In this document: positions 1-64,000 of the stretch, in pieces
How positions within the stretch are numbered: position 1 is the stretch's first letter
Layout: the number at the start of each line of letters is the position of its first letter
Assembly: GCA_016927555.1 (NCBI GenBank)
Contig: JAFGML010000021.1
Coordinates: forward strand, 9,508 to 73,507
DNA: 64,000 nucleotides
Source of the DNA: Thermoplasmatota archaeon
GTDB taxonomy: Archaea > Thermoplasmatota > E2 > DHVEG-1
Direction: 5' to 3'
The notes under the pieces: model-generated
What the model saw: only the letters and a program-made list of their open reading frames with translations
What the model was told of the DNA's origin: nothing
Databases searched by the model: none
Program-made: the position numbers and the translations under genes

Positions 1-1361
1 CTGTCGCCATGGCCCAGATTTTAAACTACCACAACACGACCAACAACATCGCTTTTGATGATGGTGATGACTACTACCACAACTACGGTGGGAATCAGTA
101 CTGGATAGACAACGACTATCTGACCTACGATTTTCCCTCCTTCCCACAGCTGAACACGCACCTGACTTCCTTACAGTCCCATTACAGCAATCACATCCCA
201 CCAACCAACACAGAAAAAGCAGCCCTGGTATTTGCCTGTGGTGTCGCTGCACGTCAGGTGTACAACACAGGTGGCTCAGGGACCTTTGGTGTGAATCAAG
301 CTTATGACGCCTATCAGCGGTTCAATTATACCTCAGTCGAACTGATGAATGACAACAACCCTCTCTTGTACCCAAAACTCTCTCATAACATGATGGATGC
401 CCTCCCCGCGCATCTCGCAGTCGTCAACCCAACCTGGACCATGGGGCATAACCTTGTCATTGATGGGTACAACACCAACGACTACTACCATCTGAACTTC
501 GGCTGGGGTGGCTCCTACAATGGATGGTACTTACTCCCTGATGAAGTCCCCTATGGACTCACGGTCATAGAAGGAATCATTCTGAATATCTTGAAAGAGG
601 ATACCGGGGTTTCCGACTTATCAGGTGAAGGTCAGTTGAGCTGGACGAACGTCACACCAAACCACATGGTCACCGGTACATTCACTCTTGCAAACACCGG
701 TGAAGCAGGGTCCTACCTTGACTGGGCAGTTTTGGAATGGCCCAGCTGGGGCACGTGGACCTTCACCCCGCCTTTTGGGAACAACCTCACTCCGGAAGAC
801 GGCCCTGTCACTATCACAGCAAACGTGATTGCACCAAACGTGGAGAATCACCTCTTCACAGGAGAAGTGAAAGTCATCAATATCGATAACCAGAGCGATG
901 CTCTCATCATACCAGTGTCCCTTGATACGAGCATCAAGCTGGGGCCGGATCTCTCATGCGAGGGGGACTTAATCTGGACGAACGTGCGACCAGGCGCAAC
1001 CATCACCGCTAGCTTCACCGTGGAGAACGTAGGAAAAGCATTCTCGAATCTGAGCTGGGAGATTACCGGATGGCCTGACTGGGGAACCTGGACGATTCAG
1101 CCTCTCAGTGGGGAGGACCTCACCCCTGAGGACGGACCGGTCACCATTAATGTCAGCGTGGTTGCTCCGTGGAGATTCAATAGGCAATTCACTGGAGACA
1201 TCACCGTCGTGAACAGTGAGAACAGTAGTGATTACGAGACCGTCCCTGTATCGCTCGCGACACCGTACGCTCATCAGCCTCACATCATCGATTTCCTCCG
1301 AGTGCTCATGGACCGGTTTCCGCATGCGTTTCCCTTGCTTCGCCATCTCTTTTTCCATTAA
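1..1361 (+). CDS. Secreted peptidase C10 (streptopain-like) family protein, 5' end cut by the window edge, with two tandem beta-rich C-terminal domains
   Basis: The frame is open from nt 1, so the ATG at 9 is internal. AMAQILNYHN matches the segment just after the catalytic Cys of SpeB-like enzymes. GHNLVIDGY...HLNFGWGGSYNGWYLL is the C10 His/Trp block. Stop TAA at 1359-1361. Confidence 0.75.
   Translation, partial: VAMAQILNYHNTTNNIAFDDGDDYYHNYGGNQYWIDNDYLTYDFPSFPQLNTHLTSLQSHYSNHIPPTNTEKAALVFACGVAARQVYNTGGSGTFGVNQAYDAYQRFNYTSVELMNDNNPLLYPKLSHNMMDALPAHLAVVNPTWTMGHNLVIDGYNTNDYYHLNFGWGGSYNGWYLLPDEVPYGLTVIEGIILNILKEDTGVSDLSGEGQLSWTNVTPNHMVTGTFTLANTGEAGSYLDWAVLEWPSWGTWTFTPPFGNNLTPEDGPVTITANVIAPNVENHLFTGEVKVINIDNQSDALIIPVSLDTSIKLGPDLSCEGDLIWTNVRPGATITASFTVENVGKAFSNLSWEITGWPDWGTWTIQPLSGEDLTPEDGPVTINVSVVAPWRFNRQFTGDITVVNSENSSDYETVPVSLATPYAHQPHIIDFLRVLMDRFPHAFPLLRHLFFH
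615..1256 (+). repeat. Tandem duplication of a ~100-aa domain inside the C10 peptidase gene (615-923 and 948-1256)
   Basis: Residues 203-305 and 314-416 align end to end. Shared pattern: GEG.L.WTNV...WP.WGTWT..P..G..LTPEDGPVTI...V.AP....FTG...V.N..N.SD....PVSL. Confidence 0.8.
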
Positions 1362-1506
1362 ATTTTTTTAGAAACACAGGAGTGTTAAGGTGCAGTCCCA
1401 TCTGAGTACTCAGGCAGGAGTAGGACACCGGGATACCTAGTTGTATGAGTAGTTGAGTAGCTAGGTACAAAAACAATTTTTTAACTTCTACAGTGTACAG
1501 TGTCTG

Positions 1507-2205
1507 ATGGGATGCATACGTCGGAAATTCATGTTTATTGGAATTCTCATGCTTATTCTGAGTGTCGTGATTGCGACCCAGTATGCAACCACAAAAATCC
1601 CGTACTCATTTGGAATCGTGCATCCAAGTAATGCTGATATTCGCTTTGTGGGAGCAGACAACTCTTCTGCAGATGAGCCCCGTGCACTACGTATTCTTGA
1701 TAACAGTAGCGGGTCTCAGTACTATCAGCTCATGTTAGGAAATCATTCATTAGGGAATGTGAAGAATTATACTGCGGCATTCGCTATTGTGAACGAAGAG
1801 CAGTTCCCCATTAACATCACGTACATCAACGTTTCGGGGAATGGCTCAAGTTTTCTCTCGGTGTGGTTACATGGGAACCATACCACAGAAGCTGCGCTTG
1901 AGGAGTCCTCTGCGCGAATCCAGATGGTGGATAACGGTGTATCGCTCACCGACGCGAACACAAACGCCTGGATTCTTGCAGCGGGAAACGGTGATCCCTC
2001 AAACATGAATGGCACTGTGATTGAAACCGGCTGGGATGAAACAGCTCATGTCCGTTACAATGATACAACAATGGTTTTTTCTCGGAATACTAGCCGGGAC
2101 TGGATATGGGTACAGATTTCTATTTTCATTCCTATCGGAACCGAGATCATGCCACCGTATGAAGGGTCCATATGGATTCACTTCAAGGCTAGTACCCATG
2201 CGTAA
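1507..2205 (+). CDS. Hypothetical membrane-anchored or secreted protein, rich in N-glycosylation sequons
   Basis: 232-aa ORF with an N-terminal hydrophobic segment (FMFIGILMLILSVVIATQYA). At least ten N-x-S/T sequons. No family recognised with certainty. Confidence 0.55.
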   Translation: MGCIRRKFMFIGILMLILSVVIATQYATTKIPYSFGIVHPSNADIRFVGADNSSADEPRALRILDNSSGSQYYQLMLGNHSLGNVKNYTAAFAIVNEEQFPINITYINVSGNGSSFLSVWLHGNHTTEAALEESSARIQMVDNGVSLTDANTNAWILAAGNGDPSNMNGTVIETGWDETAHVRYNDTTMVFSRNTSRDWIWVQISIFIPIGTEIMPPYEGSIWIHFKASTHA

Positions 2206-2303
2206 ATGAAGGAGTGGCAAAGGAAAAATTTTCAAGCTTGGGAGATGGTTAATAAAGAATGTTGTGATATGTTGAGCACCGAGTCTTATGAACCACCAAT
2301 TGC

Positions 2304-3770
2304 GTGATGGGCGAAAGCGAGGGGGTGTGCGTGACGCGATTTCTGTTGATGTACCCTCCTCCTGAACCTTTTTTTATCAGGGCAACCAAGGTGTTTTATG
2401 GATTATCACCTCCGCTAGGACTCTTGTACTGCGCTGCGGTGCTTGAGAAGGAAGCAGATAAGGTGACCGTCCTGGATTTCTCCGCAGAACCGTATCGCGA
2501 CGAGATTCTCACCAAGGCATTGAAAGGGGTAGATGCAGTGGGTATGACTGTGGTCAGCACCTCTGTGCACCAAGCAGCACATCTTGTCAAAGTGATGAAA
2601 CAACACGACCCAGACCTCCCGGTCATTATTGGGGGTCCGCATAGTACGCTTCTCCCTGAACAATCCTTGGAAGAAACACACGCCGATATCAGCGTGCAGG
2701 GTGATGGTGAGACAGTCATCCTGGAAATTAAAAAAGCACTGGAGGGAGAAACACACCTCGGAGAAATCCCTGGTGTCACCTATCAGACAACGACAGGGAT
2801 ATACCATGGTCCTGCTGCGCAGGGGAATGATTCGCTTGACCATTGTGTCTTTCCAGCACGTCATCTTGTGAAACACTACGTGTACGGGCGTGAGTACAAC
2901 CCGCATCTCCGCGCCGGGGACTTCACGGCGATGCTCACGAGCCGGGGATGCCCCTATCAGTGTCGGTTCTGCTCACGAGGCTCGATGCGTCTGCAACGCT
3001 ATCAGACCCGATCCGTTGCTAGTATCATCGATGAATTACACGACATCGGCCAGCAAGGGTACCATCACATCGCTATCGTCGACGATTGTTTCCCTGCGAA
3101 CACAAAGTACGCCCATGAGCTGCTCGATGCCATCATCAAGGAACAGCTCTCGTTGAAGTTCTCGGTGACAGCAGCACGGGTTGACCTTGCTGATAGAGAG
3201 TTGTACGAAAAAATGAGGCAAGCGGGTGTGACTCATATTCAATTCGGGTTGGAATCAGGAAACCAAGACGTCCTTGATTTCTACCATAAGCATACGACGG
3301 TAGCAACCATTCGCACTGCAGTGCACCAGAGTGTGCAGGCAGGGTTGTTCACCACAGGTTCGTTTATCTTTGGTGCACCGTTTGAGACCCAGCAGCACTT
3401 CAACACGACGCTGTCGTTTGCACAATCACTCCCACTCCATTCAGTCTCGTTCCTCCCCTTACGATACATGATTGGATCAGCCCTCTGGCAGCACGCTGTC
3501 GCCGAAGGAAAGATTAAAGCGACTGAATACACGGTGGTTGCTGACAAGAAACGGGGATTAGGGCGATTTACCCAAGAAGAGTTAATGCGGTATTGTGCCT
3601 CAGCCCAACGAGCGTTTTACCTACGACCCGCGTTTGTTCACACTCTTCTGAAGACGTCTCTTCGAAACAGTGATATGACATTTATCCACTCGTATCTCTC
3701 CGTGTTGTTTTCTTCTTTTAAAAAAAATGGTGCACTCAAAGAACAGGGGGGAGAAAAGAGTGGACCTTGA
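2304..3770 (+). CDS. B12-binding domain radical SAM protein
   Basis: N-terminal cobalamin-binding-type domain (DAVGMTVVSTS...PVIIGGPH), then the radical SAM motif SRGCPYQCRFCS. GTG 2331 behind GAGGGGG is an alternative start. Confidence 0.8.
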   Translation: MMGESEGVCVTRFLLMYPPPEPFFIRATKVFYGLSPPLGLLYCAAVLEKEADKVTVLDFSAEPYRDEILTKALKGVDAVGMTVVSTSVHQAAHLVKVMKQHDPDLPVIIGGPHSTLLPEQSLEETHADISVQGDGETVILEIKKALEGETHLGEIPGVTYQTTTGIYHGPAAQGNDSLDHCVFPARHLVKHYVYGREYNPHLRAGDFTAMLTSRGCPYQCRFCSRGSMRLQRYQTRSVASIIDELHDIGQQGYHHIAIVDDCFPANTKYAHELLDAIIKEQLSLKFSVTAARVDLADRELYEKMRQAGVTHIQFGLESGNQDVLDFYHKHTTVATIRTAVHQSVQAGLFTTGSFIFGAPFETQQHFNTTLSFAQSLPLHSVSFLPLRYMIGSALWQHAVAEGKIKATEYTVVADKKRGLGRFTQEELMRYCASAQRAFYLRPAFVHTLLKTSLRNSDMTFIHSYLSVLFSSFKKNGALKEQGGEKSGP

Positions 3771-3834
3771 TTTTTCAATGTGACATTTTCACACCGTACT
3801 TTTAAATAGATTTATATGAAAAATAGAAGCATTT

Positions 3835-4884
3835 GTGGAGAGAACAGCGTGTATGCAGACAACATTGATAAGATACAAGAGAGGTATCATTCGTATTTCC
3901 TGGTGCCTCTTGTTCGCCTTGAATGGGTGGTTATTACACGCATCCTGTGAGGCAGTCTTTTTCCCCGACGTTCCATTCCTCGAGTTATTGATCACCAATC
4001 TCTCTCCTCAGGATCTCCTCCTCCGCCTTATTGTGAGTACCTGTTTTTTACTGTTTGGCCTGATGCTCTTCCAGAAAGTGTCGTATCAACAAAGACAGGG
4101 AGATAAACTCAGAAAAGACAATGAGATGCTCCGTGGGAAAAACACAGTCCTCGAACAGCACGTACACAATCAGACACAGGAGATTCAAACCCTCTTGAAA
4201 CAAAAGAACGAGCTCATCGTGGGTTTAAGTCATGATCTGAACACACCGTTGACGCCACTCATGGGGCTCCTACCACTGATCATCAAGCAGGAGAAAGACC
4301 CAAAACAAAGAGAGCTCCTCAAGTTCAGCCTGCGTAATCTCCACTACATTCGAAACATTGTCAGCAAGGCGATAGATCTTTCGTTACTTGACTCATCGAT
4401 TGTCGGGTTCACCAGAGAGAAGGTCTCCGTGTCAGCTGAACTCGATACTGTTCTTGAGAACAGAGCATACCTCTTACAGAAGCATCAACTCTGGGTGGAG
4501 AAGAGAATCACAGATGATCTCTTCGTGAACGCAGACAGACAGAAACTACGTGAGGTGTTGAACAATCTGCTCATGAATGCGATTCAGTACTCAGTATCTG
4601 CTGGAGGGGTGATTACCGTGGATGCGGTTTCGAAGAACGATTGTGTCATCGTCTCGATTGCCGATGCTGGGATGGGCCTGTCCCAAGAGCAACAGGACCA
4701 GCTGTTCGATGCATTATACAAAGGTGACTCTGCACGCACAGATCATGCAAACACGGGATTGAGTCTGCCGATTTGTAAACGAATTGTCGAGAAGCATGGG
4801 GGGACGATTTGGGTGGAAAGCCCTGGACCGGGGAAGGGCACCACCGTGTTTTTCACGCTTCCAGCATGGAAAGAGACAGCATAG
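3835..4884 (+). CDS. Membrane sensor histidine kinase
   Basis: N-terminal TM segments and a coiled coil. HisKA H-box SHDLNTPLTPL. HATPase_c boxes DAGMGL and GTGLSLPICKRIVEKHGGTIWVES. Confidence 0.85.
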   Translation: MERTACMQTTLIRYKRGIIRISWCLLFALNGWLLHASCEAVFFPDVPFLELLITNLSPQDLLLRLIVSTCFLLFGLMLFQKVSYQQRQGDKLRKDNEMLRGKNTVLEQHVHNQTQEIQTLLKQKNELIVGLSHDLNTPLTPLMGLLPLIIKQEKDPKQRELLKFSLRNLHYIRNIVSKAIDLSLLDSSIVGFTREKVSVSAELDTVLENRAYLLQKHQLWVEKRITDDLFVNADRQKLREVLNNLLMNAIQYSVSAGGVITVDAVSKNDCVIVSIADAGMGLSQEQQDQLFDALYKGDSARTDHANTGLSLPICKRIVEKHGGTIWVESPGPGKGTTVFFTLPAWKETA

Positions 4885-4935
4885 CTGCGCGGTGTCGAAA
4901 CGTTAAAAGTAGGTGCTACATTCTTGTGTACTTCT

Positions 4936-5385
4936 ATGATCATACGACGGGCACACCACCACGATGTGAAAGCCATTCAGACACACAACATCCTTCTTGC
5001 AGAGGAAACCGAAGGTGTGATCCTTCACCCAGACGTGACACTGAGAGGAGTGCAAGCGGTGCTAGCAGATGAGACAAAAGGATTCTATCTCATCGCAGAG
5101 GACAACAAGACAATCGTTGGTCAGATGCTCGTCACCAGAGAATGGAGCGATTGGCGGAACACGTGGATCTGGTGGATCGGGAGCATCTATGTCCAGAAAC
5201 CATGGAGGAACAGAGGAGTGTTTTCACGGCTCGTTCAGTCTGCAGAACAAGAGGCAAAGAGACAGAACGTCGCTTTTCTCCGGTTGTACGCCCATGAGCA
5301 GAACCGCCCTGCACTGCAGGTGTATACGAAACAGGGATGGGTACAAGAACCATATGTGATGTACATACGAGAGATTCAAGGTTGA
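4936..5385 (+). CDS. GNAT family N-acetyltransferase
   Basis: Acetyl-CoA binding-type motif QKPWRNRGVFSRLVQSAEQEAK and typical size. ATG 4936 preferred over the track's TTG 4924. Confidence 0.7.
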   Translation: MIIRRAHHHDVKAIQTHNILLAEETEGVILHPDVTLRGVQAVLADETKGFYLIAEDNKTIVGQMLVTREWSDWRNTWIWWIGSIYVQKPWRNRGVFSRLVQSAEQEAKRQNVAFLRLYAHEQNRPALQVYTKQGWVQEPYVMYIREIQG

Positions 5386-5466
5386 AAAAACAATAAGTAT
5401 TTTGTTTCCTATTCATTAACTTCGCTGGATACAAAAAGTAAGGCTTTGTTGACACAACTGGTATGA

Positions 5467-5495
5467 GAAACCCCTGGTAGGGTTCCAGGGGTTTC
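5467..5495. repeat. Perfect 11-bp inverted repeat (hairpin) GAAACCCCTGG-tagggtt-CCAGGGGTTTC
   Basis: Read directly from the sequence. Arms at 5467-5477 and 5485-5495 with a 7-nt loop. A second 6-bp hairpin (AATCGG/CCGATT) follows about 20 nt downstream. Confidence 0.9.
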
Positions 5496-5750
5496 CTGTG
5501 CCTCTATGTCGTCAAATCGGATCACGGTTCACCGATTTTCTTATGATAGAGGTACAGAAGCAAAGTGAGAAGAAGATTAAAAAATTTTTCTTTATCTACC
5601 CGGAGGAAAGGGAACACGTGTTTGTCGAAAAGAGTAATAGTAATATTAGGAGGAATCCGTCAGACTATGGATGCAAGTATGTACTCTAGTACGTACTCGA
5701 CTACAATAAAAGTTTATTAAAAAACATGCGCTTCACCTGTTGCAACTAGG

Positions 5751-6452
5751 ATGGAAGTGGATGGGACTATGACACAAGAAAACGAGAGTTTTCCATGGTT
5801 CTGGGATAAAAAGTTCAACACCGACATTTTTGGTGATATGGGAATCGGTGCCATGATTGTTTTTATCGCCATGGTGTTAGTCGCAGGGATCGCCGCATCA
5901 GTGATTATTCAAACTGCAAACCGGTTAGAGTCGCAAGCCATGGCAACAGGATTAGAAACACGCGGTGAAGTCAGTTCTGGCATTGGCGTTGTGGACATCG
6001 AAGGGCATCGAAGCGGTTCAGCCTTGAATTATCTGATGATTTCTGTGCGACCCCGCTCAGCATCAAACGCTATCAATCTAGGGACGTGCTACATAGAAAT
6101 ATCTGATGGCAATAGGAAATGTGTGTTGACGTACCTCGCCTCTGAGTTCCATGCAAAAACTGAAATCAGCGGCGATATGTACCAGGCGTCCTTTTTCGAT
6201 GGGTTGAATGCAACACGCTTCGGAGTCATCGTCATTGAGGATGCTGACAGTTCACTCTCAAGTACAAACCCGGCACTGACGAACGGAGATCAAGTGCGGT
6301 TAACCATTGATGTCTCTGATTGTTTCGGCGGTGGTGGGCTCTCATCAAGAACAGACGTGTTTGGGATGGTTCAACCTGAAGAAGGTTGTCCTGGGCCGTT
6401 TGGATTTCGGACACCTTTTTTAAATGCAAACACCCTGTATCTAGTCTACTAA
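5751..6452 (+). CDS. arlB: Archaellin (archaeal flagellin)
   Basis: Archaellin N-domain [33 protein letters not shown] after a leader. Size and beta-rich remainder are typical. The exact start (5751 or ATG 5769) is uncertain. Confidence 0.85.
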
Positions 6453-6569
6453 AACAGTAGGACTTCATCAAACGATGAGTTAATTCTTAAAAAAAATGGT
6501 TTTTTCATAACGGCATCATGTGATTTTTCCACAACAGGTTTAAATACTATGAATGACAAAGAGTATCAT

Positions 6570-6672
6570 GCCTAGGGGCGGTGCCGGCGGCATTTGGTGC
6601 TGACTGGGCCGTCTTGGTAGGAGCCGCGCGGTATTTGGTACCTCGCCGGGCTCTTTCCTGGGCGTTTTTTTT
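6570..6672 (+). ncRNA. Candidate small structured RNA (GC-rich ~100-nt element between a TATA-like box and a T8 run)
   Basis: TTTAAATA at 6539-6546. A GC-rich block starts about 25 nt downstream, contrasting with AT-rich flanks. It contains two related sub-repeats (GCCGGCGGCATTTGGTGC and GCCGCGCGGTATTTGGTAC) and ends in T8 at 6665-6672. Class not identified. Confidence 0.3.
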
Positions 6673-6801
6673 ATGACACTCCAAGTGTTGTAGGAAGTTT
6701 TCTTATTAAGGTTGAACTGCTTTTCGATGAGGATCATAGAGGAGAAAGCCACTACATTTATATATCATAAAAACGTATTATAACATAGATATTAGGGGGT
6801 A

Positions 6802-9486
6802 TTGAAGATCTCGAAGACAATTTCGAACCAAACACTAGTGATAAGTATAGCTATCAGCTGCCTGCTTGTACCAGCTGCCACAATACAAATGCATACCGGT
6901 ATCACAACAGCTCAGGACCCAGGAACCAGGCTTCACCTGCAGTACACACTCAGTTTTTCTCCACAGGATATCGTGTTTGACACTGCCTTTGGGTATGATA
7001 CGGTTACATTCAAAGATGCTGGGTTCACCACCGAGGCAGGCAGTCCTCTTCTCCCCGTCCAGATGATGAGAGTAGCTCTCCCCGGCGATATGAGAGCAAC
7101 TGACGTGCAGATCCTCGAAAGCACTGAATATTCATTACCAGGTGAGTATCGGGTACTCCCGGCTCAACCATCACAGAAACTTAGTTTTGGGTACTACGGC
7201 ACCGAGCCGTATCCACCAAACCCTGAGGTCTATCAGTCACACCTCATCTATCCATCGAACATCATAGAACTCATCGACCATTGTGATCTCGCAGGACAAG
7301 CGATGGCGACACTTGCTGTGTACCCTGTTCGATACGTTCCTAGCCAAAAAACTCTCGTCATGCTCTCCTCAGTCACATTTCTCATCACCGCAGTACAGGG
7401 CTATCACTGCGGCGATTACCTCCCCATGGAAGTATCTAATGAGGAATACACATTGTATCAACACCTTGTTGAAGACCTCGTGATCAACACAGAAGACGTC
7501 GTGCTCCGCTCGTCAACCACGCCTCAGCCAAGCAGTGTTGAGCCTGGTGATTACGAGTATGTCATCATCACACAAGACAGCTGGGTGAGCGCCTTTCAAC
7601 CACTCGCTGACTGGAAGACACAGAAAGGAGTCCCTGCAACCATTGTGACCACCTCCTGGATCTACAACAGCGGAGGGTACAGCGGGACTAATGTTGAGAA
7701 ACTACGTTCGTTTGTACATGATGTCCACGACACCTGGGGCAGCCTGTTTGTCCTCCTCGGCGGTGATACCAGTGTCGTTCCCTGTCACTATCGGACGATT
7801 TCCTCTGTGGACCCTGAACCAATCGCGAATGATGCGTACTACGCTGACTATGATGACGACTGGGTCTGCGAAGTCCATGTTGGGCGAGCCTCGGTCACTG
7901 GCCCAGGCACAGCAGCTGGCCAGATCGGCAATTTCATCAACAAAATACTATCCTATGAGAAGAACCCACCGTTGACTGGTTTTGCGAAAACCGCAGGGTT
8001 CTTCGGCTTTGACCTCGATAGCTCTACCCCTGCTGAGAACTGTAAGATCTACATAGATAACAACTATCTCCCTTCAGGGTGGACGCTGACTACCGTCTAT
8101 GACAGCCAAGGGGGGAACCATAAGACCAACGTGATTAACGCCTTGAACGCAGGTCAGAACCTCATGAACCATGCGGATCACTGCGGGTCGGATTTCATGG
8201 GCACCGGGTACGTGAACCATTATGGCATGGGGCTAGGGAATAGTGATATGGATGCCTTATCCAATGGAAATAAACAAGGAATCCTTTACTCGATGGGATG
8301 CTGGCCTGCGGCCTACGATGAATCCAACTGTATCGCTGAGCACTTCGTCCGGGATGCGAATGGTGGTGGTATCGCATTTGTCGGCAACTCACGCTACGGC
8401 TGGTACAACCCCGGGTACACCAACACCTTGTCCATGAAGTATGACCGCTACTTCTTTAAGTCACTCTTCCAGGATGACTGGGACAACCTTGGCATCGTCT
8501 TCTCCGATCACAAGAACGATGCGTATCAAAGCGACAGTTATTACAAGTACTGTTACACGGAGCTGACCTTGCTTGGTGACCCTGAGCTGCCGATTTGGAA
8601 AGACAACCCGGTGAGCATGACTGCGTCCTTCCCCACGCAAATTGATACAGGGGCTCAAACCTTCACCGTCTCCGTCACCTCTGGTGGTAGCCCGGTGTAT
8701 CAAGCCGACGTCTGCCTCTGGAAAGGAACAGAAGTCTATCTCACGGGGACAACAAACAGTGCTGGTCAGAAAACGTTCTCCATCACACCAACTACCCAAG
8801 GGCAGCTATTCGTTACGGTCACCAAACACAACTACCTACCTTTCGAAGGCATCACCCTTGTGATGGGGGGCAACAACAATCCCCCTGCTACTCCAGCCAC
8901 GCCAACAGGACAAACCGCAGGGATCACCAACGAAGAGTATACGTATGCGACGAGTACCACTGACCCTGAGGGGGATCACGTGTGGTACCAGTGGAACTTC
9001 GGGGATTCGACAACAGACTGGCTCGGCCCCTATCCCTCAGGGACCCCAGTACAAGCGAGCCACACGTGGACGGCTCCTGGGACGTACTACGTGAAAGTCA
9101 AAGCCAAAGACCTCTTCGAGTATGAGAGCAGCTGGTCGACGAGCCTGCCTGTGACTGTCACTGAAGCAAAACCGAACCTGACCATAGGCACACTCACCGG
9201 TGAACTCGTTGGAGTGTCCACCCTCTTGAAGAACAACGGCAATGCTGATGCCACGAATGTCCACTGGAGCATCACACTCTCTGGTGGTGGATTCCTCCTT
9301 GCTGGACAGTCCAGTGCAGGGACCATCCCAACGCTGCAGCAGGGTGACCAGAGCCGCCTTCAGGATTCACCCCTCCTCGGGTTCGGGGAAGTCACCATCA
9401 CGGTGAAGGTCCAGGCGGATGGCGTACCTGAGGTGACGAAAACCGCACAGGGGTTCGTACTGTTCATCTTTGTCATCCTCTACTAA
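6802..9486 (+). CDS. Secreted peptidase C25 (gingipain-like) family protein with a PKD domain and C-terminal hydrophobic tail
   Basis: TTG start behind AGGGGGT, with a signal-like N-terminus. C25-type blocks: YVIITQDSW...PLADWKTQKGVPATIV, LLGGDTSVVPCH, NHADHCGSD, GCWPAAYD. PKD motif WNFGDS...HTWTAPGTYYVKVKAKD. Confidence 0.8.
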   Translation: MKISKTISNQTLVISIAISCLLVPAATIQMHTGITTAQDPGTRLHLQYTLSFSPQDIVFDTAFGYDTVTFKDAGFTTEAGSPLLPVQMMRVALPGDMRATDVQILESTEYSLPGEYRVLPAQPSQKLSFGYYGTEPYPPNPEVYQSHLIYPSNIIELIDHCDLAGQAMATLAVYPVRYVPSQKTLVMLSSVTFLITAVQGYHCGDYLPMEVSNEEYTLYQHLVEDLVINTEDVVLRSSTTPQPSSVEPGDYEYVIITQDSWVSAFQPLADWKTQKGVPATIVTTSWIYNSGGYSGTNVEKLRSFVHDVHDTWGSLFVLLGGDTSVVPCHYRTISSVDPEPIANDAYYADYDDDWVCEVHVGRASVTGPGTAAGQIGNFINKILSYEKNPPLTGFAKTAGFFGFDLDSSTPAENCKIYIDNNYLPSGWTLTTVYDSQGGNHKTNVINALNAGQNLMNHADHCGSDFMGTGYVNHYGMGLGNSDMDALSNGNKQGILYSMGCWPAAYDESNCIAEHFVRDANGGGIAFVGNSRYGWYNPGYTNTLSMKYDRYFFKSLFQDDWDNLGIVFSDHKNDAYQSDSYYKYCYTELTLLGDPELPIWKDNPVSMTASFPTQIDTGAQTFTVSVTSGGSPVYQADVCLWKGTEVYLTGTTNSAGQKTFSITPTTQGQLFVTVTKHNYLPFEGITLVMGGNNNPPATPATPTGQTAGITNEEYTYATSTTDPEGDHVWYQWNFGDSTTDWLGPYPSGTPVQASHTWTAPGTYYVKVKAKDLFEYESSWSTSLPVTVTEAKPNLTIGTLTGELVGVSTLLKNNGNADATNVHWSITLSGGGFLLAGQSSAGTIPTLQQGDQSRLQDSPLLGFGEVTITVKVQADGVPEVTKTAQGFVLFIFVILY

Positions 9487-9572
9487 ACCCCTCCTTTTTT
9501 TTTGAATGAGAGGCACAAATAGGCAGGTTTTAATAGCGACATCAGATTCACCGCAGCGGAGAAACAGGGTCC

Positions 9573-10766
9573 ATGGAACACAGACTGTATCGCTATCGTT
9601 GGGCTATTGTTGCCGCCTATTGGTACTTGATTTTCGCATTTGGAGTGAACTGGTTTGCCTTATCCCCACTGATACATACCTTTGAAACAAACTTCCAGCT
9701 CCCCAGTTGGGAATCGCATCTGATCATTTCTAGTATCGGCATGTTCGTGATTTTTTTCGCCTGGCCTGCAGGGTCACTCATTGATCGAAAAGGACCAAAG
9801 CTGTCTATCTCCATTGGTGGATTGTTCATGGCCATTGGTTTTGGTGCCCGACCATGGCTGCTCACCAGCTTCGAAACCACACTTCTCAGTAGTGTGATTG
9901 CTGGTATTGGCCTCGGCTGGATTCTTGTTGCTATGGGGCCGCAGATGCTGCGGTGGTTTCCTTCGAAAAACGCAGGTCTGCCTGTGGGTATCAGTGCCTC
10001 GGGTCTATTCATCGGGTTTGGTACTGGTTCGCTTCTAATGCAGCTGTTCACCCCTGAGAAAACCACAACGCAGGTGTACAACGGGTTTCTTTCCTTTGGA
10101 CTCCTTGCAGTCACTGCGTTTTTTCTTTGGGTCCTCATCGCACGAGACAGCCCGCCGTCTCCACCTGAAGACCGTCAAACACCACAGACCATGAAATTTT
10201 CCCAGGGAATGAAACAGATTCTGAGTTCAAAGAATGCGTATCTCTACCCGTTCATCGGATTCTTCATCGTTGGTATCACCTTGGTTATCTCCGGGTTTCT
10301 GCATGGGCTGTACCCCTCAACAGAGGGAGGATACATCGCAGGGTTCCTATTGTACGGTTGTGCTTGTGGAGCGTTTCTCGCGCCATTTCTTGCCAAGAAT
10401 TTTGGGTTGAAACGAGTCATGCTTATCGCTGTGGGTGGATCAGTTCTATTCTGGTGTATCTTTTTTGTTTTTATCTATTACATCGCTGTCGTGTGGTTTG
10501 TTATTCTGCTTCTCATGTTTCTATTTGGCGCGTGTTTCCAGGCATCCTGGCCGCTCGCATTGTACAGCCAAGAGACTGAGAAGGGAGTCACCGGAGCTAA
10601 TGTAGGCATTGCAGCAAGCCTCTACATCTCATTGAGTAATGTCGGGGCCGCCGTTCTCCCCGTCCTCTTCCCGATTCTCTTTCCAACGCAGATGGCAACG
10701 TTTCTCGCAGTGTTCGTCGCTATCATCATTTGTATGGTGTTGTGGGGAGTGACAAAAAAGCGATAA
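9573..10766 (+). CDS. MFS-type transporter
   Basis: 397 aa, about 12 predicted TM helices in a 6+6 arrangement with a central hydrophilic loop. Substrate unknown. Confidence 0.65.
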   Translation: MEHRLYRYRWAIVAAYWYLIFAFGVNWFALSPLIHTFETNFQLPSWESHLIISSIGMFVIFFAWPAGSLIDRKGPKLSISIGGLFMAIGFGARPWLLTSFETTLLSSVIAGIGLGWILVAMGPQMLRWFPSKNAGLPVGISASGLFIGFGTGSLLMQLFTPEKTTTQVYNGFLSFGLLAVTAFFLWVLIARDSPPSPPEDRQTPQTMKFSQGMKQILSSKNAYLYPFIGFFIVGITLVISGFLHGLYPSTEGGYIAGFLLYGCACGAFLAPFLAKNFGLKRVMLIAVGGSVLFWCIFFVFIYYIAVVWFVILLLMFLFGACFQASWPLALYSQETEKGVTGANVGIAASLYISLSNVGAAVLPVLFPILFPTQMATFLAVFVAIIICMVLWGVTKKR

Positions 10767-10773
10767 AAAAAAA

Positions 10774-12066
10774 TTAGCGTTCAACAACTCGTTTTGCCTT
10801 TCCCGTGCTCCTTGGTAGTGTCTTTGGTTGCACCGCATGCACAGGAACACGGAGATTGAGGACTCTGAAGATTTCTTTTTCTGCCTTCTGTTCAAAGTCA
10901 TCGAGATGCCCCTGTCGAAAGCGATCTTCGACAGGCTCGGCTTCAACAGAGAGGGAGTACACATCACCCTGTTTGGTTTTTACAATCTGATAGTTATCAC
11001 TCATCCCTGATACTTGCATGAGCGCGGCTTCAATCTGGGAGGGAAAGACAATGACTCCTTTGATTTTCATCATATCATCGCTGCGTCCTTTGATCCGTGA
11101 TTGGATGGGTAACGTCCGTCCGCACTCACAGGTCTCCTCAGAGATACTAGCCAGGTCCTTCGTCCTGAACCGCAAGGCAGGAAATGCTTCTTTCGTCAGT
11201 GTGGTGTACACCAGTTCTCCTTCATTGCCTGGCTCGAGAGTCTCCCCGGTTTTCGGGTCAATGATCTCTGGGTAGAAATGATCTGCGTTGATGTGTAGTT
11301 TTTTGTATTCACACTCAGAGACCACGCCAGGTCCTATGAGCTCAGTGAGCCCGTAGTGCTCATGAGCAGTGATTCCCCAGCGCTTCTCAATACTACTGCG
11401 CATCTCCTCGCTCCAGGCTTCCGCACCAAAGGCACCAAGGCGAAGCTGGAAATCCTCTGCAGGGCGCAGCCCCTTCTCTTCTGCGACCTCAGCGATGTGG
11501 AGGGAGTACGAGGGGGTGCACGCTAGTGCAGTGCTGCCGAAATCCTTCATGATATCAATTTGACGCTCTGTGTTCCCTGAGCTGATTGTGATGACCATGG
11601 CACCAATTTTTTGTGCCCCTTTCTCAAACCCATGCGCACCAGTGAACAGTCCATAGCCGTACGCGTTCTGCACAATGTCAGTCTTCCGAAGACCATTGGC
11701 GAACAAGGACCGCGCCATGACCTCGCCCCAGAGGTCAACATCGTGTGCTGTGTACGGTCCTACCACAGGTTTACCAGTTGTCCCTGAAGAGGCGTGTACC
11801 TCGACGATGTCATCGAGTGGAGTGCAGACCAGCCCAAACGGATAGTACGCTCGTAAATCTTGTTTGGTTAAAAAAGGGATGGTTTCAATATCCTGTAAGG
11901 TTTTAATTGATGCGTGAGTCACTTGTGCTTCTGTCAATTTTTTTCTGTACAACTGGTTTGATTTTGAAACGTACGATACTAATGTCTTTAACCGTTTTAA
12001 TTGGAGATCTTGTAGGTCACGTAATGGCAGAGTCTCATGTTTCCTATCCCAGAATTCCTGTGTCAT
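10774..12066 (-). CDS. paaK: Phenylacetate-CoA ligase family (PaaK / coenzyme F390 synthetase-like) adenylate-forming enzyme
   Basis: The N-terminus (WDRKHETLPLRDLQDLQLKRLK), the SSGTTGKP AMP-binding motif and the 430-aa length are typical of PaaK-like ligases. Confidence 0.8.
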   Translation of the reverse strand: MTQEFWDRKHETLPLRDLQDLQLKRLKTLVSYVSKSNQLYRKKLTEAQVTHASIKTLQDIETIPFLTKQDLRAYYPFGLVCTPLDDIVEVHASSGTTGKPVVGPYTAHDVDLWGEVMARSLFANGLRKTDIVQNAYGYGLFTGAHGFEKGAQKIGAMVITISSGNTERQIDIMKDFGSTALACTPSYSLHIAEVAEEKGLRPAEDFQLRLGAFGAEAWSEEMRSSIEKRWGITAHEHYGLTELIGPGVVSECEYKKLHINADHFYPEIIDPKTGETLEPGNEGELVYTTLTKEAFPALRFRTKDLASISEETCECGRTLPIQSRIKGRSDDMMKIKGVIVFPSQIEAALMQVSGMSDNYQIVKTKQGDVYSLSVEAEPVEDRFRQGHLDDFEQKAEKEIFRVLNLRVPVHAVQPKTLPRSTGKAKRVVER

Positions 12067-12192
12067 AAAAACCCTCTGTCTGGAGAAAGGGAATAAGTGG
12101 AGACTCTATAAGAGTTTCTGAAAAATAAAGAAAGAATTAAATCACGCTACCTGTTTTCCCACCAGTAGTTTGGAATTGGTAGTTAGAGAGAG

Positions 12193-12378
12193 TTGGAGGA
12201 GGCATTGAGACGTATGATCCTTGGTATGGATGTCGGAGTCTTTATCGCGTGGATAGGAACAATACTAGCTGCTGTGCTCTGTATTCTGTATGGAGTATAC
12301 TATCGTTTGAAAAAAGATACAGAGGAAAAACCAGTGAAACCTTCAAAAGAACCTTCGAAACTTACGGAGGAGCCCTAA
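12193..12378 (+). CDS. Small membrane protein, symporter-associated
   Basis: 61 aa with a single TM segment (VGVFIAWIGTILAAVLCILYGVYY). Its stop overlaps the symporter start (TAATG at 12376-12380). Confidence 0.55.
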   Translation: MEEALRRMILGMDVGVFIAWIGTILAAVLCILYGVYYRLKKDTEEKPVKPSKEPSKLTEEP

Positions 12379-13970
12379 TGGATATTGCATTCTTTGTCGT
12401 GACCATGGCATTGTTCGCCGGGGTCTTTATTTTTCTAGGGTACCTTGGGTATAAGAAAACAAAAACAGTAGAAGATTACTTCATCGCAGGCAGAACCATG
12501 GGTGCACTTTTGATAGCATTGTCGTATGGTGCGACGTTCATCAGCGCAGTCGCCCTCATCGGGTTTTCTGGGATTGCGTCTATCTATGGTCATTCCATAC
12601 TCTGGCTTGCGTTTCTCAACATCTTCGTTGGTATCTTCATCGCATTTGTCTTCTATGGCCTCCGGACACGAAAGATGGGCATAGCGTTGAATGCGATGAC
12701 GCTCCCAGAGTTACTCGGCAATCGATTCCATTCAGCAGGGTTACAGAAAGTCTCTGGGTTGATCATCGGAGTGTTCATGGTTGCGTACACCTCTGCAGTG
12801 TTCCTTGCTATTGCGTCGTTATTCCAGGTCACCTTTGGCATCCCCTATTGGGTGTGTGTCGTTATCTTCACTGTCATCGTCGGCATCTATCTCATCGTTG
12901 GTGGGTTGTACGCAGTGATGTGGACGCACATGGTGCAGGGTATTGTGATGCTCGTGGGCATGGTGATGTTAACGATTGGCATCTATGCGATGCTAGGAGG
13001 TATTGGTCCTGCCCATGAGGCAGCTGCTGCACTCACGCCAGAGATGCTGCAAAGCATCGGGAGCCCAGCAGCGACCCAGGCGCCCAATGGTCTGACATCC
13101 ATGCCACCTGTGTTCTCCCAGCCGTTCATGATGGTACTCACCCTGATTTTTGGGGTCGGTATAGGTGTGCTTGCACAACCACAGTTAATCACCCGGTATC
13201 TCACCGCGAAAAATGAGAAAGCACTGCGTCTTGCTGTCCCCTACGGAGGGTTCTTCATCTTGATAATGACGTTCTTTGCGTTTAGCATCGGGCCGCTCTG
13301 CAACGTGTTGATGTATCAAAATGACATCATGTATCCAACGAAGTTAGTCGCAGGAGCAACAGTGGCAAATCCCGATGCCGTGGTGCCAACGATCATTAAT
13401 ACCTTGTTCCCACAGTGGTTCGTCGCTATTTTCCTGTTTGCTATTCTTGCGGCTGCAATGTCCACAGCAGCAGCCCTCTTCCACACTGCTGGAGCATCTA
13501 TTGGAAGAGATGTTTGTGAGACCTCTATGAAAAAGAAATGTGAACCAAAGCGGTCTATTATGATTACCCGCATCGCTACCTTTGCCATTGTGATCGCAAC
13601 ACTCGTGATTGCGCTCAACCCCTTAGATGTGGTCGCGTTCATGACCGCGTTCTTCTTTGGTCTGATGGCGTGTACCTTCCTTGCCCCCTATACACTGATG
13701 TTGTACTGGAAAAAGACAAGTCGGGTGGGCGCGTGGGTTGGCATGCTAGGTGGATTCCTCTTCACTATCTTCTGGTACGTGCTGATTTACTTCAAGACCG
13801 CACCGAGCATCATCGGGTCTTCCATGATTGATAATTACCTGGTCAATATGCTTGACCCGATCTTCATTGGTCTTGCCTTGTCGTTCCTCTTGACCATCCT
13901 GTTTAGTAGCATCGTGAAACAAGATACTACTGAAGAAGCTATAATGAAGAAGACCTTCGAAAGCCTCTGA
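12378..13970 (+). CDS. Sodium:solute symporter (SSS) family transporter
   Basis: Multi-TM protein with an SSS-like layout. ATG 12378 (MDIAFFVV...) is preferred over the track start 12249, which would overlap the upstream small gene. Confidence 0.75.
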   Translation: MDIAFFVVTMALFAGVFIFLGYLGYKKTKTVEDYFIAGRTMGALLIALSYGATFISAVALIGFSGIASIYGHSILWLAFLNIFVGIFIAFVFYGLRTRKMGIALNAMTLPELLGNRFHSAGLQKVSGLIIGVFMVAYTSAVFLAIASLFQVTFGIPYWVCVVIFTVIVGIYLIVGGLYAVMWTHMVQGIVMLVGMVMLTIGIYAMLGGIGPAHEAAAALTPEMLQSIGSPAATQAPNGLTSMPPVFSQPFMMVLTLIFGVGIGVLAQPQLITRYLTAKNEKALRLAVPYGGFFILIMTFFAFSIGPLCNVLMYQNDIMYPTKLVAGATVANPDAVVPTIINTLFPQWFVAIFLFAILAAAMSTAAALFHTAGASIGRDVCETSMKKKCEPKRSIMITRIATFAIVIATLVIALNPLDVVAFMTAFFFGLMACTFLAPYTLMLYWKKTSRVGAWVGMLGGFLFTIFWYVLIYFKTAPSIIGSSMIDNYLVNMLDPIFIGLALSFLLTILFSSIVKQDTTEEAIMKKTFESL

Positions 13971-14008
13971 ATGTAACCAGAGAGTCAAGGTAGTCCTGAA
14001 GGGATGCT

Positions 14009-15160
14009 ATGGATGTACTCATCGTAGGTGCCGGGATGATGGGCCGTGCCATTGCCTATGACCTTGGTCGTTTTTCTCATTTTGATTCTATTACCCTTGG
14101 TGAGTGTGACACTGAAACACGCGACGCAGCTGCAACGTTTCTGAAGAAATCCCACGTTGAAGTGATTCCTCTGAACGTTGAAAAGACAGCAGAGGTGCAA
14201 CAACAGTTTCAGGGTGTTGATGTGGTGGTCTCTGCAGTTCCCTATCGGTACAACGAAAGGCTGACGCAACTCGCTATCGACACCCGGACCCACTTCATTG
14301 ACCTTGGGGGGAACAACACCATTGTTGCGCATCAACGACGGCTCCATGCTCAGGCGGTTCGCAACAAAGTGACCGTCATCCCAGACTCAGGGTTAGCCCC
14401 CGGTCTGGTCTCGATCATCACACGAGATGTAGTCGATCATCTGGATACTGTTGATGTCGTCAACTTACGGGTGGGTGGACTGCCTCGGCATCCACAGCCT
14501 CCGTTGATGTACCAGATTGTGTTCTCACCGTACGGCCTCATCAATGAGTACGTAGAGGATGCCCTGGTGCTTGACAACGGCAAGATCCTGCAGAGGAAAT
14601 CATTGACAGAGCTGGAGTCGCTCCATTTTCCTGAACCCTTTGGGACCATGGAGGCGTTTCTCACCTCAGGTGGATGCTCCACTCTTCCGTACACCTACCA
14701 GAAGACGATTCGTTACCTTGACTATAAGACTGTGCGCTACCCTGGTCACTGTGAGAAAATGAAAGCACTCCTTGATCTCGGATTGGCAGAGACAACACCA
14801 CTGACTGTGAAGGACTGCAGTGTGTCTCCTCGTGATGTGTTTGCCTCACTCTTATGTAAATATGTACCTACCACGGGTGAAGACGTGGTGCTTCTCAAGG
14901 TGCTAAGTCAGGGAACAAAAGCAAGGAAACCTTGCGTTCGAGAGTACCTCCTCATCGATTATTGTGATATGGAGAGGGGTATGACGGCCATGATGCGAAC
15001 GACAGGGTATCCTGTTGCGATTACTGCACAGATGATCGAAGAAGGAAGTATCCAGGAATGCGGAGTGTTTTGTCCAGAAGAGATCATCAACCCCGCAGTG
15101 TTTTTCAAGGAGTTACAGAAGAGAGACATCACCCTCACCATTTCTGAGCGTATGGGGTGA
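14009..15160 (+). CDS. Saccharopine dehydrogenase family oxidoreductase
   Basis: N-terminal Rossmann motif VLIVGAGMMGRAIAYDL. Length and C-terminal domain layout fit the family. Confidence 0.7.
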   Translation: MDVLIVGAGMMGRAIAYDLGRFSHFDSITLGECDTETRDAAATFLKKSHVEVIPLNVEKTAEVQQQFQGVDVVVSAVPYRYNERLTQLAIDTRTHFIDLGGNNTIVAHQRRLHAQAVRNKVTVIPDSGLAPGLVSIITRDVVDHLDTVDVVNLRVGGLPRHPQPPLMYQIVFSPYGLINEYVEDALVLDNGKILQRKSLTELESLHFPEPFGTMEAFLTSGGCSTLPYTYQKTIRYLDYKTVRYPGHCEKMKALLDLGLAETTPLTVKDCSVSPRDVFASLLCKYVPTTGEDVVLLKVLSQGTKARKPCVREYLLIDYCDMERGMTAMMRTTGYPVAITAQMIEEGSIQECGVFCPEEIINPAVFFKELQKRDITLTISERMG

Positions 15161-15163
15161 GCA

Positions 15164-15760
15164 ATGGGCAGCAAAGAGTTCCTTGACGCCAAAGAGCGAG
15201 CATTGAAATCGCTCCAGAAGGCGCTCACCGAGGACAAAGTGGACGCAGGGGTGCGTTCGCTTCTCAAGATACTTAACGACATGGACGGGGTGTACTCCAC
15301 GAGTAGTTGTGCAGGGCGCATCGTGCTGCTTCAGATTCCTCAGCTAGGGGAGAAACGCACAGCGACATTCCTCGGCATCTGGCATCACCAAATCACTGTG
15401 GGGGACCTTGAGGCTGCTGCGTCGTCTGCTACGACAGGGATGCTCTGGTTGCTCGCCCAGGCACCGATCCTACATGTGGGAGTACAGACCCTCGAGCGTG
15501 CAGATCACCTTGTGAAAACCGCGGTGTCCTGTGGCTTCAAAAACTCCTCAGTGAAATCACTAGGGAAGAAGATTACAATTGAGATTTGCAGTACCGAGCG
15601 TCTTGATGCACCAATAGGTGTCGATGGGAGGGTCTTTTGCAACAAGGACCATCTTTCTCTCCTTGTTGAGATTGCAAATGAAGTCATTAGAAGGTCGCAG
15701 AGGAAGCTGCTAGGGTTAGAACGAAAACTAAGAATTTATATAATTTACCAAAAAAACTAA
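15164..15760 (+). CDS. taw3: tRNA wyosine-derivative methyltransferase Taw3 (TYW3 family)
   Basis: TYW3 signature KVDAGVRSLLKILNDMDGVYSTSSCAGRI. Confidence 0.7.
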   Translation: MGSKEFLDAKERALKSLQKALTEDKVDAGVRSLLKILNDMDGVYSTSSCAGRIVLLQIPQLGEKRTATFLGIWHHQITVGDLEAAASSATTGMLWLLAQAPILHVGVQTLERADHLVKTAVSCGFKNSSVKSLGKKITIEICSTERLDAPIGVDGRVFCNKDHLSLLVEIANEVIRRSQRKLLGLERKLRIYIIYQKN

Positions 15761-15809
15761 CAAAACATTTATATATAGTATCGATATATTAGTCTCTGGG
15801 GAAATAAAT

Positions 15810-16157
15810 ATGAACACTAAAAAAATCTTAGCTATCTTTATGTGCATGCTGGTATTGACGCTAATCCCAGTTGCAGCAGGAGCCGCAGTCGAAGAAAAAG
15901 AACCAGAAACAACCGACATTGGTGTAACCTATATACGAGGAATAATCACTAAACCGCAGCTTGTAAACGGTGGCCATGATATTACATTCCGATGTATTTG
16001 GGTTCACTACAATACACGTGGTATCGGTGAGAAACAGTCAGGATTTTTACATCTCTTCCAGAAACTAACCTTAAAGAACGACTTCATTGGGGTTGTTGGA
16101 CTCGGGCCCATGAAACATTTTATCTTCGCTCGATTCCCTGGTCAGCTTGAATTATAA
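15810..16157 (+). CDS. Small secreted protein of unknown function (paralog of 61121-61459)
   Basis: Signal peptide (ILAIFMCMLVLTLIPVAAGAA). Aligns along its whole length with the 112-aa protein at 61121. Confidence 0.6.
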   Translation: MNTKKILAIFMCMLVLTLIPVAAGAAVEEKEPETTDIGVTYIRGIITKPQLVNGGHDITFRCIWVHYNTRGIGEKQSGFLHLFQKLTLKNDFIGVVGLGPMKHFIFARFPGQLEL

Positions 16158-16353
16158 GGAAACAACATTTTTCCTTCTTTTTTTTCTCTTTTTATTAGAT
16201 TGTATGTGGAATATTAATTTAAAAAAAGTTTAAGCAGTAGTACTTCTATTGATAATATTTAAAACTCCATACTTATTTTTCATCCATGAAGTATATTTAA
16301 GGTAGAACCTATAAATTTTAGTATGAAAATTTTTTATTGCAGGATATTCTAAT

Positions 16354-16806
16354 TTGCGTCAAAGTAAGATAAGATATATATTTGTTGCAACAGTAATTAT
16401 TTCAATATTGTTGCCAACTACAGCTACCGCCTACAAACAACAACAATCATCGCCAGTAGATGCTGGAGACGGTTTGGAAGCATTAATTATTGACCATGGG
16501 TTTAATTCAGTCTATTTTATGGTTGGTCTTAGTGATAATGCCTCGAATACTATAGCACATGGAAAGGTGACACTATTATCACTATTTTCCAATGAACCAG
16601 TAGTATTCTCTATAGATTTTTTAGTCACTCCTCATTGAGGTGAAATTCAACAGCTAACAATCCGTTCATATGATCATCTGCAGTATTGTATTTCTCGAAT
16701 TAAAGCAGAATTATATGTTGATGGATACCAGCAAAATTTAACAGCAAACGGATTGAAAATCGGACCGTTCTTCCTCGTCGAGGGTGAATGGAAGCTCAAT
16801 CCATAA
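16354..16806 (+). pseudogene. Secreted-protein ORF interrupted by one in-frame TGA (16636-16638), either a nonsense pseudogene or a readthrough candidate
   Basis: A 94-codon ORF with a signal-like N-terminus ends at TGA. The same frame stays open for 55 more codons, to TAA at 16804-16806, in an AT-rich region. Confidence 0.4.
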
Positions 16807-16915
16807 TAGAGTATTTACTATCTATCTTTCTTTTTTTTTATATCTGGTTTAAGTTACAGTAAATAAATCTTATATTCAATAGGAAAAGTATTATATTCAT
16901 TTTTTTTATTTCAAT

Positions 16916-18040
16916 TCAGAAGGATCCAATGACTCTCGCGACTTCCTTAGCGACCTCAAGGGTGGTATTCGTGCCACCGACATCATAGGTTTTCACCTTG
17001 TTGTCTTGGATGACAGCAGCAATAGCCTGCTCTAGCTGCGTCGCAGAGGTGTGCTCTTCAAGCCACTCTAGCATGAGCTTCACGGTGAGCAGCATCGCCA
17101 TGGGGTTCACCTTGTACATACCAGCGTACTTTGGTGCCGACCCATGGGTTGGTTCAAACACGGCATACGAGTCGCCGATATTGGCGCTGGACGCATACCC
17201 AAGGCCGCCAACGAGCTGCGCGGCAAGATCTGAGATGATATCCCCAAACATGTTCGAGGCAACAAGGACATCGTAGTTCTGCGGGTTTTTCACCAGCCAC
17301 ATGCACATGGCATCGATGTTTGCTTCTTTGAATTCGATGGAAGGATACTCTTGTGCGATGTTCCGTGCTTCCTCAAGGATGAGACCACTGGTCTCTCGAA
17401 GGACATTTGGTTTTTCAACGAGAGTGACTGATTTCCGTTTATGCTTCTGGGCGTATTCAAAGCCTTGTCGAATGATGTTCGCTGATGCCTTTTTCGTATT
17501 GATCCGACAGGAGATAGCCATCTCCTCTAGCGGGGTGTGTTCAAATTTCTTCATTTTTTTATTCGTCATGAGGGCGTCGAAGACGACCTTAGGTACTGGT
17601 CTGAACTCCACGCCAGCGTAGAGATCCTCAGTGTTTTCTCGAAAGACCACTAGATCGATGTCGTCCCGGTAGTTCAACGGGTTCCCTGGGTAGGCCTTGC
17701 AAGGCCTCAGATTAGTATGAAGGTTAAACTCCTGACGAAGACGTACTATCGGACTGGTATAAGTGAAGCCTTTGGCTCGGAGGCGAGGGGCTAGTTCGTT
17801 CTGCGCATCTTTATTTGGTTTTGAGGTAATGGCACCGAACAGACAACAATCTGTTTCTTTGAGCAGAGCAAGTGTCCGATCAGGAAGGGGATTTCCTTCT
17901 TTTTTCCAGAACTCCCAGCCGATGTCACCGTAGGTGTACTCGGCGTCAAGGCCAATGGTGTCAAGGACTACTTTTGCCGCGTCCATGACGTCTTTTCCGA
18001 CGCCATCACCAGGGAGGATAGCGATATGGTATTTGGACAT
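16916..18040 (-). CDS. Isocitrate/isopropylmalate dehydrogenase family protein
   Basis: N-terminus IAILPGDGVGKDV plus family-typical blocks (NLRP, MFGDIISD). Substrate not assignable by eye. Confidence 0.8.
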   Translation of the reverse strand: MSKYHIAILPGDGVGKDVMDAAKVVLDTIGLDAEYTYGDIGWEFWKKEGNPLPDRTLALLKETDCCLFGAITSKPNKDAQNELAPRLRAKGFTYTSPIVRLRQEFNLHTNLRPCKAYPGNPLNYRDDIDLVVFRENTEDLYAGVEFRPVPKVVFDALMTNKKMKKFEHTPLEEMAISCRINTKKASANIIRQGFEYAQKHKRKSVTLVEKPNVLRETSGLILEEARNIAQEYPSIEFKEANIDAMCMWLVKNPQNYDVLVASNMFGDIISDLAAQLVGGLGYASSANIGDSYAVFEPTHGSAPKYAGMYKVNPMAMLLTVKLMLEWLEEHTSATQLEQAIAAVIQDNKVKTYDVGGTNTTLEVAKEVARVIGSF

Positions 18041-18111
18041 GAGGGACTGTAAACCAGAAGCATTTTTTAAGGTTGTTGCCCAGAGAAGTATGGGCGCCAG
18101 GGGGCAGGTAT

Positions 18112-18966
18112 CTACTGTCGGAGTTCCCCAAGAGTGGTGACCCGCTCAGCGAACGCGTTGTGCTTATGGATGGATTCCTCGCTTTCGCTGCGTGCGACGA
18201 CGCACACCTCATCAGGGAGGTCTGTGTAGGTGCTTAAGACACGGGTGAGCATGTCGCGGACAACGTCTTCGACGAACTTGGGTTTCTTATGGGCGGTGAT
18301 GACCAGCTCTGCTTCTTCTTTTCGTTTCAAGATACTGTAGGTGGGGCTGCTAAATGACTGTTCAATGATAGCAATCAGATCATCGGCGTCAACGACTTTG
18401 GTTCCCCGGGGCACCTCAATCATCAAGGTGCCAATATTGCGCTGGTTGTGTGTTGGGGTAGCAGAAGTCTGTTGTGTTGGGTCTAAGGTGCGTACTACCT
18501 CCATGGCACAGGGACAGGCGGTCATGCCGATGACTTGCACGCCAATGAGTTTTCGCAGCTCCCCGTTGTTGTTTGCCCGTGCTTCGGCGACGAGTTTGTA
18601 AGGTTCTGACCCGTTCTTGCCTGAGGGGTAGGTGACATCGAGGAAGTAGTCTGCCTCAGCTTTCACCTCGGAGCAGGTGGCGTACTCATGTTTCTGCAGC
18701 AGGAGCTCAGCGGTCTTCGCACAGAAGGATTCTAGGTCTGTGACTGGTGCTTGGACGGTCGAATCAATAATCTCAGATACCAGTTCGAGGTTTCGTGACA
18801 TGTGGCTGCCTTTCTGATGAGCGGGAAGATCAACAAAGAGATCCATGGTCACGACGAGCGGGATGACAAGTTTCTTATTGGGTCGTTTGACGTGTACTAA
18901 TTTTTTAACACCAGTGACGCCGACTCTTGTGAGTTTAAAATTCGATGAGGCAAGTCGGGATTGCAC
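18112..18966 (-). CDS. mptA: GTP cyclohydrolase MptA (FolE2/GTP cyclohydrolase IV family)
   Basis: FolE2/MptA signature VGVTGVKK...VDLPAHQKGSHMSRN. Length 284 aa. Confidence 0.8.
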   Translation of the reverse strand: MQSRLASSNFKLTRVGVTGVKKLVHVKRPNKKLVIPLVVTMDLFVDLPAHQKGSHMSRNLELVSEIIDSTVQAPVTDLESFCAKTAELLLQKHEYATCSEVKAEADYFLDVTYPSGKNGSEPYKLVAEARANNNGELRKLIGVQVIGMTACPCAMEVVRTLDPTQQTSATPTHNQRNIGTLMIEVPRGTKVVDADDLIAIIEQSFSSPTYSILKRKEEAELVITAHKKPKFVEDVVRDMLTRVLSTYTDLPDEVCVVARSESEESIHKHNAFAERVTTLGELRQ

Positions 18967-19145
18967 ATCTGGTAAATCAAGAGGAGTAATGCGTTGTCAC
19001 CATGAGGATATAGGGTGGTGTGTCAAAAACATATGCCTTCAACCCAGATTTGTAGACACCAAACAACCCTGAGAATGTTCCGAGTGTGTCATAATGCTAA
19101 AATAGTACCTACCTGTTACTTGGTACTAACGGAAAAGAGGGGAAT

Positions 19146-19793
19146 ATACACACGAGGGTTAGAGAGAATCAGAGAGGAGCACTTGGCATTGGTGCGATGA
19201 TTATCTTCATAGCGATGGTACTCGTGGCTGGTATAGTTGCGTACGTGATCCTCTCAACCGGGCAACAACTTGGACTCCGTTCAAGTCGGACGGGTAGTCA
19301 GACCCTTGAAGAAGTGGCAACAGGTATCGAGATCTCCACTATTGAGGGGCATAACACTTCTGGATTAATCGATAAGATCGTGATCATCGTCACCCTGCGG
19401 TCAGGCTCGCCAAGTATTGATCTTGATGATACACGGATAGAGATTTCTGATACGAATAATAAATGTGTCTTGTCCTATTCGTCGACGTACTGGGTGAACG
19501 GGACGGTCGGTGTCAGCAATATCTTTTCTAAGCCTGCGTTTTCTTCTGTTGCCTCTGAGTATGGAGTCATTGTGCTTAAGGATGATGACTACTCGTGCAC
19601 CTCAACATCCCCGTTGTTGACCCGTGATGACCATGTGATGTTAGCGTTGAATACGACTGCGATTTTTGGTGGTATTACAGAGAATGTCAACGTTTTTGGG
19701 AACGTGATTCCTGAGGAAGGCTCCTGGGCCATCATTCAGTTCCGGACACCATCTGCATTTGCAGATCCGGTGTTGATGCTCCAAGAGGACTGA
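19146..19793 (+). CDS. arlB: Archaellin, second copy; start codon uncertain (ATA 19146 proposed, track ATG 19197 lies inside the conserved N-domain)
   Basis: The frame is open from 19101 and encodes ...[23 protein letters not shown], a canonical (K/R)G-A prepilin cleavage context. There is no in-frame ATG/GTG/TTG upstream of the GIGAM motif. ATA 19146 sits 3 nt after GAGGGG. Confidence 0.7.
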   Translation: MHTRVRENQRGALGIGAMIIFIAMVLVAGIVAYVILSTGQQLGLRSSRTGSQTLEEVATGIEISTIEGHNTSGLIDKIVIIVTLRSGSPSIDLDDTRIEISDTNNKCVLSYSSTYWVNGTVGVSNIFSKPAFSSVASEYGVIVLKDDDYSCTSTSPLLTRDDHVMLALNTTAIFGGITENVNVFGNVIPEEGSWAIIQFRTPSAFADPVLMLQED

Positions 19794-19900
19794 AGAGGAA
19801 AGCAGGCAAGGTAGGTGCCACTACACGGTCTGTTTTTAGGGAGGAACTGGAAGGAAAAAGTAAAATAGGACTCGTTGTTATCCAGGGCGGTAGAGATGCT

Positions 19901-19972
19901 GCCGCTGTGGCTTAGAGGTATAGCGATTCCTTGGTAAGGAATAGGTCGAGGGTTCAATTCCCTCCAGCGGCT
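19901..19972 (+). tRNA. tRNA-Thr (anticodon GGU)
   Basis: Manual cloverleaf: acceptor GCCGCTG/CAGCGGC, anticodon stem ATTCC/GGAAT with loop TTGGTAA, T arm GAGGG-TTCAATT-CCCTC, 5-nt variable loop. 72 nt, no encoded CCA, no intron. Confidence 0.9.
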
Positions 19973-20055
19973 TTCGGAACTTTTTCTCTCTAGTTGAATA
20001 CCTGGTCGTTTAAACGCCATGGGCGGTAGTTATCGTATGAGTGACAAGCTGTTTT

Positions 20056-20442
20056 CTATTGATTGTTCTCTTGAAGTAAACACTTTTCACAAATACCATG
20101 TACATCAATTTGAAAATGGCAGATTTCACCGTGTATTTTCGATTGAAGAAAATCGATTTTTTCTATGTTAAAATGTGCTACCGTATCACATTTTTGACAA
20201 ATGAAATGACAATGATTGTTTTTTTCTTTGGAATAAATCATTTTCCTGTCGCACACGTAGGAGTGTAGAGCCTTCTTTTTTCGTATTTCTTTTAAAAAGC
20301 GGTACACGGTTGCAATGCCGATAGTGCTATCCTTTTTTCTCAGTCGTTCATACAAGTCATCAGCTGTAAAGAGGGTAGTAAACGTCGCTATCTCAGATTG
20401 TATCAGCTCTTTTTGTTTGGTTTTTCTTGATCGTTTCACCAT
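20056..20442 (-). CDS. zur: Fur family metal-responsive repressor (Zur-like)
   Basis: Winged-helix block IGIATVYRFLKEI and C-terminal Cys pairs (CQKCD...CEKC). Divergent from a znuABC-type operon. Confidence 0.75.
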   Translation of the reverse strand: MVKRSRKTKQKELIQSEIATFTTLFTADDLYERLRKKDSTIGIATVYRFLKEIRKKKALHSYVCDRKMIYSKEKNNHCHFICQKCDTVAHFNIEKIDFLQSKIHGEICHFQIDVHGICEKCLLQENNQ

Positions 20443-20456
20443 GGCAGTAAACCTTC

Positions 20457-20479
20457 TTATTGATAACAGTAATCAATAA
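20457..20479. promoter_or_regulatory. Candidate Zur/Fur box: 23-bp palindrome TTATTGATAACAGTAATCAATAA
   Basis: Perfect 8-bp arms (TTATTGAT/ATCAATAA) around a 7-nt spacer. It lies between the divergent zur and znuA starts, directly upstream of a TATA-like ATTTTTATATAC. Confidence 0.6.
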
Positions 20480-20521
20480 CATTTTTATATACATTCGGTA
20501 TAAAAGGACACCAAACAACGT

Positions 20522-21451
20522 ATGAGTCCTATGATAAAAAAAATAATCATAATTGTTGGAATAATGAGTGGTTTTCTCCTGTTAAGTGGGTGTACACAAA
20601 ACCAGAATGAGCAACATGGTATTCAGATTGTCGCCTCATTTTACCCCTTAGCCTTCTTTGCAGAAGAAATCGGTGGGGACTACATCACCGTAACTCAAGT
20701 AATACCTGATAACACTGAACTGCACGCATGGCAACCATCAATCTCAGATATCACAGCAGCCAGCAACGCAGATATCTTGGTGTACAACGGCGCACACCTG
20801 GATCATTGGTTTGAAGAAGACATCCTCACAAGCATTGATACAACCGCAAAGTTTATCGTTGAAACAACAGAAACTGTGACGCTTCTTGAGAGTGAAGCAG
20901 GAAATGGACATCAGGATAGCCTGTATGATCCCCACACGTGGGTAAGCCCGTTCATAGCTTCACAACAAGCAGAAATGATCTATGCTGCACTTGTCCAAAA
21001 AGACCCGGACCATGCAGAGTATTACACCCAGCGATGGACCCTGTTACAACAAAGGTTCACCACAATAGACACGGAATTCCAAGAGGGATTATCGACAAAA
21101 CAAAAAGACACCATCTTTGTCACCCATGCAGCATTTGGGTACCTTGCTGCCCGGTATGGGTTTCACCAGCATGGCGTGATAGGCTTATCTGCTGATGAGC
21201 AACCGAGTGCATCAACGATTGCGACATTAGTCAGTGCCATGGTTGAGCACGAAACCTACGTCGTCTACGTCGACCCTGTCTACTCTGACAGGTATGCACA
21301 GACGCTGAAAAGTACGCTGGAGGCAGAAACTGGTCAGAATGTACACATTCTTACGTTGTATTTGATGTCTGGTGCCATAGATACCATGGATTACTTCGAA
21401 CAACTTGAAAAGAACCTAGAAAACCTACAAATTGGGTTACAGGCATCATAA
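20522..21451 (+). CDS. znuA: Metal (Zn/Mn) ABC transporter substrate-binding lipoprotein, ZnuA/TroA family
   Basis: Lipobox LLLSGC, cluster-9 SBP blocks (DPHTW, THAAFGYL) and operon context. Confidence 0.8.
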   Translation: MSPMIKKIIIIVGIMSGFLLLSGCTQNQNEQHGIQIVASFYPLAFFAEEIGGDYITVTQVIPDNTELHAWQPSISDITAASNADILVYNGAHLDHWFEEDILTSIDTTAKFIVETTETVTLLESEAGNGHQDSLYDPHTWVSPFIASQQAEMIYAALVQKDPDHAEYYTQRWTLLQQRFTTIDTEFQEGLSTKQKDTIFVTHAAFGYLAARYGFHQHGVIGLSADEQPSASTIATLVSAMVEHETYVVYVDPVYSDRYAQTLKSTLEAETGQNVHILTLYLMSGAIDTMDYFEQLEKNLENLQIGLQAS

Positions 21452-21473
21452 GAGGAGAAAAGAAGCGAGTCGT

Positions 21474-22253
21474 ATGGAAAAACAAGTGGTTCTTGAACTA
21501 CAACACGTAGATATTGTACGATCAAAAGACCTGGTTGTTGAAGATGCGACGTTTTCAATTGAACAGGGAGACTATGTCGGAGTGGTCGGACCAAATGGCG
21601 GAGGAAAAACCACCCTGCTATTAGCAATGCTTGGTTTTCTTCCGATAAAAAACGGTTCAATACGCGTATTCTCAGAACCCATTCAGTCGTTTACCGCATG
21701 GGAACGCATTGCGTATGTACCGCAGGGGGCAATACAGGTTGATGATCACTTTCCCCTGACCGTGAGAGAGTTAGTAGCGCTTGGCAGGATACAACGAAAA
21801 AACATCGGTCGACCTCTCAAGAAGAGCGACTGGGAGGCTGTTGATGATGCTCTCCATCTTATGGACATAGAAGATCTTGCCGTAAAGAGGTTAGGGACTC
21901 TCTCTGGCGGACAGAAACAACGTGCATTTATCGCAAAGGCACTCGTACGAAACCCGGAGATCTTGATTCTGGATGAACCCATCGCAGGAATCGATGCCAC
22001 ATCACTAGAGAATTTTTACAAGCAGTTGAGTGATCTAAACCGGAAAAAAACTCTTACAATTGTCATTGTCTCCCATGATTTATCAACGGTGTTTTGTCGT
22101 ATGACAAAACTCCTCTGCGTCAACAAAAAAGTGTATCTCAGCGATATCACCAAAGAAAGTGACCCTAACATCATCTTAAAGAAAGTGTACGGGGACCATT
22201 TCCATTTTGTATTCCACAAGCATGAATGCACAGGAGATTTCCATCATGATTGA
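21474..22253 (+). CDS. znuC: Metal ABC transporter ATP-binding protein
   Basis: Walker A GPNGGGKTT, signature LSGGQKQR, Walker B ILILDEP. ATG 21474 behind GGAGAA preferred over TTG 21432. Confidence 0.85.
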   Translation: MEKQVVLELQHVDIVRSKDLVVEDATFSIEQGDYVGVVGPNGGGKTTLLLAMLGFLPIKNGSIRVFSEPIQSFTAWERIAYVPQGAIQVDDHFPLTVRELVALGRIQRKNIGRPLKKSDWEAVDDALHLMDIEDLAVKRLGTLSGGQKQRAFIAKALVRNPEILILDEPIAGIDATSLENFYKQLSDLNRKKTLTIVIVSHDLSTVFCRMTKLLCVNKKVYLSDITKESDPNIILKKVYGDHFHFVFHKHECTGDFHHD

Positions 22254-23070
22254 TTCACTGTTGTTCGATATCCCTCAACTTCTGGGGTACCAATTCTTCC
22301 AATTTGCGTTACTTGGAGGAATCATTGCTGCACTTGCGACATCATGGGTTGGGCTCTTCCTCGTTCTCCGTCGTGAGGCAATGATCGGTGATGGAATCGC
22401 GCATACCGCCTTTGGCGGTATCGCACTCGGCTTACTCCTTGATATCCATCCTCTTATCACTGCGTTGCTTGTCTCGATTCTTGCAGTCTTCGGCATCTCC
22501 TACATGAGAAAAAAGGGGCTTGCAAAATCAGATGCGGCAATAGCAGTGATGCTTTCCCTTGGTTTCTCCTCAGGGCTCATCATCATCAGTATTGCTGGTG
22601 GTTTTAATGTTGAAATCTTCAGCTATTTGTTTGGCTCCATCCTCACCATTGATCACACTGATCTTCTCATTGTGTCACTGCTTGGTGTTGCATCGATTTG
22701 TTTCTTTGGTATCTTTTATAAGGAATTACTTGCCATGACCTTTGATGAAGAATCAGCAAAGGTCACAGGGATACCTGTGAATCTTTTTTCGTTTGGTTTT
22801 AATCTTCTCGTTGCATCCACTATTGCCCTCTCCATAAAGGTCATTGGAGTGATCCTCGTGGTTGCCCTGATGGTCTTACCCGGGCTTGCTGCACTACAGT
22901 TAAAACGATCGTTTAAAGGCACGATGGTTGCGACAGTCGGTTTTTCCATTATGAGTGTTGTGATTGGTATTTTTCTTTCTGCGATCTACAATGTTGCAAC
23001 GAGTGGTGTCATTGTGTTTACCGCAGCCGGTATTTTTCTCATCACTGTTGTGTCTCACAAACTCATGTGA
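22246..23070 (+). CDS. znuB: Metal ABC transporter permease
   Basis: Multi-TM ABC-3 type permease. ATG 22246 overlaps the znuC stop. Confidence 0.8.
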   Translation: MIDSLLFDIPQLLGYQFFQFALLGGIIAALATSWVGLFLVLRREAMIGDGIAHTAFGGIALGLLLDIHPLITALLVSILAVFGISYMRKKGLAKSDAAIAVMLSLGFSSGLIIISIAGGFNVEIFSYLFGSILTIDHTDLLIVSLLGVASICFFGIFYKELLAMTFDEESAKVTGIPVNLFSFGFNLLVASTIALSIKVIGVILVVALMVLPGLAALQLKRSFKGTMVATVGFSIMSVVIGIFLSAIYNVATSGVIVFTAAGIFLITVVSHKLM

Positions 23071-23235
23071 TGAAAGGAACTGCCACACTATTTTTTCCTA
23101 TGGATATTCTAATCATACACCGTACTCCCTCCAGCGGCTTTATCACCCGTGGTTTATAGCGAAGTGTTTCCTAATCTTATCTGAATTGTATACTGATAAC
23201 TGTAAGTTTAAATATACCTTACAATATAAATATCA

Positions 23236-24942
23236 ATGATGCAGAAAAAAACAATTCAAAAAGCAAGTACCTTAGTCCTGTTTCTGTGTTCTGTGATCCT
23301 CATAAGTTCAAGCCTGTGGCATCCCGTCCAAGGTATCTCTTCTGACGTAGATTCATCTCAACCATCGCTATCCTACCAACAACCACTTTCAGAAACCCTA
23401 GTCCTCCCGTCAGCGTTCAGCTGGCGTGACATCAACGGAGTGGATTTCACCACACCGATACGGTCTCAAAGTCCATACCCCAGCTGCGAATCATTTGCTC
23501 TCGTCGCTGCGGTAGAGACCATGGTGCAATATCAGGTTGGATATCCCTTCGGATGTGACCTCTCAGAAGCCCACCTCTTCTTCTACAGCGGCGGCAACAT
23601 CCAGTGGGGATCCTACCCAGAGAACGATACGAACTTTCTCCAAGAGTACGGCGTTCCCGATGATGCCTGTTGGCCCTATCCCTCCGACTTGTATCAGTAT
23701 CCGCTGAACACGACATCCCCTGACTGGAAGAACAGGACCGTGAAAATATCGAATTGGAGCTACCTGCCTGATGACCCTCTTGCCATTAAAAACGCGCTAG
23801 TCACCAATGGCCCCGTACCATCATACTTCCTCGTCTACCAGGATTTTCTGTACCACAAGAAAGGCATCTACCAACACCGCTGGGGAAAAGCCAGAGGCCC
23901 TCATTACATGGCAATCGTCGGATACAATGACGACCCGGGCTACTGGATCGTGAAGAACAGCTGGGGGACCTCCTACCAAGAGGACGGATGGGTGAAGATT
24001 AAGTACGGTGAATGTGGCATCGGCAGAAAATCCTTCTACCTCAACGGGGTGTATGGACACTTCCCGATCCTCTATGTTGATGATGATAACACCATGGGCC
24101 CCTGGGATGGGACACAGCAGTTCCCGTATCAGACCATTCAAGACGCGGTGAACCACGCATACAACGGCTATGCTATTTTCGTGTACAATGGGACCTACCA
24201 TGAACATGTGATCCTCAATAAGACACTACACGTACAGGGGGAGAATAAACAGACGACAGTCGTGGATGGAGGAGGAACCGGTGATGTGGTCACGGTGACT
24301 GTTCCCGGTGTCTCACTCTCAGAAATAACGGTGCAACACAGCGGCATGCAGACCTATGATGCAGGGATAAAAACACTGACGTTACGCTCCAACGTCACCA
24401 TAAAAGACTGCAACGTTCAACAGAATGCTATAGGCGTGTATCTTAACTACGCGTATGAAACCGCATGGAATATCGTGATTAACAATACATTGCAGCAGAA
24501 TACAAAAGGCCTCTACGCCCACTGGGCATACAGCAACCAAATCACAGGGAATACCATTGACTTTAACGATGAGATAGGCATTGAGATGGAACGCTGTGAG
24601 CTGGCGACAATTTCTGGAAATACGATTAGCAACAATGGAGAGTGCGGAATCTTCCTGAGGGGCGCTTCGAATACGAATGTCATCGATGGAAACTCAATTA
24701 AAAATAACACGGTTGGCGTGATGTTAACAGAATCAAAGAGAAACCGCATTATGGAGAACGATTTTATACAGAACGACGTGCACGCTGGGTTCGACAATGC
24801 GGTGTTCACCAGGTGGAGGGGCAACTACTGGGATGACTGGCCGCATATCAGGGCACGGATGATACGAGGAGTCATTGGCGGCCACCAACTCCCCTGGGTT
24901 GACTTCGACTGGCATCCTTCAAAAAAACCAGTTCTTCTCTAG
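23236..24942 (+). CDS. Secreted papain-like (C1) cysteine peptidase fused to parallel beta-helix repeats
   Basis: Signal peptide. C1 blocks SQSPYPSCESFA (Cys), HYMAIVGY (His) and WIVKNSWG (Asn/Trp). The C-terminal half has periodic N-rich repeats (NTI..N..GI.L...SN) typical of NosD/pectate-lyase-like beta-helices. Confidence 0.75.
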   Translation: MMQKKTIQKASTLVLFLCSVILISSSLWHPVQGISSDVDSSQPSLSYQQPLSETLVLPSAFSWRDINGVDFTTPIRSQSPYPSCESFALVAAVETMVQYQVGYPFGCDLSEAHLFFYSGGNIQWGSYPENDTNFLQEYGVPDDACWPYPSDLYQYPLNTTSPDWKNRTVKISNWSYLPDDPLAIKNALVTNGPVPSYFLVYQDFLYHKKGIYQHRWGKARGPHYMAIVGYNDDPGYWIVKNSWGTSYQEDGWVKIKYGECGIGRKSFYLNGVYGHFPILYVDDDNTMGPWDGTQQFPYQTIQDAVNHAYNGYAIFVYNGTYHEHVILNKTLHVQGENKQTTVVDGGGTGDVVTVTVPGVSLSEITVQHSGMQTYDAGIKTLTLRSNVTIKDCNVQQNAIGVYLNYAYETAWNIVINNTLQQNTKGLYAHWAYSNQITGNTIDFNDEIGIEMERCELATISGNTISNNGECGIFLRGASNTNVIDGNSIKNNTVGVMLTESKRNRIMENDFIQNDVHAGFDNAVFTRWRGNYWDDWPHIRARMIRGVIGGHQLPWVDFDWHPSKKPVLL

Positions 24943-25059
24943 AGGCGATGAGGATAAAAGATAGTAAAACAGTGAGGAGTAGGTCTGAGAATCCATGAGA
25001 GAAACTTCTTGAAAGCGCATTGCTTACCAATCCTCACTCGTATCACTGGAGGAACCATC

Positions 25060-25527
25060 ATGAACGAGATACACTACAGGCCTATTGGCATCATCCATTC
25101 TCCGTTTACCGAACCACAAGGAACACCTATTCAACCAGCCAGTGGTCGAGGTGTGAAGGGAACCGTCGAGCTGTTCCCGGCGTACGTGGGAGGACTGCTG
25201 GATATCGAGGGGTTCTCCCATCTCATCCTGCTGTACCATTTCCATCGCTCGACGAGCTTCTCGCTACGCGCTTGCCCGTACCTCGATGACACCCCACATG
25301 GTGTGTTTGCGATCCGCAGCCCACGACGACCCAATCCCATTGGTCTATCTGTTGTCCGTCTTGTATCAGTTGATGACAATATCCTACATGTGCAGGATCT
25401 CGATATCATTGATGGCACACCCCTGTTGGATATCAAACCCTTTGTGCCAGCGTTTGATGCTGCAGACGAGATACGGATAGGCTGGCTGGAGGGTCGTATC
25501 AAACATCTTTCTAGAAAAACAGCATAA
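25060..25527 (+). CDS. trmO: tRNA (t6A37) methyltransferase TrmO/TsaA family
   Basis: YaeB/TsaA blocks IGIIHSPF, RSPRRPNPIGLSVVRL, DIIDGTPLLDIKPF. ATG 25060 follows GGAGG. Confidence 0.8.
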   Translation: MNEIHYRPIGIIHSPFTEPQGTPIQPASGRGVKGTVELFPAYVGGLLDIEGFSHLILLYHFHRSTSFSLRACPYLDDTPHGVFAIRSPRRPNPIGLSVVRLVSVDDNILHVQDLDIIDGTPLLDIKPFVPAFDAADEIRIGWLEGRIKHLSRKTA

Positions 25528-25578
25528 CAAGAATGCTTCTTTATAAAATGGAGGTCGATATCTCCAAAATTTTTAGTT

Positions 25579-25992
25579 CTAGTCTTTAATTTTGTAAGAG
25601 TAGGTGATCTCTACTGCTTTGTGAAGCATAGATGAAATAGGACAGTACGTGTCTCGTGAAAGGTGTATGGCACGCTCAAGGTCATCGCTTCTTAGATTTT
25701 TGCCAGCAAAGACGTATTCGACGTGTATTTTTGTAAAGACTTTCGGGTGCTCAGGTGCTCGTTCTCCAGTGAGATGGACTTCAAAGTGTTGTAATTCTAC
25801 ACGTTTCTTTCTAAGGATAGATGCCACATCACTTGCCGTGCAACTCCCAAATGAGATGAGTAGCAGCTCCATGGGTCGTGCTGCAGCTTCTGAGCCGAAA
25901 AATGCTTTGGGTCCATCGATGGTCACCCAGTGATTGCTATCTGCTTTTCCTATAAAGGTTACTCCTTCAACTTGCTTTACTGTAACCTGCAT
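25579..25992 (-). CDS. OsmC/Ohr family peroxiredoxin-like protein
   Basis: Both conserved Cys contexts (SFGSCTASD and DTYCPIS), 137 aa. Confidence 0.75.
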   Translation of the reverse strand: MQVTVKQVEGVTFIGKADSNHWVTIDGPKAFFGSEAAARPMELLLISFGSCTASDVASILRKKRVELQHFEVHLTGERAPEHPKVFTKIHVEYVFAGKNLRSDDLERAIHLSRDTYCPISSMLHKAVEITYSYKIKD

Positions 25993-25998
25993 AACATT

Positions 25999-26973
25999 TC
26001 ATCTCCTCTTGGTGCTCTCCTTTTTAAATTTACGTATATAGAATTTTTTGTTTTTATATTCTGTTTCTACGATCTTTCCTTGGGTTACAAGGTCTTCGAT
26101 GACCTCCCAGCGTTCACCCGTCTTTTTCAGCAGCTCGGTTATCCCGTCTTCGCGTAGGGGATGAACCGCTGTAATGCTCAAGATATCCTCAGCTAGGTTT
26201 CCTGTTGATGAAAAAGCATTTCCTTCATACCCAGTGATGAGCTCGACATTGATACCTTTTTCATGAAAAATTTGGTAGGCCGAAGTGAGCGTCTCCTCGT
26301 CTGCTGGTTCTACCCATTGTTCAGCAGGTGGTCGTGTTGGAATGGAGAGATAGCTTTTTTTGGGATGTAACGTTGTAATAAAATCAGCTATGTTTTCAAG
26401 TTCATCTACAGAATCGTTCACACCTTTAATGATCATACTCTCAGTTGCTAGTTCACCTTGAAATGTTGTTGAAAACAGTGTTATACCCTGTAAGATTTTC
26501 TCTAGTGTGAGGGATTTGTGTGCTCTGTTCACTCTCCGCCAAACATCGTGGCGTATGGCATCAATTTTTACAGACACCCAATCAGCATTCGATACATCTT
26601 CACGAACATTATCTCTCCAGAGAAGGGAAGCATTGGTAATAACTGCAACTTTGATTCCTAACGACTTGACACGTTCTATTTCTTTTCCCAAATTGATGTC
26701 TAAGGTCGGTTCTCCATCAGGAACAAACGTTAAATAATCGATTGGTTCTTTTTTCTCTACGGTTACGTGAACTTTTCGTTGTACCTCTTGAAATATTTTC
26801 TCTACGTCATAAAACGCTTGTCGTTCACCTTGCATCTTTAAAGTTCTTCCCAGCTGACAATAGAGACATGCATAGGTGCAGATTTTTGGCGGGATGTTGT
26901 TGATTCCAATGCTCTTGCCTAAACGCCGCGAGGGAACCGGACCAAATGCTATGCTCGTTTGATCTCGCCTCAT
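25999..26973 (-). CDS. Radical SAM protein
   Basis: N-terminal FGPVPSRRLGKSIGINNIP..CTYACLYCQLG (CxxxCxxC). Substrate unknown. Confidence 0.75.
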   Translation of the reverse strand: MRRDQTSIAFGPVPSRRLGKSIGINNIPPKICTYACLYCQLGRTLKMQGERQAFYDVEKIFQEVQRKVHVTVEKKEPIDYLTFVPDGEPTLDINLGKEIERVKSLGIKVAVITNASLLWRDNVREDVSNADWVSVKIDAIRHDVWRRVNRAHKSLTLEKILQGITLFSTTFQGELATESMIIKGVNDSVDELENIADFITTLHPKKSYLSIPTRPPAEQWVEPADEETLTSAYQIFHEKGINVELITGYEGNAFSSTGNLAEDILSITAVHPLREDGITELLKKTGERWEVIEDLVTQGKIVETEYKNKKFYIRKFKKESTKRR

Positions 26974-27584
26974 CCTTTTTCCCCTTCAATAACGTATAAA
27001 CTAGCTATAGCTCTATCGCTAGTGTTCGTGACTGTGTGGTCTAGTATACCTAAGAAGTATTCCTCAGTGGTGATGGAAAAATAGTGTGATATCGTGCTTT
27101 TCATGTTGGTTGTGTTGGTATGCTTTTTGTTCTTCCGTATGTAGGAATTTGTATCGCTATACTTCTCTTGGTAATAACGAGAATGGGTATTGAGGAGCAG
27201 GACCAGCAGCAGTCCATTTTTCCTGAGGACCCTGTGTGCCTCCTGGATGGTGTGTTGAGTGTTTTCGATGAACTCTAATGCCGTGACATAGACGACGGCA
27301 TCAAAGCTTTCGTCTTTAAACTCAAGGTGTTCGGCATCACCGTAAACAAGAGTAACACCGTGTGATGCCTGTGTAATCATTTCTTTTGAACGATCAAGAC
27401 CTATGACCGTCATTTCTGGGTGGTGCCATTGAAGCTGTGCCTCCAGCAATGCAGGGCCGCAACCGATGCTCAACACGTGTGTCCGACCTCGTAATTTCTT
27501 CTCAACATAGTGTGTCTCTTCATCCAATATTTTTTTACCGAACGGGGTGCTGTAAAACTTGATGTATTGTTGTACTTTGTTCAT
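26970..27584 (-). CDS. Class I SAM-dependent methyltransferase
   Basis: Motif I VLSIGCGPA and a downstream acidic post-I region. The stop of this gene overlaps the start of the downstream radical SAM gene by 4 nt. Confidence 0.7.
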   Translation of the reverse strand: MNKVQQYIKFYSTPFGKKILDEETHYVEKKLRGRTHVLSIGCGPALLEAQLQWHHPEMTVIGLDRSKEMITQASHGVTLVYGDAEHLEFKDESFDAVVYVTALEFIENTQHTIQEAHRVLRKNGLLLVLLLNTHSRYYQEKYSDTNSYIRKNKKHTNTTNMKSTISHYFSITTEEYFLGILDHTVTNTSDRAIASLYVIEGEKG

Positions 27585-27602
27585 ATGTTGTGCTTCACGT
27601 TA

Positions 27603-27965
27603 TTATTTGTCAAACTGGTGTATGATATCCAGAAGAATGAAACGGTGACAGGGGTGTTTTCCACAGTAGCAATACAGGTAGACATCCTGTGTTCTCGCCA
27701 GTTCCTTTATCTCACGTAGTTTCTGAATCACTTCAGGGTTGGATTCGACTTCCTTCCTATATCGGTTCTCAAAATCAGTGTGTACCCATGCATTCTGTCT
27801 TGCCTCTGCTTCAGCCATCCCTGAGTCCATCAGCGTACTTTTCCTCTCATTGAATTCTTTTAACAGGGTCTCTGATGGTGAAAAAACACTTGGGTATCCC
27901 ACCGGTATTTTAATGGCCTCTTTTGGCAGAGTCTTCAGCTTTGCTACGTACGTTTCTTTCAACAT
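27603..27965 (-). CDS. DUF488-like small protein
   Basis: The C-terminal LYCYCGKHPCHR motif and the SPSETLLKEF block resemble DUF488. Confidence 0.45.
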   Translation of the reverse strand: MLKETYVAKLKTLPKEAIKIPVGYPSVFSPSETLLKEFNERKSTLMDSGMAEAEARQNAWVHTDFENRYRKEVESNPEVIQKLREIKELARTQDVYLYCYCGKHPCHRFILLDIIHQFDK

Positions 27966-28046
27966 GTTCTTGTGAGGAGCTTGTGGTCGTGACTCTTTTA
28001 GCCCTCTCCTTCGTATCTTGTTCTGGTTTAAGGTGCTACTCTCGTT

Positions 28047-28697
28047 TTAGATTTCAGCAACCTTCCCAACACCACCAGGAGTGTACGCCTGTGGATACCG
28101 CTTTTGTATCTCTCGTGTATGTTGCGTACAATGACAGGGGCAAATATACTCTAAACCGTCTAATATTGAAAAATGGGTAAACCCATGCAACCCGCCGATG
28201 AGCCCGTTGACAGGACCATATTGTTGTGCGACACGAAACATGTCTTCCACACCACAGTGAGAACAACCTGCGAGAACGTACAACCCTTTTGTACCCTCAA
28301 GAATTAAGGCTTGCTCATCGACAGGCCCGTGACTCAGTCGTCCTGTCGTATACACTCCCTCGGTAATCTTCTGAGACTCCTCAGGTACTATACAGCGCAT
28401 GTTTTCTTTGGGGAGTTGATGTGCTAAACGATACACTGTAGCATCCTGCACCTCAGGTGCAAGCGCCTGCAACCCGCCGGTATGATCCCCGTGCTCATGC
28501 GACAACACAACCGTACGAATCGTGTGGGGATCTATCCTCAGAATCTCCATATTGTGCAGGAGAATACTGCCTTGTGCTCCAGTATCAAAGAGAAGCGTAT
28601 GTTCTGCTGTTTGAATGAGGCACGAGAAGCCCCAATCAGCTTTCAATCCCATGCCTCTCGTAGAAACTTCATTATCATACACGATCGTCAGTTTCAT
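28047..28697 (-). CDS. MBL-fold metallo-hydrolase (COG1237-like)
   Basis: N-terminus MKLTIVYDNE..GLKADWGFSCLI and metal motif LSHEHGDHTGG. Confidence 0.75.
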   Translation of the reverse strand: MKLTIVYDNEVSTRGMGLKADWGFSCLIQTAEHTLLFDTGAQGSILLHNMEILRIDPHTIRTVVLSHEHGDHTGGLQALAPEVQDATVYRLAHQLPKENMRCIVPEESQKITEGVYTTGRLSHGPVDEQALILEGTKGLYVLAGCSHCGVEDMFRVAQQYGPVNGLIGGLHGFTHFSILDGLEYICPCHCTQHTREIQKRYPQAYTPGGVGKVAEI

Positions 28698-28708
28698 TTT
28701 AGAGGACC

Positions 28709-29152
28709 TCAGTCCTTCGTCGTCTTTTTCTGATACTGCTCAAGAGCTTTCTTCAAGGTAGTGACTGCAAGAACAGTACAATGTATATGTTCGCTTGGGA
28801 GACCTTCTAACGCATCCAGGAGCTGCTGAGGAGTCACAGCAGTCGCTTGTTGGAGTGTTTTTCCTTTGATCATCTTGAGGAGCATATTGCCGGAAGCAAG
28901 TGTCGCTCCACATCCATCTGTCCAAAACCGTGCATCCTGTATCTTCCCGTCCCTGATGTTGACGGTAATTCTCATGGTATCACCGCATGGTCCTTTGATT
29001 TCGCCAACTGAATCCGGATGTTGGAGAACCCCGAAATACGTAGGGTTGCGATACTCTCTGAGTACCACTGGTGAGTACGTCTGTCTTTCATCCTCCTCGA
29101 TTGTGTTCTGCAAATCCTTTAGCATCGTGTCAAATTCATCTTCATCTTCCAT
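28709..29152 (-). CDS. IscU/NifU N-terminal-like Fe-S scaffold protein
   Basis: Three scaffold Cys contexts (GPCGD, DGCGA, HC). ATG 29152 behind GAGGT is preferred over 29236, which would overlap the upstream gene by 95 nt. Confidence 0.7.
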   Translation of the reverse strand: MEDEDEFDTMLKDLQNTIEEDERQTYSPVVLREYRNPTYFGVLQHPDSVGEIKGPCGDTMRITVNIRDGKIQDARFWTDGCGATLASGNMLLKMIKGKTLQQATAVTPQQLLDALEGLPSEHIHCTVLAVTTLKKALEQYQKKTTKD

Positions 29153-30008
29153 ACAGTACCTCTGTGATGTTCTGCCACATGGCACGGATATCTCGTGTGA
29201 GTGGACCATCTGAGAATTCAATGATGCTTTGCTCATGAATCATGGCTTGGGTGATGGTGAGATCGTAAGGCAGGGTTCCAACGAGTCGAAGAGCGTGATC
29301 CTTGCAATACTGCTCGATGGCTCTGGTGTTGTCGTCGTTAATCGATGCTTTATTGATGCAGACGACAGCAGGGATGTGGAAATGCAAGGCGACCGCATGC
29401 ACTCGCTCAAGGTCATGGATCGCTGAGTAGGTTGGCTCAGTGACAATCACCACGAGGTCGACACCGGTAATCGATGCGATCACTGGGCAGCCGATGCCGG
29501 GGGGGCCATCGATGAGGACTAGGTCTTTGTTCAAGGTACCAGCGAGGTCTGTCGCCATGTTCCGCACCATGGTCACCAATTTTCCTGAGGCTTCCTCAGC
29601 AGTATGCAGCACCGCATGAGCCATGGGACCAAATCGCGTCTGGGAGCGGTACGCTACCCCTGACTCTCGGTCCACCATCGTAATCGCATGAACAGGGCAG
29701 ACGTAGGCGCACACACCGCAGCCTTCGCAGGAGTCAGCATGAACACGGATGTCATCGTCTATCGCCTGGAAATGACAGGATTTCACGCACTGGTTACAAC
29801 GGGTGCACTGTGCTTCATCGATGTGTGCAAGCTTGAGACCTGAAAACAACTGGGTGTCCTGTACAACTGGTTTGAGAATGAGGTGCAAATCGGCAGCGTC
29901 GACATCACAGTCTGCAAGTACAGCCTTGTTCGCCAGGGCCGCAAACGCTGCTGTCAGAGACGTTTTGCCTGTGCCGCCTTTGCCGCTGATGACTGCTAAC
30001 TGCTTGAT
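29142..30008 (-). CDS. MinD/ParA-type P-loop ATPase with an inserted 2x[4Fe-4S] ferredoxin domain (copy 2); proposed ATC start
   Basis: The deviant Walker A AVISGKGGTGKTS lies upstream of the track's ORF start (TTG 29888). The frame has no ATG/GTG/TTG before it. ATC 30008-30006 follows GGAGGTGA by 4 nt and gives (M)KQLAVISGKGG. Ferredoxin motifs CTRCNQCVKSC and CEGCGVCAYVCP. Confidence 0.7.
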   Translation of the reverse strand: MKQLAVISGKGGTGKTSLTAAFAALANKAVLADCDVDAADLHLILKPVVQDTQLFSGLKLAHIDEAQCTRCNQCVKSCHFQAIDDDIRVHADSCEGCGVCAYVCPVHAITMVDRESGVAYRSQTRFGPMAHAVLHTAEEASGKLVTMVRNMATDLAGTLNKDLVLIDGPPGIGCPVIASITGVDLVVIVTEPTYSAIHDLERVHAVALHFHIPAVVCINKASINDDNTRAIEQYCKDHALRLVGTLPYDLTITQAMIHEQSIIEFSDGPLTRDIRAMWQNITEVLYGR

Positions 30009-30841
30009 GCTGTCACCTCCTGCTGTACTGTCTGGTACATGGTGTGAAACTTGGATTGCCAGGGCTCCATCTGTTCAACAAACACTATGCCTTGTGAGTA
30101 CAACCGTGCGATTTCTTCGCTGTGAGGGATTTTGAGATGAACCGGTATGTTTTCTGTGTTACAGTACTGCTCCACGGCATCATTCCCTATTCCATCGCGG
30201 TTGATGATCACACCAAAGGGGAGATGCTGATGACGCAGCACAGCGACCATGAGCTTGAGGTCGTGGAGACCAAAGGGTGTTGGCTCCGTGACAAGAAGGG
30301 TGTAGTCTGCGCCTCGAACTGCCTCGATGACTGGGCAGGCAGTTCCCGGTGGTGCATCGATGATGATGTGTTTCGTAGGATCTATCTTTTTTTTCAGTGC
30401 TTTCAGTAAGGGAATCGCTTGTGCTTCCCCAATGTTTAACAGCCCCTGATACAGCTCTACGGTTCCACGGGTGCCATACTCAATGGTTCCTATGATCCTC
30501 TTCTTCCACGTAATCGCCTGACGTGGACAGACAAGGGCACATCCGCCGCAGGAGTGACACAGCTCAGGGAAGACCAGAACCTTCTGGGGCACCACTGCTA
30601 AGGCGTTGTACATGCAGAACGCTGCGCACTTCCCACAGTAATCACATTTCGTGGTATCAACCTCAGGGGTGTCCACCGTAACAGTCTCCTGTGTATAGAG
30701 AGGAGCTTTGAGAAAGACGTTGATGTTGGGTTCTTCGACATCGCAGTCAACGAGGCAGGCTGACGCTAGGCTTAACGCGAGATTCAAGGCAACAGTGGTC
30801 TTGCCTGTCCCACCTTTTCCGCTGGCGACTGCAATAATCAT
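29996..30841 (-). CDS. MinD/ParA-type P-loop ATPase with an inserted 2x[4Fe-4S] ferredoxin domain (copy 1)
   Basis: MIIAVASGKGGTGKTT Walker A from ATG 30841. Ferredoxin motifs CDYCGKCAAFC and CHSCGGCALVCP. The track's longer ORF would overlap the upstream gene. Confidence 0.8.
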   Translation of the reverse strand: MIIAVASGKGGTGKTTVALNLALSLASACLVDCDVEEPNINVFLKAPLYTQETVTVDTPEVDTTKCDYCGKCAAFCMYNALAVVPQKVLVFPELCHSCGGCALVCPRQAITWKKRIIGTIEYGTRGTVELYQGLLNIGEAQAIPLLKALKKKIDPTKHIIIDAPPGTACPVIEAVRGADYTLLVTEPTPFGLHDLKLMVAVLRHQHLPFGVIINRDGIGNDAVEQYCNTENIPVHLKIPHSEEIARLYSQGIVFVEQMEPWQSKFHTMYQTVQQEVTASSS

Positions 30842-30884
30842 TTTAATACTCTTCCTTTTTATTTTTATGATTAAAGTTGTACTA

Positions 30885-31283
30885 TTAACAATGACCTCCA
30901 TGATGATCATGGTGATGGTGATCCCGGAATGCATGTTGACCACAAGCATCGTCTGCTCCTGCTTTATGAAGCGTTCCATTTTGAAAGGCAGTAATTGCAT
31001 CTTTCACAGTCCCTGATGCGCCAATGTACACCTCAATGCCGATTTGTTCAAACATTGCTATGGCTCGTCGTCCAAGTCCTCGGCAGACAAGTACTGTGAC
31101 ACCTTCCTTTGCCATAATCTCAGGAGGGTAGCCGACGCCTCCAAGATGTTCACTGGTGTTGGGAACCACCCGAACGTCGTTGGTTTGTAAATCAACAATA
31201 GTGTAGGTAGGTACTCTGCCGAAGTGCTCACCGACCGTGTCATTCAATCCCTGATTGCCGTTGGTAGGGATGCAAACCTTCAT
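30885..31283 (-). CDS. NifX/NifB-C-terminal-like (dinitrogenase FeMo-cofactor-binding fold) protein with a His-rich tail
   Basis: MKVCIPTNG...HFGRVPTYTIVD family signature. C-terminus HAFRDHHHHDHHGGHC. Confidence 0.7.
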   Translation of the reverse strand: MKVCIPTNGNQGLNDTVGEHFGRVPTYTIVDLQTNDVRVVPNTSEHLGGVGYPPEIMAKEGVTVLVCRGLGRRAIAMFEQIGIEVYIGASGTVKDAITAFQNGTLHKAGADDACGQHAFRDHHHHDHHGGHC

Positions 31284-31657
31284 GGGATGTGTCCTCCTAA
31301 ACCAAAATGACTTGCTTGGGTGGCTGCGTGTACTTCCTGTAATTTTCCTTTGCTGTACTGCTCAAGGACTTCTTGTATAGTACCAGAAGCACCGCTGAAG
31401 ACTTTGATGCCCGCAGCATGCAGGACGTTGAAGGCGTTTGGTCCGACGTTTCCGGTAATCACTGCGCCGACCTTTTCGTTGGTAACGATTTGAGCCGCTT
31501 GAATCCCAGCTCCACCAGATGCGATGGTACTTTCATTGTCAATGGTTTTCACCTGCTTGCTTTCTGTGTCGATGATGAGAAAGTAGGGACATCGACCGAA
31601 GCGTTGATCAACACTTGCGTGAAGATCTTTGCCTGTTGATGTGATACATATTTTCAT
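31280..31657 (-). CDS. NifX/NifB-C-terminal-like protein
   Basis: MKICITSTG...RFGRCPYFLIID signature. 4-nt overlap with the next gene. Confidence 0.7.
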   Translation of the reverse strand: MKICITSTGKDLHASVDQRFGRCPYFLIIDTESKQVKTIDNESTIASGGAGIQAAQIVTNEKVGAVITGNVGPNAFNVLHAAGIKVFSGASGTIQEVLEQYSKGKLQEVHAATQASHFGLGGHIP

Positions 31658-32007
31658 TGTTTACCTCCAGTGCTACTAAATTCTTCTATTGCTTTTTGTA
31701 CTTCGACGATATACGTCATCGCTGGGCCACCGCCCATAAGAATGGCAACGACGGCTACTTCATAGATTTCTTCTTTTGTTGCTCCTGCTTTTAATGCTTT
31801 TTCAACATGGATGGCGATACAGTATTTGCATCGTGCGGTTATCGCTGTTCCCACAGCAACAAGTTCTTTTGTCTTTGCATCTAACACGCCTTCTTTCAAC
31901 GTCGATCCCATGAATGCTTTAAAATGTCGCAAGGTTTCGGGTTGATGTTTTGACAACTCTTCCATCATGCTAATGACATAATCAACTGACTCTTTCATTT
32001 CTCCCAT
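31654..32007 (-). CDS. Carboxymuconolactone decarboxylase / AhpD-like family protein
   Basis: AhpD-like CxxC context ARCKYCIAIH, 117 aa. Confidence 0.7.
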   Translation of the reverse strand: MGEMKESVDYVISMMEELSKHQPETLRHFKAFMGSTLKEGVLDAKTKELVAVGTAITARCKYCIAIHVEKALKAGATKEEIYEVAVVAILMGGGPAMTYIVEVQKAIEEFSSTGGKQ

Positions 32008-32180
32008 AGTCCACCTCTTGGCGTATTCATATGTTCTCGTATGACGATAACTGTGCCGTCTTTTGAATATATTTTGTTATAAGATGAGGAATCACTGACA
32101 CCTTTGAATCCTCGAGATAGAAGGAAGCGTTTGATTTGTTCTACCTCTGTTGATTTGTGATTCTTTTGATGTTTATTCAT
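31995..32180 (-). CDS. Small hypothetical protein (weak HicA-like pattern)
   Basis: ATG 32180 lies 8 nt after AGGTGGA. 61 aa. IKRFLLSRGF...DGTVIVIREH loosely resembles the YcfA/HicA fold. Confidence 0.35.
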   Translation of the reverse strand: MNKHQKNHKSTEVEQIKRFLLSRGFKGVSDSSSYNKIYSKDGTVIVIREHMNTPRGGLWEK

Positions 32181-32209
32181 GGTATTCTTCCACCTGTGTA
32201 TACTAATGG

Positions 32210-32413
32210 TTAACCTCGAGTCATCGGTGTTCCACATTTCGGGCATTTTTTGTGAAAGCATGGTACAGCCAGTTCATGAGGCTCGGTGTAACCGCAATTT
32301 GGACATCCACATTCACCAGTAGGACCTTGACGGAAACCTCCGCCAAGACCGCGACCGCGCCTTCCACCAACGGGTCCTTGACCATAAGGTCCTGTTCCGT
32401 CTCTACGTGGCAT
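32210..32413 (-). CDS. DUF5320-like Gly/Arg-rich protein with a C-terminal zinc ribbon
   Basis: [14 protein letters not shown]...RGRGLGGG, then CGCPNCG...CPKCG. ATG 32413 lies 8 nt after AGGTGA. Confidence 0.65.
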
Positions 32414-32492
32414 GTTCTTTTTCACCTTTTTTCCTTTCTGTTTTTCTTAGTTCTTCTTCTGTTTGTTATTATAATAACGTCAATATAGTAGC

Positions 32493-32681
32493 TTATTTTC
32501 GTGTCATCATTGCACCGCACTGAGGGCATTTAATTGTGTAGCACGGTACCCCCCGTTGGTGCAGTTGGCGGTACCCGCAATTGGGACAGAGACACTCACC
32601 GCTGGGGCCCATGCCGTATCCTCCACCGAGACCGCGACCGCCGTAGCGGCCGAAGCCTCCCCCTCCGCGCCCTCGTGGCAT
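32493..32681 (-). CDS. DUF5320-like Gly/Arg-rich protein with a C-terminal zinc ribbon (paralog)
   Basis: MPRGRGGGGFGRYGGRGLGGG, then CLCPNCG...CPQCG. Clear paralog of 32210-32413. Confidence 0.65.
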   Translation of the reverse strand: MPRGRGGGGFGRYGGRGLGGGYGMGPSGECLCPNCGYRQLHQRGVPCYTIKCPQCGAMMTRK

Positions 32682-32690
32682 GTCTTTTGT

Positions 32691-33506
32691 TCAGCTCCTG
32701 TGTTGAACCATGTGTTCAATTTTTTCTACAATAGCGTGAAATGACTTTCCAGCCGCGGTGGATGCTTGTTCCTTTAGGAAGGGTATTCCGGTATCTCCTG
32801 TGGTGACAATTTCGGGGTCAAGGGGAATAGTCCCAAGAAACGGGACTGATAAATCCATGGAGGCTTTGAGCCCACCGCCTGTTTTGAAGAGATCAATGGT
32901 CTTGTGACAATGCGGGCAGGTCAGCCCACTCATGTTTTCTATGATGCCAATGACCGGCATGTTCATTCGTTTCACAAAGTTGATGGATTTTCGGACGCTG
33001 ACCAGTGCGACGTCTTGTGGAGTAGTCACGATAACTGCTCCATCGCTGTGTGGGATGAGCTGTGCGATGCTGAGGGGTTCGTCTCCAGTCCCTGGTGGCA
33101 GGTCAACGATTAAGTAGTCCAGTTCACCCCAGTCGACGTCTCCGATGAACTGCTTTATTGCTCCCATCTTCATGGGCCCTCGCCAGATCACAGGGGAATC
33201 AGTATCAGACAGGAAGAACCCCATGGACATGACTTTCAGATAGGGTGTGACAGTGATAGGGTTAAATCCTGTCGCAGTCGCTGTTGGTTTTTTGTCTTCG
33301 ATGCCAAGTATCTTTGGGATGGTAGGCCCATGAAAATCGCTGTCGAGTAATCCTACAATGTGTTTTTTTTGTGCAAGGCCGTAGGCGAGGTTGACAGCAA
33401 CCGTGCTTTTTCCTACACCGCCTTTGCCACTCATCACGATGATGGTATGATGTATTTTCCCGAGGTTCTTGGTGATTTTTTCGTCATTTTGTGCGTTTTT
33501 TTCCAT
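32691..33506 (-). CDS. Mrp/NBP35/ApbC family Fe-S cluster carrier ATPase
   Basis: Walker A VMSGKGGVGKST, the CPHC motif and the DLPPGTGDE block. ATG 33506 lies 8 nt after GAGGTGA. Confidence 0.85.
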   Translation of the reverse strand: MEKNAQNDEKITKNLGKIHHTIIVMSGKGGVGKSTVAVNLAYGLAQKKHIVGLLDSDFHGPTIPKILGIEDKKPTATATGFNPITVTPYLKVMSMGFFLSDTDSPVIWRGPMKMGAIKQFIGDVDWGELDYLIVDLPPGTGDEPLSIAQLIPHSDGAVIVTTPQDVALVSVRKSINFVKRMNMPVIGIIENMSGLTCPHCHKTIDLFKTGGGLKASMDLSVPFLGTIPLDPEIVTTGDTGIPFLKEQASTAAGKSFHAIVEKIEHMVQHRS

Positions 33507-33575
33507 TCTGATTCTCACCTCAGTGGTGTGTGTAATGATTGATAGAGAGAAAGAAGGAGAAGTGGTGGTGTCTTA

Positions 33576-33917
33576 TTATGGTTCTTGTTTTTTTTCTTCG
33601 CTGAGTTCTTTGAGTCGCTGTTTTATTGCGGTCATGTCATCTTCAAGTGCTTTGAGGCTGTCTTGTAGGTAATGTTGTTCTTCTTCTTTATTTGGTGCTG
33701 GGGGACTGTAGGGGTAGTAGGGGTCTGGGTAGGGGTACTCGTGTCTCCACCAGAATCCTCTGCCGCGTCCTTGGAATCCTCGTCCCCATCCTCGACCGCC
33801 TCCTCTCCCGTAACCAGGAGTGGCGTAGCCGGGATGTGGGTAGCCGGCACAGTAGCCAAGTGCTCTGCCGGTCCGGGGTCCGCGTCCCCAGGGTCCTGTT
33901 CTATCGCCGCCAGGCAT
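33576..33917 (-). CDS. DUF5320 family protein (Gly/Arg-rich N-terminus, C-terminal coiled coil)
   Basis: MPGGDRTGPWGRGPRTGRALGYCAG plus RG repeats, then the heptad-like LQDSLKALEDDMTAIKQRLKEL. ATG 33917 lies 8 nt after AAGGAGGTGA. Confidence 0.7.
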   Translation of the reverse strand: MPGGDRTGPWGRGPRTGRALGYCAGYPHPGYATPGYGRGGGRGWGRGFQGRGRGFWWRHEYPYPDPYYPYSPPAPNKEEEQHYLQDSLKALEDDMTAIKQRLKELSEEKKQEP

Positions 33918-34095
33918 GTGTTCGTTCACCTCCTTTGATTTTTTTGTTCATGGTCAGTACTACATGAGGTCTTCATTATAAATGTTGGCATAATAATTAT
34001 TATGTAAAATGCATTTTTCATCTATTTTTTATAGGAAATGTTAATATAGAAGGTCTTTATTTGTGATATTTAATTTGATTTCTGGAAATGATCGT

Positions 34096-34668
34096 ATGGC
34101 ACGCCTGAAGAGTTCGCTTGATGAAATCGATAAGAAAATCATTACACTGTTACATGATACGCACGACTTGTCCCAGGAGGAGATAGCTAAAAAAGTCAAG
34201 TTGTCACAACCCTCGGTAGCGATGCGGATTAAAAAATTGAAGGACCGGGGTGTCCTTGAACAGGTCACGGGTGTGAACCTGAATAAAGTCGGGTTGTACC
34301 TCGCGAAGGTGATGGTGCGCACGACCAATACCACGAAACTGTTGAACATGTTTCGAGGGTGTCCTTTCTTCTTGAATGGGTTTGTGATTTCCGGCAGTGA
34401 TAATTTGATGTTGCTGTTTGCTGGGGAGGACTTAGCCTCTCTGGAGTCCATCATTGACTGTCGTATTCGCCCAGATGAGAATGTGCAGAGCGCAGATTTC
34501 AACATCATCATTTCTAGTATAAAGGATCTGGTCATGCCGCTGAAAATCGTAGAGCGGGGGTTGAACAAGCCACCATGTGGGGTGGAGTACAAATCCTGTC
34601 CAGCGTATGCGGAGAACCGGTGTTTTGGCTGTCCAGCAACGAGTCGGTACAAAGGATCATTTTGGTGA
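34096..34668 (+). CDS. Lrp/AsnC-like transcription regulator with a C-terminal four-Cys tail
   Basis: HTH block IDKKIITLLHDTHDLSQEEIAKKVKLSQPSVAMRIKKLKDRGVL, a RAM-like middle domain, and the tail CGVEYKSCPAYAENRCFGC. Confidence 0.7.
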   Translation: MARLKSSLDEIDKKIITLLHDTHDLSQEEIAKKVKLSQPSVAMRIKKLKDRGVLEQVTGVNLNKVGLYLAKVMVRTTNTTKLLNMFRGCPFFLNGFVISGSDNLMLLFAGEDLASLESIIDCRIRPDENVQSADFNIIISSIKDLVMPLKIVERGLNKPPCGVEYKSCPAYAENRCFGCPATSRYKGSFW

Positions 34669-34806
34669 AAAAGGAAACAAACCCTGTTTTCTTATTTCCA
34701 TACGGTTATTAATTGCAGTTGGCTGATTGTGAACGGTTCATCTTAAGTTTTTTTTTTTCGTAATACTTATGAAATCTCCTCAGATACTTTGTAATGGGGG
34801 CATGTA

Positions 34807-36042
34807 GTGGATCTCGTCGTACTCGGTATCCTTGGTGGTGTCGGTGCTATCGGTTTTTACATGGCCTGGAACATTGGTGCAAACGATGTGGCAAACTCCA
34901 TGGCCACGGCCGTAGGAGCACGAGCGATTACACATAGACAAGCAGTCCTCATTGCCGGAGTATTAACTTTTTTAGGTGCAGTGCTTGTGGGTTCAAACGT
35001 CACTGAGACGATTAAAGGAAATATCGTTGATCCCTGTCAAATTGCAGATGCACATATTTTGATGTTAGGGTTCGTTGCCTCCCTTCTTGCAGCATCAGTG
35101 TTTGTCACCCTTGCGACGTGGAGAGAAATGCCGATCTCCACAACCCATTCTATTATTGGTGCATTAGTGGGCTTTGGTATCGTAGCAGGAGGGACCACAT
35201 GTATCAACTGGGGGAAGCTGGCTGAAGTTGCCGCTAGCTGGGTGCTTTCACCCCTTGTGGGTTGTGTCTTAGCTTTTTTTGTGTTTAAGATTATTGTGAA
35301 GTTAATTTTTTCAAAACAAGACCCTGTGGAAGCTGCAAAGATTGTTGGCCCAGGGATTATTGGTGTAACCGTGTGTATAATTGTTATTTCTCTGTTAACA
35401 AAAACAAACCTTGGGATGATGATAGGGGTAACAAATCTATTTTTAGTTTTTGGTATTGCTATTGGCTTTGGCGTCTGTTTCACGGTTCTTTCTGCAGTTC
35501 CATTTCGAAGAATCCAATCACGTCATCCAGATGATTATGAGACTGTTGAGTTACTCTTTCGAAAACTACAGATTGGGACATCGTGTTTTGTCGCCTTTTC
35601 TCATGGGGCAAACGATGTAGCCAATGCTATTGGACCGGTCGCTGGGATCTTATCGCTCACCAGCACAGGAAGTCTGAATCCTCTTGAGTCTACACCTACC
35701 GTTTTACTCGCGCTAGGTGGCATCGGTATTGCTCTTGGGGCGATGACCTGGGGGCATAAGGTGATGAAAACGGTTGGTGGTCGTATTACCAGCCTGACGA
35801 ACACTCGAGGGTTTTCTGTTGATTTTGGAGCAGCGACCACGGTTCTCTTAGCGTCGATTCTCGGGTTGCCCATCTCTACATCTCATACTGTCGTAGGAGC
35901 AGTCATTGGCGTCGGGTTAGCAAAGGGGTTAGCTGCCATTGATCTCTCCGTGATCAAAAAGATCATTTACTCCTGGTTGTTGACGGTTCCTCTTGCCGCA
36001 GGCTTGTCAGCAATATTTTTTATACTCCTTCGCATGATATGA
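34807..36042 (+). CDS. pitA: Inorganic phosphate transporter, PiT (PHO4) family
   Basis: Duplicated GANDVAN motifs (N-terminal GANDVANSMATAVGA, C-terminal HGANDVANAIGP). Multi-TM. Confidence 0.85.
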   Translation: MDLVVLGILGGVGAIGFYMAWNIGANDVANSMATAVGARAITHRQAVLIAGVLTFLGAVLVGSNVTETIKGNIVDPCQIADAHILMLGFVASLLAASVFVTLATWREMPISTTHSIIGALVGFGIVAGGTTCINWGKLAEVAASWVLSPLVGCVLAFFVFKIIVKLIFSKQDPVEAAKIVGPGIIGVTVCIIVISLLTKTNLGMMIGVTNLFLVFGIAIGFGVCFTVLSAVPFRRIQSRHPDDYETVELLFRKLQIGTSCFVAFSHGANDVANAIGPVAGILSLTSTGSLNPLESTPTVLLALGGIGIALGAMTWGHKVMKTVGGRITSLTNTRGFSVDFGAATTVLLASILGLPISTSHTVVGAVIGVGLAKGLAAIDLSVIKKIIYSWLLTVPLAAGLSAIFFILLRMI

Positions 36043-36064
36043 GGGATGTTATGGACGTGAGATC

Positions 36065-36763
36065 ATGAGTAAAGATAAGGAGCACTTCCGGGTGCCTCTC
36101 TCTGAGACGTATCGGAGAAAATCCCCGTTTGACCAACTCTTGGACCACATGGGCAAGGTGCGAGAATGCATCCATTTACTCGGTGATGGGTTGATAAAAT
36201 ATTACACAGGCGACTATCAAGGGTTTTCTGAATTATCTGAGCGGGTGTCAACGTTTGAACATGAAGCAGATATTATTAAAGGGAATATTCGGAACCATCT
36301 GCCAAACTCCCTGCTCATGCCTGTCGATAAAGGCCGATTTCTTTGGGCATTACGAGAACAAGATGCTATTCTAGACCATGCGGAGAATCTCACCCAAATG
36401 TTAGATATGCGTCATACAAAGATACCAAAGGAGCTGCAGGCATTGTTCATTGACCATGCACGTTTGGTCATGGAGACGGTGAAAGCCATGGAAAATGCTG
36501 TGCAGAACATTCGAGACCTCATTGAATCAGGGTTTGTGAAGCGAGAACGTGAGCAAACAAAAACATTTATCCATAAAGTCCATGAGAAGGAGTACAACGC
36601 AGATCAGAAGAAATATGAACTCACGAAAGCCATCTATGCGTTAGAAAAGAAACTTGATCCCATGGATGAATACCACTTGTTAAAGATAGCTGATTGGGTG
36701 GATGATATCGCGGACCATGCAGAGAATGTCGCTGATTGGTTACGATCCATGATTGCCCGCTGA
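36065..36763 (+). CDS. DUF47 / PhoU-like Pit accessory protein
   Basis: Helical 232-aa protein directly downstream of pit. The FEHEADIIKGNIRNHL-type motif is typical of the DUF47 family. Confidence 0.7.
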   Translation: MSKDKEHFRVPLSETYRRKSPFDQLLDHMGKVRECIHLLGDGLIKYYTGDYQGFSELSERVSTFEHEADIIKGNIRNHLPNSLLMPVDKGRFLWALREQDAILDHAENLTQMLDMRHTKIPKELQALFIDHARLVMETVKAMENAVQNIRDLIESGFVKREREQTKTFIHKVHEKEYNADQKKYELTKAIYALEKKLDPMDEYHLLKIADWVDDIADHAENVADWLRSMIAR

Positions 36764-36771
36764 AATGATTT

Positions 36772-37767
36772 CTAAATAAGATAGTTAATGACGTTTTCTG
36801 AGATGTCTTCTGCGTACTCTCCAATTCGTCTAATACTTTCAATGATGTATCCAACGGAGATGGCAACGATTGCTTGCTGTTGGAGGGCAAGGGTGTTGAT
36901 TTCTCCACAGAGCGTCTCTAGCTCTATCACAGATTCAATGGTTCCGTGGGATGATTTCAAGTCTTTTTTGAAGAATGCATGGATGCTTGTATTGAAGATC
37001 TCTGATGCGAGACCGCTTGCCGTTTGAATCTTGTCTAGGATGGTTTGATCAAGATCGTTATCGATGAGGGTCGGGACGTTCTGAGCGATGCGGACCACAT
37101 GGTCTCCTATCCGCTCAATGATCCTGCTGATGAGGAAACAGGTGGATGCCATGTCAATGGTGATGTTCATGGTTCCTGCAAGACTGATGTTTTGTAGCAG
37201 GATGTTGTACTGTCGTGCGACAAGCCAGTGGAGGCGATCGACGTCGTCATCTCTTGAGAGGATTTGTTCTGCTAATGCGGTGTCTCTATTTTGGAGTGAG
37301 CGCATCACATCTTCGTACATGCCTTTCACGATGATTTGCATTCTTTTAATGGTTCGATCGAGTGGCATTTCTGTAGGTTTTAACAAGTCTTTTAAAAGGA
37401 TGGCGGTGTCTGTCTCTTCTACGACTTCAGGGCCGATGGCTAATTGGGTGAACGATCGAATGACGTTTTGTACAGCTGTGGGCATGCGAGAGGATGAAAT
37501 AATTTTTAAGGATGTGTACCCAGCGATGTACGCACCAATGAGGCGTTGGAGCAGATACGTCGGCTGTGGAATCTGACTGACATCAAATTCTTTGATGCGT
37601 TCGAGGTTTTGCTGCGTCATTTTCGGAGTGAGCAGAAGCGTCCCATCTGATTGAACATTGATTCCAAGGGGATCGTTTTTTTGAATATGAAGATTTTTTA
37701 TCCATTCCTTCGGGAGGGTAATCACATACGAAGAGCCGCCAGTGATTTGCACGCGTCGTATTTCCAT
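36772..37767 (-). CDS. AbrB/SpoVT-domain + tandem PhoU-domain regulator (copy 1)
   Basis: N-terminus MEIRRVQITGGSSYVITLPKEWIKNL (AbrB swapped-hairpin type), followed by two PhoU-like repeats (ERIGDHVVRIA, RRIGEYAEDIS). Confidence 0.75.
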   Translation of the reverse strand: MEIRRVQITGGSSYVITLPKEWIKNLHIQKNDPLGINVQSDGTLLLTPKMTQQNLERIKEFDVSQIPQPTYLLQRLIGAYIAGYTSLKIISSSRMPTAVQNVIRSFTQLAIGPEVVEETDTAILLKDLLKPTEMPLDRTIKRMQIIVKGMYEDVMRSLQNRDTALAEQILSRDDDVDRLHWLVARQYNILLQNISLAGTMNITIDMASTCFLISRIIERIGDHVVRIAQNVPTLIDNDLDQTILDKIQTASGLASEIFNTSIHAFFKKDLKSSHGTIESVIELETLCGEINTLALQQQAIVAISVGYIIESIRRIGEYAEDISENVINYLI

Positions 37768-37812
37768 CTGAAGCACCGAAGCTTCTGTATTATCCTACGA
37801 TTCATAAGTATT

Positions 37813-37859
37813 TCTATAGGACTCTATATAGCCCATATGAATATATATACCTCTATAGA
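37813..37859. promoter_or_regulatory. Three TCTATA(G/T)A motif copies in the divergent phoU-abrB / pstS intergenic region
   Basis: TCTATAG at 37813, TCTATATA at 37823, TCTATAGA at 37852. Read directly. Confidence 0.5.
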
Positions 37860-37861
37860 CT

Positions 37862-38932
37862 ATGGAGATAAAGTATATATTTCATGGTGAAATTGCTTGC
37901 TCGGTGATTCATATAGAATCAAAAAAAGAAAAAAACATTGGAAAATTTATCTTTGGGCTAGTTGTAGTAACCTTGTGCATTTCTCTCCTAGCAGGATGCA
38001 CGCAACAATCAGAAGGAGAAAAACCAAATCTAATACAAACTGGTTCAAGCACTGTCCTTCCCCTTGCAGTCGCCTGGGCTGAACAATTCGACCAAGCAAA
38101 TATCGCAGTCTCGGGGGGTGGCTCAAGCCATGGATTAAACGCACTGCTGCTTGGTGAAGCAGATCTTGGAGACGCAAGTCGATTAATGAAAGGATCTGAT
38201 TATGAGAAAGTGGGAGGTAACGCAGATGATGTGTATGCTAATGGCACTGCTAAAGCACCAGCAAATGGTATCTTCCCTGTGAAATGGGTGGTTGCCTATG
38301 ATGTTCTTGCTGTTGTTGTTCATAATAGCAATACCTGGGCAACCCAATTGAATTACTCACAACTCTCAAAGATTTTTACCGATGATTCCCCCGCAACATA
38401 CTGGGATGAAGTCCCTGGTTTAACTGGAGCACCTCATGAAGCGATTGAGATTTACGCTCCAGATGAAGCAAGCGGAACATACGATTATTTCTTTGAAAGC
38501 ATCATTACAGACTGGGGAAAAGACACGCAACAGATTGCTACGAGACTTGAGTTAGGTGATGGCGTGTATCATCCCAGCGCCGATGATAATGTGATATTAA
38601 ACGCTATCAAAGACAACGAGTACGCTATTGGATACTTTGGTTTTGCGTATGTCATGGAAAATCCTGGACAGGTTAAGGTTGTGAAAATCGCGAAGACTAC
38701 GACTTATGTCGAAGCGAGTTTAGACAACGTCGCAAATTATCCGATGGCTCGTCCCCTCCACATTTATACGAATGGCATCCCTGATACAACAACAGACAAA
38801 GGAAACGCCATCAACGAGTACCTCCAATACATCATGAGTGATGAAGGACAAGAGATTGTCTCCGTGGTAGGTTACGTGAAACTTGACTTAGTTGATCCAA
38901 CAATAATTCCAGATCAACTAGCAAAGTTGTAA
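37862..38932 (+). CDS. pstS: Phosphate ABC transporter substrate-binding lipoprotein PstS (set 1)
   Basis: Lipobox LLAGC, then GSSTVLPL and GGGSSHG PstS blocks. An in-frame GTG at 37904 is an alternative start giving a tidier signal peptide. Confidence 0.85.
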   Translation: MEIKYIFHGEIACSVIHIESKKEKNIGKFIFGLVVVTLCISLLAGCTQQSEGEKPNLIQTGSSTVLPLAVAWAEQFDQANIAVSGGGSSHGLNALLLGEADLGDASRLMKGSDYEKVGGNADDVYANGTAKAPANGIFPVKWVVAYDVLAVVVHNSNTWATQLNYSQLSKIFTDDSPATYWDEVPGLTGAPHEAIEIYAPDEASGTYDYFFESIITDWGKDTQQIATRLELGDGVYHPSADDNVILNAIKDNEYAIGYFGFAYVMENPGQVKVVKIAKTTTYVEASLDNVANYPMARPLHIYTNGIPDTTTDKGNAINEYLQYIMSDEGQEIVSVVGYVKLDLVDPTIIPDQLAKL

Positions 38933-38942
38933 AATCTGGATT

Positions 38943-40841
38943 GTGATACCTTCCATGAGGAGTCGGACGAATACCAAAATCTCAAAGGAAAAACAGCACC
39001 TGTTTTTCCATAAAAGAGGAATCAAAGAGCAGGCCATTGTATGGCTGCTCTTGCTCACAGCAAGTATCGCTGTTGTGGTAAGCGCAGCCATCATCTATAC
39101 ACTCATCGAAGGGTCTGCTGGTTTCTTTTTCAACCCAGCTGTTAACATCCTTGAGTTTTTCACAGGCAGTAAGTGGACTCCAAATGGAAGTAACCCACAT
39201 TTTGGGCTCCTGCCTTTGTTCTCAGGAACCCTCCTTGTCGCAGGAGGGGCTCTACTCATCGGCGCACCTTTAGGAGTTGGTGCCGCTTTATACCTCTCCG
39301 AGTTTGCAGGGAAAAAAGTACGCTCAGTCGCAAAACCCGTCATTGAGGTGCTCGCTGGTATACCCTCAATAGTCTACGGGTTTTTCGCATTACTTGTAAT
39401 CAGCCCTCTCCTACAGCAGTACTTTGGGGCGAGTTATTTTAACGCGGGAAGCGCGATTATTGTCATGGCAATCATGGTGCTTCCCATCATTGTCAGCATC
39501 TCTGATGACTCCATAAACGCCGTCCCAAAACACCTCAGAGAAGCAAGTCTTGCTATGGGAGCAACAAAATGGGAGACGTCACTAAAGGTGGTCATGCCTG
39601 CAGCATCCAGTGGTATTATCGCCTCTATTCTGCTAGGCCTTGCCAGGGCGCTTGGGGAAACAATGGTGGTAGTACTCGCAGCAGGCAGTATCGCAAAACT
39701 GACCTTGAATCCTTTTGAAGAAGTACAAACAATGACTGCGTATATCGCACAGGTGGCGACTGGCGATATCCCACCAGGGGTTGCAGTGAGCGCAGCATTT
39801 GCTGTCGGACTGGTGCTCTTCGTCATCACCTACATCATCAATCTGATTGCCGGCAAGGTTGTCCTTCGCATTAAACGAGGGGGGACAGCAGCACAGAAGC
39901 AATCACGATTAAAAAAGTTTACAAAACAAATCTTCTCAAGGATTTCCTCTGTTTGGCAGCATCTTGTACGAAGAACCCATAAAAAGACTATCACTCTGCA
40001 ACGCCGATACCTGAAGGGAAAAATCGGGATATCTGTTGTTGCCACGTGTCTGCTTTTTGCTGTTATTTTTCTTATAGTTCTTATCGCCTCAGTGTTAGAA
40101 CAAGGACTGGGTGGCATTAACTGGGGGTTTCTCTCCTCATTTCCCAGCGCATTACCCTCCAAAGCAGGAATCTATCCAGTCATTCTTGGTTCAGTGTACC
40201 TCGTCGTTCTTACCTTAGTATTTGCTGTGCCCATGGGAGTCGGTGCAGCGATTTATTTAAATGAGTTTGCGAAGGACAATCGGTACACACGGTTTCTGCG
40301 TCGCATTATTCAAAATCTTGCCGGTGTACCTTCTATTGTGTTTGGTCTGGTTGGATTAGCAGTATTTTCACGGTTGCTTGGGTTTGGACCAAGTCTTCTT
40401 ACCGGCAGTCTCACGCTTGCTATCATGATCATGCCTATGATCGTTGTCGCAACAGAAGAAGCATTGAAGGGTGTTCCAGACTCGTTTCGAGAAGCATCCC
40501 GTGGGCTTGGTGCAACAAAATGGCAGACCGTCCGTCACCATGTTCTCCCGTATGCTATTCCCGGGACACTGACTGGGATTATTCTTGCCTTGTCTCGTGC
40601 CATTGGAGAAACAGCACCGATTCTTTTTATCGGTAGCATCTTTATGAAAACAGCACCAAGTAGCATCCTTGATGGATTTCTTGCACTACCCATCACTATC
40701 TTTTATTGGACGCGACACCCAAAAGTACAATTCCATGACCTCGCAGCAAGCACCATTGTCGTGTTACTGGTCATTCTTCTCTCGATGAATCTTGTGGCAA
40801 TTATCATTCGTCAGCGATCACAATCACGGAGGGATTGGTAA
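38943..40841 (+). CDS. Fused phosphate ABC transporter permease PstC-PstA (single 632-aa polypeptide)
   Basis: Two complete permease halves, each with an EAA-type loop (REASLAMGATKWET and REASRGLGATKWQT), joined by a basic linker. Confidence 0.85.
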   Translation: MIPSMRSRTNTKISKEKQHLFFHKRGIKEQAIVWLLLLTASIAVVVSAAIIYTLIEGSAGFFFNPAVNILEFFTGSKWTPNGSNPHFGLLPLFSGTLLVAGGALLIGAPLGVGAALYLSEFAGKKVRSVAKPVIEVLAGIPSIVYGFFALLVISPLLQQYFGASYFNAGSAIIVMAIMVLPIIVSISDDSINAVPKHLREASLAMGATKWETSLKVVMPAASSGIIASILLGLARALGETMVVVLAAGSIAKLTLNPFEEVQTMTAYIAQVATGDIPPGVAVSAAFAVGLVLFVITYIINLIAGKVVLRIKRGGTAAQKQSRLKKFTKQIFSRISSVWQHLVRRTHKKTITLQRRYLKGKIGISVVATCLLFAVIFLIVLIASVLEQGLGGINWGFLSSFPSALPSKAGIYPVILGSVYLVVLTLVFAVPMGVGAAIYLNEFAKDNRYTRFLRRIIQNLAGVPSIVFGLVGLAVFSRLLGFGPSLLTGSLTLAIMIMPMIVVATEEALKGVPDSFREASRGLGATKWQTVRHHVLPYAIPGTLTGIILALSRAIGETAPILFIGSIFMKTAPSSILDGFLALPITIFYWTRHPKVQFHDLAASTIVVLLVILLSMNLVAIIIRQRSQSRRDW

Positions 40842-40844
40842 TCC

Positions 40845-41699
40845 ATGAAAAACCAACAGAACAACAAGAACAGATCACATCATCACACTGCTCAACCGAG
40901 CAATCCAACGAATAATGAGGTAGAGAGGCGACATCAGGAGGGCTACTCAGGCACTATCGGTTTGCGAGAATTAAATGTGTACTACTCTCAGAAGCATGCG
41001 ATTATCGATGTTTCCATGGATATCTTGGAAAAGAAGGTGACCGCATTTATCGGCCCAAGTGGATGTGGAAAAAGCACCCTCCTCCGGGCGCTGAACCGCA
41101 TGAACGATGAAATTGAAGGATGCCGAACAGAGGGAAAAATACTGTGGAAAGGCGTTGACATCCTTGACGTAACCGTTGATCCTGTAGCGCTGCGTCGGAA
41201 AGTCGGCATGGTGTTTCAGAAACCAAACCCGTTTCCAAAATCTGTCTATGAGAACATTGCTTATGGGCTAAAAATCCATGGCATCCATGAGAAGAAGACC
41301 CTGGATGAGCTGGTTGAAAAAAGTTTGAGAGCAGCAGCACTCTGGGATGAAGTCAGTGATCGATTGCATGAATCTGCTATGAGTCTCTCAGGAGGGCAAC
41401 AGCAACGCTTGTGTATCGCTCGTGCCCTGGCCATAGAACCTGAGGTAATCCTTATGGATGAACCCTGCTCTGCCCTTGATCCGATTGCGACAGCAAAAAT
41501 CGAGGATCTCATCCAAGAGTTGAAAAAAGACTACACCGTTATTATTGTAACCCATAACATGCAACAGGCAGCTCGAGTAAGTAATTATACTGCGTACATG
41601 TACCTTGGCAAGATGATTGAATTTGGGGAGACAAAGCAAATCTTTGAGCACCCGCGAGAGGAGCTCACAGAGAATTATATCACAGGACGATTTGGATAG
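40845..41699 (+). CDS. pstB: Phosphate ABC transporter ATP-binding protein PstB (set 1)
   Basis: Walker [10 protein letters not shown], signature [14 protein letters not shown], Walker [14 protein letters not shown]-terminus YITGRFG. Confidence 0.9.
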
Positions 41700-41709
41700 G
41701 TGAGAAGCT

Positions 41710-42360
41710 ATGGTTGAGAAGTTTCATGTGGAGTTAGAAGACCTCAAGCAAGATGTCGCGAAAATGGCAGAACTTGCGATCTTTATGCTTTCGAACTCTG
41801 TAGACGCCTTCAAAAAACTTGATGTCGAGCAAGCAGATCTCGTCGACTCAAAAAAGAAGGAACTTGCTGAGATAAAAATCACCAATGAAGAGGAGGCATT
41901 GCAGTTAATCGCCTTATATCAGCCCATGGCTCGAGACATGCGGACGATTGCCAGCTGTTTGAAAATGATTACGGATCTCTATCGTATTGGGAGGTATGGA
42001 AAAGATATCGCGAAGGTTACTAGAGAGATTTACCCAGGACCCCATATTAAAAAAATCATTAGTCTGCCACATATGAACCAGCTCGTGTGTGGAATGATTA
42101 CTGATGCACTCACCGCGTTTCGCACAGGGAATCTCTCCCTGCTGAAAGATTTCACAGAACGAGATAATGATGTCGATGAGCTGCGCTATTCGATTTTCCG
42201 TGAGTGTATTTCCTACATGATGGAAGACCCAAAGAACATCACCATTTGTACTCATTACATCATGGTCGCCCGGTACTTGGAGCGTTGTGGTGACCATGCC
42301 TGCAACATGGCTGAAGAAGTGCATTACATCGTGACTGGAGAACGGATTGAGCTATCATGA
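41710..42360 (+). CDS. phoU: Phosphate signalling modulator PhoU
   Basis: 216 aa with two PhoU repeats (YRIGRYGKDIA and ERCGDHACNMAE). Sits directly after pstB. Confidence 0.85.
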   Translation: MVEKFHVELEDLKQDVAKMAELAIFMLSNSVDAFKKLDVEQADLVDSKKKELAEIKITNEEEALQLIALYQPMARDMRTIASCLKMITDLYRIGRYGKDIAKVTREIYPGPHIKKIISLPHMNQLVCGMITDALTAFRTGNLSLLKDFTERDNDVDELRYSIFRECISYMMEDPKNITICTHYIMVARYLERCGDHACNMAEEVHYIVTGERIELS

Positions 42361-42845
42361 AGCAGACCGTCTTGTTTATTTGCTACCATAATTCTGCTCG
42401 GTCTCAGATGGCAGAAGCATTCCTCAAGACATTGTATCAAAATCGATTTGAGGCAGCTAGTGCCGGAGTAGAACCGACGCAGGTAAATCCCTATGCTATC
42501 GATGTGATGAAAGAAGTTGGTATCGATCTTTCTTCGTATCGATCAAAGAGTATCGAGGAGTTCCGAGGACAGGTATTTGATTACGTGGTGACAGTGTGTG
42601 ACCAAGCTCAGGAGAAGTGTCCGTTTTTTCCTGGGAAAACAGTACTGCACCAAGGGTTCCGTGATCCTGCAGTTGTTCAGGGTCCTTTCGAAGAAACCAT
42701 GACAGTCTTTCAGCAGGTCCGCGATGAAATACAAACATGGATTACCAAGACATTTGGAGCTGATGATGTACACTCCCAAGTACAAGAATTTACTGTTGAA
42801 GTTTCAGCATGGAAAAAATCATCTGCTTTAGGTGAGAATCAGTGA
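42357..42845 (+). CDS. arsC: Arsenate reductase / low-molecular-weight phosphotyrosine phosphatase family (thioredoxin-coupled ArsC type)
   Basis: CX5R P-loop VLFICYHNSARSQMAE plus the downstream Cys pair VCDQAQEKCPFFPG. Its ATG overlaps the phoU stop (ATGA). Confidence 0.75.
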   Translation: MKQTVLFICYHNSARSQMAEAFLKTLYQNRFEAASAGVEPTQVNPYAIDVMKEVGIDLSSYRSKSIEEFRGQVFDYVVTVCDQAQEKCPFFPGKTVLHQGFRDPAVVQGPFEETMTVFQQVRDEIQTWITKTFGADDVHSQVQEFTVEVSAWKKSSALGENQ

Positions 42846-42903
42846 ATAGATCTAAGCATGAAAACTGGTGTTTTTTTCCGCTGATGAGCAGTAAGTATAT
42901 AGG

Positions 42904-42969
42904 TCTATATAGAAAATGGAGTTTATATTGATAATTTATTTATGTATAGAGAAAATAAAGATGTATAGA
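42904..42969. promoter_or_regulatory. TCTATATAGA palindrome plus two TATAGA half-sites upstream of AbrB-PhoU copy 2
   Basis: 10-bp perfect palindrome at 42904-42913. TATAGA at 42955-42960 and 42964-42969. Confidence 0.5.
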
Positions 42970-43096
42970 CGAACTAGTCCTAACTCAAGGAACTGGAGCG
43001 AGTACCTGTGGGGGACGTGGTCTCTCCAGCAAAAGACTTGACTGAGAGAAGCAGAGAATAGGCATGCGCAACTGCATGCGATTAGGGGAACTACAT

Positions 43097-44107
43097 ATGG
43101 AAACTCGTAAAGTGCAAATAACAGGCAAATCAACATATATTATTTCACTTCCTAAAACATGGGTCAACAAGGTAAAAATACGCAATGGTAACAGTGTTAT
43201 TTTGATACCACGCTCTGATGGAACATTACTGATTAATCCAAAACTCAATGAGACAAAAGAGGTATCCAGCAACGCTATCGCGGTAGACACCCTCGATATG
43301 GAAACCTTGTTTAGGAAGTTCATCGGGGCGTACCTCGCTGGCTTTGACGTCATTGAAATCAACAGCTCTGAGAAGATGTCCCCGGCGGTTCGTCAGCAGA
43401 TTCGTCGGATGACTCAAAGCGTCATTGGCCCTGAAATTATCGATGAAACCAGTACCTCAGTGAAGATACAAGATCTGCTGGATTCAAGCGACCTGTCCAT
43501 GATCCAGGGGCTGAAACGGATGTACGTGATCACCCGCGGGATGCATCGGGATGCAGTCATCGCTTTGGAGCAACGAGATACGGAGCTTGCGGAGGATGTT
43601 GAATCCAGGGACAATGAAGTCGACAAGTTTTACTGGATGATCGCCAAGCAGTATAATCTCGTCCTTAATGATATGTTTTATGCAGATAAAATGAATGTGA
43701 AACCTCAAGAGGTGCTAGGCTACCTGTTGGTTGCGCGTTCTATTGAGCGTATTGCAGATCATGCGAAACGACTCGCAAGCAACGTACAACTCTTGAAGGG
43801 GAAAATCGATATTCTGCCTAGGATATTAGAGGCGAGCGATGCGATTTTAAAGGAGTTTGACGAGGCGGTGAACGCGTTTCATCGAAATAAATTTGAGCAT
43901 GCCAACCAGGTCGTCATCAAGGCACGGTCTCTTGGAAAGCTCACCCAGCAGTTGACGCAGGAGATTTTAGGATTAAAACTAGATGCGGCGACAATAGTCT
44001 CCCTGGCGTATATCGTGGATAGTCTTGAGCGGACGCGGGCGTACGTGCTCGATATCGCGGAGACTGCGATTAACCATCAGTTTACGACAGCGATGGTAAC
44101 CACTTAA
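43097..44107 (+). CDS. AbrB/SpoVT-domain + tandem PhoU-domain regulator (copy 2)
   Basis: METRKVQITGKSTYIISLPKTWVNKV plus two PhoU repeats (ERIADHAKRLA, ERTRAYVLDIAE). ATG 43097 follows TAGGGGAA. Confidence 0.75.
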   Translation: METRKVQITGKSTYIISLPKTWVNKVKIRNGNSVILIPRSDGTLLINPKLNETKEVSSNAIAVDTLDMETLFRKFIGAYLAGFDVIEINSSEKMSPAVRQQIRRMTQSVIGPEIIDETSTSVKIQDLLDSSDLSMIQGLKRMYVITRGMHRDAVIALEQRDTELAEDVESRDNEVDKFYWMIAKQYNLVLNDMFYADKMNVKPQEVLGYLLVARSIERIADHAKRLASNVQLLKGKIDILPRILEASDAILKEFDEAVNAFHRNKFEHANQVVIKARSLGKLTQQLTQEILGLKLDAATIVSLAYIVDSLERTRAYVLDIAETAINHQFTTAMVTT

Positions 44108-44152
44108 AGTGTTCGTAAAGAGAAAAAGAAAAAAGGGTTGCAGACAGGGTTG

Positions 44153-44407
44153 TTATCGTAATGCAAACAGGTAGTTGCGTAGACTGCTAGATTCTAAGTA
44201 GTGCTCGGTGAGCGCCTGGGCGGTCTGGATGTCGAGTCCTTGGTTGAGGAGTTCGCGGTGAAAAATGCGTCCACCGCGTTGTGCCTGTCCTTTGAACCGG
44301 AGGAGCAATCCTCCGAATCGTACAAGGAAGAGAGGAAGACGGAGAAGGACGATGCCAACAAGGTGCGGTAGGTCGGCATCAGTCCTCGTTGATGCTGGTT
44401 GTGTCAT
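44153..44407 (-). CDS. Hypothetical small protein
   Basis: 84-aa ORF, last gene of a three-gene minus-strand unit. No family recognised. Confidence 0.35.
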   Translation of the reverse strand: MTQPASTRTDADLPHLVGIVLLRLPLFLVRFGGLLLRFKGQAQRGGRIFHRELLNQGLDIQTAQALTEHYLESSSLRNYLFALR

Positions 44408-44424
44408 AGTCGTGTCTGCTCTGC

Positions 44425-44700
44425 TTAGTGGTGGTTATGGTCGCTGAACCGCCCGATCATCTTGCCGATGTTGAGCGTCGAGAGGTACTGCTGGGTGAGC
44501 TCGTAGGCCTGCTCATCGGTCATCCCTGCTGCCTTGAGTTCTTTGTAGAAGATCGCCGCAGCTTGGGCGTACTTCTTGGCACTCTCTGGGCCGTAGAGTA
44601 GGCTGCTGAGTTCCTTGAGCAGCCCAGGGATTTTCTCTGCGACGACATCAAGGATTTCTTTTATTTTTTCTGGGTCTGGCATTCGGTCATGTTCTGACAT
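44425..44700 (-). CDS. Hypothetical small helical protein
   Basis: ATG 44700 lies 7 nt after TGGAGGTAA. 91 aa, helical, C-terminal His tail. No family recognised. Confidence 0.45.
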   Translation of the reverse strand: MSEHDRMPDPEKIKEILDVVAEKIPGLLKELSSLLYGPESAKKYAQAAAIFYKELKAAGMTDEQAYELTQQYLSTLNIGKMIGRFSDHNHH

Positions 44701-44752
44701 GTTTTTTTTACCTCCAAATTGTTTTTCTTGGTATCCGTGTAGTGTGGTCATG

Positions 44753-45184
44753 TTATATAGGAGAACCGAGCAGTTGTGACCACTTTTTCATCACTTCGGT
44801 GGTCAGGTGATAGACGGTTCGTGAGCCCAGTAGGGATGCTTCAACGATGTGATTTTCGGTGAGTTCTTTGAGTTTGGCTCTGATGATGCGCCGGGAGGCG
44901 GTGCCACGTTTGCTTTTCACACGCTCTGTTATCTGTGAGATGTTCTGGTCAGGTTTATCAATGAGGACACGGACGATATCACGGCTGATGGGGTCTTTGA
45001 GGTCTGGGAGGATGAGATCCGGGGTCAGGCCACCATGTTCAAGGAGCAGGTTGACGATGCGGAGGTACTGCTGGGTGGTTCTACTGACGTTTTGCAGTGG
45101 TTGGAGGGCAACTGAGAGCATGCGTTCGAGTTCTGCGATGCGTTGTTGAAGTTCTTTGAGTTCGTCTTTGAGATCTTTTGGCAC
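44753..45184 (-). CDS. Coiled-coil plus winged-helix (HTH) putative transcription regulator
   Basis: N-terminal heptad segment (LKDELKELQQRIAELERML). C-terminal wHTH-like NISQITERVKSKRGTASRRIIRAKLKELTENHIVE. GTG start. Confidence 0.5.
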   Translation of the reverse strand: MPKDLKDELKELQQRIAELERMLSVALQPLQNVSRTTQQYLRIVNLLLEHGGLTPDLILPDLKDPISRDIVRVLIDKPDQNISQITERVKSKRGTASRRIIRAKLKELTENHIVEASLLGSRTVYHLTTEVMKKWSQLLGSPI

Positions 45185-45506
45185 AGCAACGATATCTACG
45201 TTGTATGATATAGTGCTTTTCTTAGGTTGATCTGAGTGGTTCGGTTACAACAGTGCCTCCATGTATATAGAACTATATACTACATAGGGTCATCTATATT
45301 GTATGGTGAAAAAGTATATATTTTTTGGAGTGATGTGATGGTTAGGAGTGCGTTTACTCCACACCCAAAAGCATGAGTAGTATTTGAGGGAAAAGAAACT
45401 CTTACCCGGACCGGACCAGTAAAGCCTATAGAGGGGGGCTCCAAGGGACGTGGGGAGTTACCTGAACGATTCACTGCCCACGACGCGCCTCTCCTTTTCT
45501 TTTTTT

Positions 45507-45845
45507 TTATGTGGGGTGTGACAAAACGGTTTCTTCTTGTTGAGATCCTCGTGTTTGGGAGGGGCCTCGTGTTTTGAGTGTTCGGTAGTAGAGTGAGAAG
45601 GCAAACCAGAGGATACCGCATCCTAAAATGGCAAGGGTGAGCCAGTCAAAGAACAAATCAAAGGTGTTTGGAGTGTACGAAGTCCCTGGTGCAAAGAGGC
45701 CTTGGTAGAGCATGCGTGCCCCATGCCCAATCATGATAGCACCAGAAAGTGTCAATAACAGGATGGTGACGTAGGATTTCCTCTTCTGTGACGTGGTGTT
45801 TTTCTGCTTCTTGTTTTGAGTGTTATGCATGGTATGCAAGAGCAT
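45507..45845 (-). CDS. Hypothetical two-TM membrane protein
   Basis: 112 aa with a basic N-terminus and two hydrophobic helices. Confidence 0.4.
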   Translation of the reverse strand: MLLHTMHNTQNKKQKNTTSQKRKSYVTILLLTLSGAIMIGHGARMLYQGLFAPGTSYTPNTFDLFFDWLTLAILGCGILWFAFSLYYRTLKTRGPSQTRGSQQEETVLSHPT

Positions 45846-46037
45846 CCCTCAATGTTCCCATCTACATATCCTATATAGTGATATTGTTTCTATAGTTTTC
45901 TATATATGGTGAAGAGAAGAGTGTTCTACTGGTTTTTTCCTCGCTCTCCACGACGCATGTCACTACTTAGCATTCATTGTATTTAAATGCAGCGAGGAAA
46001 AGTAGCATGATGAAAAAAAATTTGATGAGTGATTTAT

Positions 46038-46244
46038 TTAATCGAAAGAGAGGACCGGAAGGGTAGTAACGATGGCAACATCTGCATATCGACGCACTTG
46101 TTCAATACCTTCGAGACAGTCGTCTTCAGTGGCATACCCTGCGCTTTGGACGATGATGCCATTTGCAGGGGCTTTGAGGTGGAAGTACCACTGTTCGTCC
46201 TCTTCTGATTGCCAGTATTCATAGCGTGCTAACATACGGTTCAT
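46038..46244 (-). CDS. DUF1508 (YegP-like) small protein
   Basis: YEYWQSEEDEQWYFHLKAPANGIIVQSAGYATEDDCLEGIEQVRRYA fits the YegP repeat pattern. The start among 46265, 46244 and 46235 is uncertain. Confidence 0.6.
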   Translation of the reverse strand: MNRMLARYEYWQSEEDEQWYFHLKAPANGIIVQSAGYATEDDCLEGIEQVRRYADVAIVTTLPVLSFD

Positions 46245-46349
46245 GTGTCCTGTTTTGTTGTACAACAGTCAAAAGAAGTCAAACATGATAAAGTCTTTCC
46301 ACATACAATATGAAGGCTCTATGAGTCTATAGTGTTCTATTGTTTTTCT

Positions 46350-49300
46350 TTAGTGTTTCATCATGCGGGAGGCACGATAGCTTACTAATCGCGCAATAGC
46401 ATTCAGAGCAAGTATCATGATAATTAGGATAAAAGCCACAGCATATATTTTTTCGTATAATGTAGGCCATTGAGCACTAACACTATAAAAAAGATAAATC
46501 ATGTTTGACATTGATGCTGTGGGCTGGAAAATCGATGTTGCGACATGTGCAGAATATCCTGCGGTGAACATGACTGCAGCTGTTTCCCCAATTGCTCGTC
46601 CCATCGAAATGATCGCACCACTTGTAATTCCTGGAGCCGCTGGAGGAAGAATAACTGTTCGAATCGTTTGCCATTTTGTTGCACCAAGAGCAAGTGCTCC
46701 TTCTTGAAATTCCCGAGGGATTGATTTAATTGATTCTATAGAACTTCGAAGCAGAAGAGGTATTACCATTATCCCAAGGGTGAGTCCTCCAGCAATCATT
46801 GATATCTTAAACTCAAGGAAAATCACAAAGAACATAAAACCAAATGCACCAAAGACAATGGATGGTGTACTTGCTAAAGTGTCTGAGGCAAAGAGAATGA
46901 TTTTCGTGATGATATTGTCTTTCTTGATATATTCTTGAATGTAAATCGCGGCACCAATGGACAGTGGAGCAGCAAATGCAAGGGCTATAGCAACAAGTTG
47001 GAGGGAACCTGTGATTGCATTAGCAAAACCTCCCCCTAAACCGCCCATTTCTTCTTTTTGAAAGAGATACTCGGGTTTTAATGCTAATCCACCCTTGACA
47101 ATAATATCCTGGATTATCGCAACAAGAAATAAAGTGACAGTTATTGCACAAAGAAAAAGAATGATTTTTATGATTTTTTCTGATTGAAGCGCTTTTTTTG
47201 TTGAAAATGTACGAATGAGATCTTTAAATTGACTTCTAGATGACTCATATGTAGCGTCTTCAGAGGTTTTTTTATGGGTAGAATCAATGATTACGAAATT
47301 TTTTGAAATTTTATCAGACACTATCTTAAATTTTTTTGCTGATGAAAGAGCTTGGATATTTTGTGTGTTTTTCATGAGTTTGTTTGATTTTTCTTTTTTT
47401 CGTTGCTTGAGTTTTTCTTTAAGGAATAAAAAAATACGATGACTATAGTTATGCTTGTTTTTTCTATGAATAGATAAGATGAGAACATTAAGTATGAAGA
47501 TAAGGAAAAAGAGGACAATTCCTATCGCAAAGAGAGCATGCCGTATTTGGTCGTATGAGTACCCCCAACCAAGTGTTGCCGCGATAACGGAAGTCATCGT
47601 GCCACCTGAATCAAATAGAGAACTTGGTATTTGATAAAAAGCACCCATAATCATGAGAACCGCCATGGTTTCTCCAATCGCTCTGCCAGTTGCAAGAATA
47701 ATCGACGTGATGATGCCGGATTTTGCCTCAGGTAATATGATATGTTTTACGGTCTGCCAGCGTGTCGTGCCTAAAGCAAGTGATCCTTCTTTGAGGTCTT
47801 TTCTGACAACATGAATAGCGTCTTCGGAGAGTGTAATAATAATCGGAAGTATCATGATACCAAGAACGATTGAGGCGGTTAGAACATCATTTCCTATGCG
47901 TGTTGTTGTTTTAAAAAACCAGATGTATTCACCTAGTGTGCTGGTTATGAGCGGATAAAGAGAGTGTGCAAGAAACGGTCCGAAGGTAAAAAAACCCCAA
48001 AGACCAAAAATAACTGAGGGGATTCCTGCAAGAAGCTCGTAGAGAGGCTTTAAAATCATTCTTATTTTTCTTGGGCAGAACTCAGATAGAAAGATAGCGC
48101 ATCCTAAGCCAAGAGGAGCAGCAATAAAGATTGCAATAGTTGTGGTAAGCAATGTTCCTACGATGAATGGTAATATTCCAAATGTTGGTTGTGTTTTTTC
48201 AAGTTCGATGAGTAACTCGGTTTCAAGTGTCTCATCTTGAGTTGATTCTGGGGATTCGACGATAAACGTGAGGTGTAGGGTATCGGTTGATTGATTACCA
48301 ATGTTTATTGTTCCATCACCGATTAGTAACATTGTTCCGTTTTGAAGAAGAGTTGTTTTCCAGGTATCTCTACTGCTGGTTACGGTGAATGTCGCAAATC
48401 GTTGCACCTCATTGAGCGTTATTGTGTAGTTAACTGATGAACCAGCGATGATGTTTAATCTGTCCGTATCTACTTTGATTAAATTTTGGTTTTTGAAATG
48501 AAATAGTATGTGTGATGTGTCTGTTACTTGAGGATGGTTTGTCGAATTTATCGTTACTAGTATGTCATAGACTCCATCTTGAAAACTGACGAGTCGCGGG
48601 TTGACTGTCAGATTGAGTGATGCACCTGCTTCAAGAGTAATTTGTGCTGATGATGAGTTGTAATTCCAGTTCTCAGTGAGTTCTGCTATAGATGGACGGA
48701 AATAGTCCGGAGCATGAAGGGTGATGGTGTAGGTGTCTGAATACTCTCCAGTATTTTTCAGCTGCAGGAATGCTAGTTGAAATCCTAGTTCGTCTCCTGT
48801 GGCGACGAGGCTGATTTGACTTGGAGAGAGATCAACTCGATACTCAGAGGCGGTGATTTGTAACGGGATAATTTTATTATAAGATGAGGATTGTGAGGTT
48901 ACTGTTATTGATCCTTGATAAATATTCTCACCAGCGGGTATGAAGACACTAAGGTTCATTACCACGGTGTCATTGGGTATAAGAGCAATTGGTGAGTGCG
49001 GCGCAAGAGAATAGCTTAGGTTTTGTTCAAATTGTATATCTATGGCTATGTCATCAGTGGTTCCTCCTCGATTACTGATTGTAAATGGGATGGTCACCCA
49101 AGCATCAGGGGCAGCGAAAAGGGAGGTATCCTCTAGGTGTATGTGAAGGTCGTAGGCAACAATATGGGTGATCAGTGTTGTTGATTCTGTTTTTCCTAGG
49201 CTATATGATGGTTGCCATTGTGTCCCGGTGATAAATTCAGCGGGCCCGGTTGTATCGTAGAAAGCAGGCATGCCTTCGCGTACAATAAAAAGAACGATTA

Positions 49301-49718
49301 AAAAAACTGCTAAGGTTGTTGAAAGTGAAAGCAGGAAAAGTAATTTTTTTATGATGCGTTCTTGAAAGATCAGATAGCAAAGGATGAGCGCCTCGATGCT
49401 GATGAAAGTAACAATCAACGTGCCTAAAGCTATTGGAGAGGGGGTATAGCCTTGGAATAGGTTTTGTGGATGAAAAAGTATTTGTTCAAGAACGAAAAGA
49501 AAAATTTGGAATTGGAAAAGCAAAAAGAATAGCTTTATTTTTTTTTTGTAAAAAAACATGATAATTAATCCGATTTCTGTGAGCATGATAAGTAGGATGA
49601 ACATGGGATTCATGACAAATATGTTTGGCAAAAATATTATTATTAAAAAAAGAATATTTATGATAAACAGTATCCATTTTGATTGTAGTATCTCTGTAAA
49701 ACCCATTGCATCTGTCAA
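46350..49718 (-). CDS. Giant fused PstC-PstA phosphate permease (set 2) with an extra N-terminal TM bundle and a ~340-aa insertion in the first extracytoplasmic loop
   Basis: 1122 aa. The PstC landmark FITGTQWQP is separated from QPTFGILPFIVGTLL by residues ~171-509 (nt 48192-49208), versus only a few residues in set 1. EAA loops KEGSLALGTTRWQT and QEGALALGATKWQT. A Lys-rich linker joins the halves. Confidence 0.8.
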   Translation of the reverse strand: MTDAMGFTEILQSKWILFIINILFLIIIFLPNIFVMNPMFILLIMLTEIGLIIMFFYKKKIKLFFLLFQFQIFLFVLEQILFHPQNLFQGYTPSPIALGTLIVTFISIEALILCYLIFQERIIKKLLFLLSLSTTLAVFLIVLFIVREGMPAFYDTTGPAEFITGTQWQPSYSLGKTESTTLITHIVAYDLHIHLEDTSLFAAPDAWVTIPFTISNRGGTTDDIAIDIQFEQNLSYSLAPHSPIALIPNDTVVMNLSVFIPAGENIYQGSITVTSQSSSYNKIIPLQITASEYRVDLSPSQISLVATGDELGFQLAFLQLKNTGEYSDTYTITLHAPDYFRPSIAELTENWNYNSSSAQITLEAGASLNLTVNPRLVSFQDGVYDILVTINSTNHPQVTDTSHILFHFKNQNLIKVDTDRLNIIAGSSVNYTITLNEVQRFATFTVTSSRDTWKTTLLQNGTMLLIGDGTINIGNQSTDTLHLTFIVESPESTQDETLETELLIELEKTQPTFGILPFIVGTLLTTTIAIFIAAPLGLGCAIFLSEFCPRKIRMILKPLYELLAGIPSVIFGLWGFFTFGPFLAHSLYPLITSTLGEYIWFFKTTTRIGNDVLTASIVLGIMILPIIITLSEDAIHVVRKDLKEGSLALGTTRWQTVKHIILPEAKSGIITSIILATGRAIGETMAVLMIMGAFYQIPSSLFDSGGTMTSVIAATLGWGYSYDQIRHALFAIGIVLFFLIFILNVLILSIHRKNKHNYSHRIFLFLKEKLKQRKKEKSNKLMKNTQNIQALSSAKKFKIVSDKISKNFVIIDSTHKKTSEDATYESSRSQFKDLIRTFSTKKALQSEKIIKIILFLCAITVTLFLVAIIQDIIVKGGLALKPEYLFQKEEMGGLGGGFANAITGSLQLVAIALAFAAPLSIGAAIYIQEYIKKDNIITKIILFASDTLASTPSIVFGAFGFMFFVIFLEFKISMIAGGLTLGIMVIPLLLRSSIESIKSIPREFQEGALALGATKWQTIRTVILPPAAPGITSGAIISMGRAIGETAAVMFTAGYSAHVATSIFQPTASMSNMIYLFYSVSAQWPTLYEKIYAVAFILIIMILALNAIARLVSYRASRMMKH

Positions 49719-49841
49719 GTATCAGGTTTATATAATAGTCTTGTGTATAGATTATATACTGCTCTATAGAGATATATAAAAAAAAAATGAGGAATGATGA
49801 TTTGTTATTATTGTGAGAAGAGTGAATTTTTAATGTTTTTG

Positions 49842-49883
49842 AAAAAAAAAGAAAAAGATGTGAGGAGAGGTATGTATCTCCTC
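49842..49883 (-). terminator. Hairpin plus T-run downstream of pstS2 (possible attenuating terminator before pstCA2)
   Basis: On the minus strand, GAGGAGA-tacatacc-TCTCCTC (plus strand 49862-49883) is followed by a CTTTTTCTTTTTTTTT run (plus strand A-run 49842-49856). Confidence 0.5.
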
Positions 49884-49896
49884 GTTGGTGTCCTCT

Positions 49897-51039
49897 TTAG
49901 TAGAGGCTAATGTATCCGCTTTGTTCGCAGATTTTTTTGTTCATCTCTGGGCCAAGGACAAAGTCGATGTAGACTTTTGCGTCGCCTTTTGGTTTTCCAA
50001 CGGTGACATACAAGAGTTCTCGGGCACCATCATAGAAGGTTGTTACACCAGAGCGAATGTTTTTTGCAAAATTAGTGTCGTTTGGGTCTATTAGGGTTTT
50101 AACTGTTCGTCCAGCATAGGGTATCATCGTCACAAGGCCAGTTGAGGTGGCAACAGCACCATACGAGATGAAACCAAGAGCATCTGCATCCTTTGATATC
50201 GCCTGTATAAGCTCAGCGTTACCAGTTGCATGGATGGCAGCGATGCCTCGTGATTCAAGATCGACTTTTCCTTCGTTGATCATAGAACAGAAGGTTTCCT
50301 CTGTACCTGAGACTTCAGATCGGTCATAAATCTTTACTTCTTCACTACCTGTGCAGTTATCAAACATATCGGTACGTATATTTTTTGTTGGAACTTCATC
50401 CCATGAAATATACCCATTTGCGTCGCGATCTCTAACACCATCGGTCTGATTACTCTTCCAATTTGTTGATAATTGGTCCCATGTTGCAGTTCCTTCTCTC
50501 CCGTTATATGCATAGACATCTCGAACAGTCATAGCATGGATGCTTGTTAACCCGTGAGTATTTGCATATGGGACAGCAATAACTACTGCATCATATGCAA
50601 TCAGTGTGGTAAAAAGATCGATACCAATATCTTTCTTGCCATCGCGATTCAAATCAGGTAACGAAGTCATTTTTGCTTCTACATCTGACCTGGATGATGC
50701 ACTACCAATATCAATGGTTCCATATCCAACTGCAGTGACTCCTGCACCGGTTCCACCCTGTTGGAAAGAAATCTTATAGTTTGGGTTCTGTGCTTCGAAA
50801 AACTGTGCAGCAACAGCTGTGAACGGATATACAGTTGTACTTCCACCAATAGTCATTGCTGCTTGTAACTCACCAGCACCACCGGTTTTTGTTTGAACGT
50901 CACTCTGCCAGCCGCTCTGCCAGACATAGAACGCCCCAGCTGATCCAACAGCAACGAGGACCAACATAAGGGTGGCTATGATTGGTGAGACCGCCTGGGC
51001 GTTCTTCACTAGCCTTTTTCCTATTGTTTTTGTGTTCAT
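49897..51039 (-). CDS. pstS: PstS-family phosphate-binding protein (set 2) with a class III (type IV pilin-like) signal peptide
   Basis: ATG 51039 lies 6 nt after TGGAGGCA. N-terminus MNTKTIGKRLVKNAQAVSPIIATLMLVLVAVGSAGAF. PstS blocks GGSTTVYPF and GGTGAGV...TIDIGSASS. EF-hand-like loops DLNRDGKKD and DRDANGYISWDE. Confidence 0.8.
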   Translation of the reverse strand: MNTKTIGKRLVKNAQAVSPIIATLMLVLVAVGSAGAFYVWQSGWQSDVQTKTGGAGELQAAMTIGGSTTVYPFTAVAAQFFEAQNPNYKISFQQGGTGAGVTAVGYGTIDIGSASSRSDVEAKMTSLPDLNRDGKKDIGIDLFTTLIAYDAVVIAVPYANTHGLTSIHAMTVRDVYAYNGREGTATWDQLSTNWKSNQTDGVRDRDANGYISWDEVPTKNIRTDMFDNCTGSEEVKIYDRSEVSGTEETFCSMINEGKVDLESRGIAAIHATGNAELIQAISKDADALGFISYGAVATSTGLVTMIPYAGRTVKTLIDPNDTNFAKNIRSGVTTFYDGARELLYVTVGKPKGDAKVYIDFVLGPEMNKKICEQSGYISLY

Positions 51040-51294
51040 TTTTTTTGCCTCCAAATATTTTTCTACTTTGGATTGCATCCCCCAACACCGTCAGGTTCAC
51101 GAAATCCAAACCACATGCAGTATTTTTCTGCACTTACTTTGCGCCAACGAACCGGTTTTTTAATAAGCTTATTCAAATAAAAAAAATAGAATGAGTAGAT
51201 GACACGACTACCACTCACGGCTACATACAAAAACTGGAACTATATAGGGTATAGTGTCTCTATACAACATCTTTTTAACACACAGTTTTCATAG

Positions 51295-53091
51295 ATGGTT
51301 CCAGAGCAACAAAAGGAGGCATTCTGTATTCCACGCTTTGAACATCTCAGCAATCTCTTCAAGAAAAAAGACGACTCTGAGCAACAAATCACCCGACTGC
51401 TTGATACCAAATACCGAGATCTTCTGAAAAAGAAAGCTGAGTCACTCGAACAACACTTCCTCCCAAAAGAAGAAATCTCAGAAAAAATCATTCAACAAGA
51501 AGAAATCAGCTTCATGAGAAGAGAATTCGAACGAAACAAAAGCACCGTCAACATCACGTATCCTGTCAACCCACCCTTCGCTTTTGTGAACATCCTCTTC
51601 AACGAACAAGCTGGGGAATTCCACTACCTGCTCAAAGAACCAAAACTCAAAGAAGCTGAGGTACACCACCTTGACCTCATCAAACAAAAAATAGAGGCAA
51701 CCATGGATGAAGAAGACCTTCCCATCGACGAGGAAGGAACCTTCACTGTCTCAAAGGAACTCAAAGCATACCTACAGAAACGATTCCTCGATGTCATCGA
51801 CTTGTACGACATTGCTGTTGATGAGAAACGACGACCCATTCTCTTGTATTACCTACAGAAAGACCTCCTTGGACTTGGTAGAAGCGACGCAGTCATCAAA
51901 GACCTGTTCGTCGAAGACATCGGCTGCAATGGGCCAAAAACACCCCTCTACCTGTACCATCGTGTGTTTGGCTCCATGAAGACCAACATCACCTACCCTA
52001 GTGAACTTGAACTGAACAAGTTCATCCTGAAGCTGGCGCAAACCTCTGGCAAACACATCAGCGTCTATCAACCAATCCTAGATGCAGTCCTTGCTGACGG
52101 CAGTAGAATCAACCTCACCTTAGGTTCTGAGGTCACAAGGAAAGGCTCGACGTTCACGATACGGAAATTCAGCTATGACCCGATCTCACCGATTGACTTG
52201 CTCAGGTTCGGCTCAATCTCCACCCTGCAGCTGGCGTACTTCTGGCAGCTCATCGAACATAAGAAATCCATTCTGATGAGTGGGGGAACCGCTTCAGGGA
52301 AAACCACGCTGCTCAACGCCCTGTGCATGTTCATCAGACCAGAGGATAAAATCGTCTCCATAGAAGACACCCCAGAGATCCACATCGACCATCAGAACTG
52401 GATCCAATCAGTGGCACGAAAAGGATATGGGAAAATGATGGGGGTGTCTGGCATCTCAGGGATATCAGGAATCTCAGGAATCTCCTCCTCAAGCGGCGGG
52501 CCTGGGTCTATTGATATGTTTGATTTACTTGTCGCTGCCCTGCGTCAACGACCAGAGTACATCATCGTTGGGGAAATACGAGGCAGAGAAGCCTTCACCC
52601 TCTTCCAAGCCATCGCCGTTGGCCACTCCTCAATGAGCACGGTGCATGCTGGGTCTATCGAAGAACTCCTCCACCGGGTGGAAAACGAACCGATGAACAT
52701 CCCCCGTGTTTTGTTCCAAAGCATTGACGCGGTCGCCTTCCAAGGACAAGTCATCGCCAACGGCAAACGCGTCAGACGAGTCAAAAACATAGTGGAAGTC
52801 CTTGAAATCGACCCTGATACCAACAACCTGCTCACGAACACCGCGTTCCACTGGAACCCCAAGGGTGACTTCTTCCACTACAACGGCAGAAGCTTCATTG
52901 TGGAAAAAATCGCTCGAGACACAGGGAAAGACTCCGATAAAATCATGGAGGAGCTCACCAGAAAAGAACACTACCTGCAACTCATGAACAAGAAAAACCT
53001 GACGTACTACAAAGACGTCAGCAAAGCCATCAACATGTACTATGTCGACCCACTGAAAGCAACCATGGACCTTGAAGCAACCCTGAGGTAA
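51295..53091 (+). CDS. FlaI/ArlI-PilB-type secretion ATPase (type IV filament assembly)
   Basis: Walker A SGGTASGKTTLLNAL, Asp box IVSIEDTPEI, Walker B/His box RQRPEYIIVGEIRGREA...GHSSMSTVHA. Unusual GVS(GIS)4SSSGGPGS insert. Confidence 0.85.
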   Translation: MVPEQQKEAFCIPRFEHLSNLFKKKDDSEQQITRLLDTKYRDLLKKKAESLEQHFLPKEEISEKIIQQEEISFMRREFERNKSTVNITYPVNPPFAFVNILFNEQAGEFHYLLKEPKLKEAEVHHLDLIKQKIEATMDEEDLPIDEEGTFTVSKELKAYLQKRFLDVIDLYDIAVDEKRRPILLYYLQKDLLGLGRSDAVIKDLFVEDIGCNGPKTPLYLYHRVFGSMKTNITYPSELELNKFILKLAQTSGKHISVYQPILDAVLADGSRINLTLGSEVTRKGSTFTIRKFSYDPISPIDLLRFGSISTLQLAYFWQLIEHKKSILMSGGTASGKTTLLNALCMFIRPEDKIVSIEDTPEIHIDHQNWIQSVARKGYGKMMGVSGISGISGISGISSSSGGPGSIDMFDLLVAALRQRPEYIIVGEIRGREAFTLFQAIAVGHSSMSTVHAGSIEELLHRVENEPMNIPRVLFQSIDAVAFQGQVIANGKRVRRVKNIVEVLEIDPDTNNLLTNTAFHWNPKGDFFHYNGRSFIVEKIARDTGKDSDKIMEELTRKEHYLQLMNKKNLTYYKDVSKAINMYYVDPLKATMDLEATLR

Positions 53092-53097
53092 CCACTG

Positions 53098-54027
53098 ATG
53101 AAACAACGCCGTACGAAGAAAGAGCCTTCTTTGAAAAAACCAGTCAGTGCACTCCTCGTGGAACGCTACAAAGCGTTCAGCTACCGTCTCTTCGGCAAAC
53201 ACGTGTTCACTACAGAGAAGACTGGGGCATTGTCTGAAAAACTCAAAATGGCAAACATGCGTTACACACCATCGGTATTCTACTCAACACTGCTGACCAC
53301 AGGCATACTCATCACAGTTCTTTCACTCATCGTCTTCAGCTTCCTGTTTCATTTTCTCCTAACGATAGACATGTGGCTTTTGTACTCCCTTGCGCTAACC
53401 GCGGTGACTACGACAGTAACCCTTGGGATGTTCTTCTTCGTCATGAACTCGAAAATCTCCTCACGGAAATCGCAAATCGACCACGAACTGCCCTTCGTCC
53501 TCAGCGAGCTGTCCATTCTCGCAAGCACGGGGCTGACCCCCATTAAAATCATGCGGCACATGGCACAGCGTCACGGTAACCCAGCGATGACCTCAGAATT
53601 CAGAAAAATCATATCAAAAATCGACGTGGAAGGAAAAGACATCATCACCGCGATGAGTGAAACCGCAAAGGAAACACCCTCGCCACTGTTCCGGGAGACA
53701 CTCTGGGACCTCTGCAACATGATTCACCAGGGAGGAGACCTGGATGCATACCTACGTTCAAAGGCAGACATCACCCTGCAGCTGAAGCGAGATATCCAAA
53801 AAGAATTCATAGAGAAACTGGCGACCTACTCCGAGATGTACTCAAGCTTGGTCCTCATCGGCGTACTGTTTCTTGGGATTGCAGCATTCTTGCTTGATGC
53901 GATGCAATCCACAATAGGACCACTCACCGCTGACTCCTTACTGCTCATGCTCTCATACTTAATCATACCTGCGGTCATCATTGGTGTGAATGCTATCGTC
54001 TCTCTGGCGTATGCGAAGAGCGGGTGA
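53098..54027 (+). CDS. Type IV filament platform protein, half-size (single T2SSF domain; FlaJ/TadB-like)
   Basis: One T2SSF-type cytoplasmic domain (ELPFVLSELSILASTGLTPIKIM...GGDLDAYL) flanked by TM segments. Confidence 0.7.
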   Translation: MKQRRTKKEPSLKKPVSALLVERYKAFSYRLFGKHVFTTEKTGALSEKLKMANMRYTPSVFYSTLLTTGILITVLSLIVFSFLFHFLLTIDMWLLYSLALTAVTTTVTLGMFFFVMNSKISSRKSQIDHELPFVLSELSILASTGLTPIKIMRHMAQRHGNPAMTSEFRKIISKIDVEGKDIITAMSETAKETPSPLFRETLWDLCNMIHQGGDLDAYLRSKADITLQLKRDIQKEFIEKLATYSEMYSSLVLIGVLFLGIAAFLLDAMQSTIGPLTADSLLLMLSYLIIPAVIIGVNAIVSLAYAKSG

Positions 54028-54034
54028 GTAAACG

Positions 54035-55432
54035 TTGCGCTTTCACACCATCTCCTTGAGTGTAGCATTCTTCCTTCTCCTCTGTCTTCCCTCCAGCATC
54101 ACCGCACAAGAAGATACCACTCCACCAGTGATTATTAGTGTTTCCCCTGCCGAGGCCACAACCATAGGTAACCAAACACCACAAATCATGGTTCAGTACG
54201 CAGATGAATCAGACATCGACCTGAGCACTGTTAGAATCATCGTCGATCAAATAGATGTCACAGAGTGGGAGGAAACCTCGATAACAGACACCTCTGTTTT
54301 GTATAAGGTTCCGCAGATCCTCAGACTCCAAGACGGTAATCATTCCGTGTTTATTGAGGTGGCAGATACACAAGGGAACCGTGCGACAAAAACCTGGGTG
54401 TTTCTCGTTGACACAACACAACCAACACTCCAAGGAGAAAGCCTGGACCTCTTCACCATCGTCACCTTTTTCATCTACGGAGCACTCATCAGCGCAGTCC
54501 TCTTCATTTTTTATATTTTATACCTGAGGAAAACACGGAGGTTCACGTTCAGAAAGTTCTTTGCACAACATCCCATACAAAAAGAAATCATCACCCTCTA
54601 CATTCCCCTCATCCTTGGTTTTTTTATCATCCTCTTTGGTCTTGCTTGGACCTCAAGAAACCTGCCTGACATCCCGTTTTCCCCGGAGTACGTCTTTTCT
54701 GCCGGAGTGCTCATTGCCCTTGGACCATTCACACTATCATCGATAGCTGAAAAACGCACTATCAATCGGTACGAGCAAGCGTTCGCACAGTTTCTCTTTG
54801 AAATGGCAGATGCTATGCGCGGGGGTCTTGACCCCACCAAAGCACTCATTGAGCTTGCAAAGGGAAATCAAGGAATCCTCAGAGACCATCTGAAGAAAGC
54901 AGCGGAGAACATCAAACTCGGTCGACCCTTTGATGAGGTGATGCAAGCCATGGTCCGTCCTATTAAAAGTGATTTGGTGAAACGGTATGCGACTTTGATT
55001 GGTGACACCTCAAAAATCGGTGGGGAAACCTCACTGGTCATTTACAGAACCGCAAAGGATATGGATGACTTTATCAAAATCAACCAGGAGCGCAGACGGC
55101 AGCTCACCGCTCAGGTCACCACGATTTACATCGCCTTTGCCGTCTTACTTGTCATCCTGTATCAGTTGATCACGATGTTTCCTTCAATGGGGTCATTGAA
55201 CCTCTCTTTGCTTGGTGCCACTGATTTGGATTCCACAGAGACAAGCTCATCGATCATCCGCATGAGTAGTGAAACCATGAAACGCAGGTTCCTTCATCTC
55301 ATGATGATTAACTCCCTGGGCACAGGGACGCTCATGGGGATGCTTGTTGATGGAAAAATCAAATACGGGCTTATTCATTCACTCGTCCTGATTAGTATAT
55401 CAGTGGTGTTCTTCGCACTTCTCATCCTTTAA
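54035..55432 (+). CDS. Type IV filament platform protein, half-size (T2SSF domain) with a Sec-type signal and an N-terminal Ig-like ectodomain
   Basis: TTG start 7 nt after GGGTGA. Signal LSVAFFLLLCLPSSITAQ. A ~110-aa beta-rich domain (PPVIISVSP...TWVFLVDTTQPT), TM segments, then a T2SSF block (FEMADAMRGGLDPTKALIELA...GRPFDEVM). Confidence 0.7.
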   Translation: MRFHTISLSVAFFLLLCLPSSITAQEDTTPPVIISVSPAEATTIGNQTPQIMVQYADESDIDLSTVRIIVDQIDVTEWEETSITDTSVLYKVPQILRLQDGNHSVFIEVADTQGNRATKTWVFLVDTTQPTLQGESLDLFTIVTFFIYGALISAVLFIFYILYLRKTRRFTFRKFFAQHPIQKEIITLYIPLILGFFIILFGLAWTSRNLPDIPFSPEYVFSAGVLIALGPFTLSSIAEKRTINRYEQAFAQFLFEMADAMRGGLDPTKALIELAKGNQGILRDHLKKAAENIKLGRPFDEVMQAMVRPIKSDLVKRYATLIGDTSKIGGETSLVIYRTAKDMDDFIKINQERRRQLTAQVTTIYIAFAVLLVILYQLITMFPSMGSLNLSLLGATDLDSTETSSSIIRMSSETMKRRFLHLMMINSLGTGTLMGMLVDGKIKYGLIHSLVLISISVVFFALLIL

Positions 55433-55476
55433 AAAAAAGTAAAAATGTACACAGAATTTTTTTTAAACCCAGGGTG

Positions 55477-56736
55477 TTACTCAGTGATTGCTCCTAGGAA
55501 ATCACAATAGGGGCAGCGAAGTATTCCCTCTGTATCATTGAGTGTTGTGGTAAAAGTCTTCTGACACATAGGGCAGGAGACTTCAACAGCAGGAGAGGGT
55601 AGCCGAATAGAGGTTACCTGTGCGTCCTTTGTATTTCTCACAGCTGAGGATTTTCTTGGTGAGGCCCGAGGTGCCTTGGTCTTTTGTGATGAAGTTTTTT
55701 TATGAGACATAGTAGTTTTTTGTGTATTTGAGGATGGTTCAGACGATGCTGTTGTCGTTATTTTCTGTATGGGTACACACACCAACTCAGGAGCCACAGC
55801 ATCCTCCGGAATAGTGATTTTCTGTTCTTTTACCATGGAGAGGACTTCACCAACGACGACTTCATCAATCATGATGGAACGCTTCTTTGCAGCGTAATCA
55901 ATGACAACATCAGCAAGCTTGAGGAGATGACGAGGGTTGCCAGCCACATCTAAATTGAGAAAAGCGACGCCCTCGGGGGTGAACGGGTACAAAGGGTCCA
56001 CATCATCAACGAGTCGTTTCTCTAAGAGTCTTTTGGCAATCATCAACTGTGCTTCTTCATCGCTGAGCGGTGGGATTTGGATTTTTCGGTTTATCCGTTC
56101 ATGCAGGGATTTGTGCTGCTCCATGAGTGATTCGAAATACTGCTGATCACTGCTGATCATAATCATCACGCCTTGGTCAATGTGGTCAATCATGACGTGC
56201 AGTGTGTGTAAGAACCGCTCAGCATCCTCCACCCGTGCAAGGTGATGAAAATCATTTATTAACAGAAACGAAGGGGCATTATTGTTTAAAGCATCAGCGA
56301 TGATTCTACCGGCTTTATCAGGATCGTACTGCTTCTCTGCTTTCTTAAGTTTCTTTTTAACCGACTTGTACCACTTCGGAGCAGAGAACAGACGAGTGAA
56401 GAAACCAAGGTGGCTTTGAAGAAGGAGTAGATGCAGGATGCCTTCGACGACCCAGCGGGTCTCAAAAGTCATGTTCTGAAACACATAGAACGCGTTGTTG
56501 CGTTTTGCTTCATTTGCCACCAGCAGCAGTCGCTCGGTTTTCCCAGCACCAAGCCCACCAAGCACTGCAACAACCGCTTTGTTTTCCTTGTAGAATACTT
56601 CCTCGCGCATTCGAGCTAAATCTTCATCAACCCGCTGAACGACATGGAAGATGTCAACGTTCTCCAAACTCTCACTGGAGAGATCTCGGAACGGATTGCT
56701 ACTTAACCCATAGCGTTCATATCCTGTTTTCTGCAT
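55477..56736 (-). CDS. ExeA/AAA_22-like P-loop ATPase with a disordered Ser/Thr/Lys-rich linker and a C-terminal zinc ribbon
   Basis: YGLSSNPF N-terminus, Walker A GGLGAGKTERL, Walker B-like LLINDFHH, C-terminal CPMCQ...CPYCD. Confidence 0.6.
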   Translation of the reverse strand: MQKTGYERYGLSSNPFRDLSSESLENVDIFHVVQRVDEDLARMREEVFYKENKAVVAVLGGLGAGKTERLLLVANEAKRNNAFYVFQNMTFETRWVVEGILHLLLLQSHLGFFTRLFSAPKWYKSVKKKLKKAEKQYDPDKAGRIIADALNNNAPSFLLINDFHHLARVEDAERFLHTLHVMIDHIDQGVMIMISSDQQYFESLMEQHKSLHERINRKIQIPPLSDEEAQLMIAKRLLEKRLVDDVDPLYPFTPEGVAFLNLDVAGNPRHLLKLADVVIDYAAKKRSIMIDEVVVGEVLSMVKEQKITIPEDAVAPELVCVPIQKITTTASSEPSSNTQKTTMSHKKTSSQKTKAPRASPRKSSAVRNTKDAQVTSIRLPSPAVEVSCPMCQKTFTTTLNDTEGILRCPYCDFLGAITE

Positions 56737-56752
56737 AGTGCTTGTTCACTTC

Positions 56753-57367
56753 CTACGTGACCCGTGCGCGAAGATCGATGCTGATCTTTTTGCCATCAAA
56801 GGTGTAGTAAATATTATCATTGAAGGAATCACGGTTCATCCATTTGGAAATCCGAATATACCGTGCGATTCCCTTTGTCGTCTCTTTGGATAAAAAATGA
56901 ATAATACCATCAGCAAGGTGACCTATGGTGATCTGGACTTTCTCATCAAGCATCCCGTACTCCAGTGAGAGCAGGAGAATGGTGTTGTGTTGTTTGCACA
57001 GACTATCCAGCTCCTCAACAATGGTTCGGACTTCTGATAAGGTCTTGTCAAGAACCAAATAGGAAAACGAGTCGATGATAAGCACCGCATCTCTCCTGAT
57101 GAAATCCTTCCAGTGGCGATGGGAACGCTCTTCAACAATTTGACACTTGGTTGAATCGGTGTACTGCGACAGTTCAGCGACAACCTCTTCTTTTGCCCGC
57201 GAGGCGATGTACACAACCTCTTTTTTGTGTTTCACGGCAAGCCCTGCTACAGTTTGAATAAAGATCGTCTTAATGGGGTCAATCGTGCCTTGGACGACAA
57301 CAATGTTCCCATTTGGGATTTCTTGTATGAATTCGTTTAATCCAGCTATGTGAATAGGAATCCCCAT
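56753..57367 (-). CDS. KaiC/RecA-superfamily FlaH(ArlH)-like protein with a degenerate Walker A
   Basis: GLNEFIQEIPNGNIVVVQGTIDPIKTIF (GxxGxGKT degraded to GTIDPIKT) and a VLIIDSFS Walker B-like strand. ATG 57367 preferred over the longer track ORF. Confidence 0.55.
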   Translation of the reverse strand: MGIPIHIAGLNEFIQEIPNGNIVVVQGTIDPIKTIFIQTVAGLAVKHKKEVVYIASRAKEEVVAELSQYTDSTKCQIVEERSHRHWKDFIRRDAVLIIDSFSYLVLDKTLSEVRTIVEELDSLCKQHNTILLLSLEYGMLDEKVQITIGHLADGIIHFLSKETTKGIARYIRISKWMNRDSFNDNIYYTFDGKKISIDLRARVT

Positions 57368-57452
57368 AGGAGCCAATATCCTCTTTTTTATTATCGCTAA
57401 GAATACTATATTTCTTAAAGATATTGAACATAATCTATGGACCGCCTTAGTT

Positions 57453-57462
57453 TCTATATAGA
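57453..57462. promoter_or_regulatory. TCTATATAGA palindrome in the divergent flaH-like / pilin-like intergenic region
   Basis: The same perfect 10-bp palindrome as at 42904. A further TATAGA at 57483-57488. Confidence 0.5.
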
Positions 57463-57529
57463 CATACATACCATGCATACATTATAGACATCATTTTTAA
57501 GATACGGAAAAAAGTACGTAAATCTACCT

Positions 57530-58423
57530 ATGAGAAAGTGTACTTACGAGGAGCAAGCAGTCTCTATTATCATTGGAGCGTTAATGCTTACCGTCATTGT
57601 CGTGTCAGCAGCAACAGCGTTTGCAGTGTTCACCAGTCAAAAACAAAAGGAGCTGCAGGAAGCACAGTACGCCTCCTTACAACGAGATCTCGAACAGCTA
57701 GCCATTACAAGGATCTCCACCATCCACTACAACAGCTCAAATCATTTAGAAAACATTAGTTGTAGCATCGTCAGTCTCCACGCAGATGACTCACGCATTA
57801 TTTCAATGAGTCTGAACGGCAATTACCTCAGGTATTTTCACCTCACCAGGCAAGACTACACACTAGAAGAGTGGAAAATCAATTCAACAACAGGTGAATA
57901 TGTCTTACAGAGTGTAACAGACAGTCAGGGTGCCGTGATCTATAATGGAAGCACAAGTTTTAACACATCGAATGAAAAATATTCATACTACCCCTTGACA
58001 GTGTTATCTCGAGAACGAGTGCTTCTTACTATAGACAATGCATCGAGCACAAGTGTATTCCTTATTCGGCATATTCTTAGCAATGATGCAATTACTTTGT
58101 CGGTGTACACAAGTTTAACCAATGAGTTTTCAAAGACGTTCTATCCACCGACAGCAATCATCCGTCTCATTACTGAGTCACAGTGGAATAGCACAAGTAA
58201 TGACTATGAATCAGTCATCATCTTGGATGGCTCCCTCTCAGATCATCCTTCACTAGATGCCTACATTGTATCATGGATATGGACAGTCGATGGAAATCCA
58301 CTGAGCACATCGGGAAGAAAAATCCGTGCACCAGATAGCCTTCTCATAGGGAACCATAACATCACCTTGAGTGTCACTGATAATTTTGGCATGAACAGCA
58401 CCAGCACAATCACATACCCCTAG
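57530..58423 (+). CDS. Type IV pilin-like protein (class III signal peptide) with a C-terminal PKD-like domain
   Basis: N-terminus [34 protein letters not shown] (archaeal pilin N-domain type). Many N-x-S/T sequons. C-terminus [10 protein letters not shown]...[12 protein letters not shown] (PKD-like). Confidence 0.7.
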
Positions 58424-58439
58424 CGAGGAGGATTTTTTT

Positions 58440-59207
58440 ATGGCACTGAAGAAAAAACCTAAAATCACCATCAACAATCTGAATCTGTGGTATGGCGACA
58501 AACAAGCACTCATCAATGTTTCGATACAGATACCGGAACATAAAATAACCGCACTCATCGGCCCCTCCGGATGCGGAAAATCCACACTCATCCGCTGCTT
58601 AAACCGTATGAATGACACCATCGATACCTGTAAGACAAGAGGTGAAGTACATCTTGATGGACACAATATCTACGCTGATGATGCAAACGTCGTGGCAATA
58701 CGTAGAAAAATCGGCATGGTGTTCCAGAAACCAAACCCCTTCCCAAAAAGTGTGTACGACAACATCGCATATGGACCGAAAATGCAAGGAATTAAAGACA
58801 AAAAAATTCTTGACCCGCTGGTCGAACAAACCCTGAGGAAAGCAGCGCTTTGGCAGGAAGTTGTTGATCGATTACATGAATCAGCTATGGGATTGTCGGG
58901 AGGTCAACAGCAGCGACTCTGCATCGCACGTGCCTTAGCTATTGAACCGGAGGTCATCCTCATGGATGAGCCCTGCTCCGCCCTTGACCCCATAGCGACT
59001 GCAAAAATAGAGGACCTCATGGTAGAGCTAAAAAAAGATTACACGGTCGTCATCGTCACTCATAACATGCAGCAGGCAGCACGCATTAGCGATTACGCTG
59101 CGTACATGTACCTCGGCAAGATGATCGAATTTTCATCAACAAAACAACTCTTTGAAAACCCTAAAGAAGAACTCACCCAGAACTATATCACCGGGAGATT
59201 TGGATAA
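58440..59207 (+). CDS. pstB: Phosphate ABC transporter ATP-binding protein PstB (set 2)
   Basis: Walker [10 protein letters not shown], signature [15 protein letters not shown]-terminus YITGRFG. Very similar at protein level to PstB at 40845, but with many synonymous differences. Confidence 0.9.
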
Positions 59208-59211
59208 CACG

Positions 59212-59928
59212 ATGCAGAATTCTGCTTCTCCCCAGTACTTCACTCTCTCTGAGAAAGGGACAAAACGTTCGAGGAATGAGGATTGCTTTCTTGTGGAAAC
59301 CCACCAAAATCACTACTTGTGTGCAGTCGCTGACGGCGTTGGTGGTCTGCAGAATGGTCATGTTGCAAGCAGTCATGCAATCTCAGAACTACGACAATTG
59401 TTTAGAGGACGACAGATGGGTCTGAAGGACTGTTTTCACCTCATCAACACATCGTTAGTACGAGAGAACCAGAAGCATTCACAGACCAGCGCAACCACAC
59501 TAACCTCGGTACTCATCAACGTAGAAACCATGGAAGCAATGATAGCCCACGTCGGAGATAGCAGAGCGTACGTCATCACTGAAACACTATGGAGAACACA
59601 CGACCATAGCTTGGTTGAGCAGCTCGTTGATCTCGGTGTGATTACTGAGGAGGCAGCATTTACTCATCCCGAAAAGCATAGGATTACACAAGCACTAGGA
59701 ATCAATACAAGTATTGGTGTTGAGGTGAATTACCAAGGACTCAAGAACGCGATCTTGTTACTCTGTTCAGATGGGCTACATAATTTTGTTCGTGACAGAG
59801 ACATTGCTACCATCGCTCGAGAGCATGACCCACAAACAGCCTGTATACGATTAATGGAAATTGCGCGAACACAGGGGAGTAATGATGACATCACAATCAT
59901 ATTTTTCAAGATAGGAGATGAAAGGTAA
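59212..59928 (+). CDS. PP2C-family Ser/Thr protein phosphatase
   Basis: RSRNEDCF, AVADGVGG, LLLCSDGL and GSNDDITII motifs. ATG 59212 lies 5 nt after the pstB2 stop. Confidence 0.8.
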   Translation: MQNSASPQYFTLSEKGTKRSRNEDCFLVETHQNHYLCAVADGVGGLQNGHVASSHAISELRQLFRGRQMGLKDCFHLINTSLVRENQKHSQTSATTLTSVLINVETMEAMIAHVGDSRAYVITETLWRTHDHSLVEQLVDLGVITEEAAFTHPEKHRITQALGINTSIGVEVNYQGLKNAILLLCSDGLHNFVRDRDIATIAREHDPQTACIRLMEIARTQGSNDDITIIFFKIGDER

Positions 59929-60130
59929 GCATGGGCGCTCACCTGCTTGTTCCACATCCCCACCCCTATGGAGAGGACTAGTCTCTATATAATATATGTG
60001 CAGAATAGATATAAACTAACAAGAGGATGATTAGATGCATACACTCTCCTCCTAAGGAAAGTACGTCTTCATCCCACCCCATCTCCCTACCCGTACTTTC
60101 CCTTTTTTTTTTATTTACGCATAAAGTGAG

Positions 60131-60904
60131 TTATACTTTGTTTTTTTCAGGTTCGTAGTACCGATTCTGACAGCATCCATCAGTGAGAGAAAACTCCACC
60201 ATGGTCTTCATCTCCCCGGTTCGCACATTCATCACTTGTACTTTAATCTGGTGGTCGTCGATGTCAATGACATTAAACGTGTTGCCGAAATGCGCCCGGG
60301 TGCGGTTACAGGAAAACGTGCCTGCGTTGACCAAGAGTGTCTTATGGATTTTCACGGCCCAGGGGACATGACGATGACCCATCAACACGAGTGGGACTTC
60401 TTTGCGTAGAATCAAATCCAGGGTTTCCCCAGCATCCTCAATAATGTTGGTTTCTCGCCCTGAGCCAGGTACCGGAACCAGATGATGATGGAACCCCACT
60501 ATCGTAAGTTTCCCTGCAGTAACACATTCTTCGATCTTTCGATACCGCCCTCGTCCTAGACGCCCGTCGTCCTTGTCAGGCTCGCTGGATGCTAGACCAA
60601 TCAATGTCACCTGTGGTAATGTATGAACAAAATCAGTTTCACCGAAAAACTCAGGAAACAACTTGAACCCCAGGTTCCGCTCATCATGGTTCCCCGGCAC
60701 CACAAATAACCGACTTGTGATTTCCTGGGTTTTCTTGGCTGCTAGCTCGTATTCGGACAACAGTCCATCCGTGGTGAGATCACCAGAGACAAACACAAAA
60801 TCACAGTGAAGGCCGTTAAGCATCCCAACTGCCTTGTCAAAAATCTTTGGGTTGAAATCCGTCCCTTGCGTAGAATGAATATCAGAGATATGACCAATTC
60901 TCAT
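60131..60904 (-). CDS. Calcineurin-like metallophosphoesterase
   Basis: MRIGHISDIHS, SGDLT, GNHD, GFHHH and GHRH motifs. Confidence 0.8.
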   Translation of the reverse strand: MRIGHISDIHSTQGTDFNPKIFDKAVGMLNGLHCDFVFVSGDLTTDGLLSEYELAAKKTQEITSRLFVVPGNHDERNLGFKLFPEFFGETDFVHTLPQVTLIGLASSEPDKDDGRLGRGRYRKIEECVTAGKLTIVGFHHHLVPVPGSGRETNIIEDAGETLDLILRKEVPLVLMGHRHVPWAVKIHKTLLVNAGTFSCNRTRAHFGNTFNVIDIDDHQIKVQVMNVRTGEMKTMVEFSLTDGCCQNRYYEPEKNKV

Positions 60905-61120
60905 AGAGCTAGGAACACGTTGGAATATTAAAAGATTGTATGTTCTACTACAATCTGCTGAGATACGCCTGATGATAAAAATATTTTTAAGGTGATATTA
61001 ATTGTAAAATAACTGCACCGGAGTAGGCAAAAAAATATGTTACAAATGTAACGATTATTATTATGAGGAAAACATTTAAATTCTGGTCCCCTATGTATAT
61101 TTATTTGACGGAGGTATAAT

Positions 61121-61459
61121 ATGAAGACAGTAAAATATTTAGGTATCATAGGTATATTAGCTCTCCTTCTGATTCCCACCAGTTTAGCAGTGGCACTACC
61201 ACAAGAACAAGAGGAACAACCAACAGACCTTGGCTGGACGTTTCTTCGAGGATTTATCACAAAACCGAGTCTGACCAACGCTGGTCAAGATGTTCAGTTC
61301 CGAGCCATCCTTGTCCACTACCGCACCCATATCTTCGGTGTCAGCCAACGAGGAGTTCTCCGAGGATTTCAAAAAATCGTCCTCCCAAATGATTACACGG
61401 GCATCTTAGGCAACCACTACGTGTTTGCGCGATTTGACGGACGAATGACGTTTCTGTAA
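61121..61459 (+). CDS. Small secreted protein of unknown function (paralog of 15810-16157)
   Basis: Signal peptide. Shared blocks with 15810: TD(I/L)G.T(Y/F)(I/L)RG.ITKP.L.N.G.D..FR...VHY.T...G....G.L..FQK..L.ND..G..G......FARF.G. Confidence 0.6.
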   Translation: MKTVKYLGIIGILALLLIPTSLAVALPQEQEEQPTDLGWTFLRGFITKPSLTNAGQDVQFRAILVHYRTHIFGVSQRGVLRGFQKIVLPNDYTGILGNHYVFARFDGRMTFL

Positions 61460-61566
61460 TCCAAGGGAAAAAAAAGAGGAGTCTTGTTTTCTTTTTCTTT
61501 CTTCACCAATTACATGTACTAGGGGTTATATAGAAGAAAGCGAATTCGAGAGGGTGGGATGGTCCT

Positions 61567-62076
61567 ATGGATGTGTTTGACGCAATCCTCACCAGACGAA
61601 GTATCAGAAAATACAAGCAGAAACCAATAGGGTCAGATTTCCTTCAGAAGCTCTTATCCGCTGGGTTTCAGGCGCCCTCTGCTGGGAACCAGCAACCCTG
61701 GCACTTCGTGGTTCTTGATGACCGGAAGTACCTCAACGTCATCCACACGTTTCATCCCAGTGCCAAGATGCTGCAGGAGGCAGATGCGGCGATCCTGGTC
61801 TGTGGTGACCTCCACCTAGAGAAATTCAAGGGGTACTGGATGATTGACTGTGCTGCTGCAACTGAGAATATCGTGCTTGCAGCGCATGGCCTTGGGCTTG
61901 GTGCCTGCTGGCTGGGCATTTACCCCAGGGAAGGCCGTGTGGCCGGGATGCGCAAGCTGCTGCGCCTCCCTAGCCATATCATCCCGTTTGCCCTCATCTC
62001 GCTCGGGTACCCCGCTGAGGAGAAACCCAGTGAAGACCGGTACAATCCTGAACGGGTGCATCAGAACAGCTGGTGA
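61567..62076 (+). CDS. Nitroreductase family protein
   Basis: MDVFDAILTRRSIRKY N-terminus, QPWHFVV block, 169 aa. Confidence 0.8.
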   Translation: MDVFDAILTRRSIRKYKQKPIGSDFLQKLLSAGFQAPSAGNQQPWHFVVLDDRKYLNVIHTFHPSAKMLQEADAAILVCGDLHLEKFKGYWMIDCAAATENIVLAAHGLGLGACWLGIYPREGRVAGMRKLLRLPSHIIPFALISLGYPAEEKPSEDRYNPERVHQNSW

Positions 62077-62077
62077 C

Positions 62078-62860
62078 TTACTTGTACATGATTTTTCGTC
62101 CAGCGGCATCCCGGTGATACTTGCCGAAGTCAGTGATTTTCTGTAAGGTGGTGCCATCGAAAATAGGGCCGTCAACGCACACGCGTAAGCCGTCTCCTAC
62201 GCAGCATTGCCCGCAGAGACCCATAGCACATTTCATGTACCGCTCCAGTGATGCTTGAAAACGAATGTGCTTACACAGCTTATGTAAGGTTTTCATCATG
62301 AGCTCTGGTCCACAGGTGTACACGGCATCGATGTGTTCTTTTTTCAGTACGGTTGCTGCGAGGTCTGAGGCAAACCCCTTCTCCCCGTAGGATCCATCAT
62401 CAGTGGTGACGTACACAGTAGCTCCTGTGCGTTTCATGTGCTGTTCAAAGAAGAGTTCCTGGTGTGTTTTCACGCCAATGATGACGGTTGTTTTAACTTT
62501 TTGTTTCCGTGCGTGTTCAATGGCTGGTGCCAGCATCGCTATCCCGGTGCCACCGCCGACAAACAACAGATGCTTTCCTGCGATGGTAAAACCGTTGCCG
62601 TAGGGGCCTCGGATGCCGATGTGGCTTCCTGCGTTCAGTTGAAACAGTTGGTGTGTTGCGTCTCCCACGTCGCGAAAGGTGATCGCTTTCGTTTTCAGGG
62701 TGATACGTGAGACGCTCATCGGTATCTCGTCGACACCAGGTATCCAGATCATGTAGAACTGACCAGGGATGACGGGTGCAGGGTGTGCAAAGGTGATGGT
62801 TTTGACGTCTTTGGTTTCAAGTGTCGTCGATTGGATCGGAGTAATAATGGGAATGTTCAT
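62078..62860 (-). CDS. pyrK: Dihydroorotate dehydrogenase electron-transfer subunit PyrK
   Basis: FAD/NAD-binding FNR-like fold (GGGTGIA) and C-terminal 2Fe-2S Cys cluster CAMGLCGQCC. Overlaps pyrD by 4 nt. Confidence 0.8.
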   Translation of the reverse strand: MNIPIITPIQSTTLETKDVKTITFAHPAPVIPGQFYMIWIPGVDEIPMSVSRITLKTKAITFRDVGDATHQLFQLNAGSHIGIRGPYGNGFTIAGKHLLFVGGGTGIAMLAPAIEHARKQKVKTTVIIGVKTHQELFFEQHMKRTGATVYVTTDDGSYGEKGFASDLAATVLKKEHIDAVYTCGPELMMKTLHKLCKHIRFQASLERYMKCAMGLCGQCCVGDGLRVCVDGPIFDGTTLQKITDFGKYHRDAAGRKIMYK

Positions 62861-63765
62861 GGGAGGGCAGCTCCTACGAGTTGTGAGACGTTGGTGTAGC
62901 CATGGGCAGACATCCAGTCTTTGAGTTCTGTGCAGACCGCTCTGAACACGTCAGGGCCGCGGTAGTACACCGCTGAGCCGAGTTGCACTGCAGAGGCTCC
63001 AGCCATGAAGTATTCTACCGCATCCTGACCCGTGGTGATACCACCAACACCGATGAGGGGCAATTTGATGTGTTGCGCAAGGTCGTAGATGCAGCGGACG
63101 CCGATGGGTTTGATGGCTCTGCCGGAGTACCCACCGGTCTTGTTGGCAAGAATCGGCTGTCTGGTCTCTAGGTCGATTTTCATGGCTTTGACGGTGTTGA
63201 TGGCCACAATAGCATCAGCGTTTCCTTGTTCAGCGGCAGAGGCGATCTCAACGATGTTCGTCACATTCGGTGAGATTTTCACAAACACGGGGATGGTCAC
63301 TTGCTCGGTGACCGCTGTAACAATTTTGTAGAGTAGTTGAGTATCACAGCCGACTTCCATGCCGTAGTGCTTGGCATGGGGGCAACTGACGTTGAGTTCG
63401 ACTGCGGCGGCACCGCAGTGTTGCATTGTGTCTGCAAGACGGGCAAATTCGTCTGGTGTCGCCCCGTAGATACTTCCAATGATAGGGACACGTGATTTCT
63501 TTAAAAGTTGAAGTTCGTCCTCATAGGCATCTATCCCTGGGTTGGGGAGTCCCATGGCGTTGAGGAGTCCATACTCAAGCTCAAGGACTGTGGGGTTTGG
63601 GTAGCCCTCTCGCGCGTGCAGTCCAATGGATTTGGTCACGATAGCGCCAGCACCGCTCCGGATCATCCGGTGCATACTGCCAGCATCTTCGTCCATGATG
63701 CCTGATGCCAGCATGGTTGGATTTTTTATTCGTAGCGACCCAATGGTTGTGCTGATGTCGACCAT
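62857..63765 (-). CDS. pyrD: Dihydroorotate dehydrogenase catalytic subunit PyrD (class 1B)
   Basis: LRIKNPTMLASG, NVSCPH, GGYSG and GVGGI blocks. ATG 63765 preferred over the track's longer ORF. Confidence 0.85.
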   Translation of the reverse strand: MVDISTTIGSLRIKNPTMLASGIMDEDAGSMHRMIRSGAGAIVTKSIGLHAREGYPNPTVLELEYGLLNAMGLPNPGIDAYEDELQLLKKSRVPIIGSIYGATPDEFARLADTMQHCGAAAVELNVSCPHAKHYGMEVGCDTQLLYKIVTAVTEQVTIPVFVKISPNVTNIVEIASAAEQGNADAIVAINTVKAMKIDLETRQPILANKTGGYSGRAIKPIGVRCIYDLAQHIKLPLIGVGGITTGQDAVEYFMAGASAVQLGSAVYYRGPDVFRAVCTELKDWMSAHGYTNVSQLVGAALP

Positions 63766-63900
63766 CGTACCACCAGCATATGAACAACAATCACCTATAA
63801 AGTCATTTTCACAGAGACGAAGGGATGTACGTTCCAGTGAACAATACATCCAAGTCTTAACAATCGTTATTTATATATAGTGAAAACTGGTTATCCTACT

Positions 63901-64000
63901 ATGCAGCGAACACCCTGCGAAGTCATGATGTGGAACGGCCTTCCTGCCATCCGAAAAGAACTCGCAATAATCATGATCAAAGAATTTGGTCTCAACCAAC
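63901..64000 (+). CDS. Partial CDS (3' end beyond the window), possible archaeal HTH regulator
   Basis: MQRTPCEVMMWNGLPAIRKELAIIMIKEFGLNQ resembles the N-terminus of archaeal XRE-like regulators (LPAIR motif). Only 33 codons are visible. Confidence 0.3.
   Translation, partial: MQRTPCEVMMWNGLPAIRKELAIIMIKEFGLNQ

Follow-up and report, generated by a model that had tools for sequence, protein, structure and literature searches.

An iron-sulfur gene array of a Thermoplasmatota archaeon as a probable archaeal version of the Desulfovibrio orp cluster

We have analysed a 64,000-nt stretch of DNA (the window; contig JAFGML010000021.1) from a Thermoplasmatota archaeon, in which sixteen tightly packed co-directional genes, here numbered g1 to g16 in the direction of transcription, occupy positions 25579-33917 of the minus strand. 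A preliminary description of these genes and of a divergent, Cys-tailed Lrp-like regulator was confirmed in all its reading frames and families. The junctions from g1 to g16 measure 57, 9, 67, 29, -13, -4, -4, 43, -13, -11, 11, 81, 18, -4 and 6 nt; most are indeed overlapping or shorter than 70 nt, the single exception being the 81-nt gap between g12 and g13. When Shine-Dalgarno sites were scored by 5-mer matches to GGAGGTGA, clear motifs were found before about 10 of the 16 genes, so that the strong sites described earlier hold for these but not for all. The first gene, g1, starts at ATG 33917 and encodes 113 aa; g4 is likely to start at ATG 32413, and g11 most likely at 29152. The g10 gene has no canonical start codon. 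Its P-loop is encoded ahead of the first TTG, so translation must start at the ATC at 30006-30008, which sits 7 nt after GGAGG. No nif structural genes were found in the array or among the 17 of 20 flanking window ORFs of at least 250 aa that were covered, in agreement with the earlier view that the locus does not serve nitrogen fixation.

Near its start the array encodes small proteins with Gly/Arg-rich sequences. The DUF5320 protein g1 (33576..33917; PF17253, 1.3e-29) has an N-terminal motif, MPGGDRTGPWGRGP, followed by a cationic Gly/Arg/aromatic-rich and Pro-rich segment and a coiled coil; its residues 1-76 have a pI of 10.1 and contain 10 R/K, 20 G, 13 P, 15 aromatic residues and 1 Cys. 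The small Gly/Arg-rich protein g3 (32493..32681) carries the 6-Cys module CxCPxCG-x4-H-x4-PC-x4-CPxCG, whose six cysteines are conserved in an alignment of 41 sequences of the family. Its paralogue g4 (32210..32425; 61% identity to g3 across 36 aa) joins this module to the DUF5320 N-terminal motif, with a weak match to positions 1-33 of the DUF5320 profile, and the same combination is found in 12 relatives.

Between them lies g2 (32691..33518), an Mrp/NBP35 Fe-S carrier ATPase (PF10609, 2.6e-98) with a deviant Walker A motif, GKGGVGKS, and a CPHC motif. Its best NCBIfam model is MrpORP (375 bits, against 221 for ApbC), matched over profile positions 2-252 of 365; lacking the C-terminal domain, g2 does not reach the cut-off, which is set at 450. 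That domain of the model is matched by both NifX-like proteins, g7 and g8, and g8 covers profile positions 265-364. The tail-less g7 (31280..31657; PF02579, 5e-28) is of the ORP/MTH1175 type, with PDB matches to MTH1175 (1.5e-25) and to D. gigas ORP (2WFB, 3.8e-18). The other, g8 (30885..31283; PF02579, 1e-20), is of the TM1816 type and matches 1T3V/1O13 at 1e-21, including the native His-rich end of these structures; its own His-rich tail ends in HHHHDHHGGHC.

The two MinD-type ATPases, g9 (29996..30841) and g10 (29142..30008), are paralogues with 32% identity. A ferredoxin domain for two [4Fe-4S] clusters is inserted in g9 (CbiA/ParA plus Fer4), and both proteins have two CxxCxxCxxxC(P) motifs. 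Homologues of g9 number at least 8000, at 60-73% identity across phyla, and C33, C169 and C227 are invariant beyond the ferredoxin motifs. Foldseek neighbours of g9 are MinD, FleN, HypB, ApbC and Cfd1. The ATPases are MinD/Mrp-type, as their best structure and sequence neighbours are MinD, FleN, the ATPase-type HypB, ApbC and Cfd1. The likeness to nitrogenase Fe-protein/CfbC-type reductases proposed earlier is not supported, the NifH match being confined to the P-loop.

The remaining genes are accessory or lineage-specific. The 61-aa protein g5 (31995..32180) is lineage-specific and has no Pfam or NCBIfam match; absent from all 80 GTDB loci surveyed below, it recurs only in L001, where it is called as a gene, and in L086, as an ORF with 48% identity after a g4-like gene. 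The CMD/AhpD-like g6 (31654..32007; PF02627, 3.9e-24; AhpD core domain TIGR00778 above cut-off) carries CKYCIAIH (CxxCxxxH) and is a lineage-specific insert, found within the cluster in none of the 80 loci. An IscU/NifU-N-type Fe-S scaffold is encoded by g11 (28709..29152; PF01592, 5e-32), with 67% identity to its homologue in L088. The MBL-fold protein g12 (28047..28697; PF00753) is COG1237-like and matches 7DCK (2.5e-29) and the COG1237-type 2P4Z (9e-12); in L008 the MBL gene is placed between both MinD genes. Downstream, the DUF488-N3a protein g13 (27603..27965; PF22751, 1e-10), the class I SAM-dependent methyltransferase g14 (26970..27584; Methyltransf_11, 1.5e-19) and the radical SAM enzyme g15 (25999..26973; PF04055) keep their order in L088, at 75%, 57% and 62% identity, respectively. 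Cluster linkage of g13 was seen only in a close relative and in 0 of 80 distant loci, and merely weak relatives of g14 are present in 6 of the 80; in L087, other methyltransferases adjoin the radical SAM gene, which is 51% identical to g15. With a single CxxxCxxC motif, no auxiliary cysteines and no PDB relative found, g15 belongs to an uncharacterised family whose genes recur as accessories of the cluster; among the 80 loci they often come immediately after the second MinD gene, with up to 60% identity. The last gene, g16 (25579..25992; PF02566, 1.9e-21), encodes a lineage-specific OsmC-family thiol peroxidase-like protein (126 bits with NF008009, under the cut-off of 138), and only two weak (25%) OsmC neighbours occur near the cluster in the 80 loci.

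Outside the array, a convergent plus-strand gene (25060..25527) encodes a single-domain TrmO/TsaA-like protein (PF01980, 7e-39; TIGR00104 above cut-off). In 10 of the 80 loci such a gene is found no farther than 6 kb from the MinD pair, 8 times on the same strand, and in L008 it is part of the cluster interior. Between it and g16, a hairpin at 25549..25566 followed by T-runs on both strands is a possible bidirectional terminator; as a consensus scan was not above chance overall, only the position of the hairpin is suggestive.

The Lrp/AsnC-type regulator (34096..34668, plus strand; HTH_24, HTH_AsnC and AsnC_trans_reg in Pfam) consists of an HTH, a RAM domain and a C-terminal Cys tail, PPCGx5Cx7CxxCP. 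Its 334 homologues (72-84% identity) are annotated as 190 aa, so that 34096 is most likely the start, giving 190 aa, with GTG 34063 as the alternative. The 20 relatives compared all share C89, C161, C168, C176 and C179. The same Cys-tail motif and divergent position upstream of Mrp recur in nine Bathyarchaeia loci and in L087 and L088; their conservation in both Thermoplasmatota and Bathyarchaeia is a new lead. The divergent intergenic region holds a perfect 14-bp palindrome, ATAATAATTATTAT (33990..34003), flanked by two AT-rich TATA-like boxes and unique in the window even with two mismatches. L088 and L086 have its core, TAATAATTAT, in the same position, and L087 has a variant of it, within spacers that have otherwise diverged; the palindrome is a candidate operator of the regulator.

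To what extent these genes belong together was seen in 80 species-level GTDB loci from unrelated phyla of archaea and bacteria, where genes were counted if they shared the strand of the first MinD gene and lay no more than 6 kb from it. The second MinD gene was found in 77, NifX1 in 63 and NifX2 in 58 of the 80 loci, followed by the 6-Cys protein (37, usually immediately preceding the first MinD gene), Mrp (36), IscU (31), MBL (25), DUF5320 (22) and the radical SAM enzyme (17). The two MinD genes and the two NifX genes are thus almost always found together. Recurrence of one gene set on a single strand, across 80 loci from unrelated phyla, puts the arrangement far beyond chance. In at least nine other loci (9 of 9 proteins tested), NifX1 carries DUF5320 as a C-terminal fusion; such fusions are common in other loci and provide another new lead. 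Gene order is variable. In distant taxa the 61-aa, CMD, DUF488 and OsmC genes and, largely, this methyltransferase are not kept with the cluster, and with 5 of the 16 genes unconserved the sixteen-gene unit is a local composite. Whether the sub-blocks are independent and freely shuffled, which would speak against the earlier proposal, received a mixed answer: the radical SAM gene is linked to the cluster, as is the DUF488-methyltransferase-radical SAM block in close relatives, and the OsmC, CMD and 61-aa genes travel apart from the MinD pair. FeoB, DtxR-like and ZIP genes adjoin such clusters in relatives, an iron context.

The neighbourhood had been said to have no assigned function. It is not anonymous, however, the core being that of the orp cluster of Desulfovibrio (DVU2103-2109), for which complex formation and polar localisation have been published (PMC6345978, PMC8359166) and archaeal homologues, AF2378-2380, were noted earlier (PMC3949148). 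The closest relatives of D. gigas ORP (68-75% identity) lie in clusters ordered ORP, MinD-Fer4, MinD-Fer4, NifX and small Cys protein. Each of the four core genes there (L082/L085) and its counterpart among g7, g9, g10 and g8 pick each other as best match, at 34-48% identity: the ORP gene pairs with g7, the first MinD gene with g9 (40-42%), the second with g10 (44-48%) and the second NifX gene with g8. Judged by homology and synteny, the core of the array (DUF5320, Mrp, two small Cys, two NifX-like and two MinD-ferredoxin proteins) matches the orp cluster component by component. We therefore consider it probable, at about 0.72, that the array is the Thermoplasmatota version of this cluster, enlarged by accessory and lineage-specific genes. 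The proposal of a dedicated Fe-S/metal-sulfide module of anaerobes, made up of a carrier and a scaffold together with Fe-S ATPases and NifX-like proteins that bind clusters, stands.

How the array could work is suggested by its components. IscU would assemble Fe-S clusters, and Mrp would carry them to both MinD-type ATPases, just as in vitro MrpORP supplies Orp3, Orp4 and Orp8. The ATPases could form an ATP-dependent, redox-active heterodimer that, with the NifX-like proteins, may hold and pass on labile, non-covalently bound metal-sulfide species in an assembly that includes the cationic Gly/Arg-rich segments of the DUF5320 and 6-Cys proteins. The radical SAM enzyme, MBL protein and methyltransferase would be recurrent helpers, and CMD and OsmC local redox-protection add-ons. 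The Cys tail of the regulator may sense metal, Fe-S or redox state, and the protein could act at the palindrome between both promoters. For this array, co-transcription, complex formation, metal content and the regulator ligand are all proposals. A precedent is CopR, a metal sensor of the Lrp family that has a Cys domain and is encoded divergently from its target (PMC7830388).

In Desulfovibrio, Orp3, 4, 5, 8 and 9 associate in one complex, and Fe-S clusters pass from MrpORP to Orp3-Orp4-Orp8 (PMC6345978). The counterparts of Orp3 and Orp4 here are g9 and g10, and that of the orange protein Orp8 is g7. The single fused protein Orp9 (MrpORP) is split, its N-terminal domain corresponding to g2 and its C-terminal 'Di-Nase' domain to the separate gene g8. 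In the cluster g3 and g4 stand in for Orp5, a small Fe-S protein whose gene, like those of the 6-Cys family as a rule, comes immediately before the first MinD gene (PMC8359166); g3 and g4 are Orp5-like by cluster position, while homology to Orp5 (Dde_3197-type) is not supported by sequence, and the small Cys protein of Desulfovibrio-like loci belongs to another Zn-ribbon type (BLASTP E = 0.1). The Gly/Arg/aromatic/Pro-rich segment of g1 is alike in composition to the thioferrate-binding tail of IssA, a further new lead. Both the fused MrpORP and the sigma54/OrpR control of Desulfovibrio are absent from the Thermoplasmatota array. The Fe-S cluster of OrpR mediates the shut-down of the orp operons at raised redox potential (PMC8359166), and the role of this Fe-S-containing sigma54 activator would here fall to the divergent Lrp-type regulator.

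The array consists of sixteen consecutive genes on the minus strand (25579-33917), as the preliminary description had it, and all of the families named there were recovered by ORF listing and family scans. In gene order, these are a DUF5320 protein (g1; PF17253, 1e-29), an Mrp/NBP35 protein (g2; PF10609, 3e-98), two small Gly/Arg-rich Cys proteins (g3 and g4), a 61-aa ORF (g5), a CMD/AhpD protein (g6), two NifX-like proteins matching PF02579 (g7 or NifX1, and g8 or NifX2, the latter with the C-terminus HHHHDHHGGHC), two MinD-type ATPases with two ferredoxin motifs in each (g9 and g10), a NifU_N/IscU protein (g11), an MBL-fold protein (g12), a DUF488-N3a protein (g13), a class I methyltransferase (g14), a radical SAM protein (g15) and OsmC (g16). 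An Lrp/AsnC-type regulator gene (34063/34096-34668, plus strand) is divergent from the array. The idea that the 61-aa protein is HicA-like was rejected, as family matches are absent.

The genes are joined by junctions of 57, 9, 67, 29, -13, -4, -4, 43, -13, -11, 11, 81, 18, -4 and 6 nt. Strong SD sites had been noted; about 10 of the 16 genes, not all, have a clear SD-like motif upstream (a 5-mer match to GGAGGTGA). We corrected the start of g1 to the ATG at 33917. The start of g11 is most likely at 29152, and the regulator probably begins at 34096, which gives 190 aa as in all of its relatives. In g10, a GGAGG is followed 7 nt on by ATC (30006-30008, minus strand), and since no ATG, GTG or TTG is found between the in-frame TGA and the P-loop, this ATC appears to be the start codon. 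It is also found in an independent assembly (L001), while relatives of g10 start with ATG, GTG or TTG, and with ATA at locus L004. Gene callers shorten g10 to 235-248 aa and drop its Walker A motif. A promoter/terminator consensus scan, the consensus of which was built for bacteria, did not rise above chance overall, and no TATA-like box was seen in the 81-nt gap between g12 and g13. OsmC and a TrmO-like gene converge, and precisely in between their stop codons is a hairpin with T-runs on both strands (25549-25566), a possible bidirectional terminator.

The flanks are unrelated to the array. On one side are a ZnuABC transporter, a secreted C1 peptidase and the TrmO-like gene, and on the other is a large phosphate-acquisition island (34807-51078) with Pit, PhoU_div, PhoU and two Pst-like ABC sets. 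The island carries two AbrB(SpoVT)-PhoU fusion regulators (36772-37776 and 43064-44107), and fused permeases of unusual length (632 aa at 38943-40841 and 1122 aa at 46350-49718) are found in its Pst sets. There are three secreted-type cysteine peptidases (9-1361, 6802-9486 and 23236-24942), namely a C10 peptidase, a C25 gingipain-like peptidase with a PKD domain and a C1-NosD/beta-helix fusion, and one homologue of the array's regulator (P0288) carries the name of Thermoplasmatales archaeon SCGC AB-540-F20. We take the secreted peptidases and this homologue to point to a protein-degrading sediment lineage, e.g. MBG-D/Thermoprofundales.

From its sequence relationships, we identify the core of the array as an orp (orange protein complex) cluster with Orp9 split into its two domains, each with a gene of its own, because g7 matches the structure of Desulfovibrio gigas ORP (2WFB; 3.8e-18) and because core genes are reciprocal best matches of those in ORP-type clusters. 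Relatives of D. gigas ORP served as a proxy for the Desulfovibrio orp loci. The clusters of its closest relatives (68-75% identity; L082 and L085) have the order ORP - MinD-Fer4 - MinD-Fer4 - NifX - small Cys protein, and four core genes of these clusters are the reciprocal, paralogue-specific best matches of g7, g9, g10 and g8. The identity between g7 and the ORP genes is 39-40%, and g9 and g10 are each the best match of one ORP-adjacent ATPase. The Mrp tree published for these proteins intermixes fused and unfused forms of MrpORP (PMC6345978). The best NCBIfam score of g2, which has the motifs GKGGVGKS (a deviant Walker A) and CPHC, is with the MrpORP model NF041136 (375 bits, below the cut-off of 450), with profile positions 2-252 of 365 covered; positions 253-365 are missing, and g7 and g8 match this missing C-terminal part as separate proteins.

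The orp cluster is said to have been defined by Fievet in 2011. Published work on the bacterial proteins describes complex formation and Fe-S transfer, with Orp3 and Orp4 as MinD-type ATPases carrying two [4Fe-4S] ferredoxin motifs each, Orp5 as a small Fe-S protein and Orp8 as the orange protein itself, a NifX-like protein with a non-covalent Mo-Cu sulfide cluster (PMC6345978). In Desulfovibrio, the genes are ordered orp5-orp4-orp3 and orp7-orp8-orp9 around the regulator OrpR (PMC8359166). Archaeal homologues have already been noted: the highly expressed Archaeoglobus genes AF2378-2380 were linked to those of Desulfovibrio (PMC3949148).

Our preferred reading is that the array encodes an ORP-type metal-sulfide handling complex, to which we assign a probability of roughly 0.7. 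For the steps specific to this locus, we infer that Fe-S clusters would be supplied from IscU through Mrp to the MinD-ferredoxin pair, that the NifX-like proteins would hold a labile cluster, that the RG-rich partner proteins would join the assembly, and that the operon would be controlled by the Cys-tailed Lrp regulator. The alternatives, in falling order of support, are an iron-sulfide store, thiometallate handling, cell division, a chance juxtaposition of genes and nitrogenase-like cofactor synthesis.

To place the array among its relatives, one genome per GTDB species was scanned with an alignment of g9 relatives, which gave 80 loci (L002-L081) from Thermoplasmatota, Bathyarchaeia, Altiarchaeota, methanogens, Dehalococcoidia, Omnitrophota, Desulfobacterota, Ignavibacteria, Zixibacteria and others. 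ORFs were mapped onto the window proteins and counted when on the same strand and within 6 kb of the first MinD gene. A second MinD gene is present at 77 of the 80 loci, and at all 45 that have 5 kb of contig on each side. NifX1 and NifX2 follow with 63/80 and 58/80, the 6-Cys small protein with 37/80, Mrp with 36/80, IscU with 31/80, MBL with 25/80 and DUF5320 with 22/80. The radical SAM gene recurs at 17 loci (at most 60% identity), often immediately after the second MinD gene; the methyltransferase (6/80) and OsmC (2/80) recur only as weak matches, and CMD, DUF488 and the 61-aa gene at none of the 80. Gene order differs among lineages. Some recurrent neighbours are absent from the window: DUF134 (26 loci), DUF89/ARMT1-like (11), DtxR/FeoA-like (9), FeoB (6) and ZIP (5). 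The MinD-ferredoxin/NifX module has at least 8000 close homologues, with 50-70% identity between archaeal and bacterial phyla.

The family of g3 and g4 (41 sequences) has at its N-terminus the motif MPRGDGTGPxGQGP, with which the DUF5320 profile also starts, then a Gly/Arg-rich linker and a module of six conserved Cys and one His, CxCPxCG-x4-H-x4-PC-x4-CPxCG. Six Cys exceed what a zinc ribbon requires, which agrees with the [2Fe-2S] binding that Maiti et al. (2016; cited in PMC6345978) reported for the ORP operon's small protein. The two genes sit where orp5 does, upstream of the ATPases, and a BLASTP comparison of g4 with the Zn_ribbon_8 small Cys protein of the Desulfovibrio-like locus L082 was not significant (E = 0.1). 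In many loci, NifX1 is extended at its C-terminus by a Gly/Arg-rich stretch, a Pro-rich stretch and a coiled coil, and all nine such proteins tested, each encoded near a MinD-ferredoxin pair (L012, L013, L029, L034, L044, L058, L063, L068 and L071), match both PF02579 and PF17253 above the cut-offs. Since NifX1 and DUF5320 are fused elsewhere, this is Rosetta-stone evidence that g1 works with g7; more generally, the NifX-DUF5320 and N-motif/6-Cys fusions point to physical partners. In L082, ORP is preceded by a GQGRG-repeat protein of 112 aa, which was considered as a DUF5320 protein and rejected, as it has no profile match.

That such proteins might do something narrower than handle metal sulfides in general is suggested by IssA. 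In this more specific version of the ORP-type explanation, the NifX-like proteins and the cationic DUF5320 and 6-Cys proteins would nucleate and wrap a thioferrate-like polymer as IssA does, and the MinD pair, Mrp and IscU would load it or convert it to [4Fe-4S]. The best PDB relative of g7 is MTH1175 (1.5e-25), which the authors of the IssA study assigned to the IssA clade (PMC5524996). IssA has a tail of 70 residues, proposed to wrap the anionic thioferrate, that is Pro-rich and then cationic, aromatic and Gly-rich, with 7 cationic and 14 aromatic residues, 15 Gly, 11 Pro and 1 Cys (pI 10.7) (PMC5524996). Residues 1-76 of g1 are near to it in composition (10 R/K, 20 Gly, 13 Pro, 15 aromatic residues, 1 Cys; pI 10.1), a likeness that is compositional only and not one of homology or chemistry. 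The NifX1-DUF5320 fusions repeat the layout of a globular domain plus tail, iron transport and regulation genes adjoin such clusters, and two IssA-clade proteins with neighbouring locus tags are up in M. voltae grown on FeS2 (PMC9431491). On the other hand, the order of the tail segments is unlike that in IssA and DUF5320 adds a coiled coil, while D. gigas ORP contained a Mo-Cu cluster when isolated, and the clusters bound by the MrpORP domains are ordinary Fe-S ones (PMC6345978). No IssA-type tail (pI of at least 9, and Gly making up at least 20% of the final 40 residues) is carried by g7 or g8 themselves, the 20-aa tail of g7 having a pI of 6.3 and the His-rich end of g8 one of 6.5. The first ten codons in the IssA primers, MKIAIPTNGG, resemble the N-terminus of g8, a stretch too short to use. 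We consider an iron-sulfide store possible, and well below the broader ORP-type reading in likelihood. As a side observation, the His-rich C-terminus RDHHHHDHHGGHC of g8 (30885-31283) is not a cloning-tag-like oddity, for solved TM1816 (1T3V/1O13) ends in a native and alignable HDHHHHEHH.

If the cluster held by the NifX-like proteins were not iron sulfide, it could be a sulfide of Mo or W, possibly with Cu, used in detoxification or in supplying Mo/W enzymes. The homology of g7 to D. gigas ORP, the carrier of [S2MoS2CuS2MoS2]3-, would fit such a role (PMC6345978), as would the suggestion that the A. fulgidus homologues serve molybdopterin oxidoreductases (PMC3949148). The radical SAM protein g15 also matches a model for a tungsten-enzyme radical SAM maturase, but at 38.8 bits it is far under the cut-off of 380; a PDB sequence search with g15 found no relative. 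Moreover, Mo/W transporter and pterin genes were not found in the window ORFs scanned (the array and 17 of the 20 flanking ORFs of at least 250 aa) or in the annotated relatives, and the transport genes that recur beside such clusters are iron and divalent-metal systems. We therefore regard thiometallate handling as improbable. A link to arsenic or selenium methylation, for which g6 and g14 give AhpD/ArsM-type matches, was rejected, since every score falls well short of its cut-off and g6 is not kept with the cluster across the loci.

The ATPases g9 and g10 share 32% identity, and both have a deviant Walker A motif with the signature lysine and eight ferredoxin Cys in two CxxCxxCxxxC(P) motifs. 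Three further Cys are invariant: C33 (in DCDVEEP), C169 (seven residues past the Walker B Asp) and C227. The position of C169 is reminiscent of that of Cys132 in NifH. The ferredoxin insert of g9, which could hold 2x[4Fe-4S], spans about 60 residues after the DCDVEEP motif and is of low confidence in the AlphaFold model (pLDDT 81 for the model). The nearest structures to this model in a Foldseek search are archaeal MinD, FleN, the ATPase-type HypB, ApbC, Cfd1 and Soj, in agreement with the phmmer neighbours, and NifH is absent among the best 50 matches. The Fer4_NifH profile reaches 16.7 bits on the ATPases, against a cut-off of 25, and matches the P-loop only. No nifH, DPOR or CfbC model is among the 25 NCBIfam families listed for g9 and g10, and it is g2 alone that gave weak, P-loop-only matches to those models. 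The preliminary description had likened the pair to NifH/CfbC-type reductases; with profiles that match NifH at the P-loop only and structural neighbours of the MinD/Mrp type, this likeness finds no support at the level of family, and an ATP-gated redox role stays reasonable as a functional analogy.

That MinD, FleN and Soj are the closest structural relatives raises the question of whether the ATPases are mainly spatial regulators of cell division or positioning, as proposed for the Desulfovibrio ORP complex, in which mutants show morphology defects and MrpORP localises to the poles (PMC6345978, PMC8359166). Yet MinC/MinE, FtsZ, Cdv and other division genes are absent from the array and are not recurrent in the neighbourhoods of the 80 loci, where the ATPases are constantly accompanied by proteins of cluster binding and Fe-S biogenesis, and each ATPase has eight ferredoxin Cys and three more invariant Cys. 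The authors of the Desulfovibrio work themselves termed the link indirect or unproven (PMC8359166), and we find a primary role in division quite unlikely.

Could the array be no dedicated system at all, with housekeeping IscU and Mrp genes lying by chance beside redox and SAM enzymes to which they are unrelated? Both IscU and Mrp belong to general-purpose families, gene order varies with lineage, and five genes (the 61-aa gene, CMD, DUF488, OsmC and the array's methyltransferase) do not stay with the cluster in distant taxa. Against this, the core set is found on one strand in 80 loci of both domains, NifX-DUF5320 and Mrp-NifX fusions occur, the regulator is kept with the cluster in two archaeal phyla, and in L008, from Altiarchaeota, the two MinD genes are interspersed with methyltransferase, MBL and TrmO-like genes. 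The IscU gene stands here without a cysteine desulfurase or other ISC/SUF genes: of the IscS-IscU-IscA-HscBA-Fdx set, the IscU/NifU-N homologue alone is present, and a class V aminotransferase was not detected in the window by tblastn with the protein of a related locus (L086) or by Pfam scans of the window ORFs. For the core, chance juxtaposition is largely refuted by the synteny data, and for the array as a whole, we find it hard to credit.

It had also been proposed that the array would fall apart into independent and freely shuffled sub-blocks if it were not a unit. Here the outcome is mixed, because the core recurs together with IscU, MBL and the radical SAM gene while the five genes remain local additions. 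In close Thermoplasmatota relatives, the second sub-block is also linked to the cluster, as IscU-MBL ... DUF488 (75%)-methyltransferase (57%)-radical SAM (62%) in L088 and as MinD-methyltransferase-radical SAM (51%) in L087. Separately, we observed that the single-domain TrmO/TsaA-like gene (25060-25527, plus strand) that converges on the array has counterparts within 6 kb of the MinD pair at 10 of the 80 loci, in unrelated phyla (including L004, L008, L021, L037, L039, L041, L042, L049 and L052) and between the two MinD genes in L008. This recurrence is far above expectation for a roughly single-copy gene, and suggests a role other than, or beyond, tRNA methylation.

Very improbable, finally, is the synthesis of a NifB-co-like cluster by a radical SAM enzyme, NifX-like carriers and an ATP-dependent Fe-S reductase, for although the domain inventory superficially mirrors NifB (radical SAM plus NifX domain) and NifH, and radical SAM and at least one methyltransferase-like gene recur with the cluster, g15 has only the three SAM-motif Cys and no match to the NifB model in the NCBIfam scan, the ATPases are not of NifH type, and neither nifHDK/EN, nifB or another nitrogenase family nor any Cfb gene was found among the window ORFs scanned, which bears out the earlier statement that this is not nitrogen fixation.

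The divergent regulator is an Lrp/AsnC protein (HTH plus RAM) in which five Cys are invariant; four of these belong to the tail PPCG-x5-C-x7-C-FG-C-P. This tail is disordered in the AlphaFold model (pLDDT<50; pTM 0.41), and no TRASH or YHS domain was found in the regulator by Pfam at E<=0.01; the TRASH pattern was reportedly given by Ettema et al. in 2003 as C-x2-C-x19-22-C-x3-C. The relatives in Thermoplasmatota share 72-84% identity, and in two of the three neighbourhoods examined (L087 and L088), the regulator is again divergent from DUF5320-Mrp-...-MinD-MinD. In the third (L086), it faces g4-like and g5-like genes, MBL, a Fer4-NifX fusion and a class V aminotransferase. As the regulator there adjoins Fe-S and metal genes without a MinD pair, it may control a wider Fe-S/metal regulon. 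In this region of L086 (9345-9716 and surroundings), the copy of the regulator is 78% identical and is divergent from the g4-like 6-Cys gene and the g5-like gene of 51 aa; a pyridine-nucleotide disulfide oxidoreductase, a methyltransferase and a ZIP transporter are also found there. Nine Bathyarchaeia loci have a regulator of 26-30% identity in the same divergent position, with the tail PC-x3-C-x2-C-x7-C-x2-CP-[AT]T-x2-Y[RK]G. Between the array and its regulator, two TATA-like boxes flank a perfect 14-bp palindrome (33990-34003), which occurs nowhere else in the window, has its core kept in place in relatives, and is a candidate operator.

By analogy with OrpR and CopR, we infer that the regulator would be a metal, Fe-S or redox sensor controlling the operon. 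OrpR is the Fe-S redox sensor of the bacterial orp operons (PMC8359166), and CopR is an Lrp-family protein with a Cys-based TRASH domain, encoded divergently from copA (PMC7830388).

Our results make the window one more member of the orp family and not a new kind of system, and the array itself would not surprise a specialist in anaerobic Fe-S proteins. Nonetheless, the MinD-ferredoxin/NifX module is among the most conserved unexplained gene sets of anaerobes, and placing the array in the orp family brings existing biochemistry to many archaeal genes annotated as hypothetical. The comparative leads make the function of the module more testable, as they provide handles in the distinction of core from accessories, the fusions, the compositional link to the IssA tail, the iron-uptake neighbours, and a candidate archaeal regulator and operator. 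It is conceivable, if rather doubtful, that ORP-type clusters are ATP- and redox-driven iron-sulfide stores, with IssA-like tails acting in trans and the Cys-tailed Lrp protein sensing Fe-S or redox state. If true, such clusters would be the anaerobe's counterpart of ferritin, and the Cys-tailed Lrp regulators a new archaeal class.

Several known systems share parts of this design. IssA (P. furiosus PF2025) has the same IPR003731/PF02579 globular domain as g7 and g8, and cationic Gly/aromatic/Pro-rich segments near-equal to those of g1 in composition only; in IssA the tail is on the same polypeptide, whereas here the tail-like segment is on a separate DUF5320 protein, followed by a coiled coil and fused to NifX only in other taxa. 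No requirement for a MinD-type ATPase is reported for IssA, whereas a MinD pair is part of the cluster here. NifX, NafY and the C-terminal part of NifB belong to the same PF02579 and likewise hold labile metal-sulfur clusters without covalent ligands, but NifX and NafY act beside nifB, nifEN and nifHDK, a context absent here, and the nearest solved relatives of g7 and g8 are the orphans MTH1175, TM1290, TM1816 and PH0822 and ORP, not NifX or NafY. Among the SIMIBI P-loop ATPases, g9 and g10 resemble the MinD/ParA/Mrp branch (MinD, FleN/FlhG, ATPase-type HypB, ApbC/Nbp35/Cfd1) in their fold and in a deviant Walker A with signature lysine, and differ from it in the inserted 2x[4Fe-4S] ferredoxin domain and in C33, C169 and C227; no solved structure was found for their subfamily. 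CopR of Thermococcales and Sulfolobales shares with the regulator an Lrp-family DNA-binding core, a C-terminal Cys module and a gene divergent from the expected targets. Its tail is TRASH, in contrast to C-x6-C-x7-C-x2-C here (C-x3-C-x2-C-x7-C-x2-C in Bathyarchaeia), and its target is a copper exporter, in contrast to the predicted orp-type targets here.

The closest known system is the orp locus of Desulfovibrio vulgaris Hildenborough and D. alaskensis G20, which is, like the array type, restricted to anaerobes. Both have an ORP-type NifX-like protein, a MinD-type pair with two [4Fe-4S] ferredoxin motifs in each, an Mrp/NBP35 carrier that has CXXC and a deviant Walker A, and a further NifX-like module ('Di-Nase'); in both, a small Cys-rich protein is encoded immediately upstream of the ATPases, and the regulator, with conserved Cys, is divergent. 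In Desulfovibrio, Mrp and Di-Nase are fused (Orp9/MrpORP), whereas here they are separate genes, and the genes form two divergent operons under OrpR, a sigma54 PAS-[4Fe-4S] AAA+ activator, whereas here all 16 genes are on one strand beside an archaeal Lrp/AsnC regulator with a Cys tail. To our knowledge, archaea lack sigma54, and the divergent sigma54/OrpR arrangement, not found at this locus, is a feature of the Desulfovibrio locus and not of the protein complex. The array has two copies of the 6-Cys/RG-rich small protein, where Desulfovibrio-like loci have the Zn_ribbon_8 type, and extra genes for IscU, MBL, radical SAM, methyltransferase, DUF488, CMD, OsmC and the 61-aa protein. What it adds to the published Desulfovibrio locus is the single-strand layout with a split Orp9, the DUF5320 and 6-Cys components, the recurrent IscU, MBL and radical SAM genes, and the Lrp-type regulator.

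Follow-up and report, generated by a model that had tools for sequence, protein, structure and literature searches.

Repeated TATA-like palindromes in the promoters of a Thermoplasmatota phosphate island, a probable Pho-box operator of AbrB-PhoU regulators

The bacterial Pho box, known from PhoB/PhoR and PhoP/PhoR systems, consists of direct or phased CTGTCAT repeats about 10–11 bp apart, which lie ahead of the core promoter of pst and further phosphate genes or overlap it. Its regulator gene is linked to pst, and PhoU, a protein without a DNA-binding domain that acts via PhoR and PstB and communicates with the latter, takes part in the pathway. The swapped-hairpin regulators of the AbrB/SpoVT/MazE group bind several phased AT-rich sites as dimers or tetramers, AbrB itself with loose sequence specificity. 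In archaea, phosphate-dependent induction of the pst1 and pst2 promoters of H. salinarum reportedly requires Pho boxes, which are ascribed to 'PhoU' transcription factors (PMC6560208, citing Furtwangler 2010). Archaeal activators of the type of TFB-RF1 from Pyrococcus furiosus bind immediately upstream of the BRE (cited in PMC6737238).

The phosphate island studied here carries a repeated TATA-like palindromic word, CTATAG or CTATATAG, that is distinct from the ordinary TATA box of the host. We consider, with a probability of roughly 0.7 and on the strength of sequence comparison, that these boxes are an archaeal Pho-box operator of phosphate-acquisition promoters, read by AbrB-PhoU regulators; the box is most likely the archaeal counterpart of the bacterial Pho box. 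It shares with the latter the phased repeats, the promoter position, the linkage of a regulator gene to pst and the involvement of PhoU, but differs from it in sequence, in its archaeal BRE/TATA setting and in having a one-component AbrB-PhoU fusion as candidate binder. A PhoB-type Pho box was rejected, since Pfam scans of the island ORFs (34.8–63.8 kb) found no response regulator, OmpR-family or other, and no histidine kinase such as PhoR. The H. salinarum elements are likewise short and situated in promoters of archaeal phosphate ABC transporters; the present case, by comparison, belongs to another phylum, has up to five boxes in a divergent promoter, and would include in its regulon a second Pst system together with the type IV filament module fused to it.

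A preliminary description of the window (the whole 64,000-nt stretch analysed) had placed the motif TCTATA(T/G)A at 18 positions. Nine of these are exact (37823, 37852, 42904, 45264, 45899, 49763, 57453, 59984 and 61527), eight hold TCTATA followed by two other letters (TCTATAGG, TCTATACA three times, TCTATAGT twice, TCTATATT and TCTATAAT), and one, 42955, was misplaced, the actual box being TGTATAGA at 42943-42950. The palindromes had been read correctly (TCTATATAGA at 42904 and 57453, TCTATAGA at 37852 and 49763), and the consensus is better rendered as (T)CTATA(TA)G(A), i.e. (T)CTATAG(A) or (T)CTATATAG(A). Strand matches to TCTATAKA in the window number 18, against 2.2 ± 1.8 expected (maximum 8 among 100 shuffles). 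The supposed confinement to intergenic DNA nearly holds: one exact copy within pstCA2, at 46735, had been overlooked, site 45293 falls within a doubtful small ORF, and 57453 is intergenic only with the KaiC-like start at 57367, which the orthologue in G052 supports. The first 37 kb are poor in the motif, as proposed, but not devoid of its cores: their 4.5 kb of intergenic DNA hold 13 CTATA/TATAG (2.9 per kb), counting TCTATAGA at 16609, compared with 34 in 2.06 kb (16.5 per kb) in the island. The true left edge of the island is formed by the PiT/DUF47 genes, earlier than had been noted:

34807..36763, forward strand: PiT (PHO4) phosphate permease and DUF47/PhoU_div protein (Pfam, sequence)

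No boxes lie upstream of PiT in this genome; they do precede it in G004, G022 and G023.

The boxes are specific to the phosphate island, both locally and genome-wide, and form arrays of two to five copies about one or two helical turns apart. Core density in island intergenic DNA is 5–7 times that of other intergenic DNA of the genome and three times that of its own dinucleotide shuffles. Relative to all other intergenic DNA of the genome, CTATA was observed 31 times with 4.4 expected (p = 2e-16), TATAGA 19 times with 1.6 expected, and CTATATAG 4 times with 0.03 expected. In 2000 dinucleotide shuffles of the island intergenic DNA itself, the 34 cores compare with 10.2 ± 3.1 and five CTATATAG with 0.1, counts that none of the 2000 attained; canonical TTTATA showed no enrichment in the same test (4 against 4.2). 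Genome-wide, 20 of the 58 strand matches to TCTATAKA fall on this contig, which makes up 5% of the genome. Outside the island the word is rare, and adjoins unrelated genes (thermosome, RPA, secreted proteins) as single TATA-like sites.

The suspicion that the motif is a generic TATA/BRE flavour, or reflects the AT-rich composition of a low-GC, horizontally acquired island, is largely refuted by these counts and keeps almost no probability. The island intergenic DNA is indeed AT-rich (35% GC), TATAG is mildly enriched genome-wide at promoter distance, and single sites elsewhere resemble ordinary TATA boxes. However, an EM promoter model built from 741 other upstream regions returned the generic consensus AAAnnTTTATATA, in which the position that is C in the box holds C at 2%, and the C and G flanks of the box are kept across genera and in GC-rich genomes. 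Thus the genome-wide scan and the promoter model together set the motif apart from a generic variant, and it is restricted to one functional gene set. Single sites have low information content: a position weight matrix fails to tell boxes from ordinary TATA genome-wide, and the strict two-box pattern is genome-wide not commoner than its reversed control. Matches to CTATAKNNNNCTATA in five genomes lie within the phosphate islands of those genomes in about 9–10 of 22 cases.

The most extensively conserved array separates pst1 from the first regulator gene, where all TATA boxes and transcription starts, as throughout the island, are predicted from sequence:

36772..37767, reverse strand: abrB-phoU1, AbrB (SpoVT/AbrB) domain, alpha/beta linker domain and PhoU six-helix bundle; start ATG 37767 set by alignment with orthologues
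37798..37813, reverse strand: predicted BRE/TATA of abrB-phoU1, AAATACTTATGAATCG (generic promoter model score 7.1)
37813..37820: box TCTATAGG (CTATAG), directly abutting the abrB-phoU1 BRE
37823..37832: box TCTATATAGC (CTATATAG palindrome), 10 bp from box TCTATAGG
37852..37867: box TCTATAGA and degenerate CTATGGAG (reverse complement CTCCATAG), upstream of the pstS1 BRE/TATA
37869..37884, forward strand: predicted BRE/TATA of pstS1, TAAAGTATATATTTCA (promoter model)
37904..42845, forward strand: pst1 operon, comprising pstS1, fused pstCA, pstB, phoU and an LMW-PTP/ArsC-like phosphatase (Pfam, NCBIfam PhoU)

Transcription of pstS1 is predicted to start close to GTG 37904, so that its mRNA would be leaderless; in relatives, a stop codon comes after ATG 37862. 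The operon also contains a canonical phoU, and its gene order is identical on plasmid PL131 of Natronomonas pharaonis. Across 47 distinct pstS1/abrB-phoU1 regions, whose regulators are 52–77% identical, an ungapped 80-bp core is shared, in which the pstS TATA is followed by five boxes at fixed spacing and then by the BRE/TATA of the regulator gene. In this alignment box TCTATAGG corresponds to an invariant CTATAGAAA block, and block AAAGTATATATT at the pstS1 BRE/TATA is nearly invariant. The composite TATAG-AAA-N2-3-CTTAT(T/A)A is kept in orthologues, in distant homologues (L078, L080, L081, L083, L087) and in Halostagnicola, and CTATATA..CTCCATAG reappears as a pair in L104, in L169 and in the phoD promoter of Halococcus. 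At orthologous promoters the boxes persist although the non-coding DNA around them has diverged.

Such conservation also weighs on the view that the phased TATA-like repeats are architectural DNA, serving bending or the positioning of histones or Alba with no sequence-specific operator. Their AT-richness and phasing of about 10 bp would suit it, as would the finding of an AbrB-PhoU homologue among the chromatin-associated proteins of Thermococcus kodakarensis (PMC7325993). Yet periodic AT content would not require that exact letters, including the flanking C and G, be kept over large distances, and the repeats are restricted to phosphate genes; we regard this view as very improbable.

Further boxes surround the second regulator gene and several small genes beyond it:

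42895..42969: abrB-phoU2 promoter array, with GTATATAG at 42895, TCTATATAGA at 42904, degenerate TTATATTG at 42923, predicted TATA AATTTATTTATG at 42933, and TGTATAGA at 42943 and at 42962
43097..44107, forward strand: abrB-phoU2, second AbrB-PhoU regulator
44425-45184, reverse strand: wHTH gene pair
45264..45300: boxes TATATAGA (45264), CTATATAC (45273) and TCTATATT (45293), upstream of the wHTH gene pair
45507-45845, reverse strand: small membrane-protein gene
45870..45906: boxes CCTATATAG (45870), TCTATAGT (45889) and TCTATATA (45899), spacings 19 and 10 bp, with the small membrane-protein gene downstream
46316..46333: degenerate box CTCTATGA and box TCTATAGT, upstream of a DUF1508 gene (46038-46265, reverse strand)

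The promoter module CTATATAnnnCTATATAG-N9-CTATATTGATAATTTTTATATGTATAG of abrB-phoU2 is kept in eight genomes, and homologues of the small membrane-protein gene adjoin abrB-phoU2 in five genomes besides the present one. The two AbrB-PhoU paralogues are 36% identical overall, with a near-identical AbrB N-terminus. The occurrence of abrB-phoU2 follows that of the pst2/pilus module: both are found in 6 genomes, neither in 12, and abrB-phoU2 only in 2 (p = 7e-4). This module and its promoters comprise:

46350..51039, reverse strand: pst2, a 1122-aa PstC-PstA fusion and PstS2 (Pfam)
49728..49770: pstCA2 promoter, predicted TATA CTATTATATAA at 49728-49738 on the reverse strand, boxes TGTATAGA at 49744 and TCTATAGA at 49763
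51239..51280, forward strand: pilus-ATPase promoter, boxes ACTATATAG (51239), GGTATAGT (51248) and TCTATACA (51259), predicted TATA TTTTTAACA at 51272; ATG at 51295
51295..58423: type IV filament module, with ATPase, two platform (T2SSF) proteins and a pilin-like protein, and a STAND-like ATPase and KaiC-like protein on the reverse strand (Pfam)
57453..57502: KaiC-like/pilin divergent promoter, boxes TCTATATAGA (57453) and ATTATAGA (57481), predicted pilin TATA TTTTTAAGA at 57494

Orthologues of pst2 adjoin the pilus ATPase in 11 genomes, and filament-module orthologues occur in G022, G052 and others. The pilus-ATPase arrangement CTATA(G/T)-N3-4-CTATATAC-N5-6-TTTTTTAATA is kept in several genera (11 genomes); among 12 such promoters, 9 have the start of the proximal core 14 nt ahead of the TATA, and 7 have the two cores 9 nt apart. 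In G022, boxes stand at the position orthologous to the pstCA2 promoter, and AAGTATATAGAAGTATATAG is found at the equivalent place in the KaiC-like/pilin region; the same region of G052 has TCTATAGAA..TCTATATAGAACTATAT and then ATTTTAAGA, so that these boxes are conserved in three genera. The proposal that the motif joins these genes into one regulon is supported by boxes kept at the orthologous pst1, abrB-phoU1, abrB-phoU2, pst2, pilus-ATPase and KaiC-like/pilin promoters of other genera, and the arrangement is conserved across genera, across the phylum and into Halobacteria.

At pstS1, abrB-phoU1, the pilus ATPase, pilin and pstCA2, the predicted TATA is separate from the box. The box ends 5–7 nt upstream of it, so that the proximal copy abuts or overlaps the BRE, and additional copies stand in a phase of about 10 bp. 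At these promoters the motif lies off the predicted TATA position, upstream of separately conserved BRE/TATA elements. Conversely, the best TATA candidate of abrB-phoU2, and that of some GC-rich relatives, is the box itself, and in the GC-rich L104 and L099 it lies exactly at the expected TATA position; core-promoter sequence could therefore account for part of the signal. This bears on the possibility that the boxes are a variant TATA for an alternative, divergent tandem TBP, with the island as a basal promoter class of its own. The box is TATA-like and palindromic, canonical TTTATA is scarce in the island, the box takes the TATA position of a leaderless gene in some relatives, and a second divergent TBP gene stands beside the canonical one in G000, G004, G022 and G052. 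However, not all boxes can be TATA elements where up to five at fixed spacing lie between two conserved BRE/TATA, the proximal core at the pilus ATPase starts 14 nt upstream of the conserved TTTTTTAATA, and boxes also occur upstream of abrB-phoU in single-TBP genomes, GC-rich ones among them (G037, G105, G076, G063, G043, G055, G064, G083, G175). The alternative-TBP explanation is therefore improbable, and an operator is the preferred reading.

As for the protein that would read it, AbrB-PhoU is the candidate suggested by co-conservation, autoregulatory position and co-occurrence. Pfam, NCBIfam, the structural model and a fold search agree on an N-terminal SpoVT/AbrB and a C-terminal PhoU domain (for abrB-phoU1, PF04014 at E=3e-10 and PF01895 at E=6e-26). 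In the AlphaFold model of AbrB-PhoU1 (pLDDT 83.6), residues 5–48 form four short strands that bear a weak resemblance to SpoVT and an archaeal AbrB-like DNA-binding protein, and the C-terminal half, some 200 residues, folds as the PhoU six-helix bundle (TM 0.80–0.84 to the solved PhoU structures 1t72, 4q25 and 2i0m). Unlike the loosely specific AbrB, the system described here has a well-defined conserved palindrome, and its sensor domain is PhoU, as opposed to the GAF domain of SpoVT or a toxin partner.

abrB-phoU1 is the only regulator gene common to all array-bearing loci. It is the sole local regulator beside the array in G004, G005 and G014, and in G023 the array stays beside it though pst is not adjacent. 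Among distant AbrB-PhoU homologues (28–58% identity, many families), 13 of 39 have CTATAG or CTATATAG within 100 nt upstream, compared with 13 of 741 generic upstream regions from one genome (odds ratio 28, p = 1e-11); the core is carried by 12 of 16 GC-rich loci. AbrB-PhoU is found together with PstB in 201 genomes (odds ratio 10, p = 2e-7), but since it also occurs in 58 genomes that lack a detectable PstB, it is not strictly a pst regulator. G167 has no AbrB-PhoU; its pst operon is accompanied by a stand-alone AbrB protein of another kind and by another repeat. In Halobacteria, full-length homologues adjoin pstS, phoX, phoD and phosphoesterase genes, and the same boxes recur there: ATGTATATAGATGTATATAG precedes pstS on Natronomonas PL131, CTATAGATGAATACTTAT precedes the regulator gene in Halostagnicola, and on haloarchaeal plasmids CTATAG or (G)TATATAG stands before pstS, phoD and AbrB-PhoU genes, with boxes also before phosphoesterase genes. 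The boxes are thus located in promoters of pst and of other phosphate-acquisition genes.

A real phosphate-regulon operator might instead be bound by another protein, either an Lrp/TrmB/ArsR-type winged-helix protein encoded elsewhere or the wHTH protein of the island. The latter (44753-45184) has boxes in its own promoter, and some haloarchaeal loci have a wHTH gene divergent from the AbrB-PhoU gene; these, however, are the loci with few or no boxes. Its homologue is absent from the syntenic islands of G004, G005, G014, G022, G023 and G024, all of which keep boxes, and the boxes track abrB-phoU across phyla, even with pst non-adjacent. Another binder is unlikely on this evidence, though it is the strongest of the competing explanations.

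Two of the originally proposed sites probably lie outside the regulon:

59984..59991, forward strand: isolated TCTATATA between the convergent PP2C and metallophosphoesterase genes
61527..61534, reverse strand: TATATAGA, reading GTTATATAGAAG on the plus strand

The first is a doubtful member; it matched no Rfam family, and a terminator scan was negative. The second, present once and lacking a flanking C on the sense strand, is probably the ordinary TATA of the nitroreductase gene (ATG 61567), with a generic promoter model score of 6.9 and transcription predicted to begin some 12 nt ahead of the ATG.

In the mechanism we favour, dimeric or tetrameric AbrB-PhoU would grip the boxes via its swapped-hairpin AbrB domains, and oligomers would fill several phased boxes cooperatively. 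AbrB-PhoU1 would act on pst1 and its own gene, AbrB-PhoU2 on the accessory pst2/pilus module and its own gene, and the PhoU domain would signal phosphate status by analogy with bacterial PhoU. This would bring pst1, pst2 and the type IV filament module, along with several small genes, into a single phosphate regulon that has no PhoR/PhoB pair. Activation through TFB/TBP recruitment is slightly favoured at the pilus, pilin and pst2 promoters, given the weak-looking BREs, boxes placed just upstream as at TFB-RF1-type sites, and the reported need for haloarchaeal pho boxes in induction. The TFB-RF1 site likewise lies immediately upstream of a weak BRE/TATA before an ABC-transporter operon, a geometry that fits TFB recruitment; the protein family differs, and activation is here suggested by position. 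The regulators' own promoters are expected to be autoregulated, through overlap of the box with the BRE or the TATA itself.

More tentatively, and with somewhat less than even odds, CTATAG / CTATATAG could be the operator of an ancient, pan-archaeal AbrB-PhoU one-component phosphate switch. If so, TATA-mimicking boxes would stand beside the BRE/TATA or, in some lineages, take its place, and AbrB-PhoU bound to them would act with or against TBP/TFB, depending on the phosphate status that its PhoU domain senses. In this Thermoplasmatota family the dedicated paralogue AbrB-PhoU2 would have drawn the type IV filament, the pilin-like PstS2 and the giant PstCA2 into the regulon, and phosphate starvation would switch on a 'bindosome'-like phosphate-capture apparatus at the cell surface.

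The window, C25:9508-73507, belongs to a 1.47-Mb assembly of 57 contigs that is 85% complete; genes were called with a crude dicodon caller, missed genes were added by hand, and all start codons, TATA boxes and transcription starts are predictions. The phosphate island recognized in the preliminary description is borne out by gene content, from 34.8 to 61 kb. The span proposed there stands with the exception of its left edge, as PiT and DUF47 genes add about 3 kb leftward.

Genes of the phosphate island (window coordinates)
34807-36763: PiT (PHO4) permease and DUF47/PhoU_div protein, directly left of the span first described
minus strand: abrB-phoU1
gene group: pstS1, fused pstCA, pstB, phoU and LMW-PTP
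abrB-phoU2
winged-helix (wHTH) gene pair and small genes, including a DUF1508 gene
minus strand: pstCA2 (1122 aa) and pstS2
type IV filament module: ATPase, two T2SSF platform proteins, STAND-like ATPase, KaiC-like protein and pilin-like protein
second pstB, PP2C phosphatase and metallophosphoesterase

No Rfam-type RNA family was found between 34 and 64 kb of the window. Close relatives of the window's AbrB-PhoU protein all derive from uncultured Thermoplasmatota or 'Thermoplasmatales' MAGs from sediments and lakes.

The motif as first described, TCTATA(T/G)A, matches the window exactly 18 times, both strands counted, where 2.2 matches would be expected. Nine of the 18 positions originally listed are exact copies, eight contain only the hexamer TCTATA and one, 42955, is off by 12 nt; an exact copy at 46735, inside pstCA2, was missing from that list. 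Orienting all 33 CTATA cores from the intergenic DNA of the island resulted in the consensus tCTATA(T/G)A(g), and many of these intergenic copies are perfect palindromes, CTATAG or CTATATAG (hereafter the box, with CTATA/TATAG as its core). The island's intergenic DNA, which represents 1.3% of all intergenic DNA according to the dicodon gene calls, holds 31 copies of CTATA against 4.4 expected from the remaining intergenic DNA (p = 2e-16), 19 copies of TATAGA against 1.6 expected, and four copies of CTATATAG, compared with two in all other intergenic DNA. Likewise, relative to 2000 dinucleotide-preserving shuffles of the island's own 2.0 kb of intergenic DNA (35% GC), 34 cores were observed where 10.2 ± 3.1 were expected and CTATATAG was observed five times where 0.1 was expected, while canonical TTTATA occurred at expectation. 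Cores number 16.5 per kb between the genes of the island, 2.9 per kb between those of the window's first 34.7 kb and about 1 per kb in coding DNA, and 20 of the 58 genome-wide strand matches to TCTATAKA fall on the window's contig. A further pair of CTATAG palindromes, ACTATAGC and TCTATAGA, separated by 60 bp, occurs far from the island at 16550-16616, where no gene was called over about 760 bp of low-GC DNA.

This enrichment over other intergenic DNA and over shuffles, in combination with a generic promoter model, led to rejection of the idea that the box is simply the organism's generic TATA/BRE element. The model, trained by EM (ZOOPS) on 741 upstream regions outside the island, converged on AAA-NN-TTT(A/T)(T/A)A(T/A)A, the normal archaeal BRE/TATA, 25-60 nt before start codons, and assigns C a frequency of 0.02-0.03 where the box has C; Shine-Dalgarno signals (GGAGG/GGTGA) are found at -15 to -6 in the generic regions. 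Outside the island, clusters of cores or phased pairs are few, adjoin thermosome, an RPA-like gene, peptidases and other secreted proteins, and resemble ordinary TATA boxes (e.g. TTTATATAG). The distinction from a generic promoter element drawn in the preliminary description is thereby upheld. Having no link to phosphate, the outside clusters and pairs were rejected as further members of the regulon. A single-site weight matrix derived from the relatives' sites carried too little information for calling the regulon: just 22 of its 193 matches at or above 9 bits were island sites, and numerous ordinary TATA boxes scored equally high.

Nor is the motif held at a fixed -26 position: with some exceptions, proximal boxes lie upstream of the predicted TATA. 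At four promoters (abrB-phoU1, pilus ATPase, pilin and pstCA2), a distance of 5-7 nt separates the end of the proximal box from the predicted TATA downstream, and the box consequently abuts or overlaps the BRE. The proximal, degenerate box of pstS1 displays the same geometry relative to its predicted TATA, and additional copies are located about one or two helical turns further out. One exception is abrB-phoU2, where the palindrome itself is the best predicted TATA candidate; others are GC-rich loci of relatives with the box at the TATA position of a leaderless gene (TCTATATAGA at -35 to -26 of the ATG in L104, and similarly in L099). The outlying copy at 61527 reads GTTATATAGAAG on the sense strand, at the right distance from a nitroreductase start, and is best explained as an ordinary TATA box, whereas that at 59984 (TCTATATA) is isolated between convergent genes (59929-60130). 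An inverted repeat, AAAGTACG...CGTACTTT, and a T10 run come after the latter, at about 60049-60110, and could represent a small transcript; this stretch gave no Rfam family match and the terminator scan was negative.

The arrays recur in relatives, all of them MAGs. Alignment of 47 distinct orthologous pstS1/abrB-phoU1 divergent regions, with regulators 52-77% identical to that of the window, revealed an ungapped common core of about 80 bp, aAATATATACTTTaTCTACATATaCTATAgTgaTATATATAG-N13-ATAtAG-nn-CTATAGAAAantTTAaaAA, in which the pstS TATA (reverse strand) is followed by five boxes and then by the BRE/TATA of the regulator gene. The centre-to-centre spacings of the boxes are about 9, 11, 20 and 8 bp, and the box farthest out towards pstS differs by one mismatch (TCTACATA). 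As the ATG at 37862 is followed by a stop codon in relatives, the likely leaderless start is a conserved GTG (37904 in the window), 22-24 nt downstream of the TATA. The abrB-phoU2 module has CTATATA-nnn-CTATATAG-N9-CTATAT(T/A)GATAATTTTTATAT(G/C)TATAG in eight genomes, 100-190 nt upstream of the ATG. Orthologues of the pilus ATPase were identified in thirteen genomes of the family (69-87% identity, compared with at most 48% for paralogues), adjoined by pstS2 in nine, with the remaining loci ending before that side. In 11 of the 13 the ATPase promoter reads CTATA(G/T)-N3-4-CTATATAC-N5-6-TTTTTTAATA. Of 12 promoters, nine have a distance of 14 nt from the start of the proximal core to the TATA, and seven have a 9-nt spacing between the two cores. 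The paralogous pilus locus on contig C30 has two TATA-like sites and no box-TATA architecture. Finally, the divergent KaiC-like/pilin region, with flanking genes of verified orthology (77% and 61% identity), contains TCTATATAGA and TTATAGAC followed by ATCATTTTTAAGA in the genome under study, AAGTATATAGAAGTATATAG in G022, and TCTATAGAA..TCTATATAGAACTATAT followed by ATTTTAAGA in G052.

A blind scan of five genomes with CTATAKNNNNCTATA placed about 9-10 of 22 matches inside phosphate islands; the total for the strict two-box CTATAKNNNNCTATA over the eight genomes scanned did not exceed a reversed-pattern control, and match location alone is informative. No box was found upstream of the window's PiT gene, while PiT has upstream boxes in G004, G022 and G023. 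In G004, two tandem copies of CTATATAG 10 bp apart precede an ACR3-type arsenite efflux gene (L066/L067, G004:C10, at about 16430 of a joined 40-kb stretch). Together with the LMW-PTP/ArsC-like genes that end pst operons in the window and in haloarchaea, this suggests that arsenate handling is tied to the phosphate regulon. Two small genes of the island with promoter boxes are candidates for conserved regulon members, namely a membrane-protein gene (112 aa, 45507-45845), whose homologues neighbour abrB-phoU2 in five other genomes, and the DUF1508 gene (46038-46265), whose homologues neighbour abrB-phoU2 in G022.

The boxes might alternatively serve as TATA variants for a second, divergent TBP, since a canonical TBP gene and a divergent one (60-65 bits per repeat) stand in tandem outside the window (C27:8072-9141), and such a pair also occurs in G004, G022 and G052. 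However, boxes precede abrB-phoU in nine single-TBP genomes too, and where five boxes stand between a pair of canonical TATA elements, not every one of them can be a TATA box; the proposal was consequently rejected. Most other Thermoplasmatota checked have one TBP. A TFIIB-domain search of the 85%-complete assembly gave no match.

The AbrB-PhoU proteins, annotated as 'phosphate uptake regulators', are the leading candidates for the box-binding protein. AbrB-PhoU1 comprises an N-terminal SpoVT/AbrB domain, an alpha/beta middle part and a C-terminal PhoU bundle; its structural model has a pLDDT of 83.6, and the C-terminal half superposes on solved PhoU structures with TM scores of 0.80-0.84. The AbrB domains of the two window paralogues are almost identical (MEIRRVQITGGSSYVITLPK and METRKVQITGKSTYIISLPK), and the phylum as a whole retains the motif RKVQxTGGS(S/T). 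abrB-phoU1 is the sole regulator gene common to all loci with the pstS1 array: G004, G005 and G014 are without abrB-phoU2, the wHTH gene, pst2 and the pilus module, and in G023 the array stays with abrB-phoU1 even though its divergent partner is PiT rather than pstS. The island's winged-helix protein wHTH143 was rejected as the binder, having no homologue in syntenic islands.

The association extends to 39 distant AbrB-PhoU homologues from many families (28-58% identity): the 100 nt upstream include CTATAG or CTATATAG in 13 of them, compared with 13 of 741 generic upstream regions taken from the genome under study only (odds ratio 28, p = 1e-11). Any core is found upstream of 30 of the 39, against 27% of the generic regions. 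Among loci with at least 55% GC, 12 of 16 have a core, and the other four closely follow another gene and are probably inside an operon. A composite of box, BRE and TATA, TATAG-AAA(A)-N2-3-CTTAT(T/A)A, recurs in several families.

AbrB-PhoU is encoded by 169 of the 201 Thermoplasmatota genomes sampled and co-occurs with PstB (111 with both, 5 with PstB only, 58 with AbrB-PhoU only, 27 with neither; odds ratio 10, p = 2e-7), PstB being scored as absent from the 58 when no match reached E <= 1e-60. AbrB-PhoU is accordingly more widespread than Pst, and its occurrence without PstB implies that it may also control PiT or other genes. PstB without AbrB-PhoU was found in three of 16 genomes checked, the pst operon being cut by a contig end in two. 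At the level of modules, abrB-phoU2 and the pilus/pst2 module are both present in six genomes and both absent from twelve, with abrB-phoU2 alone in two fragmented ones (Fisher p = 7e-4). G167, the third genome with PstB and without AbrB-PhoU, has its pst operon divergent from a 62-aa stand-alone AbrB gene (L157, G167:C79, 7360-7680), and the intergenic DNA contains three ATACAAAT repeats and no CTATAG array. Similarly, homologues with a VQKTGTST N-terminus (L096 in G196 and L105 in G203) are accompanied by TGTATATA or TGTATGTA repeats instead of CTATAG. Regulator variant and repeat variant may covary, judging from very few cases (two for VQKTGTST). In combination, these six comparative arguments (shared gene, array retention, homologues, domains, co-occurrence and variants) point to AbrB-PhoU as the putative box binder.

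A tblastn search of PLSDB identified 31 haloarchaeal plasmids with full-length AbrB-PhoU homologues (19-29% identity), annotated 'phosphate uptake regulator PhoU' and adjoining pstS, phoX, phoD, metallophosphoesterase, EEP-phosphatase and arsR/LMW-PTP genes. Plasmid PL131 of Natronomonas pharaonis (L160/L172) has the window's order, pstSCAB-phoU-AbrB-PhoU-LMW-PTP. Upstream of its predicted pstS TATA, at a distance of about 75 nt, lies a perfect 10-bp tandem, ATGTATATAGATGTATATAG. In Halostagnicola the regulator gene is preceded by TTCTATAGATGAATACTTATTTATAT, which resembles CCTATAGAAATACTTATGAA of the window, and Haladaptatus has ATATATAGATATAGTCGGTTTTATTG; TTCTATATCTCTCCATAG before phoD in Halococcus recalls CTCCATAGTCTATAGA at the window's pstS1 and similar pairs in two other lineages. 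Homologues with divergent N-termini (VQLSGGTT, or that of Haloferax mediterranei) have few or no such boxes.

To our knowledge, archaea are without PhoR/PhoB, and Halobacterium, with its pho boxes, is the sole case for which such promoter elements have been reported. As compared here, phosphate and pilus promoters carry a specific, conserved, phased and BRE-proximal box array relative to predicted TATA positions. The array would be bound cooperatively by oligomeric AbrB-PhoU, with the PhoU domain presumably reading phosphate status. Boxes placed directly upstream of BREs that look weak (ACATCA, AACATC, CAAGAC) are consistent with activation through recruitment of TFB, whereas at the promoters of the regulators themselves the overlap with BRE or TATA is consistent with autorepression. 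Haloarchaeal pho boxes are reported to be required for induction (Furtwangler et al. 2010, quoted in PMC6560208), which likewise fits activation. Elsewhere in the literature, AbrB-PhoU proteins appear only as predicted transcription factors or chromatin-associated proteins (PMC6316755, PMC7325993), and a literature search for a defined AbrB-PhoU binding site found none.

The window locus and its relatives thus supply a consensus, an architecture of phased boxes abutting the BRE, a candidate protein and a predicted regulon, making the question of the archaeal phosphate response directly testable. The box could also help to annotate the phosphate regulons of uncultured archaea from sequence alone. 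What the window locus adds is the conserved inclusion in the predicted regulon of the pst2/type IV filament module, which co-occurs with the second AbrB-PhoU paralogue. Phosphate control is accordingly predicted for a type IV pilus-like machine joined to a second Pst transporter, which suggests a role in nutrient capture for archaeal surface filaments.

Follow-up and report, generated by a model that had tools for sequence, protein, structure and literature searches.

Why should the genes of a phosphate importer be interleaved with those of a machine that assembles type IV filaments? The question arises in a window of 64,000 nucleotides from a metagenome-assembled Thermoplasmatota genome (GCA_016927555.1, JAFGML010000021.1:9508-73507), where the sequence-only reading had proposed that positions 46350-59928 encode a bindosome-like apparatus for phosphate capture. 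All of the genes that it named were found, at the same coordinates or a few bases away, and the pilus genes are bracketed by pstCA2 and pstB2. The features are as follows.

43064-44107, plus strand: AbrB-PhoU fusion regulator with a PhoU domain match, adjoining the module
46350-49718, minus strand: pstCA2, fused PstC-PstA permease of 1122 aa (PstC TIGR02138, 447.6 bits, cutoff 196; PstA TIGR00974, 381 bits, cutoff 193)
48195-49199, minus strand: PstC insert in the first extracellular loop, residues 174-508 of PstCA2
49897-51039, minus strand: pstS2, phosphate-binding protein with a pilin-type (class III) N-terminus (PF12849, 64.3 bits, cutoff 27)
51240-51247, no strand: CTATATAG palindrome in the divergent pstS2/pilB-like promoter region
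51295-53091, plus strand: PilB-like T2SSE ATPase (PF00437, 113.9 bits)
53098-54027, plus strand: platform protein half 1, single T2SSF domain (PF00482, 51.2 bits)
54035-55432, plus strand: platform protein half 2, single T2SSF domain (PF00482, 46.9 bits)
55477-56736, minus strand: AAA_22-like P-loop protein with a zinc ribbon (weak AAA_22 and nSTAND matches)
56753-57367, minus strand: KaiC/FlaH-like protein (PF06745, 37.7 bits)
57454-57461, no strand: CTATATAG palindrome in the divergent kaiC-like/pilin promoter region
57530-58423, plus strand: type IV pilin-like protein of 297 aa (Pilin_N, 22.7 bits, E = 1.9e-4, just short of the cutoff of 25.2)
58440-59207, plus strand: pstB2, Pst ATP-binding subunit (TIGR00972, 415.2 bits, cutoff 343)
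59152-59928, plus strand: PP2C-type Ser/Thr phosphatase (PF00481, 48 bits; Stp1-type model, 189 bits, below its cutoff of 230)

A metallophosphoesterase gene (60131-60904) lies next door to the module.

Judged by its sequence and predicted structure, PstS2 combines a genuine phosphate-binding protein with the N-terminus of a pilin. The AlphaFold2 model (pLDDT 85.5) has a helix of 34 residues (19-52) followed by a binding-protein fold, and the top 41 matches of this model in a Foldseek search of the PDB are all phosphate-binding proteins. The ligand pocket is intact, with conservation of S67/T68/T69, T97, D110, R240, and S244-G245-T246. Ahead of the fold, the protein begins KNAQAVSPIIATLMLVLVAV, a pilin N-terminus of the PilA/Iho670 type that is predicted to be cleaved at KNAQA|VSPII. 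PstS2 indeed has no lipobox, whereas PstS1 has LLAGC, and the assignment of a pilin-type rather than a lipoprotein signal was borne out by homology of this N-terminus to mature archaeal pilus subunits and by its A|VS site; in the profile of the PstS2 family, position 17 (V17) aligns with the first residue of the mature pilus subunit Iho670 (E = 2e-7). The motif x[AG]VSP[VI][IV]AT is present in all full-length members among the best 120 PstS2 homologues, and the Haloferax PilA pilins, which are processed by PibD, have the same A|VS cleavage motif as the family. At position -2 of the predicted site this genome has Q, as opposed to the usual K/R/D/E. A six-frame scan of the window revealed class III-like N-terminal signals in PstS2 and the 297-aa pilin only, and the two do share an N-terminal core (A|VS..I..), as had been noticed. 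Neither the window nor any of five representative loci was found to encode a prepilin peptidase. We predict that PstS2 would be cleaved by a prepilin peptidase and assembled into a filament; a flexible linker follows its helix and would also suit a simple membrane tether.

The 297-aa protein is predicted to fold like the subunits of archaeal filaments. Its AlphaFold2 model (pLDDT 88.8) comprises an N-terminal helix, a beta-sandwich, and a PKD-like domain, with Foldseek matches to archaellins, the P. calidifontis type IV pilus (8fk7), and the ColG PKD domain. Cleavage is predicted at EEQA|VSIII, and the protein carries nine N-glycosylation sequons. The family was found in 38 related loci, and a reverse test of linkage placed distant homologues in the same pst/pilus cluster. 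This is the single pilin gene there, the six-frame signal scan having found no small major pilin encoded in the cluster.

Among the assembly proteins, the PilB-like ATPase has the ArlI model as its best NCBIfam match (399 bits, cutoff 550) and A. fulgidus GspE (2oap) as its best PDB match, together with a weak match to a PilB3-type C-terminal domain and a Gly/Ser-rich loop (nt 52429-52509) that is specific to its clade. The PstS-linked ATPases form one clade (198 of 200 bootstraps) apart from the archaellum ArlI, with a core identity of 56.5% across phyla versus 38.7% to ArlI. Platform halves 1 and 2 are conserved in 52 and 51 loci, respectively, and half 2 has an N-terminal secreted Ig-like domain (residues 46-127; Big_13, E = 5.7e-4). 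The KaiC/FlaH-like protein has a degenerate Walker A motif (GTIDPIKT), a degeneracy conserved across 47 loci. The P-loop of the gene product called ExeA-like is intact (GGLGAGKT), but the name derives solely from a sub-threshold AAA_22 match (E = 0.004). No match to this protein, in which a disordered S/T/K-rich tail is followed by a C-terminal zinc ribbon, was found in NCBIfam or the PDB, and its gene, an accessory one, is present in 11 loci, namely from Thermoplasmatota plus one Hydrothermarchaeota-labelled locus (L074).

The core of PstCA2 is 32% identical to PstCA1. The permease is extended at its N-terminus by about four membrane helices and carries, in PstC, an extracellular insert of 335 aa; both features are conserved in Thermoplasmatota relatives. 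The insert separates two conserved motifs, TGxxWxP and FGxLP, that adjoin each other in PstCA1, and of the 10 N-x-S/T sequons of PstCA2 it contains 9; it has no match in Pfam, is 24-27% identical among relatives, and is probably Ig/CARDB-like. In the E. coli maltose transporter, the permease MalF has a large Ig-like extracytoplasmic domain (P2) between its first two core membrane helices, which holds the binding protein, and extra N-terminal helices too. PstCA2 would be analogous in its large extracytoplasmic insert and additional N-terminal helices, without sequence similarity, and a docking role for the insert may be proposed by this analogy. The PstC insert is, however, about twice as long, rich in N-glycosylation sequons, and restricted to the Thermoplasmatota version among the examined loci. 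PstB2 is 73% identical to PstB1, and pstB occupies the same position in related loci L002, L009, and L013; the PP2C gene is a variable accessory, present too in L004 and L006.

Among 27 related loci that encode PstC/A and extend for at least 8 kb to either side, a sample collected via the PstS N-terminal motif and made up of motif-bearing PstS only, 24 have PilB/PilC genes at most 10 kb away. The exceptions (L037, L038, and L061) have a pilin-type PstS and PstC/A without PilB/PilC within that distance. Linked loci span Thermoplasmatota, Methanosarcinales, ANME, Methanocella, and Methanomicrobiales, and the cultured Methanomassiliicoccus luminyensis (Thermoplasmatota) has the whole gene set. 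The arrangement is thus not peculiar to one locus, as had been supposed, but widespread and apparently ancient. Linkage of the two gene groups is conserved, but a fixed gene order is not: three different orders occur, and linkage is kept despite rearrangement between lineages. Likewise, a dedicated pstB is present in the window but often absent from the clusters of relatives, including most Halobacteriota versions, and in L031 PstC/A is missing with the pstS-pilus linkage retained; it follows that transporter and filament genes are not always a complete set.

The window contains five copies of the palindrome CTATATAG, against 0.32 expected, all of which are intergenic and solely in promoter regions of phosphate and pilus genes, one of them (at 42905) upstream of the AbrB-PhoU gene. 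The kaiC-like/pilin intergenic region has it also in L002, L006, L009, and the ANME-1 locus L019, and in the related loci it is the commonest of 64 composition-matched palindromes (81 copies versus a median of 21). In several lineages, regulators of the AbrB-PhoU family are found beside the module, in Methanolobus and further loci as well as in L080, L082, L083, and L031. We infer that the module would be induced by low phosphate; the palindrome itself may be merely a symmetric TATA box rather than an operator.

How does this module compare with known systems? In the Sulfolobales bindosome (BasEF with BasABC), class III (prepilin-type) signal peptides are carried by the ABC binding proteins GlcS, AraS, and TreS, and these sugar-binding proteins need a PilB-like ATPase and a PilC-like membrane protein in order to function. 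The window system is similar in having a class III binding protein together with a PilB/PilC-like machine and in the proposed nutrient-capturing surface array, although here the nutrient is phosphate rather than sugars. The parallel drawn with Bas-type machinery does not extend to orthology: the window system is of the euryarchaeal PilB/PilC type, and its scores are below the cutoffs of the Bas models (BasE, 184 bits, cutoff 1000; BasF, 35 bits, cutoff 1300). Its platform is split into two genes, it has one large PKD pilin as opposed to three small BasABC proteins, and it has a degenerate KaiC-like partner. The binding protein and permease genes, which lie elsewhere in the Sulfolobus genome, are inside the assembly cluster in the window, and the hosts are Crenarchaeota for the bindosome but Thermoplasmatota and Halobacteriota for the pst-pilus module. 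The Haloferax PilB3/PilC3 system with PilA1-6 (euryarchaeal clade/system 2) has small adhesion pilins with a PibD-processed R/K-[AG]|VSP-VIG N-terminus. Judged by its features, the module is like clade/system 2 in its T2SSE ATPase with the PilB3-type match, two tadC-like genes, similar pilin N-termini, and KaiC-family partners (noted in Methanomicrobia). It differs in that a 380-aa phosphate-binding protein bears the pilin N-terminus, whereas clade/system 2 serves adhesion with small pilins, and in being embedded among phosphate-regulon genes.

Sivabalasarma and Albers (bioRxiv 2026, 10.64898/2026.04.22.720090; "Functionalized TFF machineries") report 4364 class III binding proteins across archaea, euryarchaea included, and propose that these enter type IV filaments for scavenging; such proteins, they state, are usually beside ABC transporter genes, not filament gene clusters. 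Their text nowhere mentions phosphate or PstS and describes neither a conserved pstS-pstC/A-filament cluster nor a matching ATPase clade. The novelty claimed for the phosphate arrangement stands for the cluster, which is not described in the searched literature, but not for the general idea, which had already been proposed there. PstS of Pseudomonas aeruginosa is described, at the level of abstracts, on filamentous cell-surface structures when phosphate is limiting (Zaborina et al. 2008, PMC2242829). The likeness to the present proposal is the surface-filament display of PstS; that system is bacterial, and the abstracts do not mention a pilin-type PstS N-terminus or a linked type IV cluster.

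Several other explanations of the locus have to be weighed. That pst and pilus genes are adjacent by accident in one genome is exceedingly improbable, as this has nothing in its favor beyond the view of a single window, and linkage is found in dozens of species-level genomes from at least five orders, in varied gene orders; co-occurrence of the two groups in relatives from several archaeal orders had been expected if the adjacency was not accidental. We give just as negligible a chance to the type IV genes being the canonical archaellum motor for the window's two archaellin genes, which lie away from the module (5751-6452 and about 19150-19793). The module does share with the archaellum (ArlB, C/D/E or X, F, G, H, I, J) the homologous trio of ATPase, KaiC-like protein, and polytopic platform protein, ArlI is the best NCBIfam match of the ATPase, and no arl accessory genes were found near either archaellin gene. 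Against this, the ATPase, platform, and FlaH-like proteins all fall below the NCBIfam cutoffs for ArlI (399 against 550 bits), ArlJ (65 against 550, platform half 1), and ArlH (32 against 215), in agreement with the earlier expectation that they were not of the archaellum. The platform is split over two genes, the FlaH-like Walker A is degenerate, and neither ArlF/G/C/D/E nor archaellins are present in the pst-linked module. Relatives of the window archaellin adjoin a true arl operon (ArlF, ArlG, ArlH, two ArlI, and a single 595-aa ArlJ), whose ArlI proteins score 682 and 686 bits and share only 31-36% identity with the window ATPase; in the tree, ArlI branches as a clade of its own (100 of 100 bootstraps). 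M. luminyensis has the module, yet Methanomassiliicoccus is described as non-motile.

The filament genes might instead encode a phosphate-starvation pilus for another purpose, with the PstS2 N-terminus as a membrane anchor independent of the machine. Suggested uses are attachment to surfaces or minerals, biofilm formation, and the import of extracellular DNA for its phosphorus, with the PKD pilin and pilins encoded elsewhere as suggested subunits. We regard this as unlikely, though deserving of some weight. The PKD-tailed pilin resembles an adhesin, the PstS2 helix is followed by a linker, the cluster is without a small major pilin, a metallophosphoesterase gene is a neighbor, and common promoter elements need imply co-regulation only. 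It would leave unexplained, however, why the PstS of precisely these clusters has a PilA/Iho670-type N-terminus where the unlinked PstS1 has a lipobox, why linkage to pstS is kept where pstC/A (L031) or pstB is missing, and why the ATPase clade tracks the pilin-type PstS across phyla. A general-purpose type IV pilus machine that lies near pst, with PstS as one client among many, is quite improbable in our view. Its clients would be pilins encoded elsewhere, perhaps the window's stand-alone archaellin-like genes; the cluster has a single pilin gene, it is known that PilB/PilC modules of euryarchaea work with pilins from elsewhere in the genome, and M. luminyensis has pilus-like appendages and high expression of a "type IV pilin or archaella" gene. 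Yet the sampled pst-linked ATPases are a single clade, despite the many type IV pilus systems of Methanosarcinales, which in the Makarova census generally have more than most archaea; linkage is retained through rearrangements, and the pilus genes themselves are bracketed by phosphate regulators and share the promoter element.

We consider it probable that 46350-59928 is one functional module, a second, high-affinity Pst importer coupled to dedicated type IV filament assembly. The proposal of a bindosome-like phosphate-capture apparatus is supported, and none of the three checks on it, as far as sequence allows (the type of PstS2 signal, co-occurrence in relatives, and identity with the archaellum), spoke against it. 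Under phosphate limitation, promoters with the common CTATATAG element would turn on the pst and filament genes together. PstS2 and the 297-aa PKD pilin would enter the membrane via their pilin-type N-termini and be trimmed at A|VS by a prepilin peptidase encoded elsewhere, after which the PilB-like ATPase on its two-part PilC platform would pull their N-terminal helices from the membrane and stack them, PstS2 co-assembling with the pilin, into a short filament or bindosome-like array. Assembly may be modulated by the KaiC-like protein and, in Thermoplasmatota, also by the AAA/zinc-ribbon protein and PP2C. Many phosphate-binding domains would then be on show in or beyond the cell envelope, and phosphate would pass from loaded PstS2 to PstCA2, the glycosylated extracellular loop serving as a docking arm much as the MalF P2 loop holds MalE, with import powered by PstB2 or by a PstB encoded elsewhere. 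Taken together, these data suggest a dedicated, phosphate-regulated, bindosome-like type IV filament system in which processing and assembly of PstS2 are predicted, and the conserved cluster suggests a surface filament built for phosphate harvest.

The best protein match assigns the window to a Candidatus Thermoplasmatota metagenome-assembled genome. All ten genes that the sequence-only reading had named in the module at 46350-59928 are present, and they were identified with Pfam and NCBIfam models. The pstCA2 gene encodes a fused PstC-PstA permease of 1122 aa (TIGR02138, 447.6 bits with a cutoff of 196.45; TIGR00974, 381 bits with a cutoff of 193.45), PstB2 scores 415.2 bits on TIGR00972 (cutoff 343.2), and other genes encode a T2SSE ATPase, two T2SSF platform proteins, a KaiC/FlaH-like protein and a PP2C phosphatase. 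The AAA/zinc-ribbon protein has a P-loop, a weak likeness to AAA_22 and a C-terminal zinc ribbon, and gave no match in the PDB. Compared with the canonical PstS1/PstCA1/PstB1 set of the same window, the PstB pair is 73% identical, whereas PstS2 and PstS1 share 25% and the permease cores 32%. PstS2 and PstCA2 therefore represent an old, separate lineage, and the ATPase subunit looks interchangeable, in keeping with the lack of pstB in most versions of the module from Halobacteriota.

PstCA2 has about four additional N-terminal helices and an insert of 335 aa that falls exactly within the first extracellular loop of PstC and holds nine of the ten glycosylation sequons of the protein. No Pfam domain was found in the insert, which in Thermoplasmatota is conserved yet fast-evolving. 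Methanosarcinales have no such insert; just upstream of their pstS lies instead the gene for a conserved CARDB-like surface protein, ~680 aa long and anchored at its C-terminus, as at 7445-9598 of locus L023 and in 25 other Methanosarcinales/ANME loci. No homology between the two is detectable (hhalign probability 0.9%, E 0.06), and their presence is only analogous. A further component of the Methanosarcinales module, present in 31 loci, is a membrane protein of ~146 aa with four helices (cluster 12, for example 997-1437 of L026). In the window, the second platform protein has an Ig-like domain on the outside. The G+C content of 46001-50000, the pstCA2 region, is 0.38-0.39 as opposed to ~0.46 elsewhere in the window, which could reflect membrane-protein composition or a foreign origin.

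The N-terminus of PstS2 is KNAQAVSPIIATLMLVLVAV, and it has no lipobox, whereas PstS1 has LLAGC. PstS2 scores 64.3 bits on PBP_like_2 (PF12849, cutoff 27) and 106.8 bits on the NCBIfam PstS model TIGR02136, below its cutoff of 206.6; because the canonical PstS1 of the same genome also falls short (186.5 bits), this cutoff is strict for the lineage. In the AlphaFold2 model (pLDDT 85.5), residues 19-52 form a 34-residue helix that a short linker connects to a binding-protein fold, and the best 41 Foldseek matches in the PDB are all phosphate-binding proteins. In the family alignment the ligand columns S67/T69, S/T97, D110, R240 and S244-G245-T246 are invariant or nearly so, and we take them to be the equivalents of the E. 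coli PstS ligand residues T10, S38, D56, R135 and S139-G140-T141.

A search of 5.8 billion proteins returned 245 homologues of PstS2, and every full-length protein among the best 120 of these, including those of Methanomassiliicoccus luminyensis, Methanolobus and Methanohalophilus, carries the motif x[AG]VSP[VI][IV]AT and after it a hydrophobic stretch. A family profile built from 43 members aligns over residues 58-348 with solved PstS structures (1twy, E 1.7e-36) and, separately over residues 17-50, with the start of the mature archaeal pilus subunits Iho670 (5kyh, 3j1r; E ~2e-7), 8fk7 and 8rey. The single PstS2 sequence aligns in the same register to residue 1 of mature Iho670 (E 2.6e-4), and cleavage is therefore predicted between A16 and V17. 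By the standard of the Bas system (the bindosome assembly system of Sulfolobales), PstS2 is thus predicted to have a class III N-terminus. The A|VS site is that of the PibD-processed PilA pilins of Haloferax, and position -2 is Q in this genome. A single-sequence search of the PDB with the PstS2 N-terminus also returned designed "Pizza" repeat proteins, which were dismissed as no individual stretch was above threshold.

The only other N-terminal class III-like signal in the window belongs to the 297-aa pilin, which begins EEQA| at the predicted cleavage site. Its score on Pilin_N (PF07790) is 22.7 bits against a cutoff of 25.2, and several homologues have a precomputed PF07790 match. In the AlphaFold2 model (pLDDT 88.8), residues 3-54 form a helix, after which come a beta-sandwich and, at the C-terminus, a PKD-like domain. 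The Foldseek matches that cover their targets well are the archaellins 9eq7, 5o4u and 7ofq and a type IV pilus subunit of Pyrobaculum (8fk7), and the PKD tail matched the PKD domain of ColG. The protein has nine N-glycosylation sequons, and members of its family, with an N-terminus of the form [RDE]G|VSxI(I/V)G(A/T)LML, are encoded in 38 related loci. The prepilin peptidase (PibD/FlaK/EppA) signature GGGD[VIL]K was not found in the window or in five representative loci.

A peptide pattern describing the N-terminus of the PstS2 family was run against GTDB at one genome per species; this query carries no information on neighbouring genes. The search returned 79 loci, all of the pilin-type PstS kind by construction, and their neighbours were identified by tBLASTn with ten window proteins. 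Pilus partners were found beside pilin-type PstS in Thermoplasmatota, Methanolobus, Methanomethylovorans, Methanohalobium and a Methanosarcina strain, and further in ANME-1, ANME-2, Methanocella, Methanoculleus, Methanoregula and Methanolinea. Among the 27 loci with PstC/A and at least 8 kb on both sides, 24 have PilB/PilC no more than 10 kb away and three are without nearby pilus genes. The main text of the 2016 census of archaeal type IV pili (Makarova et al.) gives one to seven filament systems per archaeal genome, so chance adjacency would be expected at a few percent. In the reverse direction, two distant homologues of the pilin (P0176 and P0173) are located in the same type of cluster.

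The sequence-only reading had proposed testing whether the gene order is conserved in relatives. The pst-pilus linkage is; a fixed order is not. In Thermoplasmatota the order is pstB, pilin, kaiC, AAA, pilC2, pilC1 and pilB with pstS and pstCA divergent, identical to the window. Methanosarcinales, ANME and Methanocella have pstS, pstC, pstA, pilB, pilC1 and pilC2, followed by kaiC on the opposite strand and the pilin, and in Methanomicrobiales pilC1, pilC2 and kaiC precede pstS, pstC and pstA, and pilB follows them. That the linkage is retained despite the rearranged order is an argument for function.

The set is complete in the cultured strain M. luminyensis B10 (locus L083, CAJE01000003.1, 64986-86053), which encodes the PstS-linked ATPase, the platform and the pilin along with PstB, a PstCA of 1071 aa and an AbrB-PhoU regulator. 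The main text of the 2016 census reports no secretion ATPase for Methanomassiliicoccus genomes, a discrepancy that probably arises from the use of different genomes. Pilus-like appendages have been observed in M. luminyensis strain CZDD1. Two loci have unexpected taxonomic labels: the module is carried by one labelled Nitrososphaerales (L031), a label that needs checking before an occurrence in Nitrososphaerota is claimed, and an ANME-2-like version by one labelled Deltaproteobacteria (L072), which has probably been assigned to the wrong genome.

The sequence-only reading had also considered that the type IV genes might be the canonical archaellum serving the archaellins of the window, and this is contradicted by several lines of evidence. 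The ATPase scores 399.1 bits on the ArlI model NF058587 (cutoff 550). Archaella have one ArlJ platform gene, for a protein of ~550-600 aa; the module has two, whose products of 309 aa (65 bits on an ArlJ model, cutoff 550) and 465 aa (36 bits, cutoff 400) stay well below threshold. The KaiC-like protein reaches 32.2 bits on the ArlH model, with a cutoff of 215, and among the ten proteins of 46350-59928 there is no match to the ArlF or ArlG models. The archaellin genes, at 5751-6452 and ~19150-19793, stand alone, 32-45 kb off the motor genes of the module. A metagenome scan with one of these archaellins led to a locus (L115) in which an archaellin relative lies with a true arl operon that encodes ArlF, ArlG, ArlH, two tandem ArlI proteins (682 and 686 bits) and one 595-aa ArlJ. 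The two ArlI scores serve as a positive control for the ArlI model, and these ArlI proteins are only 31-36% identical to the window ATPase. In a simple neighbour-joining distance tree of ATPase cores, with ArlI and crenarchaeal ATPases as comparison sets, the PstS-linked ATPases group in a single clade whatever their lineage (198 of 200 bootstraps), and ArlI forms a separate one (100 of 100). Mean core identity between the PstS-linked ATPases of Thermoplasmatota and Halobacteriota is 56.5%, compared with 38.7% to ArlI. An archaellum is thus excluded by the model cutoffs, the lack of ArlF/G and the true arl operon beside archaellin homologues. The main text of the 2016 census describes Methanomassiliicoccus as non-motile, yet M. 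luminyensis has the module.

Two features of the motor proteins recur in the family. A Gly/Ser-rich loop in the window ATPase core, GVSGISGISGISGISSSSGG (52429-52509, residues 379-405), has counterparts in most PstS-linked ATPases, is short or missing in a few, and is absent from ArlI and crenarchaeal ATPases; it could be usable as a clade marker. The KaiC-like protein has a degenerate Walker A motif (QGTIDPIKT, 57266-57301, residues 23-34), and all 47 loci that carry the gene have such a motif with the pattern [GE]-x4-[IV]-K-[ST]. This degeneracy suggests a partner that is non-catalytic or unusual in its nucleotide binding. The closest solved relative of the ATPase is the A. fulgidus GspE-like protein 2oap (383 bits) and not Sulfolobus FlaI.

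Tandem ArlI genes, at 14445-17811 in L115, where both products exceed the ArlI cutoff, are to our knowledge unusual; they also occur in the canonical arl operons of other related Thermoplasmatota loci (L086, L109, L110, L117-L119, L122, L124 and L136). As regards the archaellins of the window themselves, the gene at ~19150-19793 (+) has a typical signal (ENQRGA|) with no ATG, GTG or TTG between the upstream stop codon and the signal, so that either a rare start codon is used or the gene is damaged. Directly downstream of the first archaellin, an 894-aa protein (6802-9486, +) has weak similarity to a PorU/C25-type sortase domain.

Orthology to the Sulfolobales Bas system is ruled out by the scores of its two assembly components: the window ATPase reaches 184.1 bits on the BasE-type model NF053672 (cutoff 1000), and the platform, which is split over two genes, reaches 34.7 bits on the BasF-type model NF053673 (cutoff 1300). 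In Bas, the binding protein needs the ATPase and the membrane protein for its surface localisation and for uptake. Bas also has small BasA/B/C pilin-like subunits, whereas the window has, apart from PstS2, one 297-aa PKD pilin. With euryarchaeal clade/system 2 type IV pili (clade 2) the module shares a T2SSE ATPase (PF00437, 113.9 bits with a cutoff of 24.9) and two adjacent tadC-like platform genes with one PF00482 domain each, an arrangement that is common in clade 2 according to the main text of Makarova et al. The PilB3-type C-terminal domain PF23989 scores 23.3 bits on the window ATPase (cutoff 27) and has precomputed matches in many close homologues.

The module lies in a wider phosphate context. 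Upstream is an island with PiT, a TIGR00153 PhoU-like protein, two AbrB-PhoU fusion regulators, a low-molecular-weight phosphatase and the canonical operon pstS1, pstCA1, pstB1 and phoU. AbrB-PhoU regulators also flank the module in Methanolobus and its relatives and in loci L080, L082, L083 and L031. Five copies of the 8-base palindrome CTATATAG are present in the window, where 0.32 would be expected and 100 shuffles never gave as many, and all five are intergenic and within the phosphate/pilus gene cluster.

Copies of the palindrome in the window
37824-37831, between the first AbrB-PhoU regulator and pstS1
42905-42912, upstream of the second regulator
45871-45878, just past pstCA2
51240-51247, between pstS2 and pilB
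57454-57461, between the kaiC-like gene and the pilin

Half-sites containing TATAG are often found 10-20 bp away. In the related loci, other phyla included, the palindrome is the commonest of 64 composition-matched palindromes (81 copies, median 21). Some of these copies lie upstream of pstS, and three Thermoplasmatota loci and ANME-1 have the palindrome between kaiC and the pilin. A search for a longer shared motif revealed that in some ANME-2/Methanosarcinales loci it is followed after ~14 bases by CTATAGGTA. The palindrome may be a symmetric TATA box or a phosphate-regulon operator to which the AbrB-PhoU proteins perhaps bind; whether operator or TATA box, it is a promoter element common to the filament genes and the pst genes. 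Upstream of the AbrB-PhoU regulator, Methanolobus and Methanomethylovorans loci (L021, L025-L028, L032, L042 and L058, with L025 from a MAG labelled "uncultured Methanolobus sp.") have a gene for a PhnD-like binding protein and one for a HAMP/PAS histidine kinase, which may be a phosphate or phosphonate sensing pair. The window also encodes two small secreted paralogues (15810-16157 and 61121-61459, +) that have in common the motif T-D-x-G-[VW]-T-[YF]-[IL]-R-G-[IF]-I-T-K-P; the second gave no Pfam match.

Taken together, these data best support the view that the module is a dedicated, phosphate-regulated, bindosome-like type IV filament system with PstS2 itself as client or subunit, and we regard this as probable. 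Archaellum and chance adjacency are effectively excluded as explanations. The promoter element common to both gene sets would also fit the co-regulation of a starvation pilus with another role; set against the pilin-type N-terminus of the binding protein itself, we consider such a pilus unlikely. Still less probable is a general pilus machine that merely neighbours pst: the linkage is retained across lineages with rearranged gene order, and the PstS-linked ATPases form a clade of their own. The dedicated phosphate-linked system may be drawn more fully as an ancient, distinct filament lineage with PstS as dedicated cargo. PstS would be polymerised with the PKD pilin to give a surface structure for phosphate harvesting, and this structure would supply a Pst permease bearing an extracellular docking arm, all under a shared phosphate-responsive promoter element. 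We offer this complete picture tentatively, at somewhat less than an even chance.

It is established that Sulfolobus has a bindosome with class III sugar-binding proteins, and class III binding proteins of Euryarchaeota have been in-silico predictions since 2007, still unconfirmed according to a 2012 review. A 2026 preprint (Sivabalasarma and Albers, 10.64898/2026.04.22.720090) counted 4364 class III binding proteins and proposed "functionalized" filaments; it finds these proteins usually beside ABC transporter genes, not filament clusters, and does not mention phosphate or PstS. The main text of the 2016 census notes KaiC genes co-transcribed with ATPase/TadC operons in Methanomicrobia and is silent on phosphate, PstS and transporters. 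We found no description of a pstS-pilus cluster in the literature, a statement that extends to the main text of the census, the supplement of which may list it.

The sugar bindosome of Sulfolobus is the one known case in which a type IV filament machine serves nutrient uptake. The module would be a second bindosome, encoded in cis with a defined minimal parts list; as a single cluster encodes the binding protein, the permease and the assembly machine, it is explicit which client belongs to which machine. Annotation gains a candidate archaeal phosphate promoter/operator element and a diagnostic ATPase clade. The carriers in culture (Methanomassiliicoccus luminyensis, Methanolobus, Methanoculleus and a Methanosarcina strain) make the proposal testable, and the clades that bear the module, namely methanogens, methane-oxidising ANME archaea and sediment Thermoplasmatota, are of ecological relevance. 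If the reading is true, type IV filaments would gain a new functional class, that of nutrient harvesting, conserved in Thermoplasmatota, methanogen and ANME lineages and accessible to experiment in cultured strains.
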